A stretch of DNA of 39,041 bases from a virus (lineage: Duplodnaviria > Heunggongvirae > Uroviricota > Caudoviricetes): positions 128,001 to 167,041 of the IMG/VR virus record IMGVR_UViG_3300038379_000173. The stretch is one strand, 5' to 3'. The translations under genes and the position numbers were made by a program. The notes under the pieces are model-generated. The model searched no databases. It was not told the origin of the DNA and saw only the letters and a program-made list of their open reading frames with translations. This document shows positions 1 through 39,041 of the stretch, piece by piece; within the stretch, counting starts at the first letter, position 1; every line of letters begins with the position of its first letter.

Positions 1-394
1 CGACATAAGACCTAGTTTGGACTAACGACTCTCTGACTTTAACCTCAAGCTCAGGCGTCCAATAGCAGAAACCGTTGCGTAAAGCTAATGATTCCCTTTG
101 CGAACGAGATATACCAAGTTCCAATAAGCGATTTGTTATTGTGCCGTGTGCTACATTAAAATGTGCAGCTAATTCTAAGGTCGAGTATTCCTCCTCGAGA
201 TACAGTCTGGCCAACTCGCCTTTATCTATTCTTCTTTCTCGAGTTGAATTGCGTCCTTTTCGTGGTAAGTCGTATTTCTTGAAGGCTTTTATTAGTCCGC
301 TTGGAGTATATCCATATTTTTGTCCGGCAACCTCCAATGAAATGTTGTTTGACATGTAGTATGCGTGAATTTCTTTTGCTTTTTCTAATTCCAT
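1..394 (-). CDS. Partial HTH-repeat protein, possibly the N-terminus of a free-standing homing endonuclease (runs off the window)
   Basis: Not in the ORF track. Hand translation from ATG 394 (AAGGA upstream) is open to base 1: MELEKAKEIHAYYMSNNISLEVAGQKYGYTPSGLIKAFKKYDL...LARLYLEEEYSTLELAAHFNVAHGTITNRLLELGI, two HTH-like units. Confidence 0.6.
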   Translation of the reverse strand, partial: MELEKAKEIHAYYMSNNISLEVAGQKYGYTPSGLIKAFKKYDLPRKGRNSTRERRIDKGELARLYLEEEYSTLELAAHFNVAHGTITNRLLELGISRSQRESLALRNGFCYWTPELEVKVRESLVQTRSYV

Positions 395-471
395 CTGAAA
401 ATCCTTTGCAGAAAGAGGGGGAGCCTCCTGCCAAAACATTATTTATCCACCCATAATAACTCATATAAGTT

Positions 472-500
472 AAAAAAGCCGAGAAATAAACTCGGCTTCT
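472..500 (-). terminator. Intrinsic terminator after the major capsid gene
   Basis: Minus strand AAGCCGAG-TTTATTT-CTCGGCTT followed by more T, about 30 nt past the capsid stop codon. Confidence 0.8.
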
Positions 501-530
501 TTAAGAGAAAGAGAGGAAGCTGAAGCAACC

Positions 531-1541
531 TTAGAAGGTTGCGAGCATAACGCGCCTATTATCAAGAATTCCGAAACCTAATGATAACCATCCGTAAATT
601 CCAGCGCGCTGTTGACGATGAAGAGTCGGGTCATCGAATGTCGCAAGCTCCTGGCGGATTGGTTGAACGAACGAATCGTTAGTTGAAAGGTCCAGTCCAA
701 CGACAAATTCTTGGTCTGTTGCATCGACGGCTGTAACGCTACGGCCGAGAATGTTTGTCAGATAAAGTTGATATTCCTGACCAACACCAAATTCAGTCAT
801 AAAGTGTAGATTTGTGCCGTAAAGACGAGCCATACCGTCTGTCGCGTTGAGAATTTCGCGACGAGTAACGTCGTCAATTTCTGAGATGTCATATGCACGA
901 ATGTCTTCGCGAGCTTCCATGGAGAGATAAACATCTGTGAGACGGCCAGCATTACCATTTCCGCCAGCGTTACGAGTTATAGCTGTTTGCATCTTGGCAA
1001 TTAGTTCCTTAGTGAACTGGCCTGCCTGAGCATTAGTGTCAACTACGACCAACCCACGAGCATCGGCCGCGGCAAGGATGACGTGCCAAGCATCCTCATT
1101 AAGTTTCCTAACGAAACCCATCTGATAGACGCGAAGGGCGCGGCCAACAACATCCCAACGAGCTTCACGAGCGTAGCTCAGACTCCAGTCAATACTATTG
1201 GCCACTTGATAGGTTGGAACCCAAAGTTCATCACCTTCAACGTGACGCTCTGGCACGCGACCTTGTTTGGGCAGCACAACAGCGGTGTAGTCCAAGTCCT
1301 CAGTGCCAGGACGTACGAAATCTAGAGGATAATTGGCCTGTGCGCCTGGCGCTAGAACTTCCCGAGCGAAGATTCCGCCATAATTGTCGTCATCAAACAC
1401 CCCCTGACGAAGGGGTGCCTGTAGGGCAGCAGCCATTGCGCGCTGTGCTGGAATGGCAATAGCTGGGTCATCTGACGCAGTAAGGCGTAGCAATTGTTGC
1501 TGTTCAGGCGGAAGTGTGATATAGTTTTTCTTAGCCGTCAT
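531..1541 (-). CDS. Major capsid protein (HK97 fold probable)
   Basis: 336 aa, last gene of portal-protease-decoration-capsid order, GGAGAG RBS, followed by a terminator; C-terminal GIYGWLSLGFGILDNRRV resembles HK97-type capsid ends. Confidence 0.85.
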   Translation of the reverse strand: MTAKKNYITLPPEQQQLLRLTASDDPAIAIPAQRAMAAALQAPLRQGVFDDDNYGGIFAREVLAPGAQANYPLDFVRPGTEDLDYTAVVLPKQGRVPERHVEGDELWVPTYQVANSIDWSLSYAREARWDVVGRALRVYQMGFVRKLNEDAWHVILAAADARGLVVVDTNAQAGQFTKELIAKMQTAITRNAGGNGNAGRLTDVYLSMEAREDIRAYDISEIDDVTRREILNATDGMARLYGTNLHFMTEFGVGQEYQLYLTNILGRSVTAVDATDQEFVVGLDLSTNDSFVQPIRQELATFDDPTLHRQQRAGIYGWLSLGFGILDNRRVMLATF

Positions 1542-1553
1542 GTTCTCTCCTAA

Positions 1554-2003
1554 TTAGGCGATATCAAGGCGAATTTTAGCAAAGCCATTCGCGTTGAGTG
1601 CGCTGAGGAAGATACCAACTTGTGGGGCCGCAGTAATACCATCTGTGAGTTGAGTTGGCGAGACTGTACCATTAACATTTAGATAGGCTTGGTCGCCAGC
1701 CGCAGGCGTACCAGTCACGCGGTCAGTCCAGAACTCGCCTTCGTCGGCCAGACTAACAATGGAGCCAACATCTACAACATTACGCTGTAGATATTCACCA
1801 TGACGGTCATAGTTCATATCCTCAACATCATCCAATAGGATGCCGATGGGTTGAACGTTGGCGCCAGTGGGACTAGTAACAGCTACTTCACCGACAGCCG
1901 TGGTGCCTGGAATAATACTCACGATAACACCACACTCTTGAACGGCATTAAGCGCGAAATCAATATTCGTGGCAGCTACTTGACGACCTGGAGCTAAAGC
2001 CAT
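1554..2003 (-). CDS. Probable capsid decoration/cement protein
   Basis: 149 aa, G/V/A-rich and beta-type, between scaffold and capsid; GGAGG RBS. Confidence 0.65.
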   Translation of the reverse strand: MALAPGRQVAATNIDFALNAVQECGVIVSIIPGTTAVGEVAVTSPTGANVQPIGILLDDVEDMNYDRHGEYLQRNVVDVGSIVSLADEGEFWTDRVTGTPAAGDQAYLNVNGTVSPTQLTDGITAAPQVGIFLSALNANGFAKIRLDIA

Positions 2004-2016
2004 TGTTGCCTCCTAC

Positions 2017-3594
2017 TTATTTCTTTTTGCTGAGCATTTGCTCAACCAACGGAGCATATGCTTTAACGATATCGTCACCGCTGAACTTTACTTCATTACC
2101 AGCGGGTACTTTTTCTGAAGCTTTGACGTGATTGAGAACAGCAGAAAGGTCTTCGGTATGTGTTTTAGGAGCTAGGGCGTCCTTAACCGAGGCAGCAACT
2201 TTTTCGTCTACCCCAAGAAGGGTAGCAAGTTGCTTAAGCTTTTCGCCAGCGTCCTCTTTCTTCTCTTCCTTCTTCTCTTCTTTTTTCTTCTCGTCTTCTT
2301 TTTCCATGAAGTTAGACTTTGAAACATCCACGAGAGTGGCTAGGACACTGTCAAATGAAGCATCGTCTAACGACTTAGTTGACGTGAGTAGAGCGTCGCG
2401 CTTTGATTTCTTTTGTTCATCTGAAAGCTTTAGAGTAGCGAGCGCAGCATCAATTTTAGATGCGCGCACGGCATGGCGCGCTTGCTCCTCCATCGCCGCA
2501 ACTTTCTCAAGAGCCGCCTTGAATTTCCCTTGAAGCTCCACGGCAGCTTTCTTGTCTTCCTCAATAAAGGAAGCTAGGACAGTGAAAAAGTTTTCTGGAT
2601 TATCCTTGGATACTTTAGCACCCAACCCTGGGAGGGTTGTCTCAAGTTGCTGGAAACCCTTGGCTAGCACAATTTTAAGAGTCTCACTTGCTTTAGAAGC
2701 ATCAGCCAACTTAGCAGTAAGCTCAGCAACCGTTTTTTCGGTAGCGGCCAACTGTGCCTGGACGGCCGTTAGTTCGCTCTTTTCAACTGGCTTCTCAACT
2801 GTCATATTAATCCCTTTCGATGCTACAGTAAGATAACCCAAATTCCCTACAGTGTGTTGCAAAATCTTATCGTCTTGGGCAGCAGTAGCACTTATTGGTT
2901 CTTGTGAAACATTCATTATAATAGAAGGTTCGTTGGCTGGTCTTGCGACAATACCCTTGCCGCCAAAAGTAAGACCGCGCAGTACTCTGCGCACCCTACT
3001 ATTCTCATATACACCATTACCACCAAGCGCTCTAAGATGGTTGTCTAAAAACGCGGTTGCGGTATTACGTGCGACAATACGGTCGCCTACCAAATAATCA
3101 TAGTTTTTGAACCAAACTTCCATTGAAACAAACAATGAATTGTCTTGGGCGGCCTTACTTATTCTTGCCGCAGTATTTGGATAAAGACCGCGCCATATAA
3201 CCGCTTCGTCAACTATATGGAAAAAGTGAGGAGGAGTAGAGTCATCTTGAATAGGAACGCCGTCGCCATCTATGGTATATGTATCATACATAACACCAAT
3301 AGTTTGATTGTCCACGACGACTTGACCAGGCGCTCGCGCCTGTTCATCTGGTGAAAGTTCACGTCCGCTTGAATGTTCCCAGTTGACGGGTTTGTACGCC
3401 GGAGTATGACGCGCCGGCCATAATTCCTCTGGGAGAAATACGTCGTCGTTACCATTCCAACCGGCGCTAACTAACAGGGAGCGCATAAAAAGTAAATCTG
3501 GTTGCGAGGTCGGAGTGGCAGTAGCAATCGCCTTAGACGGATGTCTGAGGGTATCTGTTAATTGTGCTGCTACCAAAAGAGTTATGCGTTCCAT
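2017..3594 (-). CDS. Prohead protease-scaffold fusion
   Basis: N-terminal half with NGNDDVF, PVNWEH, VSMEVWF, FGGKGIVARPAN (phage maturation-protease-like); C-terminal half K/E/A-rich coiled coil; canonical position. Confidence 0.75.
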   Translation of the reverse strand: MERITLLVAAQLTDTLRHPSKAIATATPTSQPDLLFMRSLLVSAGWNGNDDVFLPEELWPARHTPAYKPVNWEHSSGRELSPDEQARAPGQVVVDNQTIGVMYDTYTIDGDGVPIQDDSTPPHFFHIVDEAVIWRGLYPNTAARISKAAQDNSLFVSMEVWFKNYDYLVGDRIVARNTATAFLDNHLRALGGNGVYENSRVRRVLRGLTFGGKGIVARPANEPSIIMNVSQEPISATAAQDDKILQHTVGNLGYLTVASKGINMTVEKPVEKSELTAVQAQLAATEKTVAELTAKLADASKASETLKIVLAKGFQQLETTLPGLGAKVSKDNPENFFTVLASFIEEDKKAAVELQGKFKAALEKVAAMEEQARHAVRASKIDAALATLKLSDEQKKSKRDALLTSTKSLDDASFDSVLATLVDVSKSNFMEKEDEKKKEEKKEEKKEDAGEKLKQLATLLGVDEKVAASVKDALAPKTHTEDLSAVLNHVKASEKVPAGNEVKFSGDDIVKAYAPLVEQMLSKKK

Positions 3595-3615
3595 AGTCCC
3601 CTACTAACAATACAC

Positions 3616-3990
3616 TTATTCTTCGGATTTTTTAGGCCGACCACCTTTTTTCTTATCCTTTTGTTTTCCGACCTTTTGGGTACTGAAATCAATCGGGGGC
3701 TCAGACTTGATTTGCTTGACAACAGGAGCGACGTTCTTATCTAATGTTTCCTGTGCGTTAAGGTCATTAACAATCGGCGCACCCTCGAATTGTGCAATGT
3801 CGCGTTTTTCCTGTAACGTCACAATGTTGCGAGGTTTAGCAACCACAGGGGTGTTTTTTGTTTGGTCAACAGTTGGTGGAGTAGCAGACTGCAGCCGTGA
3901 GCTTTCCAATGCTACTATATGACGATGTTTCTTCCGTGCGTTTAGTTTAGGACTAAGCATATCATGCACACGACGTTTTCCAATTGGCAT
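3616..3990 (-). CDS. Hypothetical basic protein in head operon
   Basis: 124 aa ORF packed between portal and protease, AGGAG RBS. Confidence 0.65.
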   Translation of the reverse strand: MPIGKRRVHDMLSPKLNARKKHRHIVALESSRLQSATPPTVDQTKNTPVVAKPRNIVTLQEKRDIAQFEGAPIVNDLNAQETLDKNVAPVVKQIKSEPPIDFSTQKVGKQKDKKKGGRPKKSEE

Positions 3991-3992
3991 TT

Positions 3993-6125
3993 TTAAATCT
4001 CCTGCGCTATGGCCGCTGCCATCGCATCAATAAGTGGGAGTGTTTGACGATTTGAGCTAAAAGTTGCGGCTAGACTTTCCTTGATATGATTATAGGTTAG
4101 AAGCACCCTTTGAACATCTTCTACCAAAAAAACATCCTGCCTATAAAGATGACTACCGACCACACAAGTCATCTCATCAATACCATCGACTTCGCCTAAA
4201 ACGCTAACAAGTAAGTCACGCAAACTCATTAGATGAGCCTTCACGCGCGCCATCCCTTTGGGTTTCGTCACCCTCTTTTTCTTTTGTGGAATACCTTTGG
4301 AGTTTTTAGGTCGCCCATTCAACCCACCTTTTTTAGCAGGCGGTCCACCTGGCAAAACAGGTGCATTCTGTTCCTCTTGTTCCTCTAAGGTAAGCATAGG
4401 GTCTGTGTAGGGTCCATGTTTCTCCAACAGGCCCTCTTTTTCGCGTATGGCCTGTTCCTTGCGCATACGCGCTAATTCAATTTCAAAATCCTCACCAAAA
4501 GTATCAAGGACTGCCTCGATAGAAATAACATTGCGGTCAAGTAGTCCAAGGATAAGTTGCTTTTCTGCTGTCTCATCCCTAAGAGACATCTTGCCGAAAC
4601 GAACAGTCGGGAGACGTTTATGTCCAAGCGTTGTGGAGATGATTTTGAATTGCTCATAAAGCCATTCGAGAACGGCCGAACGTCCTTCTTCTAGACGTTC
4701 AAGGAGTGTGCGAACACCTAGGAAGCCAACAGAGAAATTGCTACTACTGCCGCCCAAAAGAACATCTGGGATGCCCAAACCGCGCAAGATGTCTTTATCA
4801 ACACTTTCATATTTAGCATGATTTAGTATTTTATCAACTGGCGGATAATTACTCTCGATAGAGATTGCATCGTTCCACACCATAGACATCGCTTGGGTTG
4901 GCGTGCGTAGTAACTCAGAAAATTTAGCTAAATGCTCTGGTTTGGGAATAATACCTTCTTCGACACGTCCAAGCTTAAAGATAGTCACAGCATTTATAAT
5001 GCTATTGCAAACACTAATATCCATCTGACGCATTTTGTTTTTGAAGAAAATGTCTGCCATGACTGGCCATAGAAGTGGGTCTGCCCAATCTTCGTGGTCA
5101 TCCTTCATATAGTGAAGCGTCCACAATTTAGATTGGTCCAACTCTACAGAACGACCATCTTGCACTTCACCAGCCGGCCGTTCTTTTATATCCTTGTCTA
5201 GAAGTTGAATGAATTCAGGCGGCAAGTTACAATCACTTTCTTCAAGAAAATCAACGAGGCCGTCTACATTAGTATTAATACGTGTACCGTTTTTAATCTC
5301 ACTAACGGTTTCGTTGTCGAGCATGAATACCCAGCGCGAAGCACCAAAGAATTTACTACCTCTAAGTTCCATTTGAAATGGATTGAGAAGTGTATATCGC
5401 CATGGGATTTGGCGTTCTAATAGAGACTTCTTTGACTCGTCATCAGCCTGCTTTTCTCTTGTCGGAGCTTCTGGGTCATTAGTATCACCCAAAGAGATAT
5501 TAAATCCCTCTATAGAACCATCTGGTGCATATGAAATTGCGCGCGAACGTTTCATTCTATCGTAAGCACGTTTTTCAATTGTTCCATATGTAGTGTAGAT
5601 GAAAACATTGCAATACTTGTAGTATTGTCTTAGTATATCGTTAACACGCTTTTGTAAGCCGACGTGGGCGGCCCAACGTTGATAAAATCTCTCTACAGTC
5701 TCATCTGGATGAGAGATTTTAAGACCCTCTCCGGCAAAGTTTGCCATAAGGTCAATGACATTTTTAGCTACACCGAATCCTTTATAGGCACTAACACACA
5801 TAGCCATTTTATAGTGAGCTAATTTTGTTGCATGGTGTACGGCAGCATTACTACCCTGTATTCCGAGTGTATATGACGGACTACCAATAAAACCAAGTGG
5901 GTTTGGATTACTTTGATTACGATGTTGTGATGAATCAAACAGTCCAAATGGATTTAAAAGTGGGTTTAGACCAAAATCGTTCAAACCAAAATTATGCCCA
6001 ACGTCACCAGGATAATTGACCCCGCGTCGTTGTATATCAAAAGCGGCAGCACTCGCGCCTTGATTTGCTTCAAGGCACGAAGCAACAGATTGATTGTAAG
6101 TGTCTAAATCTGGTTTGTCTGTCAT
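3993..6125 (-). CDS. Portal protein
   Basis: 710 aa; position between terminase and protease; KNVIDLMANF, LGIPDVLLGG and VRFGKMSLRDE segments typical of portals. Confidence 0.8.
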   Translation of the reverse strand: MTDKPDLDTYNQSVASCLEANQGASAAAFDIQRRGVNYPGDVGHNFGLNDFGLNPLLNPFGLFDSSQHRNQSNPNPLGFIGSPSYTLGIQGSNAAVHHATKLAHYKMAMCVSAYKGFGVAKNVIDLMANFAGEGLKISHPDETVERFYQRWAAHVGLQKRVNDILRQYYKYCNVFIYTTYGTIEKRAYDRMKRSRAISYAPDGSIEGFNISLGDTNDPEAPTREKQADDESKKSLLERQIPWRYTLLNPFQMELRGSKFFGASRWVFMLDNETVSEIKNGTRINTNVDGLVDFLEESDCNLPPEFIQLLDKDIKERPAGEVQDGRSVELDQSKLWTLHYMKDDHEDWADPLLWPVMADIFFKNKMRQMDISVCNSIINAVTIFKLGRVEEGIIPKPEHLAKFSELLRTPTQAMSMVWNDAISIESNYPPVDKILNHAKYESVDKDILRGLGIPDVLLGGSSSNFSVGFLGVRTLLERLEEGRSAVLEWLYEQFKIISTTLGHKRLPTVRFGKMSLRDETAEKQLILGLLDRNVISIEAVLDTFGEDFEIELARMRKEQAIREKEGLLEKHGPYTDPMLTLEEQEEQNAPVLPGGPPAKKGGLNGRPKNSKGIPQKKKRVTKPKGMARVKAHLMSLRDLLVSVLGEVDGIDEMTCVVGSHLYRQDVFLVEDVQRVLLTYNHIKESLAATFSSNRQTLPLIDAMAAAIAQEI

Positions 6126-6674
6126 TTACCCTTCAACCGGCGTGGAAGTGCCAACATAGCCTAAAAGTTCACCTGAGTTGTTTAATGCCGGCACAGCATA
6201 TACTATACTGCGCTGACGCTCAAAACGAACAAGCATACTAAATATACGTTTTTGTTCAAGCGCTTTTGTCCACTCAGTCAAAACTTTATTTCTCTCGTCA
6301 ATATGAATACCATTAATCCAACCAAAACCACGTGCTTGCTCTGGAAGTAATCCAGCCATCTCTAAATATTTTTTGTTGGCCCACAAACAATTTCCCACTC
6401 CATCGCTTTCCCATAATCCAACAGACATAACCATGGCCGCAGCACGCCTGGCATTCTGTTCTAAAATAAGCCCAGCCTCAATTCGATTAATTGCATCGCG
6501 AAGTGATGCTCCACCGTTTGGACGCAACTCACACATAATATTTTCTATAGAGTCAATTAGGAGAGCAACGCGCTTTATGAAATTCCAAAACGGACGCAAT
6601 ATCTTAACCCAAAACGACCAAATGGCCGCGGCAGCGGCAGCACAGAGGCTAATATAGGTGAGAACTTCAACCAT
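6126..6674 (-). CDS. Membrane-anchored PAS-domain protein
   Basis: Start at ATG 6674 after GGAGG. N-terminal hydrophobic helix, RPNGGASLRDAINRIE coiled segment, then PAS signature LWESDGVGNCLWANKKYLEMAG...GFGWINGIHIDER...GELLGYVGT. Confidence 0.75.
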   Translation of the reverse strand: MVEVLTYISLCAAAAAAIWSFWVKILRPFWNFIKRVALLIDSIENIMCELRPNGGASLRDAINRIEAGLILEQNARRAAAMVMSVGLWESDGVGNCLWANKKYLEMAGLLPEQARGFGWINGIHIDERNKVLTEWTKALEQKRIFSMLVRFERQRSIVYAVPALNNSGELLGYVGTSTPVEG

Positions 6675-6698
6675 ACCTGCCTCCAAGTTACAATACCC

Positions 6699-8555
6699 CT
6701 ATAAGTCGTAAACCCAGCCGCCCATGGGTAACTCAATCATATCTCGCGCTTCAGTAAAATACTGGCGCGCAGCGTGACAAGATAATAATAGAGCACTATA
6801 GCGGTCTTTACGTTGGTATGTCTTAAGAGTTGATTGTTGTGAGGTTGGAAGTTCAGGAAGGTCGAAGTGTTGAACACCGGTTTTAGTTGGAGTTACAACA
6901 ATCATGCACGTCTCGTCTATCTGGTCTGCTATCTCGCTCCAAACGTTATCAACATCTTCGACGTGGGCCAATTGTTCTTTGTCGTATTCTTTATCATCTT
7001 CTGTTGTAAAGCCAATTGTTGTATCTAATGTTCGCATTGGAAATAAAAGCCGGCGATGTTCAATATCGGAAGCCATTCCATAGTTAGCCGGCCCAATCCA
7101 CGTTGGAGAGAAATTAACCATCTCTAAAATATGTAAACCTGGTTTGTTTTTGTGTTCTTCGTTCCCGATGTCCCAAATAAGTTGCTCGCCGCTCTGTAGC
7201 TTCTCTGGGTCTTGTAGAATATCCATCACTGCGTTGCCGCCGCCACCTGCATCCATTGCAATACGAACGATGTTAAACTTTTTCATCAACTCGCGAACTT
7301 TTTTAGTTGCGACAGGCCAACTCTTACCCTTTATAGAGTAGCAATAAACATTCCTGTAGGTTTTTGTATCCGGGTAGAGTTTCAATATACTTATAGCAAA
7401 ATTATCGGTTTTGCGCGCTGGGTCAATACCCATGACATACTCAAAACCTGGTGTGCCGTTTACTTCCACTGGAAATGGCAAGCCTCCACAGGCTTTATGA
7501 CCAGGAGTAGCCATGTTGATAATGGAGCGCTTAAAAAACCCATCTGAATCTGTTGGGAATACACACTCGTATTCCATGGAAAAAAGAGCCTTAGGCATAG
7601 TAACTCGCGCCTGAGCAATCTGCTTTTCGTCCATGAATGATTCTGGTAGTCCATAGTATGGAATTTGTATGATAGCGTAATCGTTGTAGTCTAAATGGCC
7701 GTGTTGTAGTGCTTCTTCGTCAAATAAACTCAAGCGAGCATTAACGTCCAGCGAGCTACCAACGATTTTGTTTTCTATGATGGTCTTGTGGATTGTGTAG
7801 AGCTTGTAGAAATGATTGAATTGGAATGAAGAAGTGCCGCTGTAAACAATCTGGTTGGATTGAGGTTTAGACATCTTCGACACAATGCCGGCCTCTAGTT
7901 CTTTGCGTTCCCTGTGTGTTCGGGCAGCAGCTTCGATAGGGTCAGCACTAACTGCCGCGAAACCTCTCACTACAACTTGTAAAATCTCAGGGTTAATGGA
8001 AGACATTTCGTCACACAGAATACAAGTGGCCCTTAAACCTCTAATCTTCTCACCATTGCCCAGCGGAAGTGCGCGTATTACGGAGTCGCCAACCTTCAAC
8101 ATAACTTGGTCTGGCTGTTTGCTTACACCACCAACACAACATGCCTTAAAAAGGGGGCTACCATTATAAAGTTGTTCGATATAGTCAAAAACCAATTTTG
8201 ATTGACGAAAACCAGCCGAAACAATGACAACTTTACTACCAGGCGTAAGCATGGCGCGCATAGCTGCATAGACCGCCAACATGAAAGTTTTAGAAGCCCC
8301 GCGGCTACCCAATAATATTGGAAAGGTCTTATTCCAAAGAGTCTCTAAAATAACACTTTGGAAGGGAGCTAGACGAAGTGGTTTGCCACGCCACTGTAGA
8401 AGATGATATGCGGCCCAAGTAAGATTCTCTAGGCAGATATCAACGAACTCATCGTATGGATTATCAAAGCGTCCTAAGCGTTGATAAAATGCATTCTGTA
8501 TTATAGCAGAACGTGGTATATCATACTCGATAGGTAATCGTAGAGAATTGTCCAC
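6699..8555 (-). CDS. terL: Terminase large subunit
   Basis: Walker A-like GSRGASKT, IRGLRA, Walker B ILCDE, RNase H-like nuclease motif MGIDPARKTDNFA, C-terminal KDRYSAL. Confidence 0.9.
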   Translation of the reverse strand: MDNSLRLPIEYDIPRSAIIQNAFYQRLGRFDNPYDEFVDICLENLTWAAYHLLQWRGKPLRLAPFQSVILETLWNKTFPILLGSRGASKTFMLAVYAAMRAMLTPGSKVVIVSAGFRQSKLVFDYIEQLYNGSPLFKACCVGGVSKQPDQVMLKVGDSVIRALPLGNGEKIRGLRATCILCDEMSSINPEILQVVVRGFAAVSADPIEAAARTHRERKELEAGIVSKMSKPQSNQIVYSGTSSFQFNHFYKLYTIHKTIIENKIVGSSLDVNARLSLFDEEALQHGHLDYNDYAIIQIPYYGLPESFMDEKQIAQARVTMPKALFSMEYECVFPTDSDGFFKRSIINMATPGHKACGGLPFPVEVNGTPGFEYVMGIDPARKTDNFAISILKLYPDTKTYRNVYCYSIKGKSWPVATKKVRELMKKFNIVRIAMDAGGGGNAVMDILQDPEKLQSGEQLIWDIGNEEHKNKPGLHILEMVNFSPTWIGPANYGMASDIEHRRLLFPMRTLDTTIGFTTEDDKEYDKEQLAHVEDVDNVWSEIADQIDETCMIVVTPTKTGVQHFDLPELPTSQQSTLKTYQRKDRYSALLLSCHAARQYFTEARDMIELPMGGWVYDL

Positions 8556-9025
8556 TATAGTATTCCATCTAAATGATACTGATACAACTTGGCAAAAAGT
8601 CGCCGCACATATTCACGAGCTTTATCTGGCCGACCAGCAAAAATAACATGTAGGTTGTGTTTTACTTGGAGGGAAATTAACTTCCCATGGATGTTATTTG
8701 AGTTTATTTTGGAGAATGCGTAACCTCTGTCAACGTCGGCCAGTGTAGCTTCTATGACCAAATATTTTAATTTGTGAGCCGCCGCACGCTCCAGCTCACG
8801 TAAGAATCTCTCATATGAATCCTGCGGCCCAAGTGTGCCCCAAAGGTCGCCAAGAGTTTTGCGCTCAACCATTATTAGATGTTCGAGACCCTTGATTGCA
8901 TAGTCTCCAACGTCTAATTTAACGCGCTCAACGCCATAACAATTATCAGAAGCTCTGAATTGCCAGCCGGTTCCTTCTTGCTCGCGTGTATCCCGGAGGA
9001 TTGTAAATCTACCCTTAGACTTCAC
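8555..9025 (-). CDS. ERCC4/XPF-family PD-(D/E)xK nuclease
   Basis: DTREQ...KLDVGDY...VERKTLGDL signature. Confidence 0.85.
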   Translation of the reverse strand: MKSKGRFTILRDTREQEGTGWQFRASDNCYGVERVKLDVGDYAIKGLEHLIMVERKTLGDLWGTLGPQDSYERFLRELERAAAHKLKYLVIEATLADVDRGYAFSKINSNNIHGKLISLQVKHNLHVIFAGRPDKAREYVRRLFAKLYQYHLDGIL

Positions 9026-9767
9026 CTAGTAAAAACTGCCTTTTCTTCATATCTTCCTTACATTTTTTTGTCGAATACGCCATTGTGCCGGCCATATCTC
9101 CAACCTCCTGGCGTACCTTCGCGTCCAAGAAAGAGCGCACCAGTGATGACACTGTAACCCTTTGTTCCTCGTCAGTTTTAAGGCGTTGTTCACGCGTAAG
9201 TCGCAATTTTTCGTGGTAGCCCACATATTGTTTCTCAGCCCGCTCCATATCTTGATATAATTGCTGATTAAGTGGCGGCTTAGCGTCTATCGGAGCTTGC
9301 TCATACTCATTCATTTGTTGACGAATAAGTTTGCGCAATCGGACAATGTCTATTTCCTTCATAATCATATTGTGAAGGATATCTTCTTCTTGTGCTTCAA
9401 GCGTATCGAGTGAATCTGAAGTATCGATGAATTTATTTTTGTAATACTCCAACTCAGTGTCTGAAAGCGTTTGTGTAAGCCAAATATATCTTGGGCTTTT
9501 CTCGAATTGTGTACGGTAGAAGGTTAATCGGTCCTCTTTTGAGAGGCGCGCTAGATTGTATGAAGATGGATTTGCAAAAATAGCCCCAATGTGACCCTGG
9601 CTTGCTGGCCGCCCAACTTGCCGAGTCAACCCGAGTTTTTTTCGTCTCCTTTGAACACCGTCAGCTAAGCGGTCGATATGTTGGGCTATTTCCTCGTCAC
9701 TTTTAGTTTCCCAATTCTCCCTTATATAATCATCTTCCCATTCTTCAAATGCGTTAATCTTTGTCAT
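9015..9767 (-). CDS. Probable terminase small subunit / HTH protein
   Basis: N-terminal HTH (SDEEIAQHIDRLADGVQRRRKKLGL), helical C-terminus, two genes upstream of terL. Confidence 0.55.
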   Translation of the reverse strand: MTKINAFEEWEDDYIRENWETKSDEEIAQHIDRLADGVQRRRKKLGLTRQVGRPASQGHIGAIFANPSSYNLARLSKEDRLTFYRTQFEKSPRYIWLTQTLSDTELEYYKNKFIDTSDSLDTLEAQEEDILHNMIMKEIDIVRLRKLIRQQMNEYEQAPIDAKPPLNQQLYQDMERAEKQYVGYHEKLRLTREQRLKTDEEQRVTVSSLVRSFLDAKVRQEVGDMAGTMAYSTKKCKEDMKKRQFLLGEV

Positions 9768-9769
9768 TT

Positions 9770-11170
9770 TTAGTACTCGATATTTACACCAGATACGTTA
9801 TTTACGCCTAAATCAGTCAACGCATTTAAACGACAGCCAACCAGAGCACAATTTGTAGATGTGTTAAGAAAAACTAGGTTGTTGAAATTACATCCATTAA
9901 ATAATATACCAGAGCCACCTACATATGTCGTTGTTACATCAGAAAAATCACATCCATTAAAAGATGCGCCTCCAACAGAAAGAATGCCGGGAATTGGGAT
10001 TGAGGAAAGGAACGAACAATTAGAAAATTCTGAATCACCAACCTCATAATTACCACCAAGACCCCATGTGGTAATTGAACAACCAACAAATTTATTACCG
10101 CCAAGTCCAGCACTCCCGTGTGTTGAACTCAATGTGCCAATAGCACAATTTGTAAAAATACTACCATTTACTATGTTTAGAGGAGACAACGATGCTGAGT
10201 CAACGATTGGTGAAGTGCTTGACCCAACATTACCAGCCACCGAGCCAAATAAACGAGTATTCGCTAACCTCATTGTACGCAATGTCATGAGAAGTCCATT
10301 GCCACCAATCGAAGCATCATTAAAAAGTCCATCAATAGATGTAGATGCTAAATAAGTTGTATCTGAAAAAAATGGTGCGTTGTTAGCAAACGTGCCGATT
10401 AAATACATATTAACATAGAAAATTCTAGTATCAGAAGAAGAATCGCCTTTGATGAATCCCTGACAACTAGTACCGCCGCCACTAAACGTTATATTTACGT
10501 AACGATTAATACGTGAATCAGCAGGACGCAAAACGCTTGTGTTCGCATTTGGTAGTAGTATACTAACATTATTAAATGTTTGTTGACAATCTGCAATATA
10601 TCCATTTGAAACAACTTGTAAACGTAAATTATTAATTGTTAAACTAGACCCCAAAGATGTCCCATTAAACATTGATAATGCTGACCCATACTGAGCCCTT
10701 ATAACTCCTGGACCTTCAATGTAAAGTGATGCTGGTTCTGTAAGTGAAAAACGATTGCCTTGTAAATTAACAACACTATTATTAGTAAACCTCATCGTAA
10801 AATTTGATGGTAAAATAGGATTACCACTCTCAAGAGTGTTAGCTATAACAAGAACATCTGTCTTCCCGGCGGTTACAGCCGCACCAACTGAGTTATAGTC
10901 TGCAGTTACACCAGAGCCCACCGTGACTGTGTAGGATGAAATGCTATTTGTAGATGTGACGCCAGAAGACACCATTTCGGTACCATTAAAAACCCACGTG
11001 CCGCCAACTACTGGGGTGCCCGAAAGTGGATAACCGCCTATACCACTAGCATCAGTAGTGATATTGGTTTGGTCTTTAACCCTCAAAAGGTCATCGTCAT
11101 CCACCGATGTGTTAGTGGCGGGCAATTTGCCCATAAGGCGCTTCCAATTTTCTCTACTTTGTCCACTCAT
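9770..11170 (-). CDS. Beta-helix (pectin-lyase-like) virion appendage protein
   Basis: 466 aa, S/N/G/T-rich with repeated FxNC/FxGC turns; VTVGSGVTADYNSVGAAV entry motif typical of beta-helix domains. Confidence 0.6.
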   Translation of the reverse strand: MSGQSRENWKRLMGKLPATNTSVDDDDLLRVKDQTNITTDASGIGGYPLSGTPVVGGTWVFNGTEMVSSGVTSTNSISSYTVTVGSGVTADYNSVGAAVTAGKTDVLVIANTLESGNPILPSNFTMRFTNNSVVNLQGNRFSLTEPASLYIEGPGVIRAQYGSALSMFNGTSLGSSLTINNLRLQVVSNGYIADCQQTFNNVSILLPNANTSVLRPADSRINRYVNITFSGGGTSCQGFIKGDSSSDTRIFYVNMYLIGTFANNAPFFSDTTYLASTSIDGLFNDASIGGNGLLMTLRTMRLANTRLFGSVAGNVGSSTSPIVDSASLSPLNIVNGSIFTNCAIGTLSSTHGSAGLGGNKFVGCSITTWGLGGNYEVGDSEFSNCSFLSSIPIPGILSVGGASFNGCDFSDVTTTYVGGSGILFNGCNFNNLVFLNTSTNCALVGCRLNALTDLGVNNVSGVNIEY

Positions 11171-11351
11171 CGCCCACCATTTTTCGTATTATCTCATATT
11201 CTACATCTGTGAATGATATGGCCGCTCGACTTAAACAAATGGCCACGCGTTGTTCATTACTCTCGCCCTCGCCTTTGTCTGCCATAAAACGCACACAGCG
11301 CGACACAAAGGAATCTTTGTCTTCACCTTTGTGACGGGTTGGTAGTGGCAT
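11154..11351 (-). CDS. Small conserved-type phage protein
   Basis: MPLPTRHKGEDKDSFVSRCV...QRVAICLS; overlaps both neighbours; GGCGAG RBS. Confidence 0.65.
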   Translation of the reverse strand: MPLPTRHKGEDKDSFVSRCVRFMADKGEGESNEQRVAICLSRAAISFTDVEYEIIRKMVGDEWTK

Positions 11352-11748
11352 TGGCTCGCCTCTCTCTTATATCCTTACGATATATTGTCCATGGAGGCCC
11401 TGGGTCTTCAACTCTTAGTGTTCGTGAGTCTCGACCAACGTCAACTTCGTGGATTAAGGCGCGTTCACCTTGAACATATCCGCCGCAGATTTTAAGTGAG
11501 CTATAACCAGGTGATAATTTAGCTCTCTTTTTGTGTACATAGCCTTCCTGGCCACTAGGCATTTTAATCTCAAGGTGACCGATACGCAGCTTCATGCCAA
11601 CGATTGATAAATCGTTCTCAATACAGTAGGTGCGCAAACGCTCCCATGCCGCTAACTCGCCAGGAGGTCGGTCTTCATACACGACTTGTCCATTAGAGAG
11701 AGTTACAATCCAACCGTCCCTAACGTTGTTATCTTCGAAGCAAAGCAT
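11323..11748 (-). CDS. Hypothetical protein
   Basis: 141 aa ORF in operon with AGGAG upstream. Confidence 0.7.
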   Translation of the reverse strand: MLCFEDNNVRDGWIVTLSNGQVVYEDRPPGELAAWERLRTYCIENDLSIVGMKLRIGHLEIKMPSGQEGYVHKKRAKLSPGYSSLKICGGYVQGERALIHEVDVGRDSRTLRVEDPGPPWTIYRKDIRERRANATTNPSQR

Positions 11749-11764
11749 TGATGTTTAAAAACTC

Positions 11765-12358
11765 CTAGATAAACTCAATAGAGAAATAGAAAGCAAATTG
11801 TGTTTTTTCGCCAACTGAATCAGGCGACGCACTTAACGCCACAAAGAAATCATGTTGAGTTGCTGGCAATGAGCGGTCATCAAATTCTAACACACTACCG
11901 CTACCATAAATTTCAGTCCAGGCACTATCGCCAGAGCCGCGAACACTTGGACTTTCTTTACGAATTTCAGCAGCGTAAACTGTTACACCGGAGGGAGGAT
12001 TGTCAATATCGTCCTTATCATATGTTCGTAATTCGGCATTTTGTGTACCAACAGCACTATCAACATTAAGGCGGATTTTAAGCGTCGCTTCGTCATTATT
12101 AACTTCGCGAAGTTCAGTTGCAGTTACTTCTCCAGCTACATACGCGCCAGTGGCATTGGCCCAACGCAAGTTTGGTAGAGCCCCGCCATCAGTCTGACCA
12201 TCTTCAGTAGTGCGATAAGTCGTTTCATTAAACTCGCCAACCCGAATTGAGAACCCAAATGAACCGCCATAAAAACCAGCGGTATTAAAGCCGCCAGAAG
12301 CAGCCGGAAGTATTTCCGGAGAACCATCGCCAGCGAACCATCTTAGAGTTGTTGCCAT
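11765..12358 (-). CDS. Probable virion structural protein
   Basis: 197 aa, acidic, G/A/S/T-rich and beta-type; AAGGGA RBS. Confidence 0.55.
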   Translation of the reverse strand: MATTLRWFAGDGSPEILPAASGGFNTAGFYGGSFGFSIRVGEFNETTYRTTEDGQTDGGALPNLRWANATGAYVAGEVTATELREVNNDEATLKIRLNVDSAVGTQNAELRTYDKDDIDNPPSGVTVYAAEIRKESPSVRGSGDSAWTEIYGSGSVLEFDDRSLPATQHDFFVALSASPDSVGEKTQFAFYFSIEFI

Positions 12359-12359
12359 A

Positions 12360-12947
12360 TTAATCCCTTAATTCTTCTAGGGTATTTGTAACGTACTGAC
12401 GAACTTTTCTCCGCTCTTTGGCTGGCACTGCCTTAGCCCCACCCTCTAACATAATGAGCAAATTTTCCACAATGCCTTCCGGGGCGTTTTCTACCAAGAA
12501 ACGCTCTAAATCATTATACTCCATTTTAGCATCAAATGAACACGCATCTATACTATCGCCAATGACACTAAGTTGCTCAGCGTGCACTATGCCAAGGCGC
12601 ACTTTAATGCGTCGCTGAAATTCAAGCCACGTTGAGCGTATATGTTGGGCTTCTGGAGAATCGTCTAGCGCATCAAGTAATTCGAATTGTTTTCTATAAG
12701 GGCTGGCTGTCCTGACGTAATTGTCTCGTTTTAGATTACGTAGACCATTATCAATACAAGTACCGAGAAAGTTTTTAAGCTTCTCTGTACCGAATTGGGC
12801 TTCATTAAATTTTGGAAGAACTTTGAAGGCTATTGTTCGTATTTCTTGTGCAATGTCGGCCGGCTCATAAAACCCGAAGGAAAACTGTCTACTTTTAACC
12901 TTTACGAATTCCTCTACCAGTCCTTCTATGTCTGCATACGTCAACAT
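12360..12947 (-). CDS. Sigma-70-like RNA polymerase sigma factor (probable late sigma)
   Basis: Region-2-like YEPADIAQEIRTIAFKVLPKF...LKNFLGTCIDNGLRNLKRD; immediately upstream of the structural genes. Confidence 0.65.
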   Translation of the reverse strand: MLTYADIEGLVEEFVKVKSRQFSFGFYEPADIAQEIRTIAFKVLPKFNEAQFGTEKLKNFLGTCIDNGLRNLKRDNYVRTASPYRKQFELLDALDDSPEAQHIRSTWLEFQRRIKVRLGIVHAEQLSVIGDSIDACSFDAKMEYNDLERFLVENAPEGIVENLLIMLEGGAKAVPAKERRKVRQYVTNTLEELRD

Positions 12948-13093
12948 TATTCGCCCCCGTCTGAGAAAAACCCTAAAGTGTGCTGCAAAATGGCTACATT
13001 ATGGTCTGCGACCGGCTCAACTTCTTCTGGTAGCTCATCTTGGGCCGCAACAGCCTTTAATATTACCGTAAGCTCAATTGGATTAGGACTCAT
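12947..13093 (-). CDS. Small hypothetical protein (48 aa)
   Basis: Hand translation MSPNPIELTVILKAVAAQ...; GAGGTG RBS; TAATG coupling to the sigma gene. Confidence 0.55.
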   Translation of the reverse strand: MSPNPIELTVILKAVAAQDELPEEVEPVADHNVAILQHTLGFFSDGGE

Positions 13094-13271
13094 TTTTCAC
13101 CTCTTTAATATTGCCGCCACACCCGATAGGTACAGCGTCGCCATTTTCATTGACATGACACCCAACAACCGCTCCACATGTCATAGCTGGTCGAACCATA
13201 TGAGGGGCGGCCACAAAGGACCACGAGCATTTATCACATTGGAAGATTAACATGTCGTTCATATCGCACAC
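13083..13271 (-). CDS. Small Cys-rich (zinc-ribbon-like) protein
   Basis: CDKC...C...C...CGG; fills the gap after nrdJ. Confidence 0.5.
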   Translation of the reverse strand: MCDMNDMLIFQCDKCSWSFVAAPHMVRPAMTCGAVVGCHVNENGDAVPIGCGGNIKEVKNES

Positions 13272-15412
13272 GTGTCATTGGAGCAAAATTTCTCGCCACT
13301 TATTGGTGATGTCTCTATAAGATGAACTGGTCCTAGACTGGCAGAATATTTTTCATATTCATCTTTGGTACATTCTATGTATGGTGCTTGGTGATAATGG
13401 TGATTGGTCAGCGGCAGAAATGATAGAGTTTTAACATAAGGAGCGAAATATTCTATGGCATCCTTAAGTTGACTCTTTTCCTCATCTTTAACTGTAACTG
13501 TACATGATACAGCATTATCACTCCAGTAATATTGTATCTCGCGCACTAAACATAGTTGTTCCCATAGGGTCACATCAAATTTGGACTTTGTGAAGTTTTT
13601 CTCTTGGACCGGGAAATAAACAACAAGAGTAACTCCACGTTTACCTAGTTCATTAATCAATGAAAGTGGTGATGCTCCAAATGCTTCGTCATCTATTTTA
13701 TAGATATTATCTAATTGTATATCTGACAATCCAGTCAACTTAGCGTTATCAGTAAATGCCACCTCTATACGATATCCAGCCATATATAATGGTACAATAA
13801 GTGGACTATTTGCAGCAATACGAACAGTGCGCAAATAATACTCACTATGAGTCCAATGAATTCCGGGTGTTGCCCCGGCTAGTAAAGACACCGTGCCAGA
13901 TGGTTTTAGAGTTGTGAGTCTGATGCTACGTGGTACACAAAGCCATTTAGAATAAACTCTATCCCAACTACGAATTACTTTGTAGCCCTCATCACAAAAA
14001 TCCTTAAAAAACACACCACGGCCAAATTTTTTAATAGCTTGTTGTATACCTGTCATACTACACCCAATGCGCCTATTTCGCATCATAATAGCGTTAGTAC
14101 GTTCATTGTGGGTAGGTAACAAAGTCATCGTTTTCCCGTATAAAAATGCTATCTTAAGTGTTCGCTTATAGTCTTCTGCACTATCATGTTTTGCAGGGTA
14201 AGTCTCTACTAAACAGCACAATTCTCCGTCAAGTAGAATCTGCTCCGAACACGGATTTATTCCTTCTCCTTCGTCGTATCTGTCATCTTCAAAAGGAATC
14301 CAACCGTCTTTAACTCTACCGTAATGATGACAATTTGCTGTAAAGGCAAGTCCGGGTTCACCATTAATACCAGCGTGCTCTGCCATAAAAGTAAAGTCAT
14401 CTAGTGGGTCAGCATCTACAGTGTGGTTGGCCGCCCAACGTCTATCCTGTAATTCAGGACCAAATTTAACCGGGTCTTTCATTGTAATAAATTCTTTGGA
14501 TGAGAGTTTTCCTTTGGACAGAAGTGCTGAACGTCGAATGTTTCCAGCTACAACGCATTTAGCCTCGAAGTCCATAAGGTCTGTGATGCCAACGTCTGTG
14601 ATAGGCAGACCATCAAAACTATCTAGTAATGCACGTGTTGACTTATGAAGTTCAATGAGAGGCTCTGGACCAGATGCAGTACCACCAAATCCTCTGATTG
14701 GTAAACCACGCTTGCGTATCTTTGAATAATCAAACTCAACAACATTGCCACCGCCATGATATGAGTTGATAAGAAGTCGTTGCGATTCAACCCATCCTTC
14801 ACGACTATCAGGAATAACAAATATCACTGGCGTTTTTGTTGGCTTTTTTATTACTACTTTTTCGTGTCCCAGTGTATCAAATCCGATACCAACTCCGAGC
14901 ATCAGCATGTCCATTGCCCATGCAAAAGGCTCGGCTAATTCTATAGAGATATCTTTTGAGCTTCTAAACCCGCAATTCATAACAGCAGCACCTAGGCAAC
15001 GTTCCATTACAGGTGTTCCAACAATCCACATACCGCGCCCAGGCGGTGTCCATTTAAATTCCCACATTCTCCTGTAAAATTCCTGTGCTGTTTTTTGTGC
15101 GCGTGCGTTATTCCATGGTAGTTTATTTACCTCACAATGCCGCCGCTGTATCTCAAATACGCCCTCAGTAACCCTCTTACAAACATCGTAGTATTCTTCT
15201 TGGGTGGGGATAACATCGACCTTACACGCCCTACAAGGATTAATATCTTTTGAGATGTCTTCGGCGTAATAATGCGGGTCGCAAACATTGCACTGCGGAC
15301 ACTTTGTGCGCGCATAGGTACGCTTAAAAGTAATGTAGGACAGGACCCCAAAGCCCCAGGCTGGCTGTTGACCTTCGTAGGTTGCCAAAAACTTTGGTGC
15401 TAGCTTAAACAT
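13259..15412 (-). CDS. nrdJ: Class II (B12-dependent) ribonucleotide reductase, monomeric RTPR type
   Basis: PPGRG, MLGVGIGFD, VVAGNIRRSA, catalytic NPCSEQ, TTLKPSGTVSLLAG, C-terminal CSNDTC redox pair; start placed at ATG 15412 after GGGAG. Confidence 0.92.
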   Translation of the reverse strand: MFKLAPKFLATYEGQQPAWGFGVLSYITFKRTYARTKCPQCNVCDPHYYAEDISKDINPCRACKVDVIPTQEEYYDVCKRVTEGVFEIQRRHCEVNKLPWNNARAQKTAQEFYRRMWEFKWTPPGRGMWIVGTPVMERCLGAAVMNCGFRSSKDISIELAEPFAWAMDMLMLGVGIGFDTLGHEKVVIKKPTKTPVIFVIPDSREGWVESQRLLINSYHGGGNVVEFDYSKIRKRGLPIRGFGGTASGPEPLIELHKSTRALLDSFDGLPITDVGITDLMDFEAKCVVAGNIRRSALLSKGKLSSKEFITMKDPVKFGPELQDRRWAANHTVDADPLDDFTFMAEHAGINGEPGLAFTANCHHYGRVKDGWIPFEDDRYDEGEGINPCSEQILLDGELCCLVETYPAKHDSAEDYKRTLKIAFLYGKTMTLLPTHNERTNAIMMRNRRIGCSMTGIQQAIKKFGRGVFFKDFCDEGYKVIRSWDRVYSKWLCVPRSIRLTTLKPSGTVSLLAGATPGIHWTHSEYYLRTVRIAANSPLIVPLYMAGYRIEVAFTDNAKLTGLSDIQLDNIYKIDDEAFGASPLSLINELGKRGVTLVVYFPVQEKNFTKSKFDVTLWEQLCLVREIQYYWSDNAVSCTVTVKDEEKSQLKDAIEYFAPYVKTLSFLPLTNHHYHQAPYIECTKDEYEKYSASLGPVHLIETSPISGEKFCSNDTCAI

Positions 15413-15494
15413 ACAAAACTCCCATGAGATATTCCGCGCTACCGCGCGGGCCACTTTGTGGCAGAACTAATAGAGATATATACGCTGGGCCACC

Positions 15495-15863
15495 CTACTC
15501 TATGAGGCCCCGTAGGTCTACATCGCCAGCGTCATTCAAAATGTCTTCAAAAAAGTCGTCAAAGGATGTGTAGGAAGCATTATATAGGGCGCGCAACATT
15601 CCACGGATATTTTTGATAGCTAGCGGAAAGCATTCCATGGCACCATCTTCGGGCGCCCAAAGTTCGGCCAGATAACACTCTGGTATACAATAGATAACAA
15701 TATAGTCGCGGCCATTCGTAAACCAAAAAGAAACTGTGTCGCCAGAGGTCGAGGCGCGTGGGCGCCCTGCGTGGAGTTCAATACGGGCTGCACATTCAGC
15801 GAGAGTTAGGGCCCTACGTGCCGTTTTGATACTTATATGCTCATGCACATCGAACCCCGACAT
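15495..15863 (-). CDS. Hypothetical protein
   Basis: ORF track; start trimmed to the ATG after a G-run RBS (MSGFDVHEH...). Confidence 0.6.
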   Translation of the reverse strand: MSGFDVHEHISIKTARRALTLAECAARIELHAGRPRASTSGDTVSFWFTNGRDYIVIYCIPECYLAELWAPEDGAMECFPLAIKNIRGMLRALYNASYTSFDDFFEDILNDAGDVDLRGLIE

Positions 15864-16246
15864 AATATACCCCCCGGGAAAGACACAGAAGAGACCCTCG
15901 CTTCGCTTCGGGTTATTCGTACATACTCTACCATATGGCCCCATATGTATTTAGATGCCCGCGGGGATTTTTTGTCAACAGGTGACTTTTAATGGTCGCC
16001 GCCCTCTATGATTAGTAGGAGGACGAGGGGTATGATTAAGGTGGAGATGGTCTGGCGCTCCGACGTAAAATTAGTCCAAATGGGCGGCCACTTAGTCTCG
16101 CGGACTTTTATTCAACGCCACTGGAGATTTTTAAAGCAGTGAGGCGGGCATGGAAGCGGTGTTGGACACACTATTTAGCACCCTTTATGTTGCTATGGTT
16201 GTTGGTGTGTGTTACTTCGCCATTTTTGTTTTGCCGGAGGACAGAA

Positions 16247-16738
16247 ATGATTAGATATGTTAGCCAGCCAAACGATTGGACATGTGGACCAACGGCGGCA
16301 GTTAATGCCCTTAAGTGGGCCGGCAAAAAATGTAATGGGCGCGAAGAAATTAGGAAGATGATAGGCTACACAAGATGTTGCGCTGTCCATGGAACATTTG
16401 ATGAGGACTTATTAGAGACACTTAAGGTCGAGGGGAAGGGCCTTTTAACCTATAGTGTGGTCGAGCGACCCAGTTTGGACGCCATAGAGAGACATTTAGC
16501 GCGCGGCGGGGCTATAATTGGGTCCTTTAGCTTCCCGCACATAAAGCGGGACGGCGAGCATTATGCCCTTATTGTGGACATGATGGAGGAGGGCGACTAT
16601 TTCCTCTGTGTGAACTTGCAATATGGCGGGGACACTTGTGAGTGGGTCAGCCGTAGGGTGTTTAAGAAATTGTTTCTGAGGCGTAAGCCAACCGATACAT
16701 TTGTTTTTTTGTTTAAGGATAGATATGAGCGATACTAA
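16247..16738 (+). CDS. Papain-like cysteine peptidase (C39-like)
   Basis: QPNDWTCGPTA nucleophile motif, HYALIVD, CVN; ATG 16247 after GGAGG. Confidence 0.75.
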   Translation: MIRYVSQPNDWTCGPTAAVNALKWAGKKCNGREEIRKMIGYTRCCAVHGTFDEDLLETLKVEGKGLLTYSVVERPSLDAIERHLARGGAIIGSFSFPHIKRDGEHYALIVDMMEEGDYFLCVNLQYGGDTCEWVSRRVFKKLFLRRKPTDTFVFLFKDRYERY

Positions 16739-17054
16739 ACAACTTTGGTCTAGCGGCCCAATTAACTTCATTGATAATGCCAAGGTAGACAATGGCGCGA
16801 GAGGTCATGCGAAGAAACTTATTGCGGCCATGATGGCAATCTGGCCTGAGTTACCAGAGCCAATAGTTGGTATTGGGCCTGATGATGATATGATTGGGTT
16901 AACGTGGTCGTTGGGCGATGAGCATGTAAACGTGGAGGTTTGGAGCGACCGTATTGAGGTTTACTATACAGATAATTGGGGACCTAGTCGGCTCGAGGTA
17001 GATTTAGATATTGCGGGGACTCTTGTGGTATTGAAAGATGTGTTCGGCGGTTAA
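16725..17054 (+). CDS. Hypothetical protein
   Basis: AAGGA RBS, overlaps upstream gene. Confidence 0.65.
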   Translation: MSDTKQLWSSGPINFIDNAKVDNGARGHAKKLIAAMMAIWPELPEPIVGIGPDDDMIGLTWSLGDEHVNVEVWSDRIEVYYTDNWGPSRLEVDLDIAGTLVVLKDVFGG

Positions 17055-17060
17055 CTTCAC

Positions 17061-17582
17061 ATGGAACATGACATTGTGTATGCAGACCCTTCCTGGAAAT
17101 ACTCATTTAGCAAAAGCACTTCGCGTAGCATAGAAAACCATTACCCCACTATGGATTTGGCCGCAATAAAGACGTTGGGCAGCAAATTGCCAATGAAGCA
17201 CGATAGCCTGTTGTTGTTATGGGCCACTGCTCCCAAGCTGCCGCAGGCGCTAGAAGTTATGGCCGCCTGGGGCTTTGAATATAAAAGTTGTGCAGTTTGG
17301 GATAAGGTCTTAATGGGCATGGGATATTGGTGGAGGGGCCAGCACGAATTATTGTTAGTCGGCACTCGCGGGAGGTTCAAGCCGCCCAAACCAAGCGGCC
17401 GGGCCGCCAGTGTTATTAAGGAAAGAAGAGGGAGACATAGTGCTAAACCTTTGGTGGTCTACGAATGGATTGAGAAAAATTGGCCACCTGAACAATGGTC
17501 ACTCTTGGAATTGTTTGCGCGGCAAAAGCGACCTAGTTGGTCGGCCTGGGGCAACGAAGTTGATTGCGATGTGTCGTTATGA
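17061..17582 (+). CDS. MT-A70-family N6-adenine methyltransferase
   Basis: DIVYADPSW, HYPTM, LLLWAT, AWGFEYK, HELLLVGTRG, HSAKP, LELFAR, WGNE. Confidence 0.9.
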   Translation: MEHDIVYADPSWKYSFSKSTSRSIENHYPTMDLAAIKTLGSKLPMKHDSLLLLWATAPKLPQALEVMAAWGFEYKSCAVWDKVLMGMGYWWRGQHELLLVGTRGRFKPPKPSGRAASVIKERRGRHSAKPLVVYEWIEKNWPPEQWSLLELFARQKRPSWSAWGNEVDCDVSL

Positions 17583-17863
17583 TTAATTTAAATGTCTCCT
17601 ATTGCGACATACCACCTAGCGAGTTAGCCATTAAAATTGCTTCACAAATAGAAATGGCAAGGCCCGCTGACTTACCATCCAAAGTGATGGCCTGTGTGGA
17701 TGGCGGCGTTGGATGGTGTTTTGGTAATTGCTCCTCATTGGAGGTTGATAATGACGGAGAGATTTCAGTGGTAGTTACGCTCCCCGATGGGAATGTGAGG
17801 GCATGGGCAGTAACCATGGATAGTTTGCCGTGGGCGGATATACGTAGGAGTGTTTGTCAATGA
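17579..17863 (+). CDS. Hypothetical protein
   Basis: ATGA coupling with the methyltransferase gene. Confidence 0.6.
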   Translation: MINLNVSYCDIPPSELAIKIASQIEMARPADLPSKVMACVDGGVGWCFGNCSSLEVDNDGEISVVVTLPDGNVRAWAVTMDSLPWADIRRSVCQ

Positions 17864-18081
17864 TATCAACAGAATATTTTATATACTATGAAAGTGACGA
17901 TAGACCTATTGCGACCACTCACTCTTCTGATGTTTTTAGGGTTGTACAAAGTGATTTTCAAAGATATTTAGAAAGATTGCGCCAACAATTTCCAGAGATG
18001 AAATTCAAAGACCTATTGGTGGTCTATCCTGGAGATGTTATACCAGAGGCTATGGAAAAGTATTTTAGGCGGTTTTATTGA
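17860..18081 (+). CDS. Hypothetical protein
   Basis: AGGAG RBS, ATGA coupling. Confidence 0.6.
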   Translation: MISTEYFIYYESDDRPIATTHSSDVFRVVQSDFQRYLERLRQQFPEMKFKDLLVVYPGDVIPEAMEKYFRRFY

Positions 18082-18089
18082 GGTGGAAC

Positions 18090-18752
18090 ATGGCTGGGAG
18101 TTTAGTGTGGTCTCCAAAAGAAATAACTATGTTGCCAATACAATACAAAGTAGCCAAAGAGTTTTTCACATTATGGCACTATTCTAAAACATGTCCAAAG
18201 AGTGATAGTATACGGTTGGGGTTCTATCGTGATGAGAGTTTGGTCGGTGTAGTTACTTTTGGCCGTGGAACAAATCAGTGGATTGGTAAGGCATTGTTTA
18301 AGTCAGATTCAAAACTTTGGGATGTTATAGAGCTGACTAGATGTGCAGCGGCTGGACATATGGGTAAGAATTTTACGTCACACATAGTGGCGAGCGCACT
18401 TAGAATAATAGAGACCGATGTGGTTGTCTCTTATGCGGATAGCAATTGGGGCCACATCGGGACCATATATCAGGCTACTAATTTTCTGTATACCGGAATG
18501 ACTTGTGCGGACTACTGTTATCAAAGTCCAGATGGACACTTAGTACACAAAAGTAAATTTAGAAAAAGAGGGCGGTCGCAAAGTGAGAAAGAGTTAGCTG
18601 CTGCGGCTGGGTATCAAAGAGTCACTTTGAAAGGTAAACATCGTTATATCTATGTGGTAAACAAAAAAGAGAGGAAGGCTATTGTTGGCGGATTGAGGTG
18701 GAAGGTCTGTGAATTTCCGAAGAAGGCGCAAGGGTTACCGCAAAACTTTTAA
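18090..18752 (+). CDS. Mom-like GNAT-fold DNA adenine modification protein
   Basis: WHYS, LVGVVTFG, IELTR, VVSYADSNWGHIGTIYQATNFLYTG, KHRYIY match the Mu Mom family pattern. Confidence 0.8.
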   Translation: MAGSLVWSPKEITMLPIQYKVAKEFFTLWHYSKTCPKSDSIRLGFYRDESLVGVVTFGRGTNQWIGKALFKSDSKLWDVIELTRCAAAGHMGKNFTSHIVASALRIIETDVVVSYADSNWGHIGTIYQATNFLYTGMTCADYCYQSPDGHLVHKSKFRKRGRSQSEKELAAAAGYQRVTLKGKHRYIYVVNKKERKAIVGGLRWKVCEFPKKAQGLPQNF

Positions 18753-19862
18753 TACTTTGTTTAACCGTTTTAGTTGTGATGGAACATTTCTTGTGTTTGT
18801 TTTTCATTGCTATTTTTTGCTGTGAGAATTGTGGTGAAACACTTTCTGCTTTTGTCTTTCATTGCTTATTAGGGACCCCCAGGGCACCCAAGCCCCCCAA
18901 GCGCTTACGTAACTCCAAAAACCCCACCCGGTTACGCTACGCTCCACCGGGCGTTTGCTACGCAAACATTGTGCCGGCACAGAAAATGCTTGTCGTTCCA
19001 GCGCCGCCATAACTCCTTTGTTAGACGGCCGCATTAGAGCCCCTTGGCGCCACGCTCGCCCCTTCCTTCGACCCTTCGACCCTACTTCCGCGCCATTGTA
19101 TAATGCCCCCTAATAGATATTAGGGCTCCCCGCCCCCTAGCGGCCCGTCCCCCCCGCGGCCCCTTCTCCCCATATCCTCTCCCCCGCGTGGTATGGTGGA
19201 GCCATAACTCCAACGTCTACCGTGAGGGGTTTGGGTCACTCTGATACAGTGTAAAGTAAGCCTACATTACATCTGCCAAGCCTTCCCTTGAAATATATAG
19301 AGATATGTTTTGGTCTCCCGCGTGCTATAGATACATCGTCCGCGCCGCGCAGCGCGGGCCGCGAGTCTCGCCTCTCTCCGCTCCTGCTGCGTGCGGTCGA
19401 GCGGGGAAAGCCTCGAGTCTCGCGCTTGCTACGCGCGCCACCCTGACGCACTGGCGCTTGATAGGTGCGTCCGCTCTTTTCCAATTCACGGTGGACCGAT
19501 ACAAGGGCTCCCCCTCTGAGTCAGATAATCCCTGACTCGGGCCGCGCGTCGCCGCGGCATATTCGCCGGTTACCCTGTCGCGCTTGCGCGAGGGAAGCGA
19601 AGAGAGGGCCCGTCCTGTATCGCTCCGAGTCGCACTGCAAGCTGCTTGTTCACCCCTGCGTCGGGGCGCGCAAACAGCCGAATGCGCGATACCAATTCGT
19701 CAAATTGAGTGTTCCAACACTACCGATATCCCTAGGGGAATGACGCTATCGGTGGTGCACAGGGACACTCTGTCTACTCTACCACTAGGTTTTCCTAACC
19801 GAATCACTGTCCTATATGGGACTGTGAGGGATAACTAGATGTGGTAGGATAGACAATAAAGT

Positions 19863-19927
19863 GTAGCCAAGGGTCGGCCGACCTAGCGCTTTTGCACTAG
19901 GGTCCCGTTCAAATCGGGAGGCTACCA
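19863..19927 (+). ncRNA. tRNA-like element A (non-canonical)
   Basis: GTAGCC/GGCTAC acceptor-like stem ending in CCA; T arm TCCCG-TTCAAAT-CGGGA; palindrome GGTCGGCCGACC in place of D arm; TAGCGC-TTTT-GCACTA in place of anticodon arm. Confidence 0.65.
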
Positions 19928-20058
19928 TTACGGAGGGTTTATCGTGAAGGCGCGAGCCGCGTTCCTCGCCAGGGCGGAAGGGGCGCAGAGCTAAAGGGGC
20001 GCGGAGCTAAATACTCCGCGTTCTTATTTTGCAAGTTTCGTGGCGCAAAGGGGTAACA

Positions 20059-20226
20059 ATGGAAACCACCATCCGTTGGTGGCCACTTCGCAATCGTTAC
20101 AGTTACGACCGCATCTATGACGCAAAGGTGCGCGTCCGCGCGCTGTGGCGCTATATCCGCGATACGGACCGCGTTGGGTTCGACACTGCGCGGCAGTTTG
20201 CCGTGTACGTGGCGCTCAAGGGGTAG
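20059..20226 (+). CDS. Hypothetical protein
   Basis: AAGGGG RBS, METTIRWWPLRNRY... Confidence 0.55.
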   Translation: METTIRWWPLRNRYSYDRIYDAKVRVRALWRYIRDTDRVGFDTARQFAVYVALKG

Positions 20227-20267
20227 GGAGGTTAATTGCCTCCCGCCTCTGTAAGGAGAGTGACGAA

Positions 20268-20585
20268 ATGGAAAAGGTTGAGTGGAAAAGGTTGAGGCCC
20301 TGGGAAGATGCCATCTTCTCGCGTGAGATGTGCGCGTGGTGGGACGCACAGGAGATGGCTACCCGTGTCGCCGGGAGCCAAATCCCGCCCTACATCATTC
20401 GCGCAATGGTGCGCCAGGGTGTCATTCGCTACATTCCCGCGCGCCGCTTCCAGGGTATCACCCGGACCGAGCGCGCTATCGGCAAGGTCCGCCGATTCTA
20501 CAAAATCGGATTCATGGCGGACCCGCAGATTATTCGCCTATTCAAGGTGAATCACGAGGTCTACCGCTACATGATGGCCATCTAG
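20268..20585 (+). CDS. Hypothetical protein
   Basis: AAGGAG RBS, MEKVEWKRLRPW... Confidence 0.65.
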   Translation: MEKVEWKRLRPWEDAIFSREMCAWWDAQEMATRVAGSQIPPYIIRAMVRQGVIRYIPARRFQGITRTERAIGKVRRFYKIGFMADPQIIRLFKVNHEVYRYMMAI

Positions 20586-20591
20586 GCTAAC

Positions 20592-20620
20592 ATGATTCCC
20601 TGAAAGGGAACGCGGTAGCG
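20592..20620 (+). repeat. Twin-hairpin element copy 1
   Basis: ATGA TTCCCT-GAA-AGGGAA CGC-GGTA-GCG, 6 nt after a stop codon. Confidence 0.9.
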
Positions 20621-20696
20621 TGCTAAGATACGTGACACCTTAGGTTAACCGCCTAGGTGTCGCATTACTCTCGTGGGGACGGGAGAGGAGTAAGGA

Positions 20697-20870
20697 ATGG
20701 AACCTAGGGGTTTGGACGATAAGGCAGACGAGACTATCCGCCGCGCTCACGCGGAGTCGGAGCGCTTGGGGGTCGAGTACGGCACGGGCTTGGCGCTTGT
20801 TCAGGCGCAGTACCCTGCGCCTTCGGGCGACACTGAGATTCTGCCGCTGGGCACCCTTTGGATTGAGTGA
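20697..20870 (+). CDS. Small hypothetical protein (57 aa)
   Basis: Hand translation MEPRGLDDKADETIRR...; GAGGAG RBS. Confidence 0.55.
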   Translation: MEPRGLDDKADETIRRAHAESERLGVEYGTGLALVQAQYPAPSGDTEILPLGTLWIE

Positions 20871-20914
20871 ATGAATCTTGTTGGTATTTGAACGTGTAAG
20901 TGTAACAAGTGATA

Positions 20915-20943
20915 ATGATTCCCGGAACGGGAACGCGGTAGCG
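20915..20943 (+). repeat. Twin-hairpin element copy 2
   Basis: ATGA TTCCCG-GAA-CGGGAA CGC-GGTA-GCG, then GGAGA and ATG 20955. Confidence 0.9.
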
Positions 20944-20954
20944 GGAGAACAAAC

Positions 20955-21422
20955 ATGGATGAGTATATGCGCAAGCTCCAACGTCTCGTCGCTCTTGGCG
21001 ACCTTGCCGCACGCCAAGCGCTCAAGGTTGCTGAGGAGCGGGCGTATGTTCCGTGCCAGGAATGCGGGGCATGCCCTACGTGTCTCGGCTGCGATTGCGG
21101 GGCCGAGCCATTCAATCGGTGGTGTCGGTGTCTGCGCCCACGCGCACCACTTACTGTCCGCCAACTTCGCGGACTGCCCTACGGGGTAATGATTTTCCAT
21201 GGGACCATGCGTCAAGGGTCCGCCGGCCGCGCATATCCCTTCAGGGTGCGCGTGACAGGGGTATGTAAGACGTGGAAGCGAGACCCGGAGCGTTGGCGCC
21301 TTCCTGTCAAACACGGACTAAGGGATAGCGCTTATCTCGGCTCGCCGGGCGAGCAAACGGCGGACGTTGAAAACGTTTGGTATTTGGCAGAACACGATGC
21401 CATGAAACATGGGAGTAGTTAG
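20955..21422 (+). CDS. Hypothetical protein with Cys cluster
   Basis: GGGAG RBS; CQECGACPTCLGCDC; C-terminal RVTGVCKTWKRDPERWRLPVKHGL. Confidence 0.7.
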   Translation: MDEYMRKLQRLVALGDLAARQALKVAEERAYVPCQECGACPTCLGCDCGAEPFNRWCRCLRPRAPLTVRQLRGLPYGVMIFHGTMRQGSAGRAYPFRVRVTGVCKTWKRDPERWRLPVKHGLRDSAYLGSPGEQTADVENVWYLAEHDAMKHGSS

Positions 21423-21504
21423 ATGACTCATTGCGGGCGTATCGCAAAGAACGTTAATGGTAAGCTTGTCTGCAAGGTTTGTGGGAAGGTTGTCAAGGGA
21501 TAAT

Positions 21505-21533
21505 ATGATTCACCGATAGGTGAACACGGAGTG
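21505..21533 (+). repeat. Twin-hairpin element copy 3
   Basis: ATGA TTCACC-GATA-GGTGAA CAC-GGA-GTG; directly after the TAA of a 26-aa ORF (21423-21503), ATG at 21543. Confidence 0.9.
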
Positions 21534-21609
21534 AGTGAAAAGATGTGGCATGCTGCGTTGGTCCAAGTCTACAGGCTCAAAGGCGGTAACGAAGAGGGCG
21601 GATGGTGGT

Positions 21610-21636
21610 ATGACTTCCCGTAGGGAACCCAGAGGG
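21610..21636 (+). repeat. Twin-hairpin element copy 4 (divergent)
   Basis: ATGAC TTCCC-GTA-GGGAA CCC-AGA-GGG, ATG at 21638. Confidence 0.7.
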
Positions 21637-21637
21637 C

Positions 21638-22141
21638 ATGGTGAAACAGTTCACTTTCAATCTGCGCAACAAATCCTCCCCCCAAGCTCACGAGCACATC
21701 ACCTTGCGCTTTCATAACGGAGCGGTAGAAGCCCTAAGTAGGGATGACATCAAGAGTGTCTGCCCTACTTGGGAACACGTTGGCGAGTACGTTGACGGCG
21801 CCGTGTTTTTCAGACCTTCTAAGGTCCCAGTGAAGCTGTTGGAAATTGCTGCCACTGGGCTCTTTATGCGCGGCTGGCGCGTCCGTGGCGCAATGTGTCG
21901 ACCCCCGGTGGAAGGTCGGGGTTACGATGTGGAGATTATCCCATCGGGCGCCATAACTAATCCCGATAGTCTCAAGGGTAATATCCGCCATCGCTCCGCT
22001 TCGCTTGGTAGCGTGGGAAAGGGTGAGCGCGGCGCCGCGACCTTCGGGGCGCGCTATAAGACGGACCCTCAGGCAATGCGAGATGCGATTCGCGAGCGTG
22101 AGCTTGCGCGTCTCCTAACCGATAAGTGGATGGAATCTTAA
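21638..22141 (+). CDS. Hypothetical protein
   Basis: 167 aa ORF bounded by element copies 4 and 5. Confidence 0.7.
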   Translation: MVKQFTFNLRNKSSPQAHEHITLRFHNGAVEALSRDDIKSVCPTWEHVGEYVDGAVFFRPSKVPVKLLEIAATGLFMRGWRVRGAMCRPPVEGRGYDVEIIPSGAITNPDSLKGNIRHRSASLGSVGKGERGAATFGARYKTDPQAMRDAIRERELARLLTDKWMES

Positions 22142-22147
22142 GCTACA

Positions 22148-22176
22148 ATGATTCCGCAAAGCGGAACGCGGTAGCG
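22148..22176 (+). repeat. Twin-hairpin element copy 5
   Basis: ATGA TTCCGC-AAA-GCGGAA CGC-GGTA-GCG, 6 nt after a stop codon, then GGAGA and ATG 22189. Confidence 0.9.
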
Positions 22177-22188
22177 GGAGAAAAGCAC

Positions 22189-22377
22189 ATGAAAACTATC
22201 CAGATGGTCGTTGCTATCACTCTCGAAATGGATGATGATGTTAACCCTGCATTCTGCGGGTTGGATTCTAAAACGTTCAGCTTGTATTCTAAGGATGGCG
22301 ATGGTATTTCGCCTCTTCTTTACAAATGGCAGGAATACGAAACTATTGATATTCTTGATTTGACTGACCCCAAATAA
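22189..22377 (+). CDS. Hypothetical protein
   Basis: GGGAG RBS, MKTIQMVVAITLEM... Confidence 0.65.
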   Translation: MKTIQMVVAITLEMDDDVNPAFCGLDSKTFSLYSKDGDGISPLLYKWQEYETIDILDLTDPK

Positions 22378-22391
22378 ACCGGAGGAACGCA

Positions 22392-22598
22392 ATGGAAAAT
22401 GTCATCCTAAGCTGCCGCGTCTGCGGACGACCGCCCCCGGTCGGATTCACCGTCACTTGTGGGGAGTCTTTCTGCCAGGAAGCGGACTACCTGCGGAGCC
22501 TAGAGCGGCGGTCGCGCCGCGGGTCCCGCGCCCGCGCTGAGGCATCCGCTCGTGCTGTCGCGGCCGAGGAATCAGCCCGAAAGAAGGCTGCACCATGA
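22392..22598 (+). CDS. Small Zn-finger-like protein
   Basis: GGAGG RBS; CRVC...C...C. Confidence 0.6.
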   Translation: MENVILSCRVCGRPPPVGFTVTCGESFCQEADYLRSLERRSRRGSRARAEASARAVAAEESARKKAAP

Positions 22599-23020
22599 AT
22601 ATTGGCGATTGGGTTGAATGGGTTCACAGATATGAAGGTGGGCACATCTATAAGGTAGGCAAGGTCATCGGTATGCATATCCTCGGGCCGCGCGATGATA
22701 TTGTTGTCATCGTAGCGGAGGATTGCCTTGTTGGTCGCGAATGGAAACTGAGGCAGGATGAGGATGACGTGAGGGTCATTCCGAATCCGTGCGCATATTG
22801 TGGGGGGCGCGTAATGAATTGGCGCGTCGAAAGACATTCCGGGCGCGGCTCAATGACACATGGATGGCGCGTCATATATGACGGTCCAGAGTTAAGCTCC
22901 GCCATTGATGTATATAACAAAACTCTCATTAGAATGCGCCAGGGTGGGGTTAGATTCATTGACCCCTCTGGAACCGTCAGACATGAAGCGGTAGCACCAC
23001 GTTGCCGTACGCGTTGGTGA
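22595..23020 (+). CDS. Hypothetical protein
   Basis: ATGA coupling to upstream gene. Confidence 0.6.
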   Translation: MNIGDWVEWVHRYEGGHIYKVGKVIGMHILGPRDDIVVIVAEDCLVGREWKLRQDEDDVRVIPNPCAYCGGRVMNWRVERHSGRGSMTHGWRVIYDGPELSSAIDVYNKTLIRMRQGGVRFIDPSGTVRHEAVAPRCRTRW

Positions 23021-23260
23021 TGTATTGACTCTAAGTGCAGCGGACCTCTAAAAATCCGCTGCATTATCTCCCCTAGAATATTCGGCCAGGTTCAATGGGT
23101 CGAAGGAACGACGAACGTTTTTTCTAGGGTTTCTAATAAAGCCGAGCCAAGTTGACGTTAACGGATAGGTAGACGGGGATTTGTAGTGTTCCGGCTTATC
23201 TAAACTGGCAAGTGCCAGGGGGTAATATGTCCATTTGATATCTTTTCACACTCATTTCGG

Positions 23261-24186
23261 TGGCGCGCAAATGACATTCGGATTTTCACGGTTACGTTTG
23301 TTTGTGCAACACTTGGGTAACAAAACGTCCTTTATGGGATTGTTTGCGTAACAACATGCTAAAGCTCGCCTTATACGTGCTCAGGCGGCCCGAGAGAAGA
23401 AAAGAGAATACGCGCGTTCGCATATGCGTAGGAAGAGAATAAAAGCACGCGAGGATAAAAAGAAAGCTGAGGCTAAGGCGCGCGCCGCTGAGTATAGGCG
23501 CCAACAAGAGATGTGGAGCGCCCCGCCTCCCGAGGATGAAGGTCCATCGACCCGACCTTGTAGGAAAGATGAGAGAGTTTGTTAGGCATTATGTTACGTA
23601 AACTTTTCGCAAACTTTTTAATGGCGCGCAAATGACACGTGTAACAACGCAGAAACGCAAATGCTCCTATTCTATTGCGTGCTACGGCACTTTTCACTCA
23701 TTTTCTTCTCTTTTCATCTCTCGTTCAGAAAACGAGGCGCAAATGGTCCGGATTTTTTGCGGTCCTTCGTGGGATTTTTCGTTTACTTTTCATGCGACGC
23801 AAATGGCCCTTATGAAGCGCAAAAGAACTTTTCAGGGATACGTTCCATATGAAATGAAACGGACCGGTATTGGGAGCGTATATGGCTAGCCATATAGAAC
23901 GCCTGGGGGCGCGCGTATAAGAAACAAGGTGGGCGAAATAACGCGGCGCGTGACGTTTGACGCGGAGCATTACGCTCTCGGAAGCTTTTCACGAGACGCA
24001 AAGGAGACTGAGTGAATTGTATCACTTTTGGGCCTTGAAAACAAAGGACTTAGGACGTGGAACAGGATTTAGTGGGCTATATTTCGCATTACGGGAAGGT
24101 AACACGGTAAAGCACTGTGGTATAAGCACTTAGATGTCCTTCCCTCCCAAGCACTTAGCTCAACCCGTTACCGCTAGGTAACTTAG
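23261..24186. repeat. Non-coding region with two families of short direct repeats (iteron-like)
   Basis: CGCAAATG at 23266, 23627, 23656, 23738, 23798; ACTTAG at 24048, 24128, 24153, 24181. Confidence 0.6.
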
Positions 24187-24319
24187 GCATCTTCGCCCGC
24201 GTGGTCTTACCCTTGCGATGTCTGTCATTGTTCACAGTGAGGTTGGTAAACGGGACAGTTCCAGCTACCCCTCGTATATGTCAAGCAATTACCATTTTCA
24301 ATGGATAAATTGCGTCATA

Positions 24320-24352
24320 ATAATTCGGCCCGTCAGGGTCGAACGCGGAGCG
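24320..24352 (+). repeat. Twin-hairpin element copy 6
   Basis: ATAA TTCGGCCC-GTCA-GGGTCGAA CGC-GGA-GCG, ATG at 24362. Confidence 0.85.
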
Positions 24353-24361
24353 AGTAAAAAG

Positions 24362-24679
24362 ATGCGGATTAAGATTGCCGACAAGCGCTTGCGTGCGCGT
24401 GCGGACGCGCCTCGCGAGCGCAGTATCGACGCGGACCTTTCCCCTGTGGCAAGGTTCGACACTCCGGCCGACATCCGCGCGATGAAGCTGCGGTCCTTCA
24501 GCCCGCACACCAAGAAGCCCCCGAAGCCCGCTAGGGAGCGCAAGCGTATCGTGATTCTCGCCCGTCCGACCCCGGTCCGCCGCCCCACCCTGGAGGAATT
24601 CGCATCCGCCCTCGCACTCCTCAATTCAAATGAAAACGCAGTGCGTGCGCATAACCTCAAGGTCGGTAAGGTCCGCTAG
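24362..24679 (+). CDS. Highly basic hypothetical protein
   Basis: R/K/P-rich 105 aa, MRIKIADKRLRARAD..., between element copies 6 and 7. Confidence 0.65.
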   Translation: MRIKIADKRLRARADAPRERSIDADLSPVARFDTPADIRAMKLRSFSPHTKKPPKPARERKRIVILARPTPVRRPTLEEFASALALLNSNENAVRAHNLKVGKVR

Positions 24680-24714
24680 TCAATTCATACCCGCCCCCAC
24701 ATTAAAATGTAAAA

Positions 24715-24741
24715 ATGATTCCCTCTGGGGAACGCGGAGCG
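24715..24741 (+). repeat. Twin-hairpin element copy 7
   Basis: ATGA TTCCC-TCTG-GGGAA CGC-GGA-GCG; precedes the ncRNA cluster rather than an ORF. Confidence 0.85.
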
Positions 24742-24759
24742 GGCTTCAAGTTTCAAATA

Positions 24760-24829
24760 AGTAATCCTATGGATAGGCGCCTGTAGCTAGCAATAGCTTG
24801 GGCTGGCGGGTTCAATTCCCGCATTACTG
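24760..24829 (+). ncRNA. tRNA-like element B (non-canonical)
   Basis: AGTAAT/ATTACT acceptor-like stem; T arm GCGGG-TTCAATT-CCCGC; CCTAT-GG-ATAGG D-like hairpin; AGCTA-GCAA-TAGCT capped arm. Confidence 0.65.
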
Positions 24830-24836
24830 TTAGTTA

Positions 24837-25645
24837 GACGCGCACGGAAATATAAGCGCCCAACGGCTCGCGCCGGAGGGATAGAGCTTGCTCGCAAGCT
24901 GCCGCTTATATTTTCCCAGGCGTCGAAGCGAGCGGGAATTCCCCTAAGGGGATGAAACGCGCCCGGCCTAACGGCTGGTATAAATGCTGGGCAGCGAAGG
25001 CCCAACGTAGCACGGGAAAAGATACCCGGCCGCTCTCTATCCATCCTGATTGAATCTGCAAGGCTAGCGACACTAAGCCTTTATGGCTTGTGAGCGCGAG
25101 GCAATACCGCCTTGCAATGTAGGTCAGGACGAATATCAGAGCCCACGGTATCCAACCCGGACGGGTTAAGTGTTCATGCCAAAACACTCATCCGCGACAA
25201 TCCTATTGATGTTTGTTGGATTGGTAAGGTCTACCTCCCAATTCAATAAATTGACATTGGATAGGTCACGGTTCCGAAAGGTCCACTCGCTAACGCGGGG
25301 CCCCGAGCAAGGGTAAGCGATAATGCTTACATTCTGCCGCGACAGGGTGCCAGGGCCGCTCCGATAGGCTAATGGGCTTGCTATGCAAGATTAAACCCGC
25401 GAAATGCCAAAAGGTGCGGTAGGGCTTAACTATCATTGAGAGATAGCGGACCACAGTAGGAATCGAAGATGCGGCAGCGACAATAAGTCCTGCATCTTGG
25501 ATGTAAAATAACTCATAGGGAAGCATTATCCAAATGCTGACCCGAAGGGGTGGGGGTTAACAATAAGCTCTCGCAGGAGTAGGGAGCGTCATGACACGCC
25601 GTGTCATGGCCACGCTCTTTTGTTAACTCCGAGACTCCACCTGTC
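24837..25645 (+). ncRNA. Candidate large (about 800 nt) highly structured ncRNA
   Basis: No credible ORF; continuous nested helices with G-T pairs on the plus strand (see findings); flanked by tRNA-like elements. Confidence 0.7.
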
Positions 25646-25699
25646 GCATAACAAACCTAAACGTGATATATAACGCAAGGTAATTATGCGCCAGAAAGT

Positions 25700-25760
25700 A
25701 GAATGTCCGGGCCGGCCGGCTTGCGTTCGCGCATGATAGGTTCAATTCCTATACATTCTA
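25700..25760 (+). ncRNA. tRNA-like element C (61-nt mini-tRNA)
   Basis: 7-bp AGAATGT/ACATTCT acceptor plus A; T arm ATAGG-TTCAATT-CCTAT; palindrome GCCGGCCGGC; TGCG-TTCG-CGCA arm. Confidence 0.7.
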
Positions 25761-25849
25761 TCGCTCCAACGCTCAGTGTCTACGCATACGTTGCAGCGAG
25801 CCGTGCCATGAGTTTGTAGTATAGGATTGGTGCGAAGAAATATATTAAA

Positions 25850-26102
25850 TGTTACTAGGGATTGGGATAGTGGTCGCCCCAATGCCGAATTAGACCAAAG
25901 GCGCCAAACCTTTCTTTGGTGTAGGGGTTGTGAGCTAATAACTCATAATCCTTATTCGGATTGCTACGCGTACGGGAAACGTCTCAGAAACTCTAGTGTT
26001 GTGCTAAGTATCACAGAATAGATAATCAGTCAACAATCCTTTATCAAATGCATGTGATAAATGGGTTGGTAGAGTCTGAGGGGCTCGGCATATACTACTA
26101 CC
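25850..26102 (+). ncRNA. Second structured non-coding block
   Basis: ATTGGG/CCCAAT, CCGAAT/ATTCGG, GCGCCAAA/TTTGGTGT, AGGGGTTGTGAG/CTCATAATCCTT, TTTATCA/TGATAAA. Confidence 0.5.
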
Positions 26103-26105
26103 AAA

Positions 26106-26134
26106 ATAATTCATCGAAGATGAACGCGGTAGCG
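26106..26134 (+). repeat. Twin-hairpin element copy 8
   Basis: ATAA TTCATC-GAA-GATGAA CGC-GGTA-GCG, ATG at 26146. Confidence 0.9.
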
Positions 26135-26145
26135 AGTGTAAAAAA

Positions 26146-26328
26146 ATGATTTGGTGTATTAAATCCTCCTGGTCCTCCGGTCCAATCTCCAGGGACAACC
26201 CCGACCTTTATCTATCCGCCGATAGTAAGGATGAAGCCGAGCGGATTGCTCGGGACATTTTGAGGTTGTCAGAGTGGGGTCAGTGGACATTGGAGGTTTC
26301 TGCGGTTCTCACTGAGGAGAAATATTAA
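26146..26328 (+). CDS. Hypothetical protein
   Basis: ORF track; follows element copy 8. Confidence 0.6.
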   Translation: MIWCIKSSWSSGPISRDNPDLYLSADSKDEAERIARDILRLSEWGQWTLEVSAVLTEEKY

Positions 26329-26329
26329 A

Positions 26330-26947
26330 GTGGACCAAATCTATAATCATCCTCTGCCGCGCCGTTGTATTCGGTGTAAGACTCCGACGGGCGCGCGGTA
26401 CATTTGCGCCAAATGCAATAGGCAGGCATACGCGCCGCTTAAGAAGCCCAAGTATTGCCACCGACCCGCTGCCGAAACTGGCAAGCGTCTGACGGCTGAG
26501 CGCATGCGTGACCCCTCTGGGGTTGCCAATGTTGCCGCCATTGATACCCTCCCCGTCCTGCATAAACTCCAGGCAGCGGCCATTCTTAGTAAGTTTGGCG
26601 AGAATACTGCATTGAGCAGTTACCTTATCACGCACTATGTTGCGAAGGGTCGGGCTAATGACATTGTCACTATGACCAGCGACGGCGCGCGCTTTTTCGA
26701 ATCTGAGATTGCGCGCATTGTCGATAGCGGAGTGGTAGGTAAGTGGAATGATGATATGCGCGCGACTAAGCCCCGCGCGCAGTCTTTCACTACCAAGGAC
26801 CGCAAGGTTATCCCGCCCGAATGGACCGCAAAGCGCTCCGAATTTCAGCAGAGGTATAACGCGGCCCGCGCCGCTGCCGTTGAAGGTGGGGCCAAGGAAA
26901 TGGCCCTGAGGGCTAAGGTTTTGGAAGCTGGGGGTAGGTTTATCTAG
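26330..26947 (+). CDS. Hypothetical protein with N-terminal CxxC-CxxC
   Basis: GAGGAG RBS, GTG start, CIRC...CAKC. Confidence 0.7.
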   Translation: MDQIYNHPLPRRCIRCKTPTGARYICAKCNRQAYAPLKKPKYCHRPAAETGKRLTAERMRDPSGVANVAAIDTLPVLHKLQAAAILSKFGENTALSSYLITHYVAKGRANDIVTMTSDGARFFESEIARIVDSGVVGKWNDDMRATKPRAQSFTTKDRKVIPPEWTAKRSEFQQRYNAARAAAVEGGAKEMALRAKVLEAGGRFI

Positions 26948-27312
26948 TGGGTAAGATTGGCAAGGTCGCCAGCGGGGATGTTATTTTCCCCGACCCCATT
27001 AATATGGGATGGCCAGCCCGCGACCATTGGCCGCGCTTGCTTTGGGCAGTTCATTTCTGGTTGGATAAAGCTGCCCACAATACCTATGGCGACAAAGATA
27101 TCATGGTGCCCAGTAACTTTACATTTGAAGCGAGGCGTGATAGTAGATATCAACGCTTAGAAAGCTTTGATGTTAAGCTCGTAAGGCTTAATGAGCGGTA
27201 CGCTTCGCATGAATCTTTCGATTTGCGCGAGGTTGATTATCGTATTACCCTCCTATGGGGCTATGGGGAGAACGTAGATGGGTTCGAGTGGTGCAGAATC
27301 AAAGCGGATTGA
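26947..27312 (+). CDS. Hypothetical protein
   Basis: TAGTG coupling to upstream gene. Confidence 0.6.
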   Translation: MGKIGKVASGDVIFPDPINMGWPARDHWPRLLWAVHFWLDKAAHNTYGDKDIMVPSNFTFEARRDSRYQRLESFDVKLVRLNERYASHESFDLREVDYRITLLWGYGENVDGFEWCRIKAD

Positions 27313-27550
27313 CATTCGCCCAGTCTTTGAAGATGGTGTAATCTTTGGGCTTACAATAGTAACACGCGACATTGGCTCAAGTGTTGAGATAGAAAATAGT
27401 GGAGCGCGCAATCATACATATAACTCAATTGTTTGGTTTGAAACTCTAGAGTTAGATAACCCCCTAAGTAAAGCCGAGCAGATGGGAATCGCTGACCAAT
27501 TGGAATGTATTGCAAAGCAAATCCGCGCAGGACTGGAGACTGGAGATTAA
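27278..27550 (+). CDS. Hypothetical protein
   Basis: GGGGAG RBS; ORF track. Confidence 0.55.
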   Translation: MGSSGAESKRIDIRPVFEDGVIFGLTIVTRDIGSSVEIENSGARNHTYNSIVWFETLELDNPLSKAEQMGIADQLECIAKQIRAGLETGD

Positions 27551-27824
27551 GATGTACAAGGTTTTTGCCGGCGATTGGTATTATCCATCCGGCGGATGGA
27601 ACGATTGGGTTGGTAGTTTCGCTACGCTCGATGCAGCGGATAAATTTACCATCTATTACAAGTGTCAATGCGTTTAAGAAACATTGAGCTAAATACTCAT
27701 TGTTTCTATCATGCCGGCGGAGGTAGTAGTTTTTAACTATCAGTGTCGGTTATCTCCAAGTGCTATCTTCGCCTGCTCCAAACGCTTCTTTTACACAATG
27801 ATTCGCCACTACACGGAGTGCTCG

Positions 27825-28019
27825 ATGAGCAGTGTTGCTAAGCCTTTCCCCGATTGGTTCTCTCGTCGCAACAAGGGTCCCGAGGCTTACCACGCGTGGC
27901 GTGAGCGGCGGGATAGGTTGGGCACCAATTGGTGCGACCCGCCAAAGCATACTCGGCCAGTGTTTTTTGAGGGCCCAGATGGGGAACCTACATTTGCGTG
28001 GTGGGTTAATCGTTCTTAA
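27825..28019 (+). CDS. Hypothetical protein
   Basis: GGAG RBS before MSSVAKPFPDWF. Confidence 0.5.
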   Translation: MSSVAKPFPDWFSRRNKGPEAYHAWRERRDRLGTNWCDPPKHTRPVFFEGPDGEPTFAWWVNRS

Positions 28020-28196
28020 CAAGGGTGTGCCACTACCCATTACTGTGGCTTTGGCGGTCTAGGACGCTGAGTAAGCCGCCGAAAAACACGGCGTACGGTA
28101 TATCTAAATGTCTATTGTTAGGTATACCTAAAATCAAATAGATTGCACGGGTCGGCCAAGCATTATCAGTGGTCGAAAATACAAGGGTAGATTGAA

Positions 28197-28628
28197 ATGA
28201 AAGTTGTCATCCTTAGTGGTATTCCCGGTAGCGGCAAAAGTACCTATGCTGCCTCTTTGGGAGCTACCATCTGTAGCGCAGATGACTATATGATTGATTG
28301 GCATGGTAAGTATCATTTTGATGCTGCCAACTTGGGACGATGCCACGCCCTTTGTATGCGACATTTCGTCAATCATTGTGTGACGTGGAAATCATCGCTT
28401 ATTGTTGTTGATAATACCAATCTTGCTGCCGCTGAAATCTCTCCATACGCTCTGGTCGCTACTGCCTTTGATTACTCCGTAGAGATTCATCGTATTTACT
28501 GTGACCCGTCTGTCGCGTTCGCACGCCAAACTCATGGAGTACCCAAGGCCGCCCACGATAGAATGGCCGCCGCGTTCGCTAAGCACGACGTGATGCCGTG
28601 GTGGAACGTTGTCGAGGTTGGTAAGTAG
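28197..28628 (+). CDS. P-loop kinase, AAA_33 / polynucleotide-kinase-like
   Basis: Walker A GIPGSGKST, ICSADDY, IVVDNTN, RQTHGVP. Confidence 0.85.
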   Translation: MKVVILSGIPGSGKSTYAASLGATICSADDYMIDWHGKYHFDAANLGRCHALCMRHFVNHCVTWKSSLIVVDNTNLAAAEISPYALVATAFDYSVEIHRIYCDPSVAFARQTHGVPKAAHDRMAAAFAKHDVMPWWNVVEVGK

Positions 28629-28681
28629 GTTCCACGACAAATAAACCGGCTTCTTCCTACCCGCCTACACATTAGGCAATA

Positions 28682-28710
28682 ATGATTCGCCATAGGCGAA
28701 CACGGTAGTG
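28682..28710 (+). repeat. Twin-hairpin element copy 9
   Basis: ATGA TTCGCC-ATA-GGCGAA CAC-GGTA-GTG, ATG at 28718. Confidence 0.9.
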
Positions 28711-29055
28711 TGTGAAAATGCTATACTTTACGCCCCTAGACCTCTATCTTTGGACTCTCGGCATGGTAGCCATTGGGTTTGTTGTAGGGGCGCAAGTATC
28801 TAGATGGATAAGGAAGGGGTAAAAGTGCTACTCTGCCCACATTGTTTATTGTCGGATGAGGAAAAGTGCGAGGCGTGCGGTAAGAATGCCGGCGCAGCCC
28901 TACATACTTGTCCATTCCTAGTGGAAATTAAAGGCGACAGTAGTCTTTGTAACTGCTGTGCCGACTGTAAGAGCGAATGTTAGATGGATATCTAGAATTG
29001 GCAAGTGCTCTAAACGGAAATCGCTATGTGGTAGACGGTTGATATCACTTGAAAC

Positions 29056-29142
29056 GGCTCCGTAGCCCAATGGCCGAGGCGGGGCGCTCAAAACGCCTGA
29101 CGAACTTAAATGTTCATGTGGGTTCGAATCCCACCGGAGTCA
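29056..29142 (+). tRNA. tRNA-Leu (anticodon CAA)
   Basis: GGCTCCG/CGGAGTC acceptor, GGGCG-CTCAAAA-CGCCT anticodon arm, long variable arm, GTGGG-TTCGAAT-CCCAC T arm; CCA not encoded. Confidence 0.92.
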
Positions 29143-29161
29143 TGTCGGTTCGAAGTTGGAA

Positions 29162-29234
29162 GTATCAGTAATTTAACTAGGAAAATCTCGCAGTCAGTAA
29201 CTGCGAAATGTCGGTGCAAGTCCGGCCTGATACA
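29162..29234 (+). tRNA. Atypical tRNA / tRNA-like element D, anticodon undetermined
   Basis: Perfect GTATCAG/CTGATAC acceptor, ATTT/AAAT D stem, T arm GTCGG-TGCAAGT-CCGGC, but extended anticodon arm TCGCAG-TCAGTAA-CTGCGA. Confidence 0.7.
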
Positions 29235-29329
29235 ATGGCTTCCTATATGGTGTAGGTGGCCAATGGCCCCGCTGGGGCGCAGTTTCTTTTGTCAAATAGC
29301 TATCGACCACGCGATAGCGGGAGACCAAA

Positions 29330-29947
29330 ATGTTGAATCTGAATGACTACATCGATGCTATTGCCCTGGCCGAGCCTTCGCGCCAGGAAACCCTCTTGCA
29401 GGCTTTTGCAGCCGTTGAAGTTGGCGGCAAGCCTATCGGACTGGAGGAGCTAAAGAAGCTTTTTAATGAGCGGGCCGAGAACGCTAAGAAGCGCGCGGCC
29501 AATGCCGCTAAGCGTGCCGAACGCGAGAGTCTCAATGCTCGGCTCACTGAGCTTCAGAAGGAGGGCGCGGCCCTTTCTTTCGATTTCTCCGCTCTGACCG
29601 ATTTCGTCGGAAAGGTGGCGGCGGCAAAGGGAGAGGTTGGGCTGACTCTCAAGGACGGCAAGGTTACCATGGAGGTTTTCGGGGTGGCTAGCACTGCTAG
29701 CGCCACTAATGGCGGTGGTAGGCCCAAGAAGGATGCACCCCAGCCGTTTGTTGATTCGAATGGCGAGCGTGTCACTGGGCCGCTTACGGATTGGGCTCGG
29801 GCTAACATTAGCCAAGCAGAGCTTGATGCCGCTCCGAAGGTCGGGGGTAAGCTTGCGTCTGGTGCTAAGCTCGTCGAGTATCTGAAGAAGCTTAACTATA
29901 TCGTCGATTCGCCTGTGCCCACGCAACCGCAGGGTGCGACGGAGTAG
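29330..29947 (+). CDS. Hypothetical protein (coiled coil plus GGGRPKK AT-hook-like motif)
   Basis: 205 aa, GGGAG RBS preceded by half element CGC-GATA-GCG (29310-29319). Confidence 0.75.
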   Translation: MLNLNDYIDAIALAEPSRQETLLQAFAAVEVGGKPIGLEELKKLFNERAENAKKRAANAAKRAERESLNARLTELQKEGAALSFDFSALTDFVGKVAAAKGEVGLTLKDGKVTMEVFGVASTASATNGGGRPKKDAPQPFVDSNGERVTGPLTDWARANISQAELDAAPKVGGKLASGAKLVEYLKKLNYIVDSPVPTQPQGATE

Positions 29948-30064
29948 TTGTTTTCCCGCGGCCAATCCTTACTAGTTTGGCTGTAGGTAGCTGCCCATTG
30001 ATAACTAGGGCGGCAAATAGTACGCACGGGAGGGCACAGCGTACCAGGTGTCCTATTTAACACT

Positions 30065-30090
30065 CACTCCGTGTTCCCTAAGGGAATCAT
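30065..30090 (-). repeat. Twin-hairpin element copy 10 (inverted)
   Basis: Minus strand ATGA TTCCC-TTA-GGGAA CAC-GGA-GTG followed by AGTG as in copy 3. Confidence 0.88.
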
Positions 30091-30130
30091 TTGCACTTTT
30101 TCTAATGACGCTTGCAAGTTAAGGAGTTAA

Positions 30131-30385
30131 TTGTCCATGACACTAAGTCTTCTTAATAAATTCCTCACCCTACATAGATTTAGGGCGGTAGAGTGGGACG
30201 GACGAGAACTTATTGCCTACAGAAAAAACTCATCTGGTCTCGAACCTATGTGCTCGGCTGAATTTCCAAGCCACTCAAAAGTACGCAAGGAGATGGAACA
30301 TCTTGAGCGTCGAGTCAAACGACACAAACAATTCTACTATGAAGTAGAACCCATGAGCAATATTCGTTTGGTGGATGGCAGGTAA
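30131..30385 (+). CDS. Hypothetical protein
   Basis: AAGGAG RBS; ORF track. Confidence 0.6.
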   Translation: MSMTLSLLNKFLTLHRFRAVEWDGRELIAYRKNSSGLEPMCSAEFPSHSKVRKEMEHLERRVKRHKQFYYEVEPMSNIRLVDGR

Positions 30386-30519
30386 TGATACGTGCGAGTT
30401 AAGGACTATGGACATTTTACTAGGAGCACTTGCTGGTATTCTACTAGGTTGTTTGGTTGTTTTGGTGATTGCAATTGGATTGTCTCCGCCGCACTAATCT
30501 AAGAAAGAGCGTAACAACA

Positions 30520-30774
30520 ATGGTGCGCCTAGAAAACTGGCGATATAGTATTCGCATGTGTTTTATGCGCGACGAGTGGTGCTTAGGCGGCCAGGTTTTC
30601 GGTCATCCAGAAGTTGGACCTGGAGAGTATCGCTATGTTGGCACGCCGCGTGTGTTTGATAAATCCACCATGACTATTACGACTTGGAGTGGTAGTAAAT
30701 ACGTATTGGGCGAATGTGCGGATGATATCAACAAACAAATCGCCTATATCGAGGAAGATTGCGCGCGTAGTTAA
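30520..30774 (+). CDS. Hypothetical phage protein
   Basis: MVRLENWRY...LGGQVFGHP...ITTWSGSKYVLG. Confidence 0.65.
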   Translation: MVRLENWRYSIRMCFMRDEWCLGGQVFGHPEVGPGEYRYVGTPRVFDKSTMTITTWSGSKYVLGECADDINKQIAYIEEDCARS

Positions 30775-30800
30775 CATCACATAAGGATTTAGAATAGAAT

Positions 30801-30956
30801 ATGAACGACTTCGAAAAACTCATTGCGGCCCTCCCGGCCCACCGTTTGTATGTCGATACTGACGGCGCCCAAGGCGCTCGAATTGAGATGGTGGGCGCAA
30901 ACCTCTGGGGTGCAAATCTCAGGACTAAGGAAGAAGCATTGGCGAGCGGATTTTGA
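30801..30956 (+). pseudogene. Internally deleted pentapeptide-repeat paralog (51 aa, in frame)
   Basis: [40 protein letters not shown] joined to RTKEEALASGF*, i.e. the two ends of gene 34950-35774. Confidence 0.85.
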
Positions 30957-31051
30957 AAAAGGCCAACGAAAAGTTAATAGTATCTAAAAGAGGGTTAAGA
31001 AAACGTTGGCCCCTCGCGAATAGTTAACAAAAAACACAAAAAGGGGCGGTT

Positions 31052-31422
31052 ATGAATCGTCTAGAGCGAGGTCTAAGGGCTGCTACCAACGCGGCCCGCC
31101 TTTTACGAAGCAAAGCAGGTACCAAGTAGGCGCGGCACTTTTTAAGGGTAACCGTCTCCTATCTATCGGTTGGAATCAAAACAAAACCCATACCCGCCAA
31201 CATAGTATTTTTAGGTGGCAGCATGCCGAATTGGCCGCACTAATCGGCACGCGCAAGTGGGACCTTAGGGCGGCCACGTTGTATGTTGTGAGGATTACTA
31301 AGCGCCGCCACGTGCGCATTAGTAGGCCCTGCGAGGATTGCGAGCGCATTCTGCGGGCCGCCGGCCTGCGCCATGTTGTTTACATTGGACGGGACGGAAA
31401 GCCCGCGGAGATGACGTTGTGA
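31052..31422 (+). pseudogene. dCMP/cytidine deaminase-family gene with a frameshift near 31100
   Basis: YQVGAALFKGNRLLSIGWN...HAE...SRPCEDC is in a frame without a start codon; ATG 31052 (MNRLERGLRAATNAARL) is in another frame. Confidence 0.75.
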
Positions 31423-31551
31423 TTACATTAAATTTTGGAGTTAAACCTTCATATTCTACTATAACCGGCCAACGAAAAGTAATAAGAAAAAGCAAAAGGC
31501 GGTTGATAAGGCGTTGGCCGCCGAGCGAACAAAGTGAGCGAGGAGCGAGGA

Positions 31552-31885
31552 ATGACACCCCAAGAAATTTTCAATAAAGTGCGCGACCATCTACTCACAC
31601 AAGGCACTAAATCCTTTTCACCCCATTGTGTGCACTTACCGCGGCAGAAATAACACCAAATGTGCCATTGGATGCCTCATCCCCGATGAGATGTACAAGG
31701 AGGAGATGGAGGGAAAGAGTGCTTTCGGTCTTCATGTTCGATATCCTGAAGTCTCAGCGGCAATAGAATATTTACAATATAGCTCCTTACTTGAGGACTT
31801 ACAAAGGGTCCATGACAACAAGGATGTTAAAGATTGGCCGCAAGCCCTCAATGATGTAGCTATCAAACATGGACTTGAACCGTAA
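31552..31885 (+). pseudogene. Hypothetical phage gene split by a frameshift near 31625
   Basis: MTPQEIFNKVRDHLLTQGTKS (ATG 31552, GAGGAG) continues plausibly only as CTYRGRNNTKCAIGCLIPDE in the next frame. Confidence 0.6.
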
Positions 31886-31893
31886 GGGGTAAC

Positions 31894-32211
31894 ATGATTT
31901 GTACTAAATATAAGAAACTAACGCGCGGCCGGCCATCTTTGGATGTGCCATGTTTGGCTTGTGGGGCTATTTATAGGGAACATGGAAAGACGACATCTCA
32001 AACGTCAATTGTTAATACACCTGTTGTTATTACCCCGCCTATCGCAGTTCTCAAAGCAATTGATGAAGAAGAGAAGGACCCCGGAGTTGTGACGCAACCT
32101 GCTGCGCCCAAGTTTTTTACGCGTAAGACGACCCCAATGTTGCCGCCACTTAGAGAGTCCCTAGTGGCCGCCTTTGATTCTTTGGTGGCCAGGAATGGTA
32201 CGTTTGACTAA
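31894..32211 (+). CDS. Hypothetical protein
   Basis: AAGGGG RBS; ORF track. Confidence 0.6.
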   Translation: MICTKYKKLTRGRPSLDVPCLACGAIYREHGKTTSQTSIVNTPVVITPPIAVLKAIDEEEKDPGVVTQPAAPKFFTRKTTPMLPPLRESLVAAFDSLVARNGTFD

Positions 32212-32612
32212 AGCAATGGAGAAGAAAGTACCAGTGGACCGTATTGTACTCAAACAAACATTCGCCTACCTAACTTCCCTTCCATTTGAAGTAAGGAATG
32301 ACGAATGGGAAAGAGCCATCGAAGACATCCGTAGGATTCTAAGAGACTCGCTGTATGAGTAATAGTCATCTTGCTATTGAGCAATGCTGTGAATATGACC
32401 AATGCGGATGTTTAGTCTGCATTGAACTGCTGAGGCTATATGAACCAGATTGACCACGCGCAAGTAATCACGGCGATGGTTAACGCCATTCTTCATTTGC
32501 CCGCAAAGAACGACGAGGAATTTAAAGACCTTGTCGTGCGCGCAACGTATGAAGCGATTTTGGCGGCCCAACGTTCTAGGCTAGGTGACATCGCAAATCG
32601 ACCGCCTGCCCA

Positions 32613-32804
32613 ATGAAGCTATACACCTTCATTCTCTATATCCCATCTGGCCGCAAAGGTTGGGAGACACGCCCATCTGAAACTATGGAAGTTTGGGCGC
32701 CCGACAAAGCCGCGGCTGAAAATACCCTAGGGGTCTATTTGTCAATTAGGTGTAAGCTGCCGGCCCGCATGGAAATTGTTTCAGTAGAGGAACAAAATGG
32801 TTAA
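32613..32804 (+). CDS. Hypothetical protein
   Basis: ORF track; overlaps next gene. Confidence 0.55.
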   Translation: MKLYTFILYIPSGRKGWETRPSETMEVWAPDKAAAENTLGVYLSIRCKLPARMEIVSVEEQNG

Positions 32805-33093
32805 ATTGTCCTACACAGAATCCACTGTTCGTTTAACTACAGCAAACGACATTGATGATTTTATTTCTTTGGTCTATGGGCGCCCATTTAATTGCCGCGC
32901 AGATTCCGAGTCAGGGAATGACGTATGGCAGAAGTATATAGTAAATGGTATTGTGTTTAAGCACGAGAAAGAACAAATCGACATGTGGAATAAAGACGAT
33001 TGGGGGCTCTACCTACTTTCGTCCCTACTTAATGATTGCGCGGCCCGCAATTTGTTGCCGCATGGCATCTATTTCGTAGATATGAGTTGGTGA
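32797..33093 (+). CDS. Hypothetical protein
   Basis: GAGGA RBS; ORF track. Confidence 0.65.
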   Translation: MVKLSYTESTVRLTTANDIDDFISLVYGRPFNCRADSESGNDVWQKYIVNGIVFKHEKEQIDMWNKDDWGLYLLSSLLNDCAARNLLPHGIYFVDMSW

Positions 33094-33096
33094 TAC

Positions 33097-33657
33097 ATGA
33101 CACATCACTCTGGCAACCCGCAGAATCCCATTCGGACTCTACTTAAAGAACTTTTTAGTTCTGCCCACAATGTTAACTACCATATCTATCCGCAGTATCC
33201 GCAGTATGATGCGGAGCTTGTCCTCGACACGTATAGCCCCATAGAATGTGGCATCTTTGAATTCGAGGCTTTGGCCACCCTATTTGGTGTTCGGCCCTAT
33301 GACATCACGAGAGATGATTGGGTACAAACTACTGCAGGTTGCGATACTTGCGGTCACGGTAGTGATGGCTATGTATCCTTTAGTATTCGAAACCTAAAGA
33401 TGGATGATGCTGCGATTACCAACAATGTTGCGCTAGTCCGAGAAATGATTGGTGTAGACCGAGAGAGGCGGGCCGCTGAGGCGCGAGAAGCACACGAAGC
33501 ATATGAAAAAGCACAAGCTGGCAAAAGGGCTAAGCGTATTGAAGCTCAATTGATGGACAATGAGGATTACGCCCGTTGGCATAATGCCAAGCGCAATATT
33601 ATCAATGTAATTGATACGTTATGGGCGACTATCCGAACCAGCGACAAAAAGCTCTAG
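33097..33657 (+). CDS. Hypothetical protein with GCDTCGHG motif
   Basis: 186 aa ORF in tightly packed run. Confidence 0.7.
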   Translation: MTHHSGNPQNPIRTLLKELFSSAHNVNYHIYPQYPQYDAELVLDTYSPIECGIFEFEALATLFGVRPYDITRDDWVQTTAGCDTCGHGSDGYVSFSIRNLKMDDAAITNNVALVREMIGVDRERRAAEAREAHEAYEKAQAGKRAKRIEAQLMDNEDYARWHNAKRNIINVIDTLWATIRTSDKKL

Positions 33658-33659
33658 CT

Positions 33660-33842
33660 ATGAAAGTAAAGGATGAGCCATTGGCCGCCCTTTGGTTCAA
33701 ACTCTGGGATAATACATACGGCCGCCCAACTAACATCACAAATATTGAAGTTGTCCTAGAGTGGGCAGGCAAAACATCTAACGCCCGTGCACTTGGGCGA
33801 TGGTATCGTGAGAAGGGATTTGAAAATGAAACTGTGGCTTGA
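33660..33842 (+). CDS. Hypothetical protein
   Basis: Fills the gap between neighbours. Confidence 0.5.
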   Translation: MKVKDEPLAALWFKLWDNTYGRPTNITNIEVVLEWAGKTSNARALGRWYREKGFENETVA

Positions 33843-34692
33843 TGATAACCCCATTGATTCTAAACCCACCCCTGGGGGTCGCATCGACCCGTACATTAAA
33901 GTGCGTGCTGGCGTCCTTGCAGGTCAGGTATTCACTCCGCACAAGTGGAGTAAGGACAGGCAGTTTGCGTTTGTGCACAAGGATGGCGTAGAACACCGCA
34001 TCCATAATAAACACTTCGAAACTATCGATGGGGTCTATGTCTATTGGATACCAAGCGAAAAAGGCAAGCGTGAGTTTGTTTGGCGCGGTGCTAGTGGTTT
34101 AGAGGTTAGTGCCCATGTCACTTTCGCTCCATGGAGCGCGCCTGCTTTTCTAGGTGGGCTTCACGAAGAATGGCAAGCGCGGCGTGATTACATCAAGAAT
34201 GTCTTCGAAACTGACGATGCAATTTATATGGGGTCGGCAGTAGAGTTTGTGCGTGAAGTTATTCCGAATGAACAAAGGGTCGTAACCCCACTCATGCAAA
34301 ATCCATGCAAGGAGGTTAATGTAGAAATGAATGACAAAGGTGGCCAAATAGCAGAAAACTGCAAGACAATGATGTCTGCTACACCCAGCGTGCAAAAGCA
34401 TCGCGATGACCTAGCCGCGCACGCTGAGCGAGCTATGAATGACCTTCGGCTTAATACCGAGAGTGTTATGTATGCCGAAAAACTACGACTGATTGCTCGT
34501 ACGCGCAGGGAGCAACAGGCCCGCATGGATTTGGTCGCTCGCGAATGCGAGGCGTTAGGAGCAACGGTCGCAGAATGTGGGCCACCGGCCAACCGCATCC
34601 GCCAATTTATCTTCTATGTTCTCTGTGTTGTCCTGGCCGCCCTGTCGTATGTGGCAGTGGGGGTATGGGCGCTATATCTCTGGGGTAACTAA
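33826..34692 (+). CDS. Hypothetical protein with C-terminal transmembrane helix
   Basis: AAGGGA RBS; ends FIFYVLCVVLAALSYVAVGVWALYLW. Confidence 0.7.
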   Translation: MKLWLDDNPIDSKPTPGGRIDPYIKVRAGVLAGQVFTPHKWSKDRQFAFVHKDGVEHRIHNKHFETIDGVYVYWIPSEKGKREFVWRGASGLEVSAHVTFAPWSAPAFLGGLHEEWQARRDYIKNVFETDDAIYMGSAVEFVREVIPNEQRVVTPLMQNPCKEVNVEMNDKGGQIAENCKTMMSATPSVQKHRDDLAAHAERAMNDLRLNTESVMYAEKLRLIARTRREQQARMDLVARECEALGATVAECGPPANRIRQFIFYVLCVVLAALSYVAVGVWALYLWGN

Positions 34693-34843
34693 ACGGAAAA
34701 TACATGTCCACGACGGCCGAGACATTAAACTACTGGTCAGAACCTTGTGGGTTACTAAGGTAAACCCTCGTAACATTCCTAATGGTTCCTGCGCCATCAC
34801 GGTGGGATAATACTAAATTGTTAATAGGTATTACATCATGGTG

Positions 34844-34936
34844 TTGGCCGGTTAGAACGTTACAGGGGCACAGCGAACTTTTAACTCGCCATGTGCAATC
34901 CTGTGTAACCCGAGGTGCAATTCCTCGGCGGCTAAT
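34844..34936 (+). ncRNA. tRNA-like element E with elongated anticodon-like arm
   Basis: TTGGCCG/CGGCTAA acceptor, CCGAGG-TGCAATT-CCTCGG T arm, no D stem, long bulged helix capped by ACTTTTAAC. Confidence 0.65.
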
Positions 34937-34949
34937 TTGAAAGGAAAAT

Positions 34950-35774
34950 ATGAACGACTTCGAAAAACTCATTGCGGCCCTTCCGGCCAATCGTTTGTAT
35001 GTCGATACTTGCGGCGCCCAAGGCGCTCGAATTGAGATGGTGGGCGCAAACCTCTGGGGCGCAAATCTCAGGGGCGCAGACCTCAGGGGCGTATACCTCA
35101 GTGGCGCAAACCTCTGGGGCGCAAACCTCAGTGGCGCAAACCTCAGGGGCGCAAACCTCTGGGGCGCAAACCTCTGGGGCGCAAACCTCAGTGGCGCAAA
35201 CCTCGAGGGCGCAAACCTCAGGGGCGCAAACCTCAGGGGCGCAAACCTCGCGAACGCAGACCTCGCAGGCGCAAACCTCAGTGGCGCAAACCTCGCGGAC
35301 GCATACCTCAGTGGCGCAAACCTCAGGTGCGCAAAGCTCGAGGGCGCAGACCTCAGGGCTGCAAATCTCGTGGGCGCAAACCTCGGGGACGCATACCTCG
35401 GGGGCGCAAATCTCGACGGCGCAGACCTTTCTAACGCCACTCTCCCAGACTTTCAATTGCCAGAGGGAACGTTGACCGCCTACAAGTTGTGCAACGGTAT
35501 CTTGGTTACCCTCGAAATTCCGGCAGAAGCACGCCGCACTGCTTCGCTTGTCGGGCCCAAATGCCGCGCGGAATTCGCTATCGTGCGCCACGTGGACCAT
35601 CCGTGGAAGGTTGCACGTAGTAGTGCTCAGCGTCCTTATAATACGCCCGAGATTGTCTACACGGAGGGCTCTACCGTTTTCCCGGATTTGTTTAATGACG
35701 ACATTCGCGTAGAGTGTACGCACGGCGTACATTTCTACAGGACCAAGGACGAAGCGTTGGCGAGCAGGTTTTAA
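34950..35774 (+). CDS. Pentapeptide-repeat protein with C-terminal DUF5758-like domain
   Basis: About 26 A(N/D/Y)Lxx repeats encoded by 15-nt tandem units; C-terminal KCRAEFAIV...[10 protein letters not shown]...ECTHGVHFY. Confidence 0.9.
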
Positions 35775-35779
35775 GTAGC

Positions 35780-35968
35780 ATGAGGCTAAAAGTAAATGTT
35801 CCGCAGGAAGATGTACCGCTGGGTACAAAGGTATATGTACTAACCGAGTTGGACGATACTTTTGTTGAGATTGAGGCCGCCATAGAAGATGAGAGGTTTG
35901 TTGGCGGCCATCGCTATGTAACTCTCATTCTGCCGAAGAGTAGTTTGGTGTATGACCAAGAAACTTAA
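35780..35968 (+). CDS. Hypothetical protein
   Basis: MRLKVNVPQEDVPLG...; packed run. Confidence 0.55.
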   Translation: MRLKVNVPQEDVPLGTKVYVLTELDDTFVEIEAAIEDERFVGGHRYVTLILPKSSLVYDQET

Positions 35969-36215
35969 GTGTTGCGTAAATTGCGGACAGCGCATTGTAT
36001 TGACACATACATTTACTGATATGAATGGGAAAACTTACCTAACCTATAGACACTATAGAAAAGGTGATAATACATATTATTGCGAGCCGGCCGATGTTTT
36101 CCCAGAAAAACCGCCGCCGGCCTGTCATGTTTGTAGGACAACCAGCACCATACATGGGCACTTTTGTTCTGCGGCTGGTATACCTATGTATCATGCGGAG
36201 TTAGCAAATGACTAA
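35952..36215 (+). CDS. Cys/His-rich hypothetical protein
   Basis: CVNC, CHVC, HGHFC. Confidence 0.6.
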   Translation: MTKKLKCCVNCGQRIVLTHTFTDMNGKTYLTYRHYRKGDNTYYCEPADVFPEKPPPACHVCRTTSTIHGHFCSAAGIPMYHAELAND

Positions 36216-36402
36216 AGAATATACGATTGTATATAGTGTTTCCACGTCTCCATTTGGTGGCCAAGTTTTAACGGAAAAGTTTATAACGAATGACTTAAAG
36301 CAATATGTTGCAGAAAACTACTGCACAGATAGTTGGGATTTAAAGCGTCTCATTATCCATGGGATTTTTGAAGGCCGCCCTATTCCTACTTCTATGTATT
36401 AG
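36208..36402 (+). CDS. Hypothetical protein
   Basis: GGAG RBS, overlaps upstream gene. Confidence 0.6.
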   Translation: MTKEYTIVYSVSTSPFGGQVLTEKFITNDLKQYVAENYCTDSWDLKRLIIHGIFEGRPIPTSMY

Positions 36403-36487
36403 AGCTGACATAAACATTGACACGTAACGCACTCCATGGCCCTATAGCTCGATGGAATAATAGCTCATAGACTATGAGGAAATAAAT

Positions 36488-36937
36488 ATGGTTCTATACC
36501 ATTTGACGCCTAAGTTTTTGGGTGCAAAATGCTTCTTAAAACCAAAGAGTCACGGGGATAATAACCCTGATAGAATCTGCACCACTCCTAGTGTAGCTCA
36601 ATGTCTACTAGCAATTCCAATGGATAGTCTTAATGGAACGCCACTTAAAGTCTACAAGTGTAATACTACAGAATACATAAGTGCAGGTCATGCAGAATTT
36701 GACACTTCTATAACCAAAGAAAAGTGGATTCTAACACCACAGAAGTTTAAACTAGTCGCTACACTAAACAGCGAAATTAGTCTGTTTATTAGGTCATTTG
36801 TTTATGCTGACAATAGCGGAATAGAAGATAACCACCTGAGTAGGCGTGATAGACTAGTGTTGCTTAGGATAAGACTAAGAGCGATTAGGAGTTTTCTAAA
36901 AACCTACAAACACTGGATTTATCCGCTCGAATCCTAA
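36488..36937 (+). CDS. Hypothetical protein, possible ADP-ribosyltransferase-like fold
   Basis: GAGGA RBS; LYH...RICTTPS...TKEKWI spacing recalls an H-[ST]-E ART triad. Confidence 0.5.
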   Translation: MVLYHLTPKFLGAKCFLKPKSHGDNNPDRICTTPSVAQCLLAIPMDSLNGTPLKVYKCNTTEYISAGHAEFDTSITKEKWILTPQKFKLVATLNSEISLFIRSFVYADNSGIEDNHLSRRDRLVLLRIRLRAIRSFLKTYKHWIYPLES

Positions 36938-36953
36938 AAGATAAACACTAAAC

Positions 36954-37038
36954 GACCGTGTGCCAGAACAGAGATTGGGCTCGCCTTCTAAGCGAAGCGG
37001 CGGAAACGCCATTGTGGGTGCGAATCCTACCACGGTCA
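36954..37038 (+). tRNA. tRNA with Arg anticodon TCT and a long variable arm
   Basis: GACCGTG/CACGGTC acceptor, CCAG/TTGG D stem, TCGC-CTTCTAA-GCGA anticodon arm, GGCG-GAAA-CGCC variable stem, GTGGG-TGCGAAT-CCTAC T arm. Confidence 0.85.
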
Positions 37039-37144
37039 TTCTCAAGCAAGATGTATGTTCAACTCTGCTGGTGCCCTAGATAGGAAGAGAAAAGAAATGA
37101 GCGGCCCATGGTAAGTGTCCAAGTTGCGGGAGAGAATAAGAAAT

Positions 37145-38152
37145 CTACAGCAACAGATATTTTTCCTGGAACTCCTTCCAGTTTTTGACCTTGAGGTGTT
37201 TGTAGACCGCTTTATCACTAACGCCAAGTTCACGACCAACGGCAGAAAAACCCCTAGAGAGGATATCTTTGACCAGTTGTTCTTCGGGCGGCCAAACAAC
37301 CAATTTAACGGTAGCTAGATAACACTTATGACATCTTGAAATATTTTTAGCGCCAGTTCTGCCGCCACAAACAGAACACTTCCCACAACGTGTAATGTTG
37401 TCCGTTTTCCATGGCACTGGAAGACCATGCGGTGTTATAGATACCATGTAATGTCTCAAAGTACTACTGTCTACTTTAAATTTAGTAGCTAGAGCTTGCA
37501 GTGTATCTGCGCGAAGAAACTCACAACATTCTGTGTAAGAAGGCCAGTTGGTCTTGTCTATTGCGTTCTTGTGCTTTGCGCAATCCAAACAATACTTCGC
37601 TTTTTTTGTTTTTGCGGCTCCACAACTTGGACACGTTGGTTTGTTTGCTAAAACCATCTGGTGGTGTATCACGCCACGTCGCCTATATTGATTCCTGCCA
37701 GCAAAAGTTGGCGTCTGAGAATGGCAATTTGGGCATAGTATGCGAAGATTTTCTAAGCGGTTATCATAACGGTCTCCATTAATATGGTCCAAATGCAATG
37801 TAAGAGGCTGACCAAGCCAATCTACAATAGAGCATAAAGCACACTGATTCTGTAGTAATCCTTCTTTTAGTAATCTTGCTTTAAAATCTGTGGTAGAAAC
37901 CTTTGTGTCGGTACGTAAATACTCTTCTATTGGGATAGGTGTTTTGGGTGTGGCCTTGATTCCGTGATGTTTTTTTCTATTATCATGTGTCATGTGACTT
38001 ATGTCCAATTGGAGTTCATGTAATAGTTGTTTGGCTGTGATATAACAGCCGCCACGATATGTTAGACCCAATTTTTCCATCGCTTCTTTCATAGAAAAGC
38101 TGGACCTTACTGCCTCAATAAACTGTTCGTTGGTATACGTTCTGTAGCGCAT
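37145..38152 (-). CDS. HNH homing endonuclease, free-standing between two tRNA genes
   Basis: CALC...LHLDHINGDRYDNRLENLRILCPNCHSQT; N-terminal HTH; two C-terminal CxxC-CxxC + WP + HTH modules; AAAGGA RBS. Confidence 0.9.
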   Translation of the reverse strand: MRYRTYTNEQFIEAVRSSFSMKEAMEKLGLTYRGGCYITAKQLLHELQLDISHMTHDNRKKHHGIKATPKTPIPIEEYLRTDTKVSTTDFKARLLKEGLLQNQCALCSIVDWLGQPLTLHLDHINGDRYDNRLENLRILCPNCHSQTPTFAGRNQYRRRGVIHHQMVLANKPTCPSCGAAKTKKAKYCLDCAKHKNAIDKTNWPSYTECCEFLRADTLQALATKFKVDSSTLRHYMVSITPHGLPVPWKTDNITRCGKCSVCGGRTGAKNISRCHKCYLATVKLVVWPPEEQLVKDILSRGFSAVGRELGVSDKAVYKHLKVKNWKEFQEKYLLL

Positions 38153-38240
38153 AAAAAATCCTTTCTACTCTAGAATACACCTCAAAGTGACATCTCCTCT
38201 GACAAGACTGTATTATGTCACTCTTTGAAACCTAACAAAC

Positions 38241-38312
38241 GGGCCTGTAGTTTAAAGGCAAGAACAAATGGCTTATAACCATTGAATAACAGTTCAATTC
38301 TGTTCAGGCCCA
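38241..38312 (+). tRNA. tRNA-Ile (anticodon TAT)
   Basis: GGGCCTG/CAGGCCC acceptor, GTTT/GAAC D stem, AATGG-CTTATAA-CCATT, AACAG-TTCAATT-CTGTT. Confidence 0.92.
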
Positions 38313-38337
38313 TACATTCTTACTATGTGAGGTTACT

Positions 38338-38601
38338 GTGGAAGTCAAGTTTTTCCCAAGCAACGATAAACCGTTCACTCTCAAGGTAGAACGTCAACAT
38401 GATGGGATTTACGTGAAAACAAAGCACAATAAAACCGTCGCAGTAATGCGGCTCAAAGAGAAAGATGGAGACAAAGTGCTTTTAGTAATTGATGCAGAGT
38501 GGGTAGACGCTGGGGTGACCCAACGCTCTATCACTGCGGATATTTCGAAGCCAACTCTTCTAATGTCGTATGAGCAAGGCCCTACGGGCCGCAGCGAATA
38601 A
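38338..38601 (+). CDS. Hypothetical protein
   Basis: GAGGT RBS, GTG start. Confidence 0.6.
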   Translation: MEVKFFPSNDKPFTLKVERQHDGIYVKTKHNKTVAVMRLKEKDGDKVLLVIDAEWVDAGVTQRSITADISKPTLLMSYEQGPTGRSE

Positions 38602-38602
38602 T

Positions 38603-38710
38603 ATGTCAACATTCGAAGTTCTCATCCATCCCATTGTTCTCAGCCCCCACTCCAATGCTGACAAACTATCCATTGTTTACTTGGGCGGCTTTCAATGTCT
38701 TGCTATGTGA
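38603..38710 (+). pseudogene. Truncated remnant resembling the N-terminus of DRB0094-family RNA ligases
   Basis: MSTFEVLIHPIVLSPHSNADKLSIVYLGGFQCLAM* recalls the (P)HPNADxL...GxQC OB-type start; stops after 35 aa. Confidence 0.5.
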
Positions 38711-38844
38711 CGTAGCGTATAGTGGAGAAGAAATCCCAACTGAAACAAATCGCGGCATGGACTGGATTGGGGACTTTGCCGCAAAAACCTTGGAAGTAGC
38801 ACAGAAATTTGACTAAGCCGTGGTAGCCAATTAAAAAGGACAAT

Positions 38845-39041
38845 ATGACCGATATCGAAAAACTCATTGCGGCCCTTCCGGCCAATCGTTTGTATGTCGA
38901 TACTTGCGGCGCCCAAGGCGCTCGAATTGAGATGGTGGGCGCAAACCTCTGGGGCACAAATCTCAGGGGCGCAGACCTCAGGGGCGTATACCTCAGTGGC
39001 GCAAACCTCTGGGGCGCAAACCTCGAGGGCGCAAACCTCAG
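38845..39041 (+). CDS. Pentapeptide-repeat protein paralog, partial (runs off window)
   Basis: AAGGA RBS; [36 protein letters not shown]..., near-identical to 34950 onward. Confidence 0.9.
   Translation, partial: MTDIEKLIAALPANRLYVDTCGAQGARIEMVGANLWGTNLRGADLRGVYLSGANLWGANLEGANL

What the first reader, a model, noticed from the sequence alone, without database searches (positions are those of the whole stretch)
19863..34936. A family of non-canonical tRNA-like RNAs sharing one altered architecture
Seen: elements at 19863-19927, 24760-24829 and 25700-25760 have unrelated sequences but the same plan: 6-7 bp acceptor stem, perfect 5-bp T stem with TTCAAWT loop, D arm replaced by a tight palindromic hairpin with a 2-nt centre (GGTCG-GC-CGACC, CCTAT-GG-ATAGG, GCCG-GC-CGGC), and anticodon loop replaced by a tetraloop (TTTT, GCAA, TTCG). 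Two further variants lie at 29162 and 34844. The shared plan across different sequences argues for selection rather than random tRNA decay. Inference: they cannot decode, so they may be processing tags, decoys for tRNA-targeting defence nucleases or uncharged-tRNA sensors, or dimerise through the palindromes.
Basis: partly seen in the sequence, partly recalled or inferred. Interest (0 to 1): 0.78.

Follow-up and report, generated by a model that had tools for sequence, protein, structure and literature searches.

The report
Anticodon-less mini tRNA look-alikes in phage
An uncultured 167-kb phage carries at least four small RNA genes that keep the top half of a tRNA but have the codon-reading loop sealed shut. 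They are probably cutting marks for the host's tRNA-trimming enzymes, or tRNA mimics, rather than dead tRNA genes.

Summary
The three core elements are real. They lie at 19863-19927, 24760-24829 and 25700-25760, all intergenic and on the gene strand. A strict acceptor plus T-arm scan finds 5 loci in the 167-kb genome, all on the + strand, against 0.09 expected by chance. A fourth member lies outside the window at genome 1969-2027.

All four keep a perfect T arm, G53-C61, a canonical T loop and a 6-7 bp acceptor stem. The D arm is a 4-bp hairpin with a small loop that contains GG in the three window elements. The anticodon arm is capped by a 4-nt loop. Rfam's tRNA model and default ARAGORN miss them.

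The two "further variants" follow other plans. 29162 is a near-canonical tRNA, and 34844 has one long arm.

The same plan occurs in two related phages. There the interior is identical and the acceptor stem differs by three compensatory pairs, so this design is under selection.

E1 ends, and E2 and E3 bracket, roughly 850-nt ORF-poor regions that fold far better than shuffles (z = -6.7 each).

My best reading is that they are t-element or mascRNA-like processing signals for RNase P and RNase Z. Trans-acting tRNA mimics or decoys remain possible.

Tailed phages T4 and T5 already have tRNA-like stable RNAs of unknown function. This scan has also reported similar look-alikes in other phages. I class this as a new variant of a known kind. 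Expression could not be tested.

The parts
19863..19927 (+). E1: mini tRNA-like element of 65 nt. It has a 6-bp acceptor stem (7 if the U.C end pair at 19862 is counted), a D-like 4-bp hairpin with GGCC loop, a second helix capped by UUUU, and a perfect T arm.
   Evidence: Sequence; fold; strict scan; alternative fold; no Rfam hit; ARAGORN calls it only at its -ps90 (relaxed score threshold) setting, with no anticodon.
24760..24829 (+). E2: mini tRNA-like element of 70 nt. It has a 6-bp acceptor stem, a D-like 4-bp hairpin with UGGA loop, a 10-bp bulged arm capped by GCAA, and a perfect T arm at 24806-24822.
   Evidence: Sequence; fold; strict scan; the only Rfam hits are a weak tRNA-Sec match and the tmRNA T arm.
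25700..25760 (+). E3: mini tRNA-like element of 61 nt. It has a 7-bp acceptor stem, a D-like hairpin with GGCC loop, a 4-bp hairpin capped by UUCG, a perfect T arm and discriminator A.
   Evidence: Sequence; fold; strict scan; tRNA-Sec model 19.4 bits, E 0.69 only.
19013..19861 (+). nc1: an 849-nt GC-rich stretch with no credible ORF that ends exactly at E1. It is a candidate large structured RNA whose 3' end E1 would define.
   Evidence: MFE -334.5 against shuffles -290.5 +/- 6.6, z = -6.7. It holds only short ORFs that overlap in different frames. Codon-usage score is negative throughout. The best sigma-70-like site of the region is at 19076-19104.
24831..25699 (+). nc2: an 869-nt stretch bracketed exactly by E2 and E3. 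It is a candidate large structured RNA.
   Evidence: MFE -334.5 against shuffles -284.2 +/- 7.5, z = -6.7. The longest + strand ORF is 48 aa. No Rfam family at E<=10 apart from noise.
24715..24750 (+). A copy of the dispersed twin-hairpin leader, here sitting in front of E2 instead of in front of an ORF start.
   Evidence: Repeat family D3; regex scan finds 12 matches on the + strand of the genome, at least one of them doubtful, and 1 on the - strand, most ending 5-12 nt before a start codon.
29162..29234 (+). A near-canonical tRNA, not a member of the plan. It has a normal D arm with GG and a 7-nt anticodon loop with C at position 33 (anticodon AGU).
   Evidence: RF00005 37.7 bits, above the 29-bit cut-off; ARAGORN -ps90 calls Thr(agt).
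34844..34936 (+). A different tRNA-like design: an acceptor stem, a 6-bp T stem with a UGCAAUU loop, no D arm, and one long bulged arm ending in a Lys-type loop. It lies 14 nt before a pentapeptide-repeat ORF.
   Evidence: Sequence; fold; loose scan.
29056..29142 (+). Canonical tRNA-Leu(CAA), included for comparison. It shares the strand and 3' context of the elements: no encoded CCA, discriminator A followed by T.
36954..37038 (+). tRNA-Arg(UCU) with a long variable arm.
38241..38312 (+). Canonical tRNA-Ile(UAU).

Best explanation
E1, E2 and E3, plus a fourth copy at genome 1969-2027, are tRNA-derived, non-decoding RNA modules.

**What they keep and what they lose.** They keep what the tRNA end-processing enzymes read: the stacked acceptor and T helix, the T loop, and a GG-bearing D-like loop in the window elements that could still form the elbow. 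The D loop and anticodon loop have been reduced to tetraloops.

**How they most likely work.** They are transcribed as part of long early + strand transcripts. Host RNase P would cut at their 5' side. Because no CCA is encoded, RNase Z would cut after the discriminator, and the host CCA-adding enzyme would then act on the released element. The elements would therefore serve as cis cutting marks, like plant mitochondrial t-elements or the mascRNA at the end of MALAT1. They would free the neighbouring RNAs: the ~850-nt structured RNAs nc1 (ended by E1) and nc2 (bracketed by E2 and E3), and the downstream mRNAs. Stable 60-70-nt mini-tRNAs would be left as by-products.

**Shown:** the structure, the excess over chance, the strand and intergenic placement, and selection on the same design in relatives.

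**Inferred:** transcription, cleavage, and which enzymes act.
For: - **Beyond chance.** A strict scan gives 5 loci, all on the + strand, against 0.09 expected.
- **Top half intact.** All four have perfect T stems, G53-C61, a T loop beginning UUC followed by a purine and A, and 6-7 contiguous acceptor pairs.
- **GG kept.** The D-like loops of E1-E3 and of the relatives' element contain GG: GGCC, UGGA, GGCC and AAGG. In the genome-1969 copy the MFE loop is GUG, and GG appears only if the closing pair opens, so that copy is ambiguous.
- **Sealing loops unrelated.** The loops that seal the anticodon arm are UUUU, GCAA, UUCG, UCAA and AAAU. Loop size looks selected, not a particular motif.
- **Selection in relatives.** G001 31623-31685 and G002 149837-149899 have the same plan. 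Their 31-nt interior is identical. Three acceptor pairs changed on both sides, one T-stem pair changed on one side, and there is no change at any unpaired position. The flanks are only ~70-85% identical.
- **Reduced forms in relatives.** The same two relatives also hold a 43-nt form and a bare 29-nt acceptor/T minihelix, each with a compensatory change. They sit between consecutive ORFs. The bare form is close to the minimal RNase P model substrate, which is established knowledge.
- **What the enzymes read.** RNase P binds the T-stem-loop and acceptor stack and measures from the elbow. RNase Z and the CCA-adding enzymes also measure from the elbow (PMC4919913).
- **Same 3' context as real tRNAs.** No CCA is encoded, and the discriminator, mostly A, is followed by T.
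- **Placement.** E1 ends nc1, and E2 and E3 bracket nc2. Both regions fold with z = -6.7.
- **Precedents.** t-elements direct RNase P and RNase Z cuts at mRNA ends (PMC1920247). In phage T5 the stable RNAs, including the 719-nt RNAX, abut tRNA genes exactly.
Against: - No expression or end-mapping data could be obtained.
- No homologs of E1-E3 themselves exist, so selection is shown only for the same design in relatives, not for these copies.
- Any tRNA gene inside an operon would be placed the same way, so placement does not separate a cis role from a trans role.
- The interior hairpins of E3 and of the genome-1969 copy are no more stable than shuffles.
- E1 and E2 have only 6 acceptor pairs, giving an 11-bp stack, or 12 with a mismatched end. 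That could shift or weaken RNase P cutting.
- nc1 and nc2 have no known family and no relatives, so they remain candidates only.
- The host, and hence its RNase P and RNase Z repertoire, is unknown.
Confidence: 0.45

Rival explanations
1. They are trans-acting tRNA mimics. The processed mini-tRNAs accumulate and occupy or divert a host factor that reads the acceptor end or elbow. Candidates are a defence enzyme that attacks or modifies tRNA ends, the CCA-adding enzyme, EF-Tu or a modification enzyme. The sealed loops would make them immune to anticodon nucleases and keep them off the ribosome.
For: They have the same conserved top half and elbow features as under the main reading. The sealing loops are unrelated in sequence, which fits selection to remove the 7-nt loop. 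The clade invests heavily in tRNAs: 42 by ARAGORN in the 1-60 kb stretch searched, and about 45 over the Rfam cut-off in the whole genome. G002 also carries an RNA-ligase-family gene. Phage tRNAs are known to be shaped by tRNA-targeting defences (PMC10264068, listed). The acceptor stem changes fast while the interior stays fixed between G001 and G002.
Against: No target is identified. Most characterised anti-phage tRNases cut the anticodon loop, which these RNAs lack, so they would be poor decoys for those enzymes. There is one copy of each sequence and no sign of high expression. The exact bracketing of nc2 is not explained by this reading.
Confidence: 0.27
2. They are tRNA pseudogenes: relics of the large tRNA set of this phage lineage that have lost function and are drifting.
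For: The relative G002 has about 45 tRNAs, while only 4 tRNA genes are recognised in this 91%-complete genome. Interior stability is not above shuffles for two of the four elements. The elements themselves have no detectable homologs.
Against: Drift should break stems as often as loops, yet acceptor and T stems are perfect in all four and the T-loop invariants are kept. Two separate, precise loop reductions recur in four unrelated sequences and in a fifth in the relatives. The relatives' copy shows purely compensatory change. The two-hairpin layout is rare in shuffles.
Confidence: 0.1
3. They are chargeable mini-tRNAs. An aminoacyl-tRNA synthetase that does not read the anticodon charges them, and they donate the amino acid to a non-ribosomal acceptor or tag.
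For: The acceptor stem and discriminator are intact. Acceptor-stem pairs 1:72, 3:70 and 4:69, which are typical identity positions, are the ones that differ between G001 and G002.
Against: No G3.U70 pair and no long variable arm is present. No synthetase, transferase or CCA-adding gene was found: PF01743 is absent from G000 and G002. This reading is pure inference.
Confidence: 0.05
4. They are chance hairpins, or DNA-level palindromes such as protein or restriction-type sites, with no RNA role.
For: The D-like segments of E1 and E3 are perfect DNA palindromes built around GGCC.
Against: Expected 0.09 against 5 observed, and all five are on the coding strand. The tRNA-specific T-loop and G53-C61 are conserved. 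The D-like hairpins of E2 and of the relatives' element are not palindromes.
Confidence: 0.03

Closest known systems
Plant mitochondrial t-elements (Hanic-Joyce 1990; Forner 2007, PMC1920247)
   Same: Both are non-canonical cloverleaves that keep a perfect T arm and acceptor stem and lie inside longer transcripts. In t-elements the borders coincide with RNA ends made by RNase P and RNase Z, and released elements carry non-encoded C and A residues.
   Different: The system is a phage rather than an organelle. Here both the D and anticodon loops are tetraloops. No ends have been mapped, so the functional likeness is inferred.
mascRNA / MEN-beta tRNA-like elements at the 3' end of MALAT1 and NEAT1 (from memory)
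   Same: It is an RNA of about 61 nt with a tRNA-like cloverleaf and a non-functional anticodon loop, placed at the 3' end of a long structured noncoding RNA. RNase P cutting defines that RNA's 3' end.
   Different: It is eukaryotic, and there is no sequence relation. nc1 and nc2 are unproven RNAs.
Phage T5 RNA1, RNA2, RNA3 and T4 rnaC/rnaD ('tRNA-like stable RNAs', function unknown)
   Same: They are non-decoding RNAs with tRNA features that sit among phage tRNA genes on the same strand. The records annotate them as stable RNAs. T4 rnaC has a canonical T arm. T5 RNA3 has an acceptor stem and ends in CCA. T5 stable RNAs, including the 719-nt RNAX, abut tRNA genes.
   Different: They are 73-144 nt long with inserts or odd loops, not the compact design with two tetraloops. 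There is no sequence similarity beyond the T arm.
Acceptor/T-arm minihelices used as model substrates of RNase P and the CCA-adding enzyme (established knowledge; elbow-ruler review PMC4919913)
   Same: The conserved part of every element is exactly this stack. Relatives G001 and G002 carry a natural 29-nt version.
   Different: The model substrates are synthetic. The window's elements keep two extra hairpins.
YrlA-type bacterial Y RNAs and the tRNA-like domain of tmRNA
   Same: Both are tRNA mimics with a T arm and no anticodon loop.
   Different: No Rfam hit to either, apart from the tmRNA T arm at 13.9 bits. No TROVE/Ro60 gene in G000 or G002. ARAGORN finds no tmRNA.

Membership tests
Canonical tRNA (Rfam RF00005) | Scores at or above the 29-bit gathering cut-off of the tRNA covariance model | tested here: not met
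   E1, E2 and E3 give no RF00005 hit even at E<=10. 29162-29234 does pass, at 37.7 bits.
Canonical tRNA (Rfam RF00005) | A 7-nt anticodon loop presenting a triplet | tested here: not met
   The loops are 4 nt in the MFE folds. ARAGORN -ps90 reports a 2-base 'anticodon' for E1.
Canonical tRNA (Rfam RF00005) | An acceptor stem stacked on a 5-bp T stem, with G53-C61 and a T loop of U, U, C, purine, A | tested here: met
t-element / mascRNA-like processing signal | A non-canonical cloverleaf with a conserved T arm, lying inside a longer transcript on the same strand as its neighbours | tested here: met
   Structure. The elements are intergenic and on the same strand as all flanking ORFs. Intrinsic terminator-like sites are not enriched.
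t-element / mascRNA-like processing signal | The element borders coincide with mapped RNA 5' and 3' ends, and non-encoded CCA is added | not testable with these tools
t-element / mascRNA-like processing signal | Cut by RNase P and RNase Z in vitro | not testable with these tools
   This needs a bench assay.
Phage tRNA-like stable RNAs (T5 RNA1-3, T4 rnaC/rnaD) | Lies among phage tRNA genes on the same strand and has partial tRNA features | tested here: met
   tRNA genes lie at 29056, 29162, 36954 and 38241 on the same strand. T5 and T4 annotation and folds.
Phage tRNA-like stable RNAs (T5 RNA1-3, T4 rnaC/rnaD) | Sequence or architectural homology to the T4 or T5 RNAs | tested here: not met
   blastn-short finds only T-arm-sized matches. 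The folds differ.
YrlA / Y RNA | A match to the Rfam model and a Ro60 (TROVE) partner gene | tested here: not met
   No Rfam hit. PF05731 is absent from G000 and G002.
tmRNA | A tRNA-like domain plus a tag reading frame and pseudoknots | tested here: not met
   ARAGORN reports no tmRNA. Only a 17-nt T-arm match to RF00023.

The most novel reading that the evidence does not exclude
This phage lineage may run a tRNA-punctuation system built from dedicated, non-decoding mini-tRNAs. Stripped-down tRNA bodies, from 62-72 nt down to a 29-nt minihelix in relatives, would be kept only as handles for RNase P and RNase Z. One of their jobs would be to excise ~850-nt ornate RNAs (nc1, nc2) of a class not in Rfam, playing a role like that of the GOLLD and ROOL RNAs found beside phage tRNA islands. 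If so, the old question of what phage tRNA-like stable RNAs are for would have a concrete, testable answer.
Probability: 0.25. Interest if true: 0.8.

Novelty: new variant of a known kind. Interest (0 to 1): 0.58.

Why it matters
Non-decoding tRNA-like RNAs have been known in T4 and T5 for decades, and nobody has assigned them a function. This compact design separates what is kept from what is discarded: the acceptor/T stack and a GG-bearing D-like loop (clear in the three window elements) stay, while the anticodon loop goes. Its placement at the borders of two large structured RNAs points to one specific mechanism that can be tested, which is cutting by RNase P and RNase Z.

The elements also show that standard tRNA finders miss a recurrent class of phage RNA genes. 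If the decoy reading is the right one instead, it would add a new kind of counter-defence. Either way, synthetic transcripts and E. coli or B. subtilis enzymes are enough for a first test, without culturing the phage.

Tried and rejected
**Searches for relatives of this phage**
- Megablast of 19000-26000 against 50,697 phage records: no match.
- Flanking ORFs 24218-24679 and 26330-26947 against IMG/VR: nothing.
- ORF 24218-24679 against 5.8 billion proteins: it found only itself.
- The Mom-like gene 18078-18752: best hit 44% identical, so no synteny is usable.
- The ribonucleotide reductase gene in metagenome contigs: best long contig 43% identical, with no tRNA-like element nearby.
- A terminase profile added one 36.7-kb fragment with no tRNA hit.
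- Early-region ORFs are not conserved between G000 and its 59-65% terminase relatives, apart from two ORFs. Syntenic homologs of E1-E3 therefore could not be traced.

**Other checks that gave nothing**
- The conserved interior of the relatives' element occurs only in G001 and G002 in IMG/VR.
- Genes for a CCA-adding enzyme, Ro60/TROVE and RtcB are absent from G000 and G002.
- Sigma-70 promoter-like and intrinsic terminator-like sites are not enriched.
- I did not build a covariance model. MAFFT could not be expected to keep unrelated sequences in structural register, and the only material to search was already in hand. I used my own descriptor scans instead.
- A codon-usage scan is too noisy in the early region to prove that nc1 and nc2 are non-coding.

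**Readings rejected**
- Dimerisation through '2-nt-centre' palindromes: the hairpin is mis-drawn.
- attP-type tRNA fragments: both acceptor strands are present.
- tmRNA and YrlA: membership tests failed.

Full report
**Setting.** The window is the last 39 kb of a 167,041-bp IMG/VR virus record, linear and estimated 91% complete.
- Positions 1-15944 carry packaging, portal and ribonucleotide-reductase genes on the - strand.
- From 16139 onward, small ORFs run on the + strand, with tRNA genes scattered among them.
- Default ARAGORN finds tRNA-Leu at 29056-29142, tRNA-Arg at 36954-37038 and tRNA-Ile at 38241-38312.
- Rfam adds 29162-29234 at 37.7 bits.

**The observation.**
- Their minimum-energy folds are an acceptor stem, two small hairpins and a T arm.
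- Each has a perfect 5-bp Watson-Crick T stem closed by G53-C61 and a T loop beginning UUCAA. The acceptor stem abuts the T stem directly, with 6 pairs in E1 and E2 and 7 in E3.
- The second hairpin is capped by UUUU, GCAA or UUCG.
- RF00005 does not see the elements even at E<=10. ARAGORN reports E1 and E3 only at its relaxed score threshold (-ps90), and E1 with no usable anticodon.

**Chance.** My strict descriptor required a perfect T stem, a T loop of U, U, C, purine, A plus two more bases, at least 6 contiguous acceptor pairs and a total length of 55-75 nt.
- It finds five loci in the whole genome, all on the + strand: E1, E2, E3, tRNA-Ile and a fourth look-alike at genome 1969-2027, outside the window.
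- One hundred dinucleotide shuffles give a mean of 0.09 loci per genome on both strands.
- The interior folding energy alone is not unusual for E3 and the outside copy.
- The layout of two side-by-side hairpins of at least 4 bp with loops of at most 5 nt appears in only 0.4-8% of shuffled interiors. It is the MFE layout of four of the five independent elements.
- In E1 the D-like palindrome competes with a longer second helix, -23.7 against -28.1 kcal/mol.

- A '2-nt centre' hairpin is not possible. The D-like hairpins are 4 bp with 4-nt loops.
- Those loops contain GG in E1-E3 (GGCC, UGGA, GGCC). This is the dinucleotide that pairs with the T loop at the tRNA elbow. In the genome-1969 copy the MFE loop is GUG, so GG there is ambiguous.
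- E2's second arm is 10 bp.
- 29162 is a near-canonical tRNA with a 7-nt loop that has C at position 33.
- 34844-34936 has no D arm and one long arm. These last two are not members of the plan.

**Relatives.** Nothing close to this phage exists in the collections searched.
- Its terminase finds five IMG/VR contigs at 59-65% identity. One is a complete 177-kb genome, G002.
- G002 has about 45 tRNA genes above the Rfam cut-off and several low-scoring tRNA-like hits.
- Early-region ORFs are not conserved between G000 and these relatives, so E1-E3 have no traceable homologs.
- The same plan does recur at G001 31623-31685 and G002 149837-149899. It has a 7-nt acceptor register, a 4-bp hairpin with an AAGG loop, a 5-bp hairpin with a 4-nt loop, and a T arm.
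- Between these two phages the 31-nt interior is identical. Three acceptor pairs are changed on both sides, one T-stem pair changes from U.G to U-A, and a C.A mismatch at 7:66 is kept. The surrounding DNA is about 70-85% identical.
- All seven substitutions fall on paired positions and keep pairing. That is the signature of a selected RNA helix.
- The same two phages also hold a 43-nt form (acceptor, 12-nt bulge, T arm) and a bare 29-nt acceptor/T minihelix, each with a compensatory change. All three forms lie in short spacers between consecutive ORFs.
- G002 further has tRNA-shaped genes with normal D arms but sealed 5-nt loops, at 155035 and 33218, and one with an extended arm at 157196.
- The lineage therefore keeps a graded series of non-decoding tRNA bodies.

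**Context in the window.**
- None of the phage tRNAs, 42 called in G002 and 4 here, encodes CCA. The base after the discriminator is nearly always T or A. The look-alikes share this context.
- No CCA-adding enzyme, Ro60 or RtcB gene is present in G000 or G002. G002 alone has an RNA-ligase-family gene.
- E1 is preceded by 849 nt (19013-19861) with no credible ORF.
- E2 and E3 bracket 869 nt (24831-25699) whose longest + strand ORF is 48 aa.
- Both stretches fold far better than shuffles, z = -6.7 each. Neither matches any Rfam family.
- E2 is headed by a copy of a dispersed twin-hairpin leader that elsewhere sits just before ORF start codons.
- Terminator-like sites are not enriched, which fits long transcripts that need processing.

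**Mechanism.** RNase P binds the T-stem-loop and acceptor stack and measures from the elbow. RNase Z and the CCA-adding enzymes also gauge from the elbow (PMC4919913). Those are the parts that are kept here, while the anticodon loop, which these enzymes do not need, is sealed by unrelated tetraloops.
- Plant mitochondrial t-elements are the closest working analogue. They are non-canonical cloverleaves with a perfect T arm whose borders coincide with mRNA ends made by RNase P and RNase Z, and they carry added C and A residues (PMC1920247).
- In phage T5 the annotated stable RNAs, including the 719-nt RNAX, abut tRNA genes exactly. RNA1-3 are annotated as tRNA-like stable RNAs of unknown function.
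- T4 rnaC carries a canonical T arm.
- ROOL and GOLLD, large phage RNAs, lie near tRNA islands (bioRxiv 10.1101/2024.12.08.627333).
- I therefore favour a cis processing role that releases nc1, nc2 and the downstream mRNAs (0.45). A trans-acting mimic or decoy role is second (0.27), drifting pseudogenes third (0.10), chargeable mini-tRNAs fourth (0.05) and chance last (0.03).
- The structure, the statistics and selection in relatives are shown. Transcription, cleavage and the enzymes involved are inferred.

**Novelty.** Phage tRNA-like stable RNAs are a known but unexplained kind. This compact design with two tetraloops, and its use as bookends of large structured RNAs, is a new variant. Earlier follow-ups of this same scan reported anticodon-less tRNA look-alikes in several other phage genomes. 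The phenomenon is therefore recurrent and not unique to this window.

**Limits.** The host is unknown. The covariation evidence rests on two sequences per element.

Noticed in passing
window 19013-19861 and 24831-25699: Two stretches of about 850 nt with no credible ORF fold with z = -6.7 each and match no Rfam family. One ends at E1 and the other is bracketed by E2 and E3. They share no sequence similarity with each other.
   Followed up: partly
window 20592, 20915, 21505, 22148, 24320, 24715, 26106, 28682 (and genome 2038, 16238, 36048): A twin-hairpin leader repeat matches 12 times on the + strand of the genome, at least one match being doubtful, and once on the - strand. Both stems covary, and most copies end 5-12 nt before a start codon. 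The copy at 24715 precedes E2 instead. The copy at 24320 suggests that ORF 24218-24679 really starts at about 24365.
   Followed up: partly
G000 genome 1969-2027 (outside the window): A fourth member of the plan, 59 nt long. It has a 7-bp acceptor stem, two small hairpins (loops GUG and UCAA) and a perfect T arm. It lies in an intergenic gap and is followed after 10 nt by a twin-hairpin leader and an ORF start.
   Followed up: partly
G000 genome 11554-11660 (outside the window): A tRNA-Lys(UUU)-like gene with a roughly 41-nt insertion in the D loop and A instead of U at position 33. ARAGORN calls it only at its relaxed score threshold.
   Followed up: no
window 19945-20020; 30782-30997; 34931-35146; 38826-39041: Just after E1 there is a ribosome-binding site, a 16-codon frame and two repeats that resemble the pentapeptide-repeat genes, so this looks like a gene remnant. 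The contig ends inside a 95% identical copy of the start of the pentapeptide gene at 34950, which probably caused the assembly break. More early region and more tRNAs may therefore be missing.
   Followed up: no
L006 (G002 149800-151200) and L012 (G001 31500-32900): A short motif of the form ACGCA-NN-TGA-S-ACG recurs many times in the early intergenic regions of the two relatives, often just upstream of the tRNA-like elements. It may be a promoter or a regulator site.
   Followed up: no
window 24686, 28656, 31189: A conserved 19-nt C-rich motif (repeat family D16) lies about 10-30 nt upstream of twin-hairpin copies. It includes a TAAAAT-like box at 24703 and is a possible early promoter.
   Followed up: no
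window 37145-38152 (- strand): An HNH endonuclease gene sits between tRNA-Arg and tRNA-Ile on the opposite strand. This resembles the homing endonucleases in the T4 and T5 tRNA regions.
   Followed up: no
G002 1-60000 (L008-L010): ARAGORN tRNA genes here, none with an encoded CCA. One call has a 4-base anticodon, at 24125-24207. Several non-decoders with sealed loops lie inside the array, for example at 33218-33284.
   Followed up: partly

What the first reader, a model, noticed from the sequence alone, without database searches (positions are those of the whole stretch)
20592..30090. Dispersed twin-hairpin element (10 copies) with covariation in both stems punctuates the early region
Seen: consensus ATRA-TTC(n)-loop-(n')GAA-CNC-loop-GNG at 20592, 20915, 21505, 21610, 22148, 24320, 24715, 26106, 28682 (plus) and 30065-30090 (minus). 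The inner part of stem 1 changes between copies yet always pairs (CCT/AGG, CCG/CGG, ACC/GGT, CGC/GCG, ATC/GAT, GCC/GGC, GGCCC/GGGTC). Stem 2 covaries too (CGC/GCG, CAC/GTG, CCC/GGG). Loops are mostly GNA or GNNA (GAA, GTA, GGA, GATA, GTCA, GGTA). Several copies start just after a stop codon and seven end 1-12 nt before an ATG. Known: C-GNA-G loops are exceptionally stable in DNA, whereas GGUA, GAUA and GUCA are not RNA GNRA loops; N4 virion RNA polymerase reads triloop DNA hairpin promoters (on the template strand); T4-type PeSL elements and integron attC sites are structured repeats that delimit shuffled gene cassettes. Inference: a structure-read signal, possibly acting as ssDNA or a cruciform, serving as an early promoter for a phage enzyme, a cassette recombination site, or an RNA leader/processing signal. 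I do not recognise it as a described motif.
Basis: partly seen in the sequence, partly recalled or inferred. Interest (0 to 1): 0.88.

Follow-up and report, generated by a model that had tools for sequence, protein, structure and literature searches.

The report
Twin-hairpin gene-start cassette of a phage
An uncultured 167-kb phage places the same ~45-base signal, an A/T-rich box followed by two small hairpins that keep pairing while their letters change, directly in front of many early genes and small RNAs. It is real and unclassified, but whether it starts transcripts or works as a folded RNA leader is still open.

Summary
A covariance model finds a decayed copy in the window and five more copies elsewhere in the 167-kb genome (15 good, 1 partial).

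A closer relative, found through its ribonucleotide reductase (70% identity), carries at least four copies. One is the positional orthologue of the window's only minus-strand copy.

Over 19 copies, 97.5% of cells pair and 7 of 9 pairs show changes on both sides. No shuffle of 500 reaches any of the five measures.

The element matches no Rfam family. It is absent from phages related at about 60% terminase identity.

Anatomy: (G)Y-n-AnAAT-RA, then TTC, 1-5 variable pairs (longer with internal loops in three copies), a 3-4-nt loop and GAA, then C-RY-GG(T)A-RY-G and an A-rich spacer. An ATG follows 7-12 nt later in 10 of 16 copies. Other copies precede tRNA-like or small-RNA-like sequence.

The N4-type, integron-type and REP-type readings fail their tests.

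Two readings remain nearly level. One is a portable promoter-plus-leader cassette (about 0.4). The other is a purely post-transcriptional RNA leader (about 0.33). Mapping 5' ends would decide.

This scan has reported other dispersed phage leader or hairpin families, but not this one.

The parts
20584..20625 (+). copy 1. It starts 3 nt after a stop codon and is followed by about 70 nt of structured non-coding sequence, then the ATG at 20697.
   Evidence: R1 48.7 bits; sequence
20907..20948 (+). copy 2, the best match to the consensus. The ATG lies 11 nt after stem 2 (155-aa ORF). A TTGAAC sits 17 nt upstream of the box A hexamer.
   Evidence: R1 51.4 bits
21497..21538 (+). copy 3. Stem 1 loop is GATA and stem 2 is CAC-GGA-GTG. 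The ATG lies 9 nt downstream.
   Evidence: R1 45.7 bits
21602..21641 (+). copy 4, a deviant. It has an extra base in box A and stem 2 is CCC-AGA-GGG. The ATG lies 1 nt downstream (167-aa ORF). A 26-aa upstream ORF stops in the loop of stem 1.
   Evidence: R1 29.4 bits
22140..22181 (+). copy 5. It starts 2-6 nt after the stop of the 167-aa ORF. The ATG lies 12 nt downstream.
   Evidence: R1 48.9 bits
24312..24357 (+). copy 6. Stem 1 has 8 pairs with one G.T wobble. The ATG lies 9 nt downstream (Arg-rich 105-aa ORF).
   Evidence: R1 35.9 bits
24707..24746 (+). copy 7. It precedes a tRNA-like RNA that starts about 22 nt downstream. No ORF follows.
   Evidence: R1 46.3 bits
26098..26139 (+). copy 8. 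Box A reads ATAATTC. The ATG lies 11 nt downstream (60-aa ORF, first of a tight operon).
   Evidence: R1 44.3 bits
27790..27825 (+). decayed copy. Box A, the 5' arm and stem 2 are kept; the 3' arm of stem 1 is lost. The ATG lies 4 nt downstream.
   Evidence: R1 12.7 bits; sequence
28674..28715 (+). copy 9. Stem 2 is CAC-GGTA-GTG. The ATG lies 7 nt downstream (34-aa membrane peptide).
   Evidence: R1 51.0 bits
30060..30098 (-). copy 10, the only minus-strand copy. It lies in a gap between two + strand genes. A TTGCAA sits 17 nt upstream of its box A hexamer. It is conserved in place and orientation in the relative.
   Evidence: R1 44.7 bits; orthologue L084:11594-11630
30023..30052 (-). 30-nt block just downstream of copy 10, nearly identical in the relative (one substitution and one inserted base). 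It is a small-RNA candidate carrying a CCCUCCC stretch.
   Evidence: alignment A3

Best explanation
I read the element as a portable gene-start cassette, read in the sense orientation. Box A (nAnAAT, usually with G two bases upstream) would be a -10-type promoter core for the host RNA polymerase, so each copy starts a transcript. The twin hairpin and the A-rich spacer form the compact leader. That leader places a start codon 7-12 nt behind stem 2, or leads into a small or tRNA-like RNA.

What is shown: the copies exist, both stems covary, the structure belongs to the sense strand, the spacing to ATG is fixed, and copies precede coding and non-coding genes on either strand.

What is inferred: that box A is a promoter element, and what stem 1 does. 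A sigma-70-type start 7-9 nt after box A would fall in the 5' arm or loop of stem 1. Stem 1 would then act as a sense-strand DNA hairpin at the start site, by the supercoil-dependent extrusion logic known from N4 but with the host enzyme. The alternative is that initiation lies a few bases further upstream than the rule predicts, which would put both hairpins at the 5' end of the RNA. The small number of pairs in stem 2 means it can only be a single-strand structure, most likely RNA.

Repeated use of one cassette would also supply the homology that shuffles early genes.
For: The box A hexamer has A at position 2 in 13 of 16 copies and T at position 6 in 15 of 16 (hexamers listed), with G at -14 in 9 of 12.

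All three minus-strand copies (window 30098, L084/L086:9134, L086:14952) lie in gaps between + strand genes, so a minus-strand RNA there needs its own promoter. Each has a TTG-initial hexamer 16-17 nt upstream of box A. The background rate is 6.8% per site. Flanking sequence is otherwise not conserved between the two orthologous copies.

Copies precede ORFs, a tRNA-like RNA (24707) and a conserved small-RNA-like block (30023-30052), which argues against a purely translational role.

In the relative, the orthologue of the 105-aa gene carries a different promoter-like motif (GGTGTATTAG) in place of the element.

In copy g2508, a start codon and a GGAGAGG Shine-Dalgarno lie inside the element. 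They would be free in an RNA that starts within stem 1.

No intrinsic terminators separate the copies, as in phage early regions with many promoters.
Against: The sigma-70 spacing rule puts the start inside stem 1. That leaves the strongest observation unexplained unless an unusual DNA-level role is invoked: stem 1 pairs in 96% of cells, and 4 of its 6 pairs change on both sides.

Most + strand copies have no -35-like hexamer (2 of 17).

The orthologous copy in the relative has C where the otherwise near-invariant last T of the hexamer stands.

The phage's other promoter-like motifs look different: TGTATTAT, and TTGACA-N18-CTAAAT (TTGACA-N17 to TCTAAA).

The -35 observation was made after the fact, on three sites of which two are orthologous.
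Confidence: 0.4

Rival explanations
1. The element is a purely post-transcriptional RNA leader. Long early transcripts read through the copies. The sense RNA folds into two directly abutting hairpins. The single-stranded A/U-rich box A (RAUUC) is cut by an RNase E-type enzyme or bound by a protein. The downstream message then carries a hairpin-capped 5' end and an open A-rich ribosome site at a fixed distance.
For: Both stems covary, and there are G.U wobbles but no A.C on the sense strand. The helices abut with no linker. Stem 2 to ATG is 7-12 nt in 10 of 16 copies, and 10 nt in both + copies of the relative. Several copies fill the whole 38-50 nt between a stop and the next start. Operon-internal genes with overlapping stop and start have no copy. 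The variable stem with conserved flanks fits a need for structure alone. RAUUC fits the RN|WUU rule of RNase E in 4 of 5 positions, including U at +2 (PMC5222698).
Against: The three minus-strand copies have no evident upstream minus-strand transcription, yet they keep both stems through compensatory changes. Copies in front of tRNA-like and small-RNA-like genes gain nothing from a ribosome-site function. The conserved loop GG(T)A and the GAAC are not explained by a simple 5' stabiliser. None of the 14 tetraloops is a GNRA or UNCG loop. No RegA or RegB homologue exists, and no RNA-binding domain turned up in the ten early ORFs scanned.
Confidence: 0.33
2. The element is an operator for a phage RNA-binding regulator. 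This could be a nut-like site for an N-like antiterminator, or a site for a translational repressor, that coordinates the early regulon.
For: The conserved single-stranded box plus a hairpin with a conserved loop recalls the boxA-boxB layout (from my own knowledge). The 105-aa ORF behind copy 6 starts with an arginine-rich stretch and has about the size of lambda N.
Against: Sixteen sites are far more than antitermination needs. No terminators were found in the region. The conserved loop lies in the 3-bp stem and the long stem has a free loop, the reverse of boxB. The Arg-rich protein has no family match.
Confidence: 0.1
3. The element is primarily a DNA recombination or mobility site: a cassette boundary of the PeSL, attC or REP kind, or a miniature mobile element.
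For: One 45-nt unit stands before unrelated genes, with no homology in the flanks. Copy number is 16 here against at least 4 in the relative, at mostly non-orthologous gene starts, and gene order differs. A decayed copy exists (27790).
Against: No tyrosine recombinase and no Y1 HUH transposase were found in the genome. The exact spacing to start codons and the included ribosome-site spacer point to selection for expression. There are no target-site duplications or terminal repeats. Shuffling is better seen as a consequence of repeated regulatory DNA.
Confidence: 0.08
4. The element is an N4-type hairpin promoter read by a phage-encoded or virion RNA polymerase.
For: Stem 1 has the N4 dimensions (mostly 5-6 pairs, 3-nt GNA loop closed by C:G). 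Stem 2 in three copies contains GCGGAGC, which from memory is the GC-rich heptamer of N4 promoter P2; I did not check this. The N4 promoter features come from PMC4496689.
Against: The stable purine-loop hairpin lies on the non-template strand. In the N4 orientation, transcripts would run antisense to every gene. No T7-like RNAP was found. The only giant ORF is a tape measure. In g2508 the start codon lies upstream of stem 2, which excludes a start site behind the hairpins.
Confidence: 0.04

Closest known systems
PeSL (promoter-early stem-loop) cassettes of T4-type phages (PMC2839356, PMC4122927)
   Same: A short composite of promoter-like sequence and a stem-loop whose stem letters vary. It is repeated before many small early genes of the plastic region, and copies differ in position between related phages.
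   Different: In PeSLs the stem-loop is a terminator upstream of a full sigma-70 promoter with -35 and -10. Here two hairpins lie downstream of a -10-like box, there is no U-run, most copies lack a -35, and the distance to the start codon is fixed.
Start-associated sequences (SAS/ESAS) of Cluster K mycobacteriophages (PMC3203893; still unexplained in PMC12699233)
   Same: A conserved motif a few bases upstream of many start codons, extended by an inverted repeat with a variable spacer. Nearly all copies share one orientation, with a single reverse copy. The function is unknown.
   Different: The sequence is unrelated. SAS contains the Shine-Dalgarno and the ESAS arms are 17 bp with conserved sequence. 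Here the arms are short, vary in sequence and covary, and a second mini-hairpin follows.
Hairpin promoters of coliphage N4 virion RNA polymerase (PMC4496689)
   Same: A small hairpin with both conserved and free but paired stem positions and a 3-nt loop, lying upstream of early genes.
   Different: In N4 the hairpin lies on the template strand and is read by a giant virion polymerase, and there are three copies. Here it lies on the sense strand, no such polymerase was found, and there are 16 copies.
RNase III / RNase E processing sites and 5' stem-loop stabilisers of phage early mRNAs (T7 R sites, T4 gene 32 leader; from my own knowledge; RNase E rule from PMC5222698)
   Same: Intercistronic structured signals that punctuate polycistronic early messages and leave hairpin-protected ends.
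   Different: The stems are far too short for RNase III. No cleavage data exist. The conserved mini-hairpin and the minus-strand copies have no counterpart.

Membership tests
Any Rfam family | Match to a curated covariance model | tested here: not met
   Only tRNAs pass the gathering scores. At E<=1 over 20400-30300, nothing falls on the copies except a 23.5-bit tRNA-Sec chance hit that spans copy 7 plus the tRNA-like RNA.
N4-type hairpin promoter | Hairpin of 5-7 bp with a 3-nt loop, and stem positions free as long as they pair | tested here: met
   Stem 1 has mostly 5-6 pairs and triloops in 8 of 13 copies. The inner pairs covary.
N4-type hairpin promoter | The functional hairpin is on the template strand, with genes read away from it | tested here: not met
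   Wobble pairs and GNA loops lie on the coding strand of the downstream genes. The N4 orientation would give antisense RNA.
N4-type hairpin promoter | Phage-encoded single-subunit or virion RNA polymerase | tested here: not met
   PF00940 finds nothing in the genome, though its control genomes also gave no hit. The 2220-aa ORF has tape-measure composition and no polymerase motifs. No hit in PDB, PHROGs or Pfam. The contig is about 91% complete.
PeSL cassette | Near-consensus sigma-70 promoter with -35 and -10 | tested here: inconclusive
   A -10-like hexamer is present in nearly all copies. A -35-like TTG is present in 5 of 20.
PeSL cassette | Terminator stem-loop upstream of the promoter | tested here: not met
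   Both hairpins follow the -10-like box, and no T-run follows them on the sense strand.
PeSL cassette | Copies flank gene gains, losses and swaps between close relatives | tested here: inconclusive
   Only one copy is orthologous between G000 and the relative. The orthologues of three element-linked genes lack the element, and gene order differs. The relative is too distant (RNR 70%) to map breakpoints.
SAS/ESAS of Cluster K phages | 13-nt consensus GGGATAGGAGCCC 3-8 nt before the start codon | tested here: not met
   Different sequence (consensus from PMC12699233).
Integron attC site | Partner tyrosine recombinase, and a site at the 3' end of each cassette | tested here: not met
   PF00589 is absent while the controls ring. 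Copies are locked to the 5' end of genes.
REP/RAYT or IS200-type hairpin element | Y1 HUH transposase | tested here: not met
   PF01797 is absent.
Intrinsic terminator | GC-rich hairpin followed by a U-run on the transcribed strand | tested here: not met
   No T-run follows on the sense strand. On the opposite strand, the complement of box A gives an interrupted T-run (one copy is flagged), but there the wobble pairs become A.C mismatches.

The most novel reading that the evidence does not exclude
The element is a host-polymerase promoter that depends on a small sense-strand DNA hairpin extruded at the start site. This would be the N4 principle of a structure-read, supercoil-sensing early promoter, but without a virion polymerase. 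It would also be packaged as a portable cassette with its own leader that has multiplied from about 4 to 16 gene starts within one phage lineage.
Probability: 0.15. Interest if true: 0.85.

Novelty: new variant of a known kind. Interest (0 to 1): 0.62.

Why it matters
Phage early regions are mostly unreadable: the genes are orphans and the control signals are unknown. This element is a clean, statistically solid signal that marks the starts of at least 11 orphan genes and several small RNAs in an unstudied phage lineage.

If it is a promoter-leader cassette, it defines the early regulon. It would also show how one regulatory unit spreads and shuffles genes.

If stem 1 acts as DNA, it would be the first hairpin-dependent promoter for a host polymerase. 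If it acts as RNA, it is a new compact leader usable as a minimal insulator part.

In either case a single 5'-end mapping experiment would decide between well-posed alternatives.

Tried and rejected
1. N4-like promoter: wrong strand and no polymerase.

2. Start site behind stem 2 (T7-like GGGAGA start): excluded by g2508, where the ATG lies between the stems.

3. ECF-type promoter with GAAC as the -35: the -10 would fall on or behind the start codon.

4. Sigma-54 GG-N10-GC: the GG lies in the variable arm, and the extra T in the loop changes the spacing.

5. Duplex promoter or dimeric operator spanning both boxes: the boxes are 7-20 nt apart, and the symmetric inner positions covary. A duplex-binding protein does not explain that.

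6. Leader peptide from the ATG in box A: three copies have ATA, and no ribosome site precedes it.

7. Terminator for the opposite strand: wobbles become A.C there, and stem 2 and the ATG spacing go unexplained.

8. Stem 2 as the Shine-Dalgarno: GGAG is interrupted by T in most copies. Anti-SD pairing energy of element-linked genes does not differ from other genes.

9. Larger duplicated segments: the flanks share no homology.

10. Searches that found no further relatives of the element:
- Motif scans of IMG/VR (55 single hits) and of the metagenome contigs (5 single hits) gave only chance matches inside coding or unrelated sequence.
- Early proteins have no homologues.
- The phage record database has no close relative.
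- Four phages with about 60% terminase identity lack the element.
- The small-RNA block is absent from IMG/VR and from those four phages.

12. RegA, RegB, and Pfam domains in ten early ORFs: none found.


Full report
**Setting.** The window is the last 39 kb of a 167,041-bp linear virus contig, about 91% complete. It carries a terminase, a portal, a class II ribonucleotide reductase and a 2220-aa tape measure. It also carries a split DnaE with an intein, its own sigma-70-family factor and an RNA-repair gene set. Genes run on the + strand from about 144 kb across the contig ends to about 46 kb, and on the - strand elsewhere. No record in the phage database resembles it at the DNA level.

**The observation.** All ten copies are at the stated positions. 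A fixed-gap form of the motif occurs 5 times, against 0.01 expected. I aligned 13 copies, checked the columns by eye and built a covariance model.
- The model recovers the ten window copies at 29-51 bits.
- It adds five copies outside the window, at genome 2030, 2496, 6247, 16230 and 36040.
- It adds a decayed copy at window 27790-27825 that has lost the 3' arm of stem 1.
- Fifteen of the 16 copies are on the + strand, all inside the + strand gene block.

**Structure.** On the MAFFT alignment, 97.4% of cells pair, five of nine pairs change on both sides, and no shuffle of 500 reaches the covariation score. Sliding the 3' partners drops pairing to 24-63%. Stem 1 has an invariant TT/AA base, a nearly invariant C-G, and then one to five free but paired positions. 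Three copies carry larger inserts that still pair. Stem 2 follows with no linker: C-R-Y, loop GGTA or GGA, R-Y-G. The only non-Watson-Crick pairs are G.T on the element's own strand. No A.C occurs, and the loops are G...A-rich on that strand. The sense strand therefore carries the structure. RNA and DNA energy models both predict the twin hairpin.

**Context.** Stem 2 ends 7-12 nt before an ATG in 10 of 16 copies. The spacer is A-rich, with a weak GAG or GUG.
- Three copies begin within 6 nt of the preceding stop codon, so the element fills the whole intergenic space.
- Genes with overlapping stop and start have no copy.
- Other copies precede a tRNA-like RNA (24707) or structured non-coding sequence (20584).
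- In g2508 the start codon lies between the two stems.
- The flanks of the copies share no homology.
- No Rfam family matches.

**Relatives.**
- Four IMG/VR phages with about 60% terminase identity, one of them complete at 177 kb, have no copy.
- Motif scans of IMG/VR and of the metagenome contigs gave only single chance hits.
- A closer relative came through the reductase (P0002, 70% identity). Its contigs are syntenic in the late genes. They carry four copies: two on the + strand, each 10 nt before a start codon, and two on the - strand in gaps between + strand genes.
- One - strand copy is the positional orthologue of window 30060-30098. A 30-nt block behind it is nearly identical in both phages (one substitution, one inserted base), while the rest of the gap has diverged.
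- The relative's copies add compensatory changes in pairs that never vary in G000: TTG/CAA in stem 1 and GAC/GTC in stem 2. They also add one more G.T.
- With these copies, 7 of 9 pairs change on both sides and all five measures beat every shuffle.
- Orthologues of three element-linked genes lack the element in the relative. One has the promoter-like GGTGTATTAG instead. The family has therefore expanded and moved.

**What it is not.**
- It is not an N4-type promoter. The stable hairpin is on the non-template strand, no T7-like polymerase is found, and the giant ORF is a tape measure.
- It is not an attC or REP element with its own enzyme.
- It is not a sense-strand terminator, because no U-run follows.
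- It is not a duplex site that spans both boxes, because their distance varies from 7 to 20 nt.

**The two live readings.**

*For a promoter core.*
- Box A looks like a -10 hexamer, with G at -14.
- The three opposite-strand copies need their own promoter for any minus-strand RNA. All three have a TTG-initial hexamer 16-17 nt upstream, against a background of 6.8%.
- The element serves coding and non-coding genes alike.
- At one orthologous gene, the relative carries a promoter-like motif in its place.

*Against a promoter core.* The sigma-70 rule puts the start inside stem 1, whose covariation then needs a DNA-level role.

*For a pure RNA leader.* The twin-hairpin geometry, the wobble pairs, the fixed distance to the ATG and the tight intercistronic packing all fit. 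Box A also fits the RNase E rule in part (PMC5222698).

*Against a pure RNA leader.* The isolated opposite-strand copies, and the copies in front of non-coding RNAs.

*Weighing.* I put the promoter-leader cassette at about 0.40 and the post-transcriptional leader at about 0.33. Expression data were not obtainable.

**Comparison with known systems.** The nearest known kinds are the PeSL cassettes of T4-type phages and the SAS/ESAS motifs of Cluster K mycobacteriophages. The function of the latter is still unknown. The element shares their logic but not their sequence, order of parts or defining features, so I class it as a new variant of a known kind. Other dispersed leader or hairpin families have been reported by this scan in other phages. 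None resembles this one by sequence.

Noticed in passing
whole genome, window included: GATC occurs 0 times in 167 kb (640 expected). AGGCCT and GAGCTC also occur 0 times, and GACGTC, CCCGGG, ACCGGT, CAGCTG, CTGCAG and GTCGAC are nearly absent. GCGCGC and GCCGGC are 4-5 times over-represented. This is strong restriction-site avoidance. The phage also encodes Mom-like and MT-A70 genes.
   Followed up: partly
window 23266-23805 (+): Five or more copies of a CGCAAATG(A) repeat lie in a 1.2-kb non-coding stretch. Clusters of the same repeat occur in the 177-kb relative G002 (20 copies) and in the closer relative (L081 about 2980-3700). Its core AAATGA resembles box A of the twin-hairpin element. 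It could be an iteron or a promoter array.
   Followed up: partly
window 29950-30052 (-): A small-RNA candidate lies behind the minus-strand copy. It has a 30-nt block nearly identical in the relative, containing CCCUCCC (anti-Shine-Dalgarno-like). A hairpin follows whose stem differs but still pairs in the relative.
   Followed up: partly
genome-wide; in the window at 33716 (-), 36074 (-) and 38209 (+): The motif TGTATTAT (GGTGTATTAT before several late genes) recurs in intergenic positions on both strands. It looks like the phage's middle or late -10-type promoter. A canonical TTGACA-N18-CTAAAT (TTGACA-N17 to TCTAAA) stands upstream of the reductase gene.
   Followed up: partly
window 29162-29234 (+): Rfam calls a second tRNA (37.7 bits) next to tRNA-Leu. 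ARAGORN did not report it.
   Followed up: no
window 38603-38710 (+): A 35-codon remnant of an RNA-ligase gene. It matches only the N-terminus (33 aa, 73%) of a 324-aa PF09414 ligase that is intact in the relative and preceded there by an element copy.
   Followed up: partly
L001 6284-11261 and window 28197-28628: An RNA-repair gene set: a T4 Rnl1-like ligase, an RlaP nucleotidyltransferase, a metallophosphoesterase (itself preceded by an element copy) and an AAA_33 kinase. They sit among many tRNA-like elements.
   Followed up: no
L005 2845-9313 (-): DnaE is split into two ORFs 2 kb apart, and the C-terminal half carries an intein. The N-terminal half resembles 633-aa split forms known mainly from Cyanobacteriota. 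This is a lead to the host.
   Followed up: partly
window 38845-39041, and genome 9489-9790, 158895, 163044-163430: Pentapeptide-repeat paralogues with a 15-nt period. The contig ends inside one of them, so the assembly probably broke at this repeat.
   Followed up: no
whole genome: GGCCGCC occurs 79 times and GGCGGCC 48 times, against about 5 expected each. Many sit in the context TTGGCCGCC. This is unexplained.
   Followed up: no

Follow-up and report, generated by a model that had tools for sequence, protein, structure and literature searches.

A large structured phage RNA ending in a tRNA-like module: a candidate new class

INTRODUCTION

Very large, intricately folded RNAs of bacteria and their phages are rare and fall into few classes (GOLLD, ROOL, OLE and raiA). 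Recent work has shown that these known giant classes form RNA-only assemblies without precedent; to our knowledge, none of them has a known function. Phages also encode other stable RNAs among their tRNA genes, such as rnaC and rnaD in the tRNA cluster of phage T4. The acceptor and T arms, the T-loop and the GG-containing loop of the D-arm are the parts of a tRNA that are read by RNase P and RNase Z.

GOLLD is a phage-encoded RNA of at least ~800 nt that lies next to tRNAs or holds them, contains many multistem junctions and has been found in lake metagenomes (bioRxiv 10.1101/2024.12.08.627333). Its 3' region is better conserved, whereas the 5' region is variable, as is the linker between the separate 5' and 3' domains (bioRxiv 10.1101/2024.12.08.627333). 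In MALAT1/mascRNA, at the 3' ends of MEN-beta and in the t-elements of plant mitochondria, tRNA-like folds are cut by RNase P and RNase Z and thereby yield RNA ends (PMC4919922, PMC1920247). The precursor of the C4 antisense RNA of phages P1 and P7 is an RNase P substrate, according to a reference listed in PMC4919922.

RESULTS

Genomic setting and coding potential

The whole stretch of DNA analysed here (39 kb, hereafter the window) is the final part of a 167-kb IMG/VR phage record, the completeness of which is estimated at 91%. The sequence is present in one sequencing run, a freshwater DNA metagenome that is probably the source sample; the search of sequencing runs listed no RNA sequencing runs containing it. 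The left part of the window is occupied by large minus-strand genes, including that of a class II ribonucleotide reductase. From ~16 kb on there are small plus-strand genes, which code for a Mom-like protein, an AAA_33/polynucleotide-kinase-like protein and three tRNAs (identified by ARAGORN at 29056, 36954 and 38241).

One gene ends at 24679 and the next starts at 26146, with no credible ORF between them. A reading made from the sequence alone (the sequence-only reading) had proposed that ~800 nt of this interval lack a credible ORF and instead form a large structured RNA. The first part of this proposal is borne out. The longest stop-to-stop frame has 97 aa, and no reading frame is conserved in 24680-26145. 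At the protein level, tblastn gave no meaningful match between the RNA region and its homologue in a related phage contig (L026, see below). Indels between the two sequences are mostly out of frame (13 of 15, the other 2 being multiples of three), and mismatches are spread evenly over the three codon phases, with no three-base period. The region 24830-25698 is non-coding.

Fold and domain organization of the RNA

24830..25698, plus strand: large structured RNA, ~869 nt if cut at both flanking tRNA-like modules; fold z -6.3; collinear with L026 3839-4909

The minimum-energy fold of 24830-25700 on the plus strand has an energy of -334.5 kcal/mol, compared with -284 +/- 8 kcal/mol for dinucleotide shuffles (z -6.3). 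It is thus ~50 kcal/mol below the shuffles and beats every one of them, which is the outcome that the sequence-only reading required of a genuine structured RNA. The minus-strand fold is weaker (z -4.3). A sliding scan with a 200-nt window places the fold signal at 24800-25000, 25000-25200 and 25400-25700, and the signal is absent in the flanking genes.

The local pairings read from the sequence earlier are all present, at the coordinates given for them, in the minimum-energy fold. GACGC (24837) and GCGTC (24920) surround GGAAATATAAGCG/CGCTTATATTTTCC, while GAGCGG (24930) and CCGCTC (25030) enclose four hairpins. The fold also includes helices TCCTGATT/GGTCAGGA, TGCAAGGC/GCCTTGCA, GTAAGC/GCTTAC, AAGATGCGG/CTGCATCTT and GGGGTTAACAA/TTGTTAACTCC as well as the long hairpin 25202-25265. 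From 5' to 3', the RNA can be divided into the following parts:

24837..24924, plus strand: 5' hairpin A, in which GACGC/GCGTC closes a 13-bp AU-rich stem with a forked tip (minimum-energy fold)
24926..25036, plus strand: multibranch domain, a closing helix and four hairpins, one of them with the conserved loop AGCGWAG
25043..25265, plus strand: variable middle, with nested TCCTGATT/GGTCAGGA and TGCAAGGC/GCCTTGCA, small hairpins and the 64-nt AU-rich hairpin 25202-25265 (minimum-energy fold)
25276..25470, plus strand: conserved core 1, compact and multi-helix, 66% identical to L026 by blastn (E 1.7e-18), with covarying hairpins; represented by covariance model R1
25471..25698, plus strand: conserved 3' domain, consisting of stem AAGAUGCGG/CUGCAUCUU, a conserved hairpin (loop AAAUAAC), the three-way element 25545-25640 and a nested tail hairpin

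Core 1 contains invariant single-stranded blocks (GAAAGG, AGCAAGG, AUUCUGCCG, GAUUAAAC, CAUUGAGAG and CACAGUAGG). For the 3' domain, 25536-25698 is supported by the match of a model built on the window only (R3, see below), and 25471-25535 by the sequence alignment and RNAalifold. Since hairpin A was not aligned to L026 by the model, its support comes from folding energy only.

One of the pairings proposed earlier, the long-range GGATAGAG/CTCTATCC, fares less well. The complementary sequences do exist, but an 8-bp match of this kind is, by our estimate, expected by chance given the size of the RNA, and it has no support from covariation. GGAUAG and YUAUCC each occur twice in both RNAs (window 24879, 25035, 25202 and 25258; L026 3961, 4154, 4331 and 4388), and the copies could pair in alternative combinations, GGATAGAG/CTCTATCC included. 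Because these motifs are invariant, covariation is uninformative about them in either direction.

A homologue in a syntenic phage

The homologue search suggested by the sequence-only reading yielded one homologue, the 23-kb Logan contig L026 of a syntenic phage, which shares synteny with the window over ~14 kb. It was found through the downstream 205-aa protein, only one relative of which (62% identity) turned up among 5.8 billion proteins. At the matching place, L026 has a 3.1-kb stretch without called genes. The homology is collinear, with window 24926-25760 corresponding to L026 3839-4976. By blastn, window 25276-25474 aligns with L026 4407-4607 (E 1.7e-18) and 25496-25749 with 4703-4965 (E 2.5e-10), at 62-66% identity. 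A local alignment of 24926-25102 with L026 3839-4029 is weak and collinear with the rest (score 46.5 compared with 26.6 +/- 4.2 for shuffles).

Homology was also tested with covariance models built from the window sequence alone, independently of L026. The 5' model R2 (24830-25050) matched L026 3839-3965 (E 3.6e-6), including the entire four-hairpin multibranch, and the 3' model R3 (25536-25761) matched L026 4748-4977 from end to end of the model (91 bits, E 3e-25). As both matches are collinear with those of blastn, the RNA is homologous over at least 24926-25760. Conservation falls off towards the 5' end: blastn aligns the 3'-most 470 nt, only the covariance model recognizes the multibranch, and hairpin A is not aligned at all. 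The RNA of L026 exceeds that of the window by ~300 nt, owing to insertions within the middle and one of the stems. The middle region has ~200 extra nt and contains a long hairpin (4331-4392) that looks comparable by eye; the stem AAGAUGCGG/CUGCAUCUU carries an insert of ~75 nt. Another contig, obtained from a sister sample, has the same sequence as L026 in the RNA region and adds no variation.

Helices are kept between the two phages through compensatory changes. RNAalifold on the sequence alignment predicted 110 pairs, 33 of which are changed on both sides. When the minimum-energy fold of the window was mapped onto L026, 34 of its 177 pairs were doubly changed yet paired, 15 were singly changed and 52 were broken, many of the broken ones in stems poorly handled by the sequence-based aligner. 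The minus-strand mapping was worse (24 doubly changed, 18 singly changed and 63 broken). The signal is clearest in the model-based alignment of the 3' domain, where 30 of 76 pairs are changed on both sides and still pair (95% of cells paired), compared with 1-5 doubly changed pairs in slid controls, in which the partners were offset by 1, 2 or 3 columns. In the multibranch, helices 6-10 have nine doubly changed pairs that still pair; this count leaves out helices 1-4, which are contaminated by a palindromic self-hit. Since the RNA is known in only two lineages, the covariation is that of one sequence pair, for which an R-scape-type statistic is impossible.

The compensatory changes in a second lineage, together with the conservation of the 3' tRNA-like module along with the RNA (see below), bear out the proposal of a large structured non-coding RNA on the plus strand. 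The choice of strand is supported by the better z value and by the more numerous compensatory and fewer broken pairs of the plus strand. In addition, the T-loops of the flanking modules read correctly only on that strand, and the element upstream of the RNA is the same as that of plus-strand genes.

The well-supported helices are all local, and no conserved long-range pair joins the 5' and 3' halves. A real, if unlikely, alternative to a single molecule is therefore that the locus yields two or three distinct structured RNAs (5' hairpin with multibranch; middle; 3' core), transcribed together and then cut apart. An array of this kind would fit the middle, where the lengths in the two phages are ~200 nt apart and the alignment is poor. 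Against it stands the strictly collinear order of domains over 0.8-1.1 kb in both phages. Moreover, scans of 24830-25698 found no tRNA-like module, terminator or twin hairpin inside the stretch, and GOLLD, too, consists of separate 5' and 3' domains and a variable linker.

The tRNA-like modules

Acceptor-stem plus T-arm modules had been noticed on both sides of the RNA, and both of them hold up:

~24759..24829, plus strand: tRNA-like module 1, with a 6-bp acceptor stem, a 4-bp hairpin with loop UGGA, a GCAA-capped long arm and a 5-bp T stem with loop UUCAAUU
~25699..25760, plus strand: tRNA-like module 2, with a 7-8 bp acceptor stem, a short GC hairpin, a UUCG-capped hairpin and a 5-bp T stem with loop UUCAAUU

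In single-sequence minimum-energy folding, each module forms a four-arm cloverleaf on its own. In both, a tetraloop hairpin (GCAA and UUCG, respectively) sits where the anticodon arm would be, so that there is no anticodon, and a short hairpin with a GG-containing loop takes the D-arm position. Neither module is called by ARAGORN. In Rfam they give weak tRNA-Sec matches (23.5 bits for module 1 and 19.4 for module 2, the gathering score being 47). A tRNA of family RF00005 should have a 7-nt anticodon loop and score above 29 bits; neither module does, and neither has a tRNA match. When the genome was scanned strictly for T arms directly adjoining a 6-7 bp acceptor stem, both modules were found, with 0.15 hits expected from shuffled genomes. 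The same scan also finds the true tRNAs and two further elements, one of them an odd element outside the window:

19862-19926: third anticodon-less mimic, with acceptor GUAGCC, a UUUU-capped arm and T-loop UUCAAAU; a bulged rod-like hairpin lies upstream
G000:C1:11554-11658, outside the window: tRNA-shaped element of 105 nt, with a perfect 7-bp acceptor stem and T arm and a long insert in the D region; not called by ARAGORN

Module 2 is kept in L026 (4913-4977) with all four arms, and 14 of its 23 pairs are changed on both sides and still paired. The L026 module has a GCGA tetraloop in place of UUCG and an unchanged T-loop, and it likewise gives a weak tRNA-Sec match. No counterpart of module 1 was found in L026 by either the Rfam scan or the acceptor plus T-arm scan. 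The idea that the RNA is bracketed by two tRNA mimics acting as punctuation consequently stands for the conserved 3' module but not for the 5' one: as neither the 5' module nor hairpin A was found in L026, bracketing is specific to the window phage. As judged from the two sequences, the 3' tRNA-like cap belongs to the conserved unit.

Module 2 has the layout of a t-element or mascRNA, with an acceptor stem on the T arm, a canonical T-loop and a position exactly at the end of a longer RNA. As in MALAT1/mascRNA, MEN-beta and t-elements, a non-decoding tRNA-like fold lies directly 3' of a long RNA or, in those systems, flanks an mRNA; the difference is that they are eukaryotic (nuclear or organellar), whereas here the processed transcript would be that of a phage. 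From the shape of the modules we infer that they may be cleaved by RNase P or RNase Z.

The mimics might instead be the functional products, serving as decoys or substrates for tRNA-directed enzymes or defences of the host, with the long RNA as a mere leader or spacer. Their recurrence in the window (19862-19926, 24759-24829 and 25700-25759) and in related phages speaks for this idea, as does their location in an island of tRNA and RNA-kinase genes. Nevertheless, a mere spacer would not be expected to keep ~70 helix pairs by compensatory change together with a dozen invariant single-stranded blocks, and we find the idea very improbable.

Comparison with known RNA classes

The sequence-only reading had left open whether the RNA is a member of GOLLD or ROOL or a new giant RNA, and had named a cmscan search as the check. 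At gathering thresholds, Rfam 15 identified two tRNAs only in the window. At E <= 10, the hits in the 2-kb region around the RNA were the weak tRNA-Sec matches plus two that are evidently due to chance; L026 gave tRNAs and the weak tRNA-Sec match to the mimic. In these scans at E <= 10, there were no matches to tmRNA, RNase P RNA, intron, OLE, HEARO or riboswitch models.

The two giant phage classes were also searched with their own models on the whole phage genome. GOLLD (RF02032; gathering score 150 bits) had no match at E <= 10, 15 candidates having been scored. ROOL (RF03087; gathering score 99.1 bits) had none at E <= 10 either, which is weaker evidence, as the control genomes remained unmatched too. 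Permissive cmscan runs on the window and on L026 listed neither family. Membership in GOLLD or ROOL is thus not borne out, and the alternative of a new giant RNA is supported, no family of Rfam 15 matching the window or L026.

The likeness to GOLLD extends to size, the phage setting near tRNAs, multistem junctions, a conserved 3' and a variable 5' region and fresh water; at ~869 nt, with a less conserved 5' part and in a phage near tRNAs, the RNA has the GOLLD layout, though in layout only. It differs from GOLLD by the anticodon-less mimic fused to its 3' end and by the lack of a match to the family model. ROOL, likewise large and ornate, is encoded by phages and prophages, in many cases close to tRNA islands, but differs in size and domain plan and comes from the rumen, whereas the RNA described here is from fresh water and has no match to the ROOL model. 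The setting, the similar size, the freshwater origin and the conservation pattern shared with GOLLD could all be expected of a very divergent GOLLD or ROOL missed by the Rfam models. In view of the empty searches with both models at E <= 10 on the genome (with the reservation on ROOL controls given above) and the permissive scans of both homologues, we regard this explanation as highly improbable. Because no known family matches, the RNA represents a new class that resembles GOLLD and ROOL in setting and layout only; the data support placing this class within the known kind of large ornate phage RNAs near tRNAs.

The C4 precursor of P1/P7 and rnaC/rnaD of T4 are comparable in being phage non-coding RNAs that are matured by host RNase P or located among phage tRNAs. 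They are, however, only 77-140 nt long, compared with ~870 nt here, and have no sequence or Rfam relation to the RNA.

Several other candidates were considered and rejected. For tmRNA there is neither an ARAGORN nor an Rfam match, and either module forms a complete acceptor stem by itself within 60-70 nt. RNase P RNA has no Rfam match; motifs resembling those of RNase P RNA (GAAAGGUCC and GGGUGCCAGG, by eye) are in a different order than in that RNA, and GGGUGCCAGG is not conserved in L026. Group I and group II introns have no Rfam match at E <= 10 in the window or L026. A Y-RNA/Ro system was dismissed, there being no TROVE protein in the genome.

Distribution of the RNA

The RNA is apparently rare, having been found in two lineages in the collections searched. 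No blastn match to it was obtained among INPHARED phages, and IMG/VR contained no relatives of the flanking proteins. Among 5.8 billion proteins, two flanking proteins had matches only in the window and L026 lineage. The polynucleotide-kinase-like protein has many relatives, and the contigs fetched for them are without the RNA. Scans of IMG/VR, JGI metagenomes and GTDB genomes for the conserved motifs returned chance hits only, located in coding regions. No credible match was found in related phages G001-G010 by blastn or with models R1 (also with filters off), R2 and R3. This rarity limits comparative analysis.

More distant relatives, ~45-55% identical in a 710-aa protein, have no match to R1, R2 or R3. 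They nonetheless have ORF-free gaps of 1.0-1.15 kb near tRNA-Leu(CAA) and anticodon-less mimics of 59-62 nt. At L054 17256-18108 (G002), ~790 nt without ORFs end directly in a 61-nt anticodon-less mimic, the fold z being only -2.2. The ORF-free stretch at L051 8471-9800 (G001) ends in a terminator-like hairpin and contains the motif AATGAGACGTATTGTGG four times. Both stretches (0.8-1.3 kb) lie upstream of tRNA-Leu(CAA) and, by model search, are not homologous to the window RNA. Another relative (G004) has a type-P5 twister ribozyme at L053 5580-5640 (53 bits, Rfam gathering threshold 37.6).

Flanking sequences and expression

A repeated twin-hairpin element occurs on the plus strand of the window. 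Nine copies, aligned by eye, are located at 20592, 20915, 21505, 21610, 22148, 24320, 24715, 26106 and 28682. The unit is ~35 nt long and consists of ATGATTC, a 5-7 bp stem with a 3-4 nt loop, GAAC and a 3-bp mini-hairpin, the variants of which are GCG-GNA-GCG, CAC-GGA-GUG and CCC-AGA-GGG. Both stems covary, as the inner stems differ between copies and still pair. Seven of the nine copies directly precede an ATG, usually within 10-15 nt. The element could be a phage-specific promoter, a leader or a protein-binding RNA site. L026 carries another repeated motif, AAATGAGAY..., at 3047 and 3136.

The copy that had been reported just upstream of the RNA was confirmed:

24715..24745, plus strand: twin-hairpin copy with ATGATTC, stem-loop, GAAC and GCG-GNA-GCG, 14 nt before module 1

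Its position 14 nt before module 1, similar to that before plus-strand genes, suggests that the RNA cassette is expressed like its neighbours and from the same strand. No promoter for the cassette was identified.

25761..26105, plus strand: non-coding spacer, followed by twin hairpin 26106 and a 60-codon ORF (26146-26328)

The spacer shows no similarity to L026 in the alignment, and the fold z of 25761-26329 is modest (-2.4). As the 60-codon ORF at 26146-26328 begins directly downstream of twin hairpin 26106, it is probably here, and not at 26330, that coding resumes. In L026, a further 1.07 kb without genes (4977-6051) lies between the tRNA mimic and tRNA-Cys. This stretch is densely paired in its minimum-energy fold and has a T-arm-like GCGGGGTCGAATCCGC near 5107; it has no counterpart in the window.

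No terminator-like site was found after the large RNA, the spacer included. Together with the shared strand, this is what one would expect if the RNA were a giant structured 5' untranslated region acting in cis on the genes from 26146 on. Such a leader would, however, be interrupted by a conserved putative substrate of the RNase P type between the RNA and those genes. Furthermore, 1.07 kb and tRNA-Cys separate the RNA from the next gene in L026, so a link to one downstream gene is not conserved. Taken together, we consider a cis-acting role very improbable.

DISCUSSION

We lean towards the view that the locus encodes a large trans-acting phage RNA of a new class, processed from a read-through transcript by means of a tRNA mimic. 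We infer that it is transcribed on the plus strand with the neighbouring early-region genes, cleaved at the module edges and released as a single functional molecule of ~870 nt in the window phage and ~1.1 kb or more in L026. The order of domains would be a 5' hairpin, the four-hairpin multibranch, the variable middle, the compact core and the three-way 3' domain, followed by the anticodon-less tRNA mimic.

Transcription would read through the locus without stopping at a terminator. As there is no terminator-like site after the RNA, its 3' end has to come from processing. [quoted passage not shown] Host RNase P would thus produce the 3' end of the large RNA and a 62-nt mimic. In the window phage, the upstream mimic may be a site for RNase Z, or for trimming after RNase P, which would give a 5' end near 24830. 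This model of processing is plausible, although the half of it that involves the 5' bracket is not conserved.

Once freed, the RNA may function in trans in the form of a stable folded particle, which is also the supposed mode of action of GOLLD and ROOL. Its location in an island of tRNA and RNA-kinase genes favours action on translation or the tRNA apparatus, and we would, loosely, take that apparatus of the host as its probable target. A different possibility, which we consider unlikely, is that of a free-standing RNA machine or cage like GOLLD/ROOL, in which the fused mimic serves as a handle recruiting host tRNA-binding factors. The factors so recruited would be RNase P, the CCA-adding enzyme, the ribosome or elongation factors. 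On this unlikely reading, the occurrence in this phage group of different long RNAs with a mini tRNA mimic at the end of each would reflect a general phage system for obtaining trans-acting RNAs from read-through transcripts.

A further class of giant RNA is useful in having a clear domain plan and a built-in tRNA-like end that hints at the route of maturation. The large insertions in the L026 version mark dispensable parts of the RNA. Together, these features make for a compact new target for structural work. The locus would also be a phage example of the end formation by tRNA mimics known from MALAT1 and plant mitochondria.
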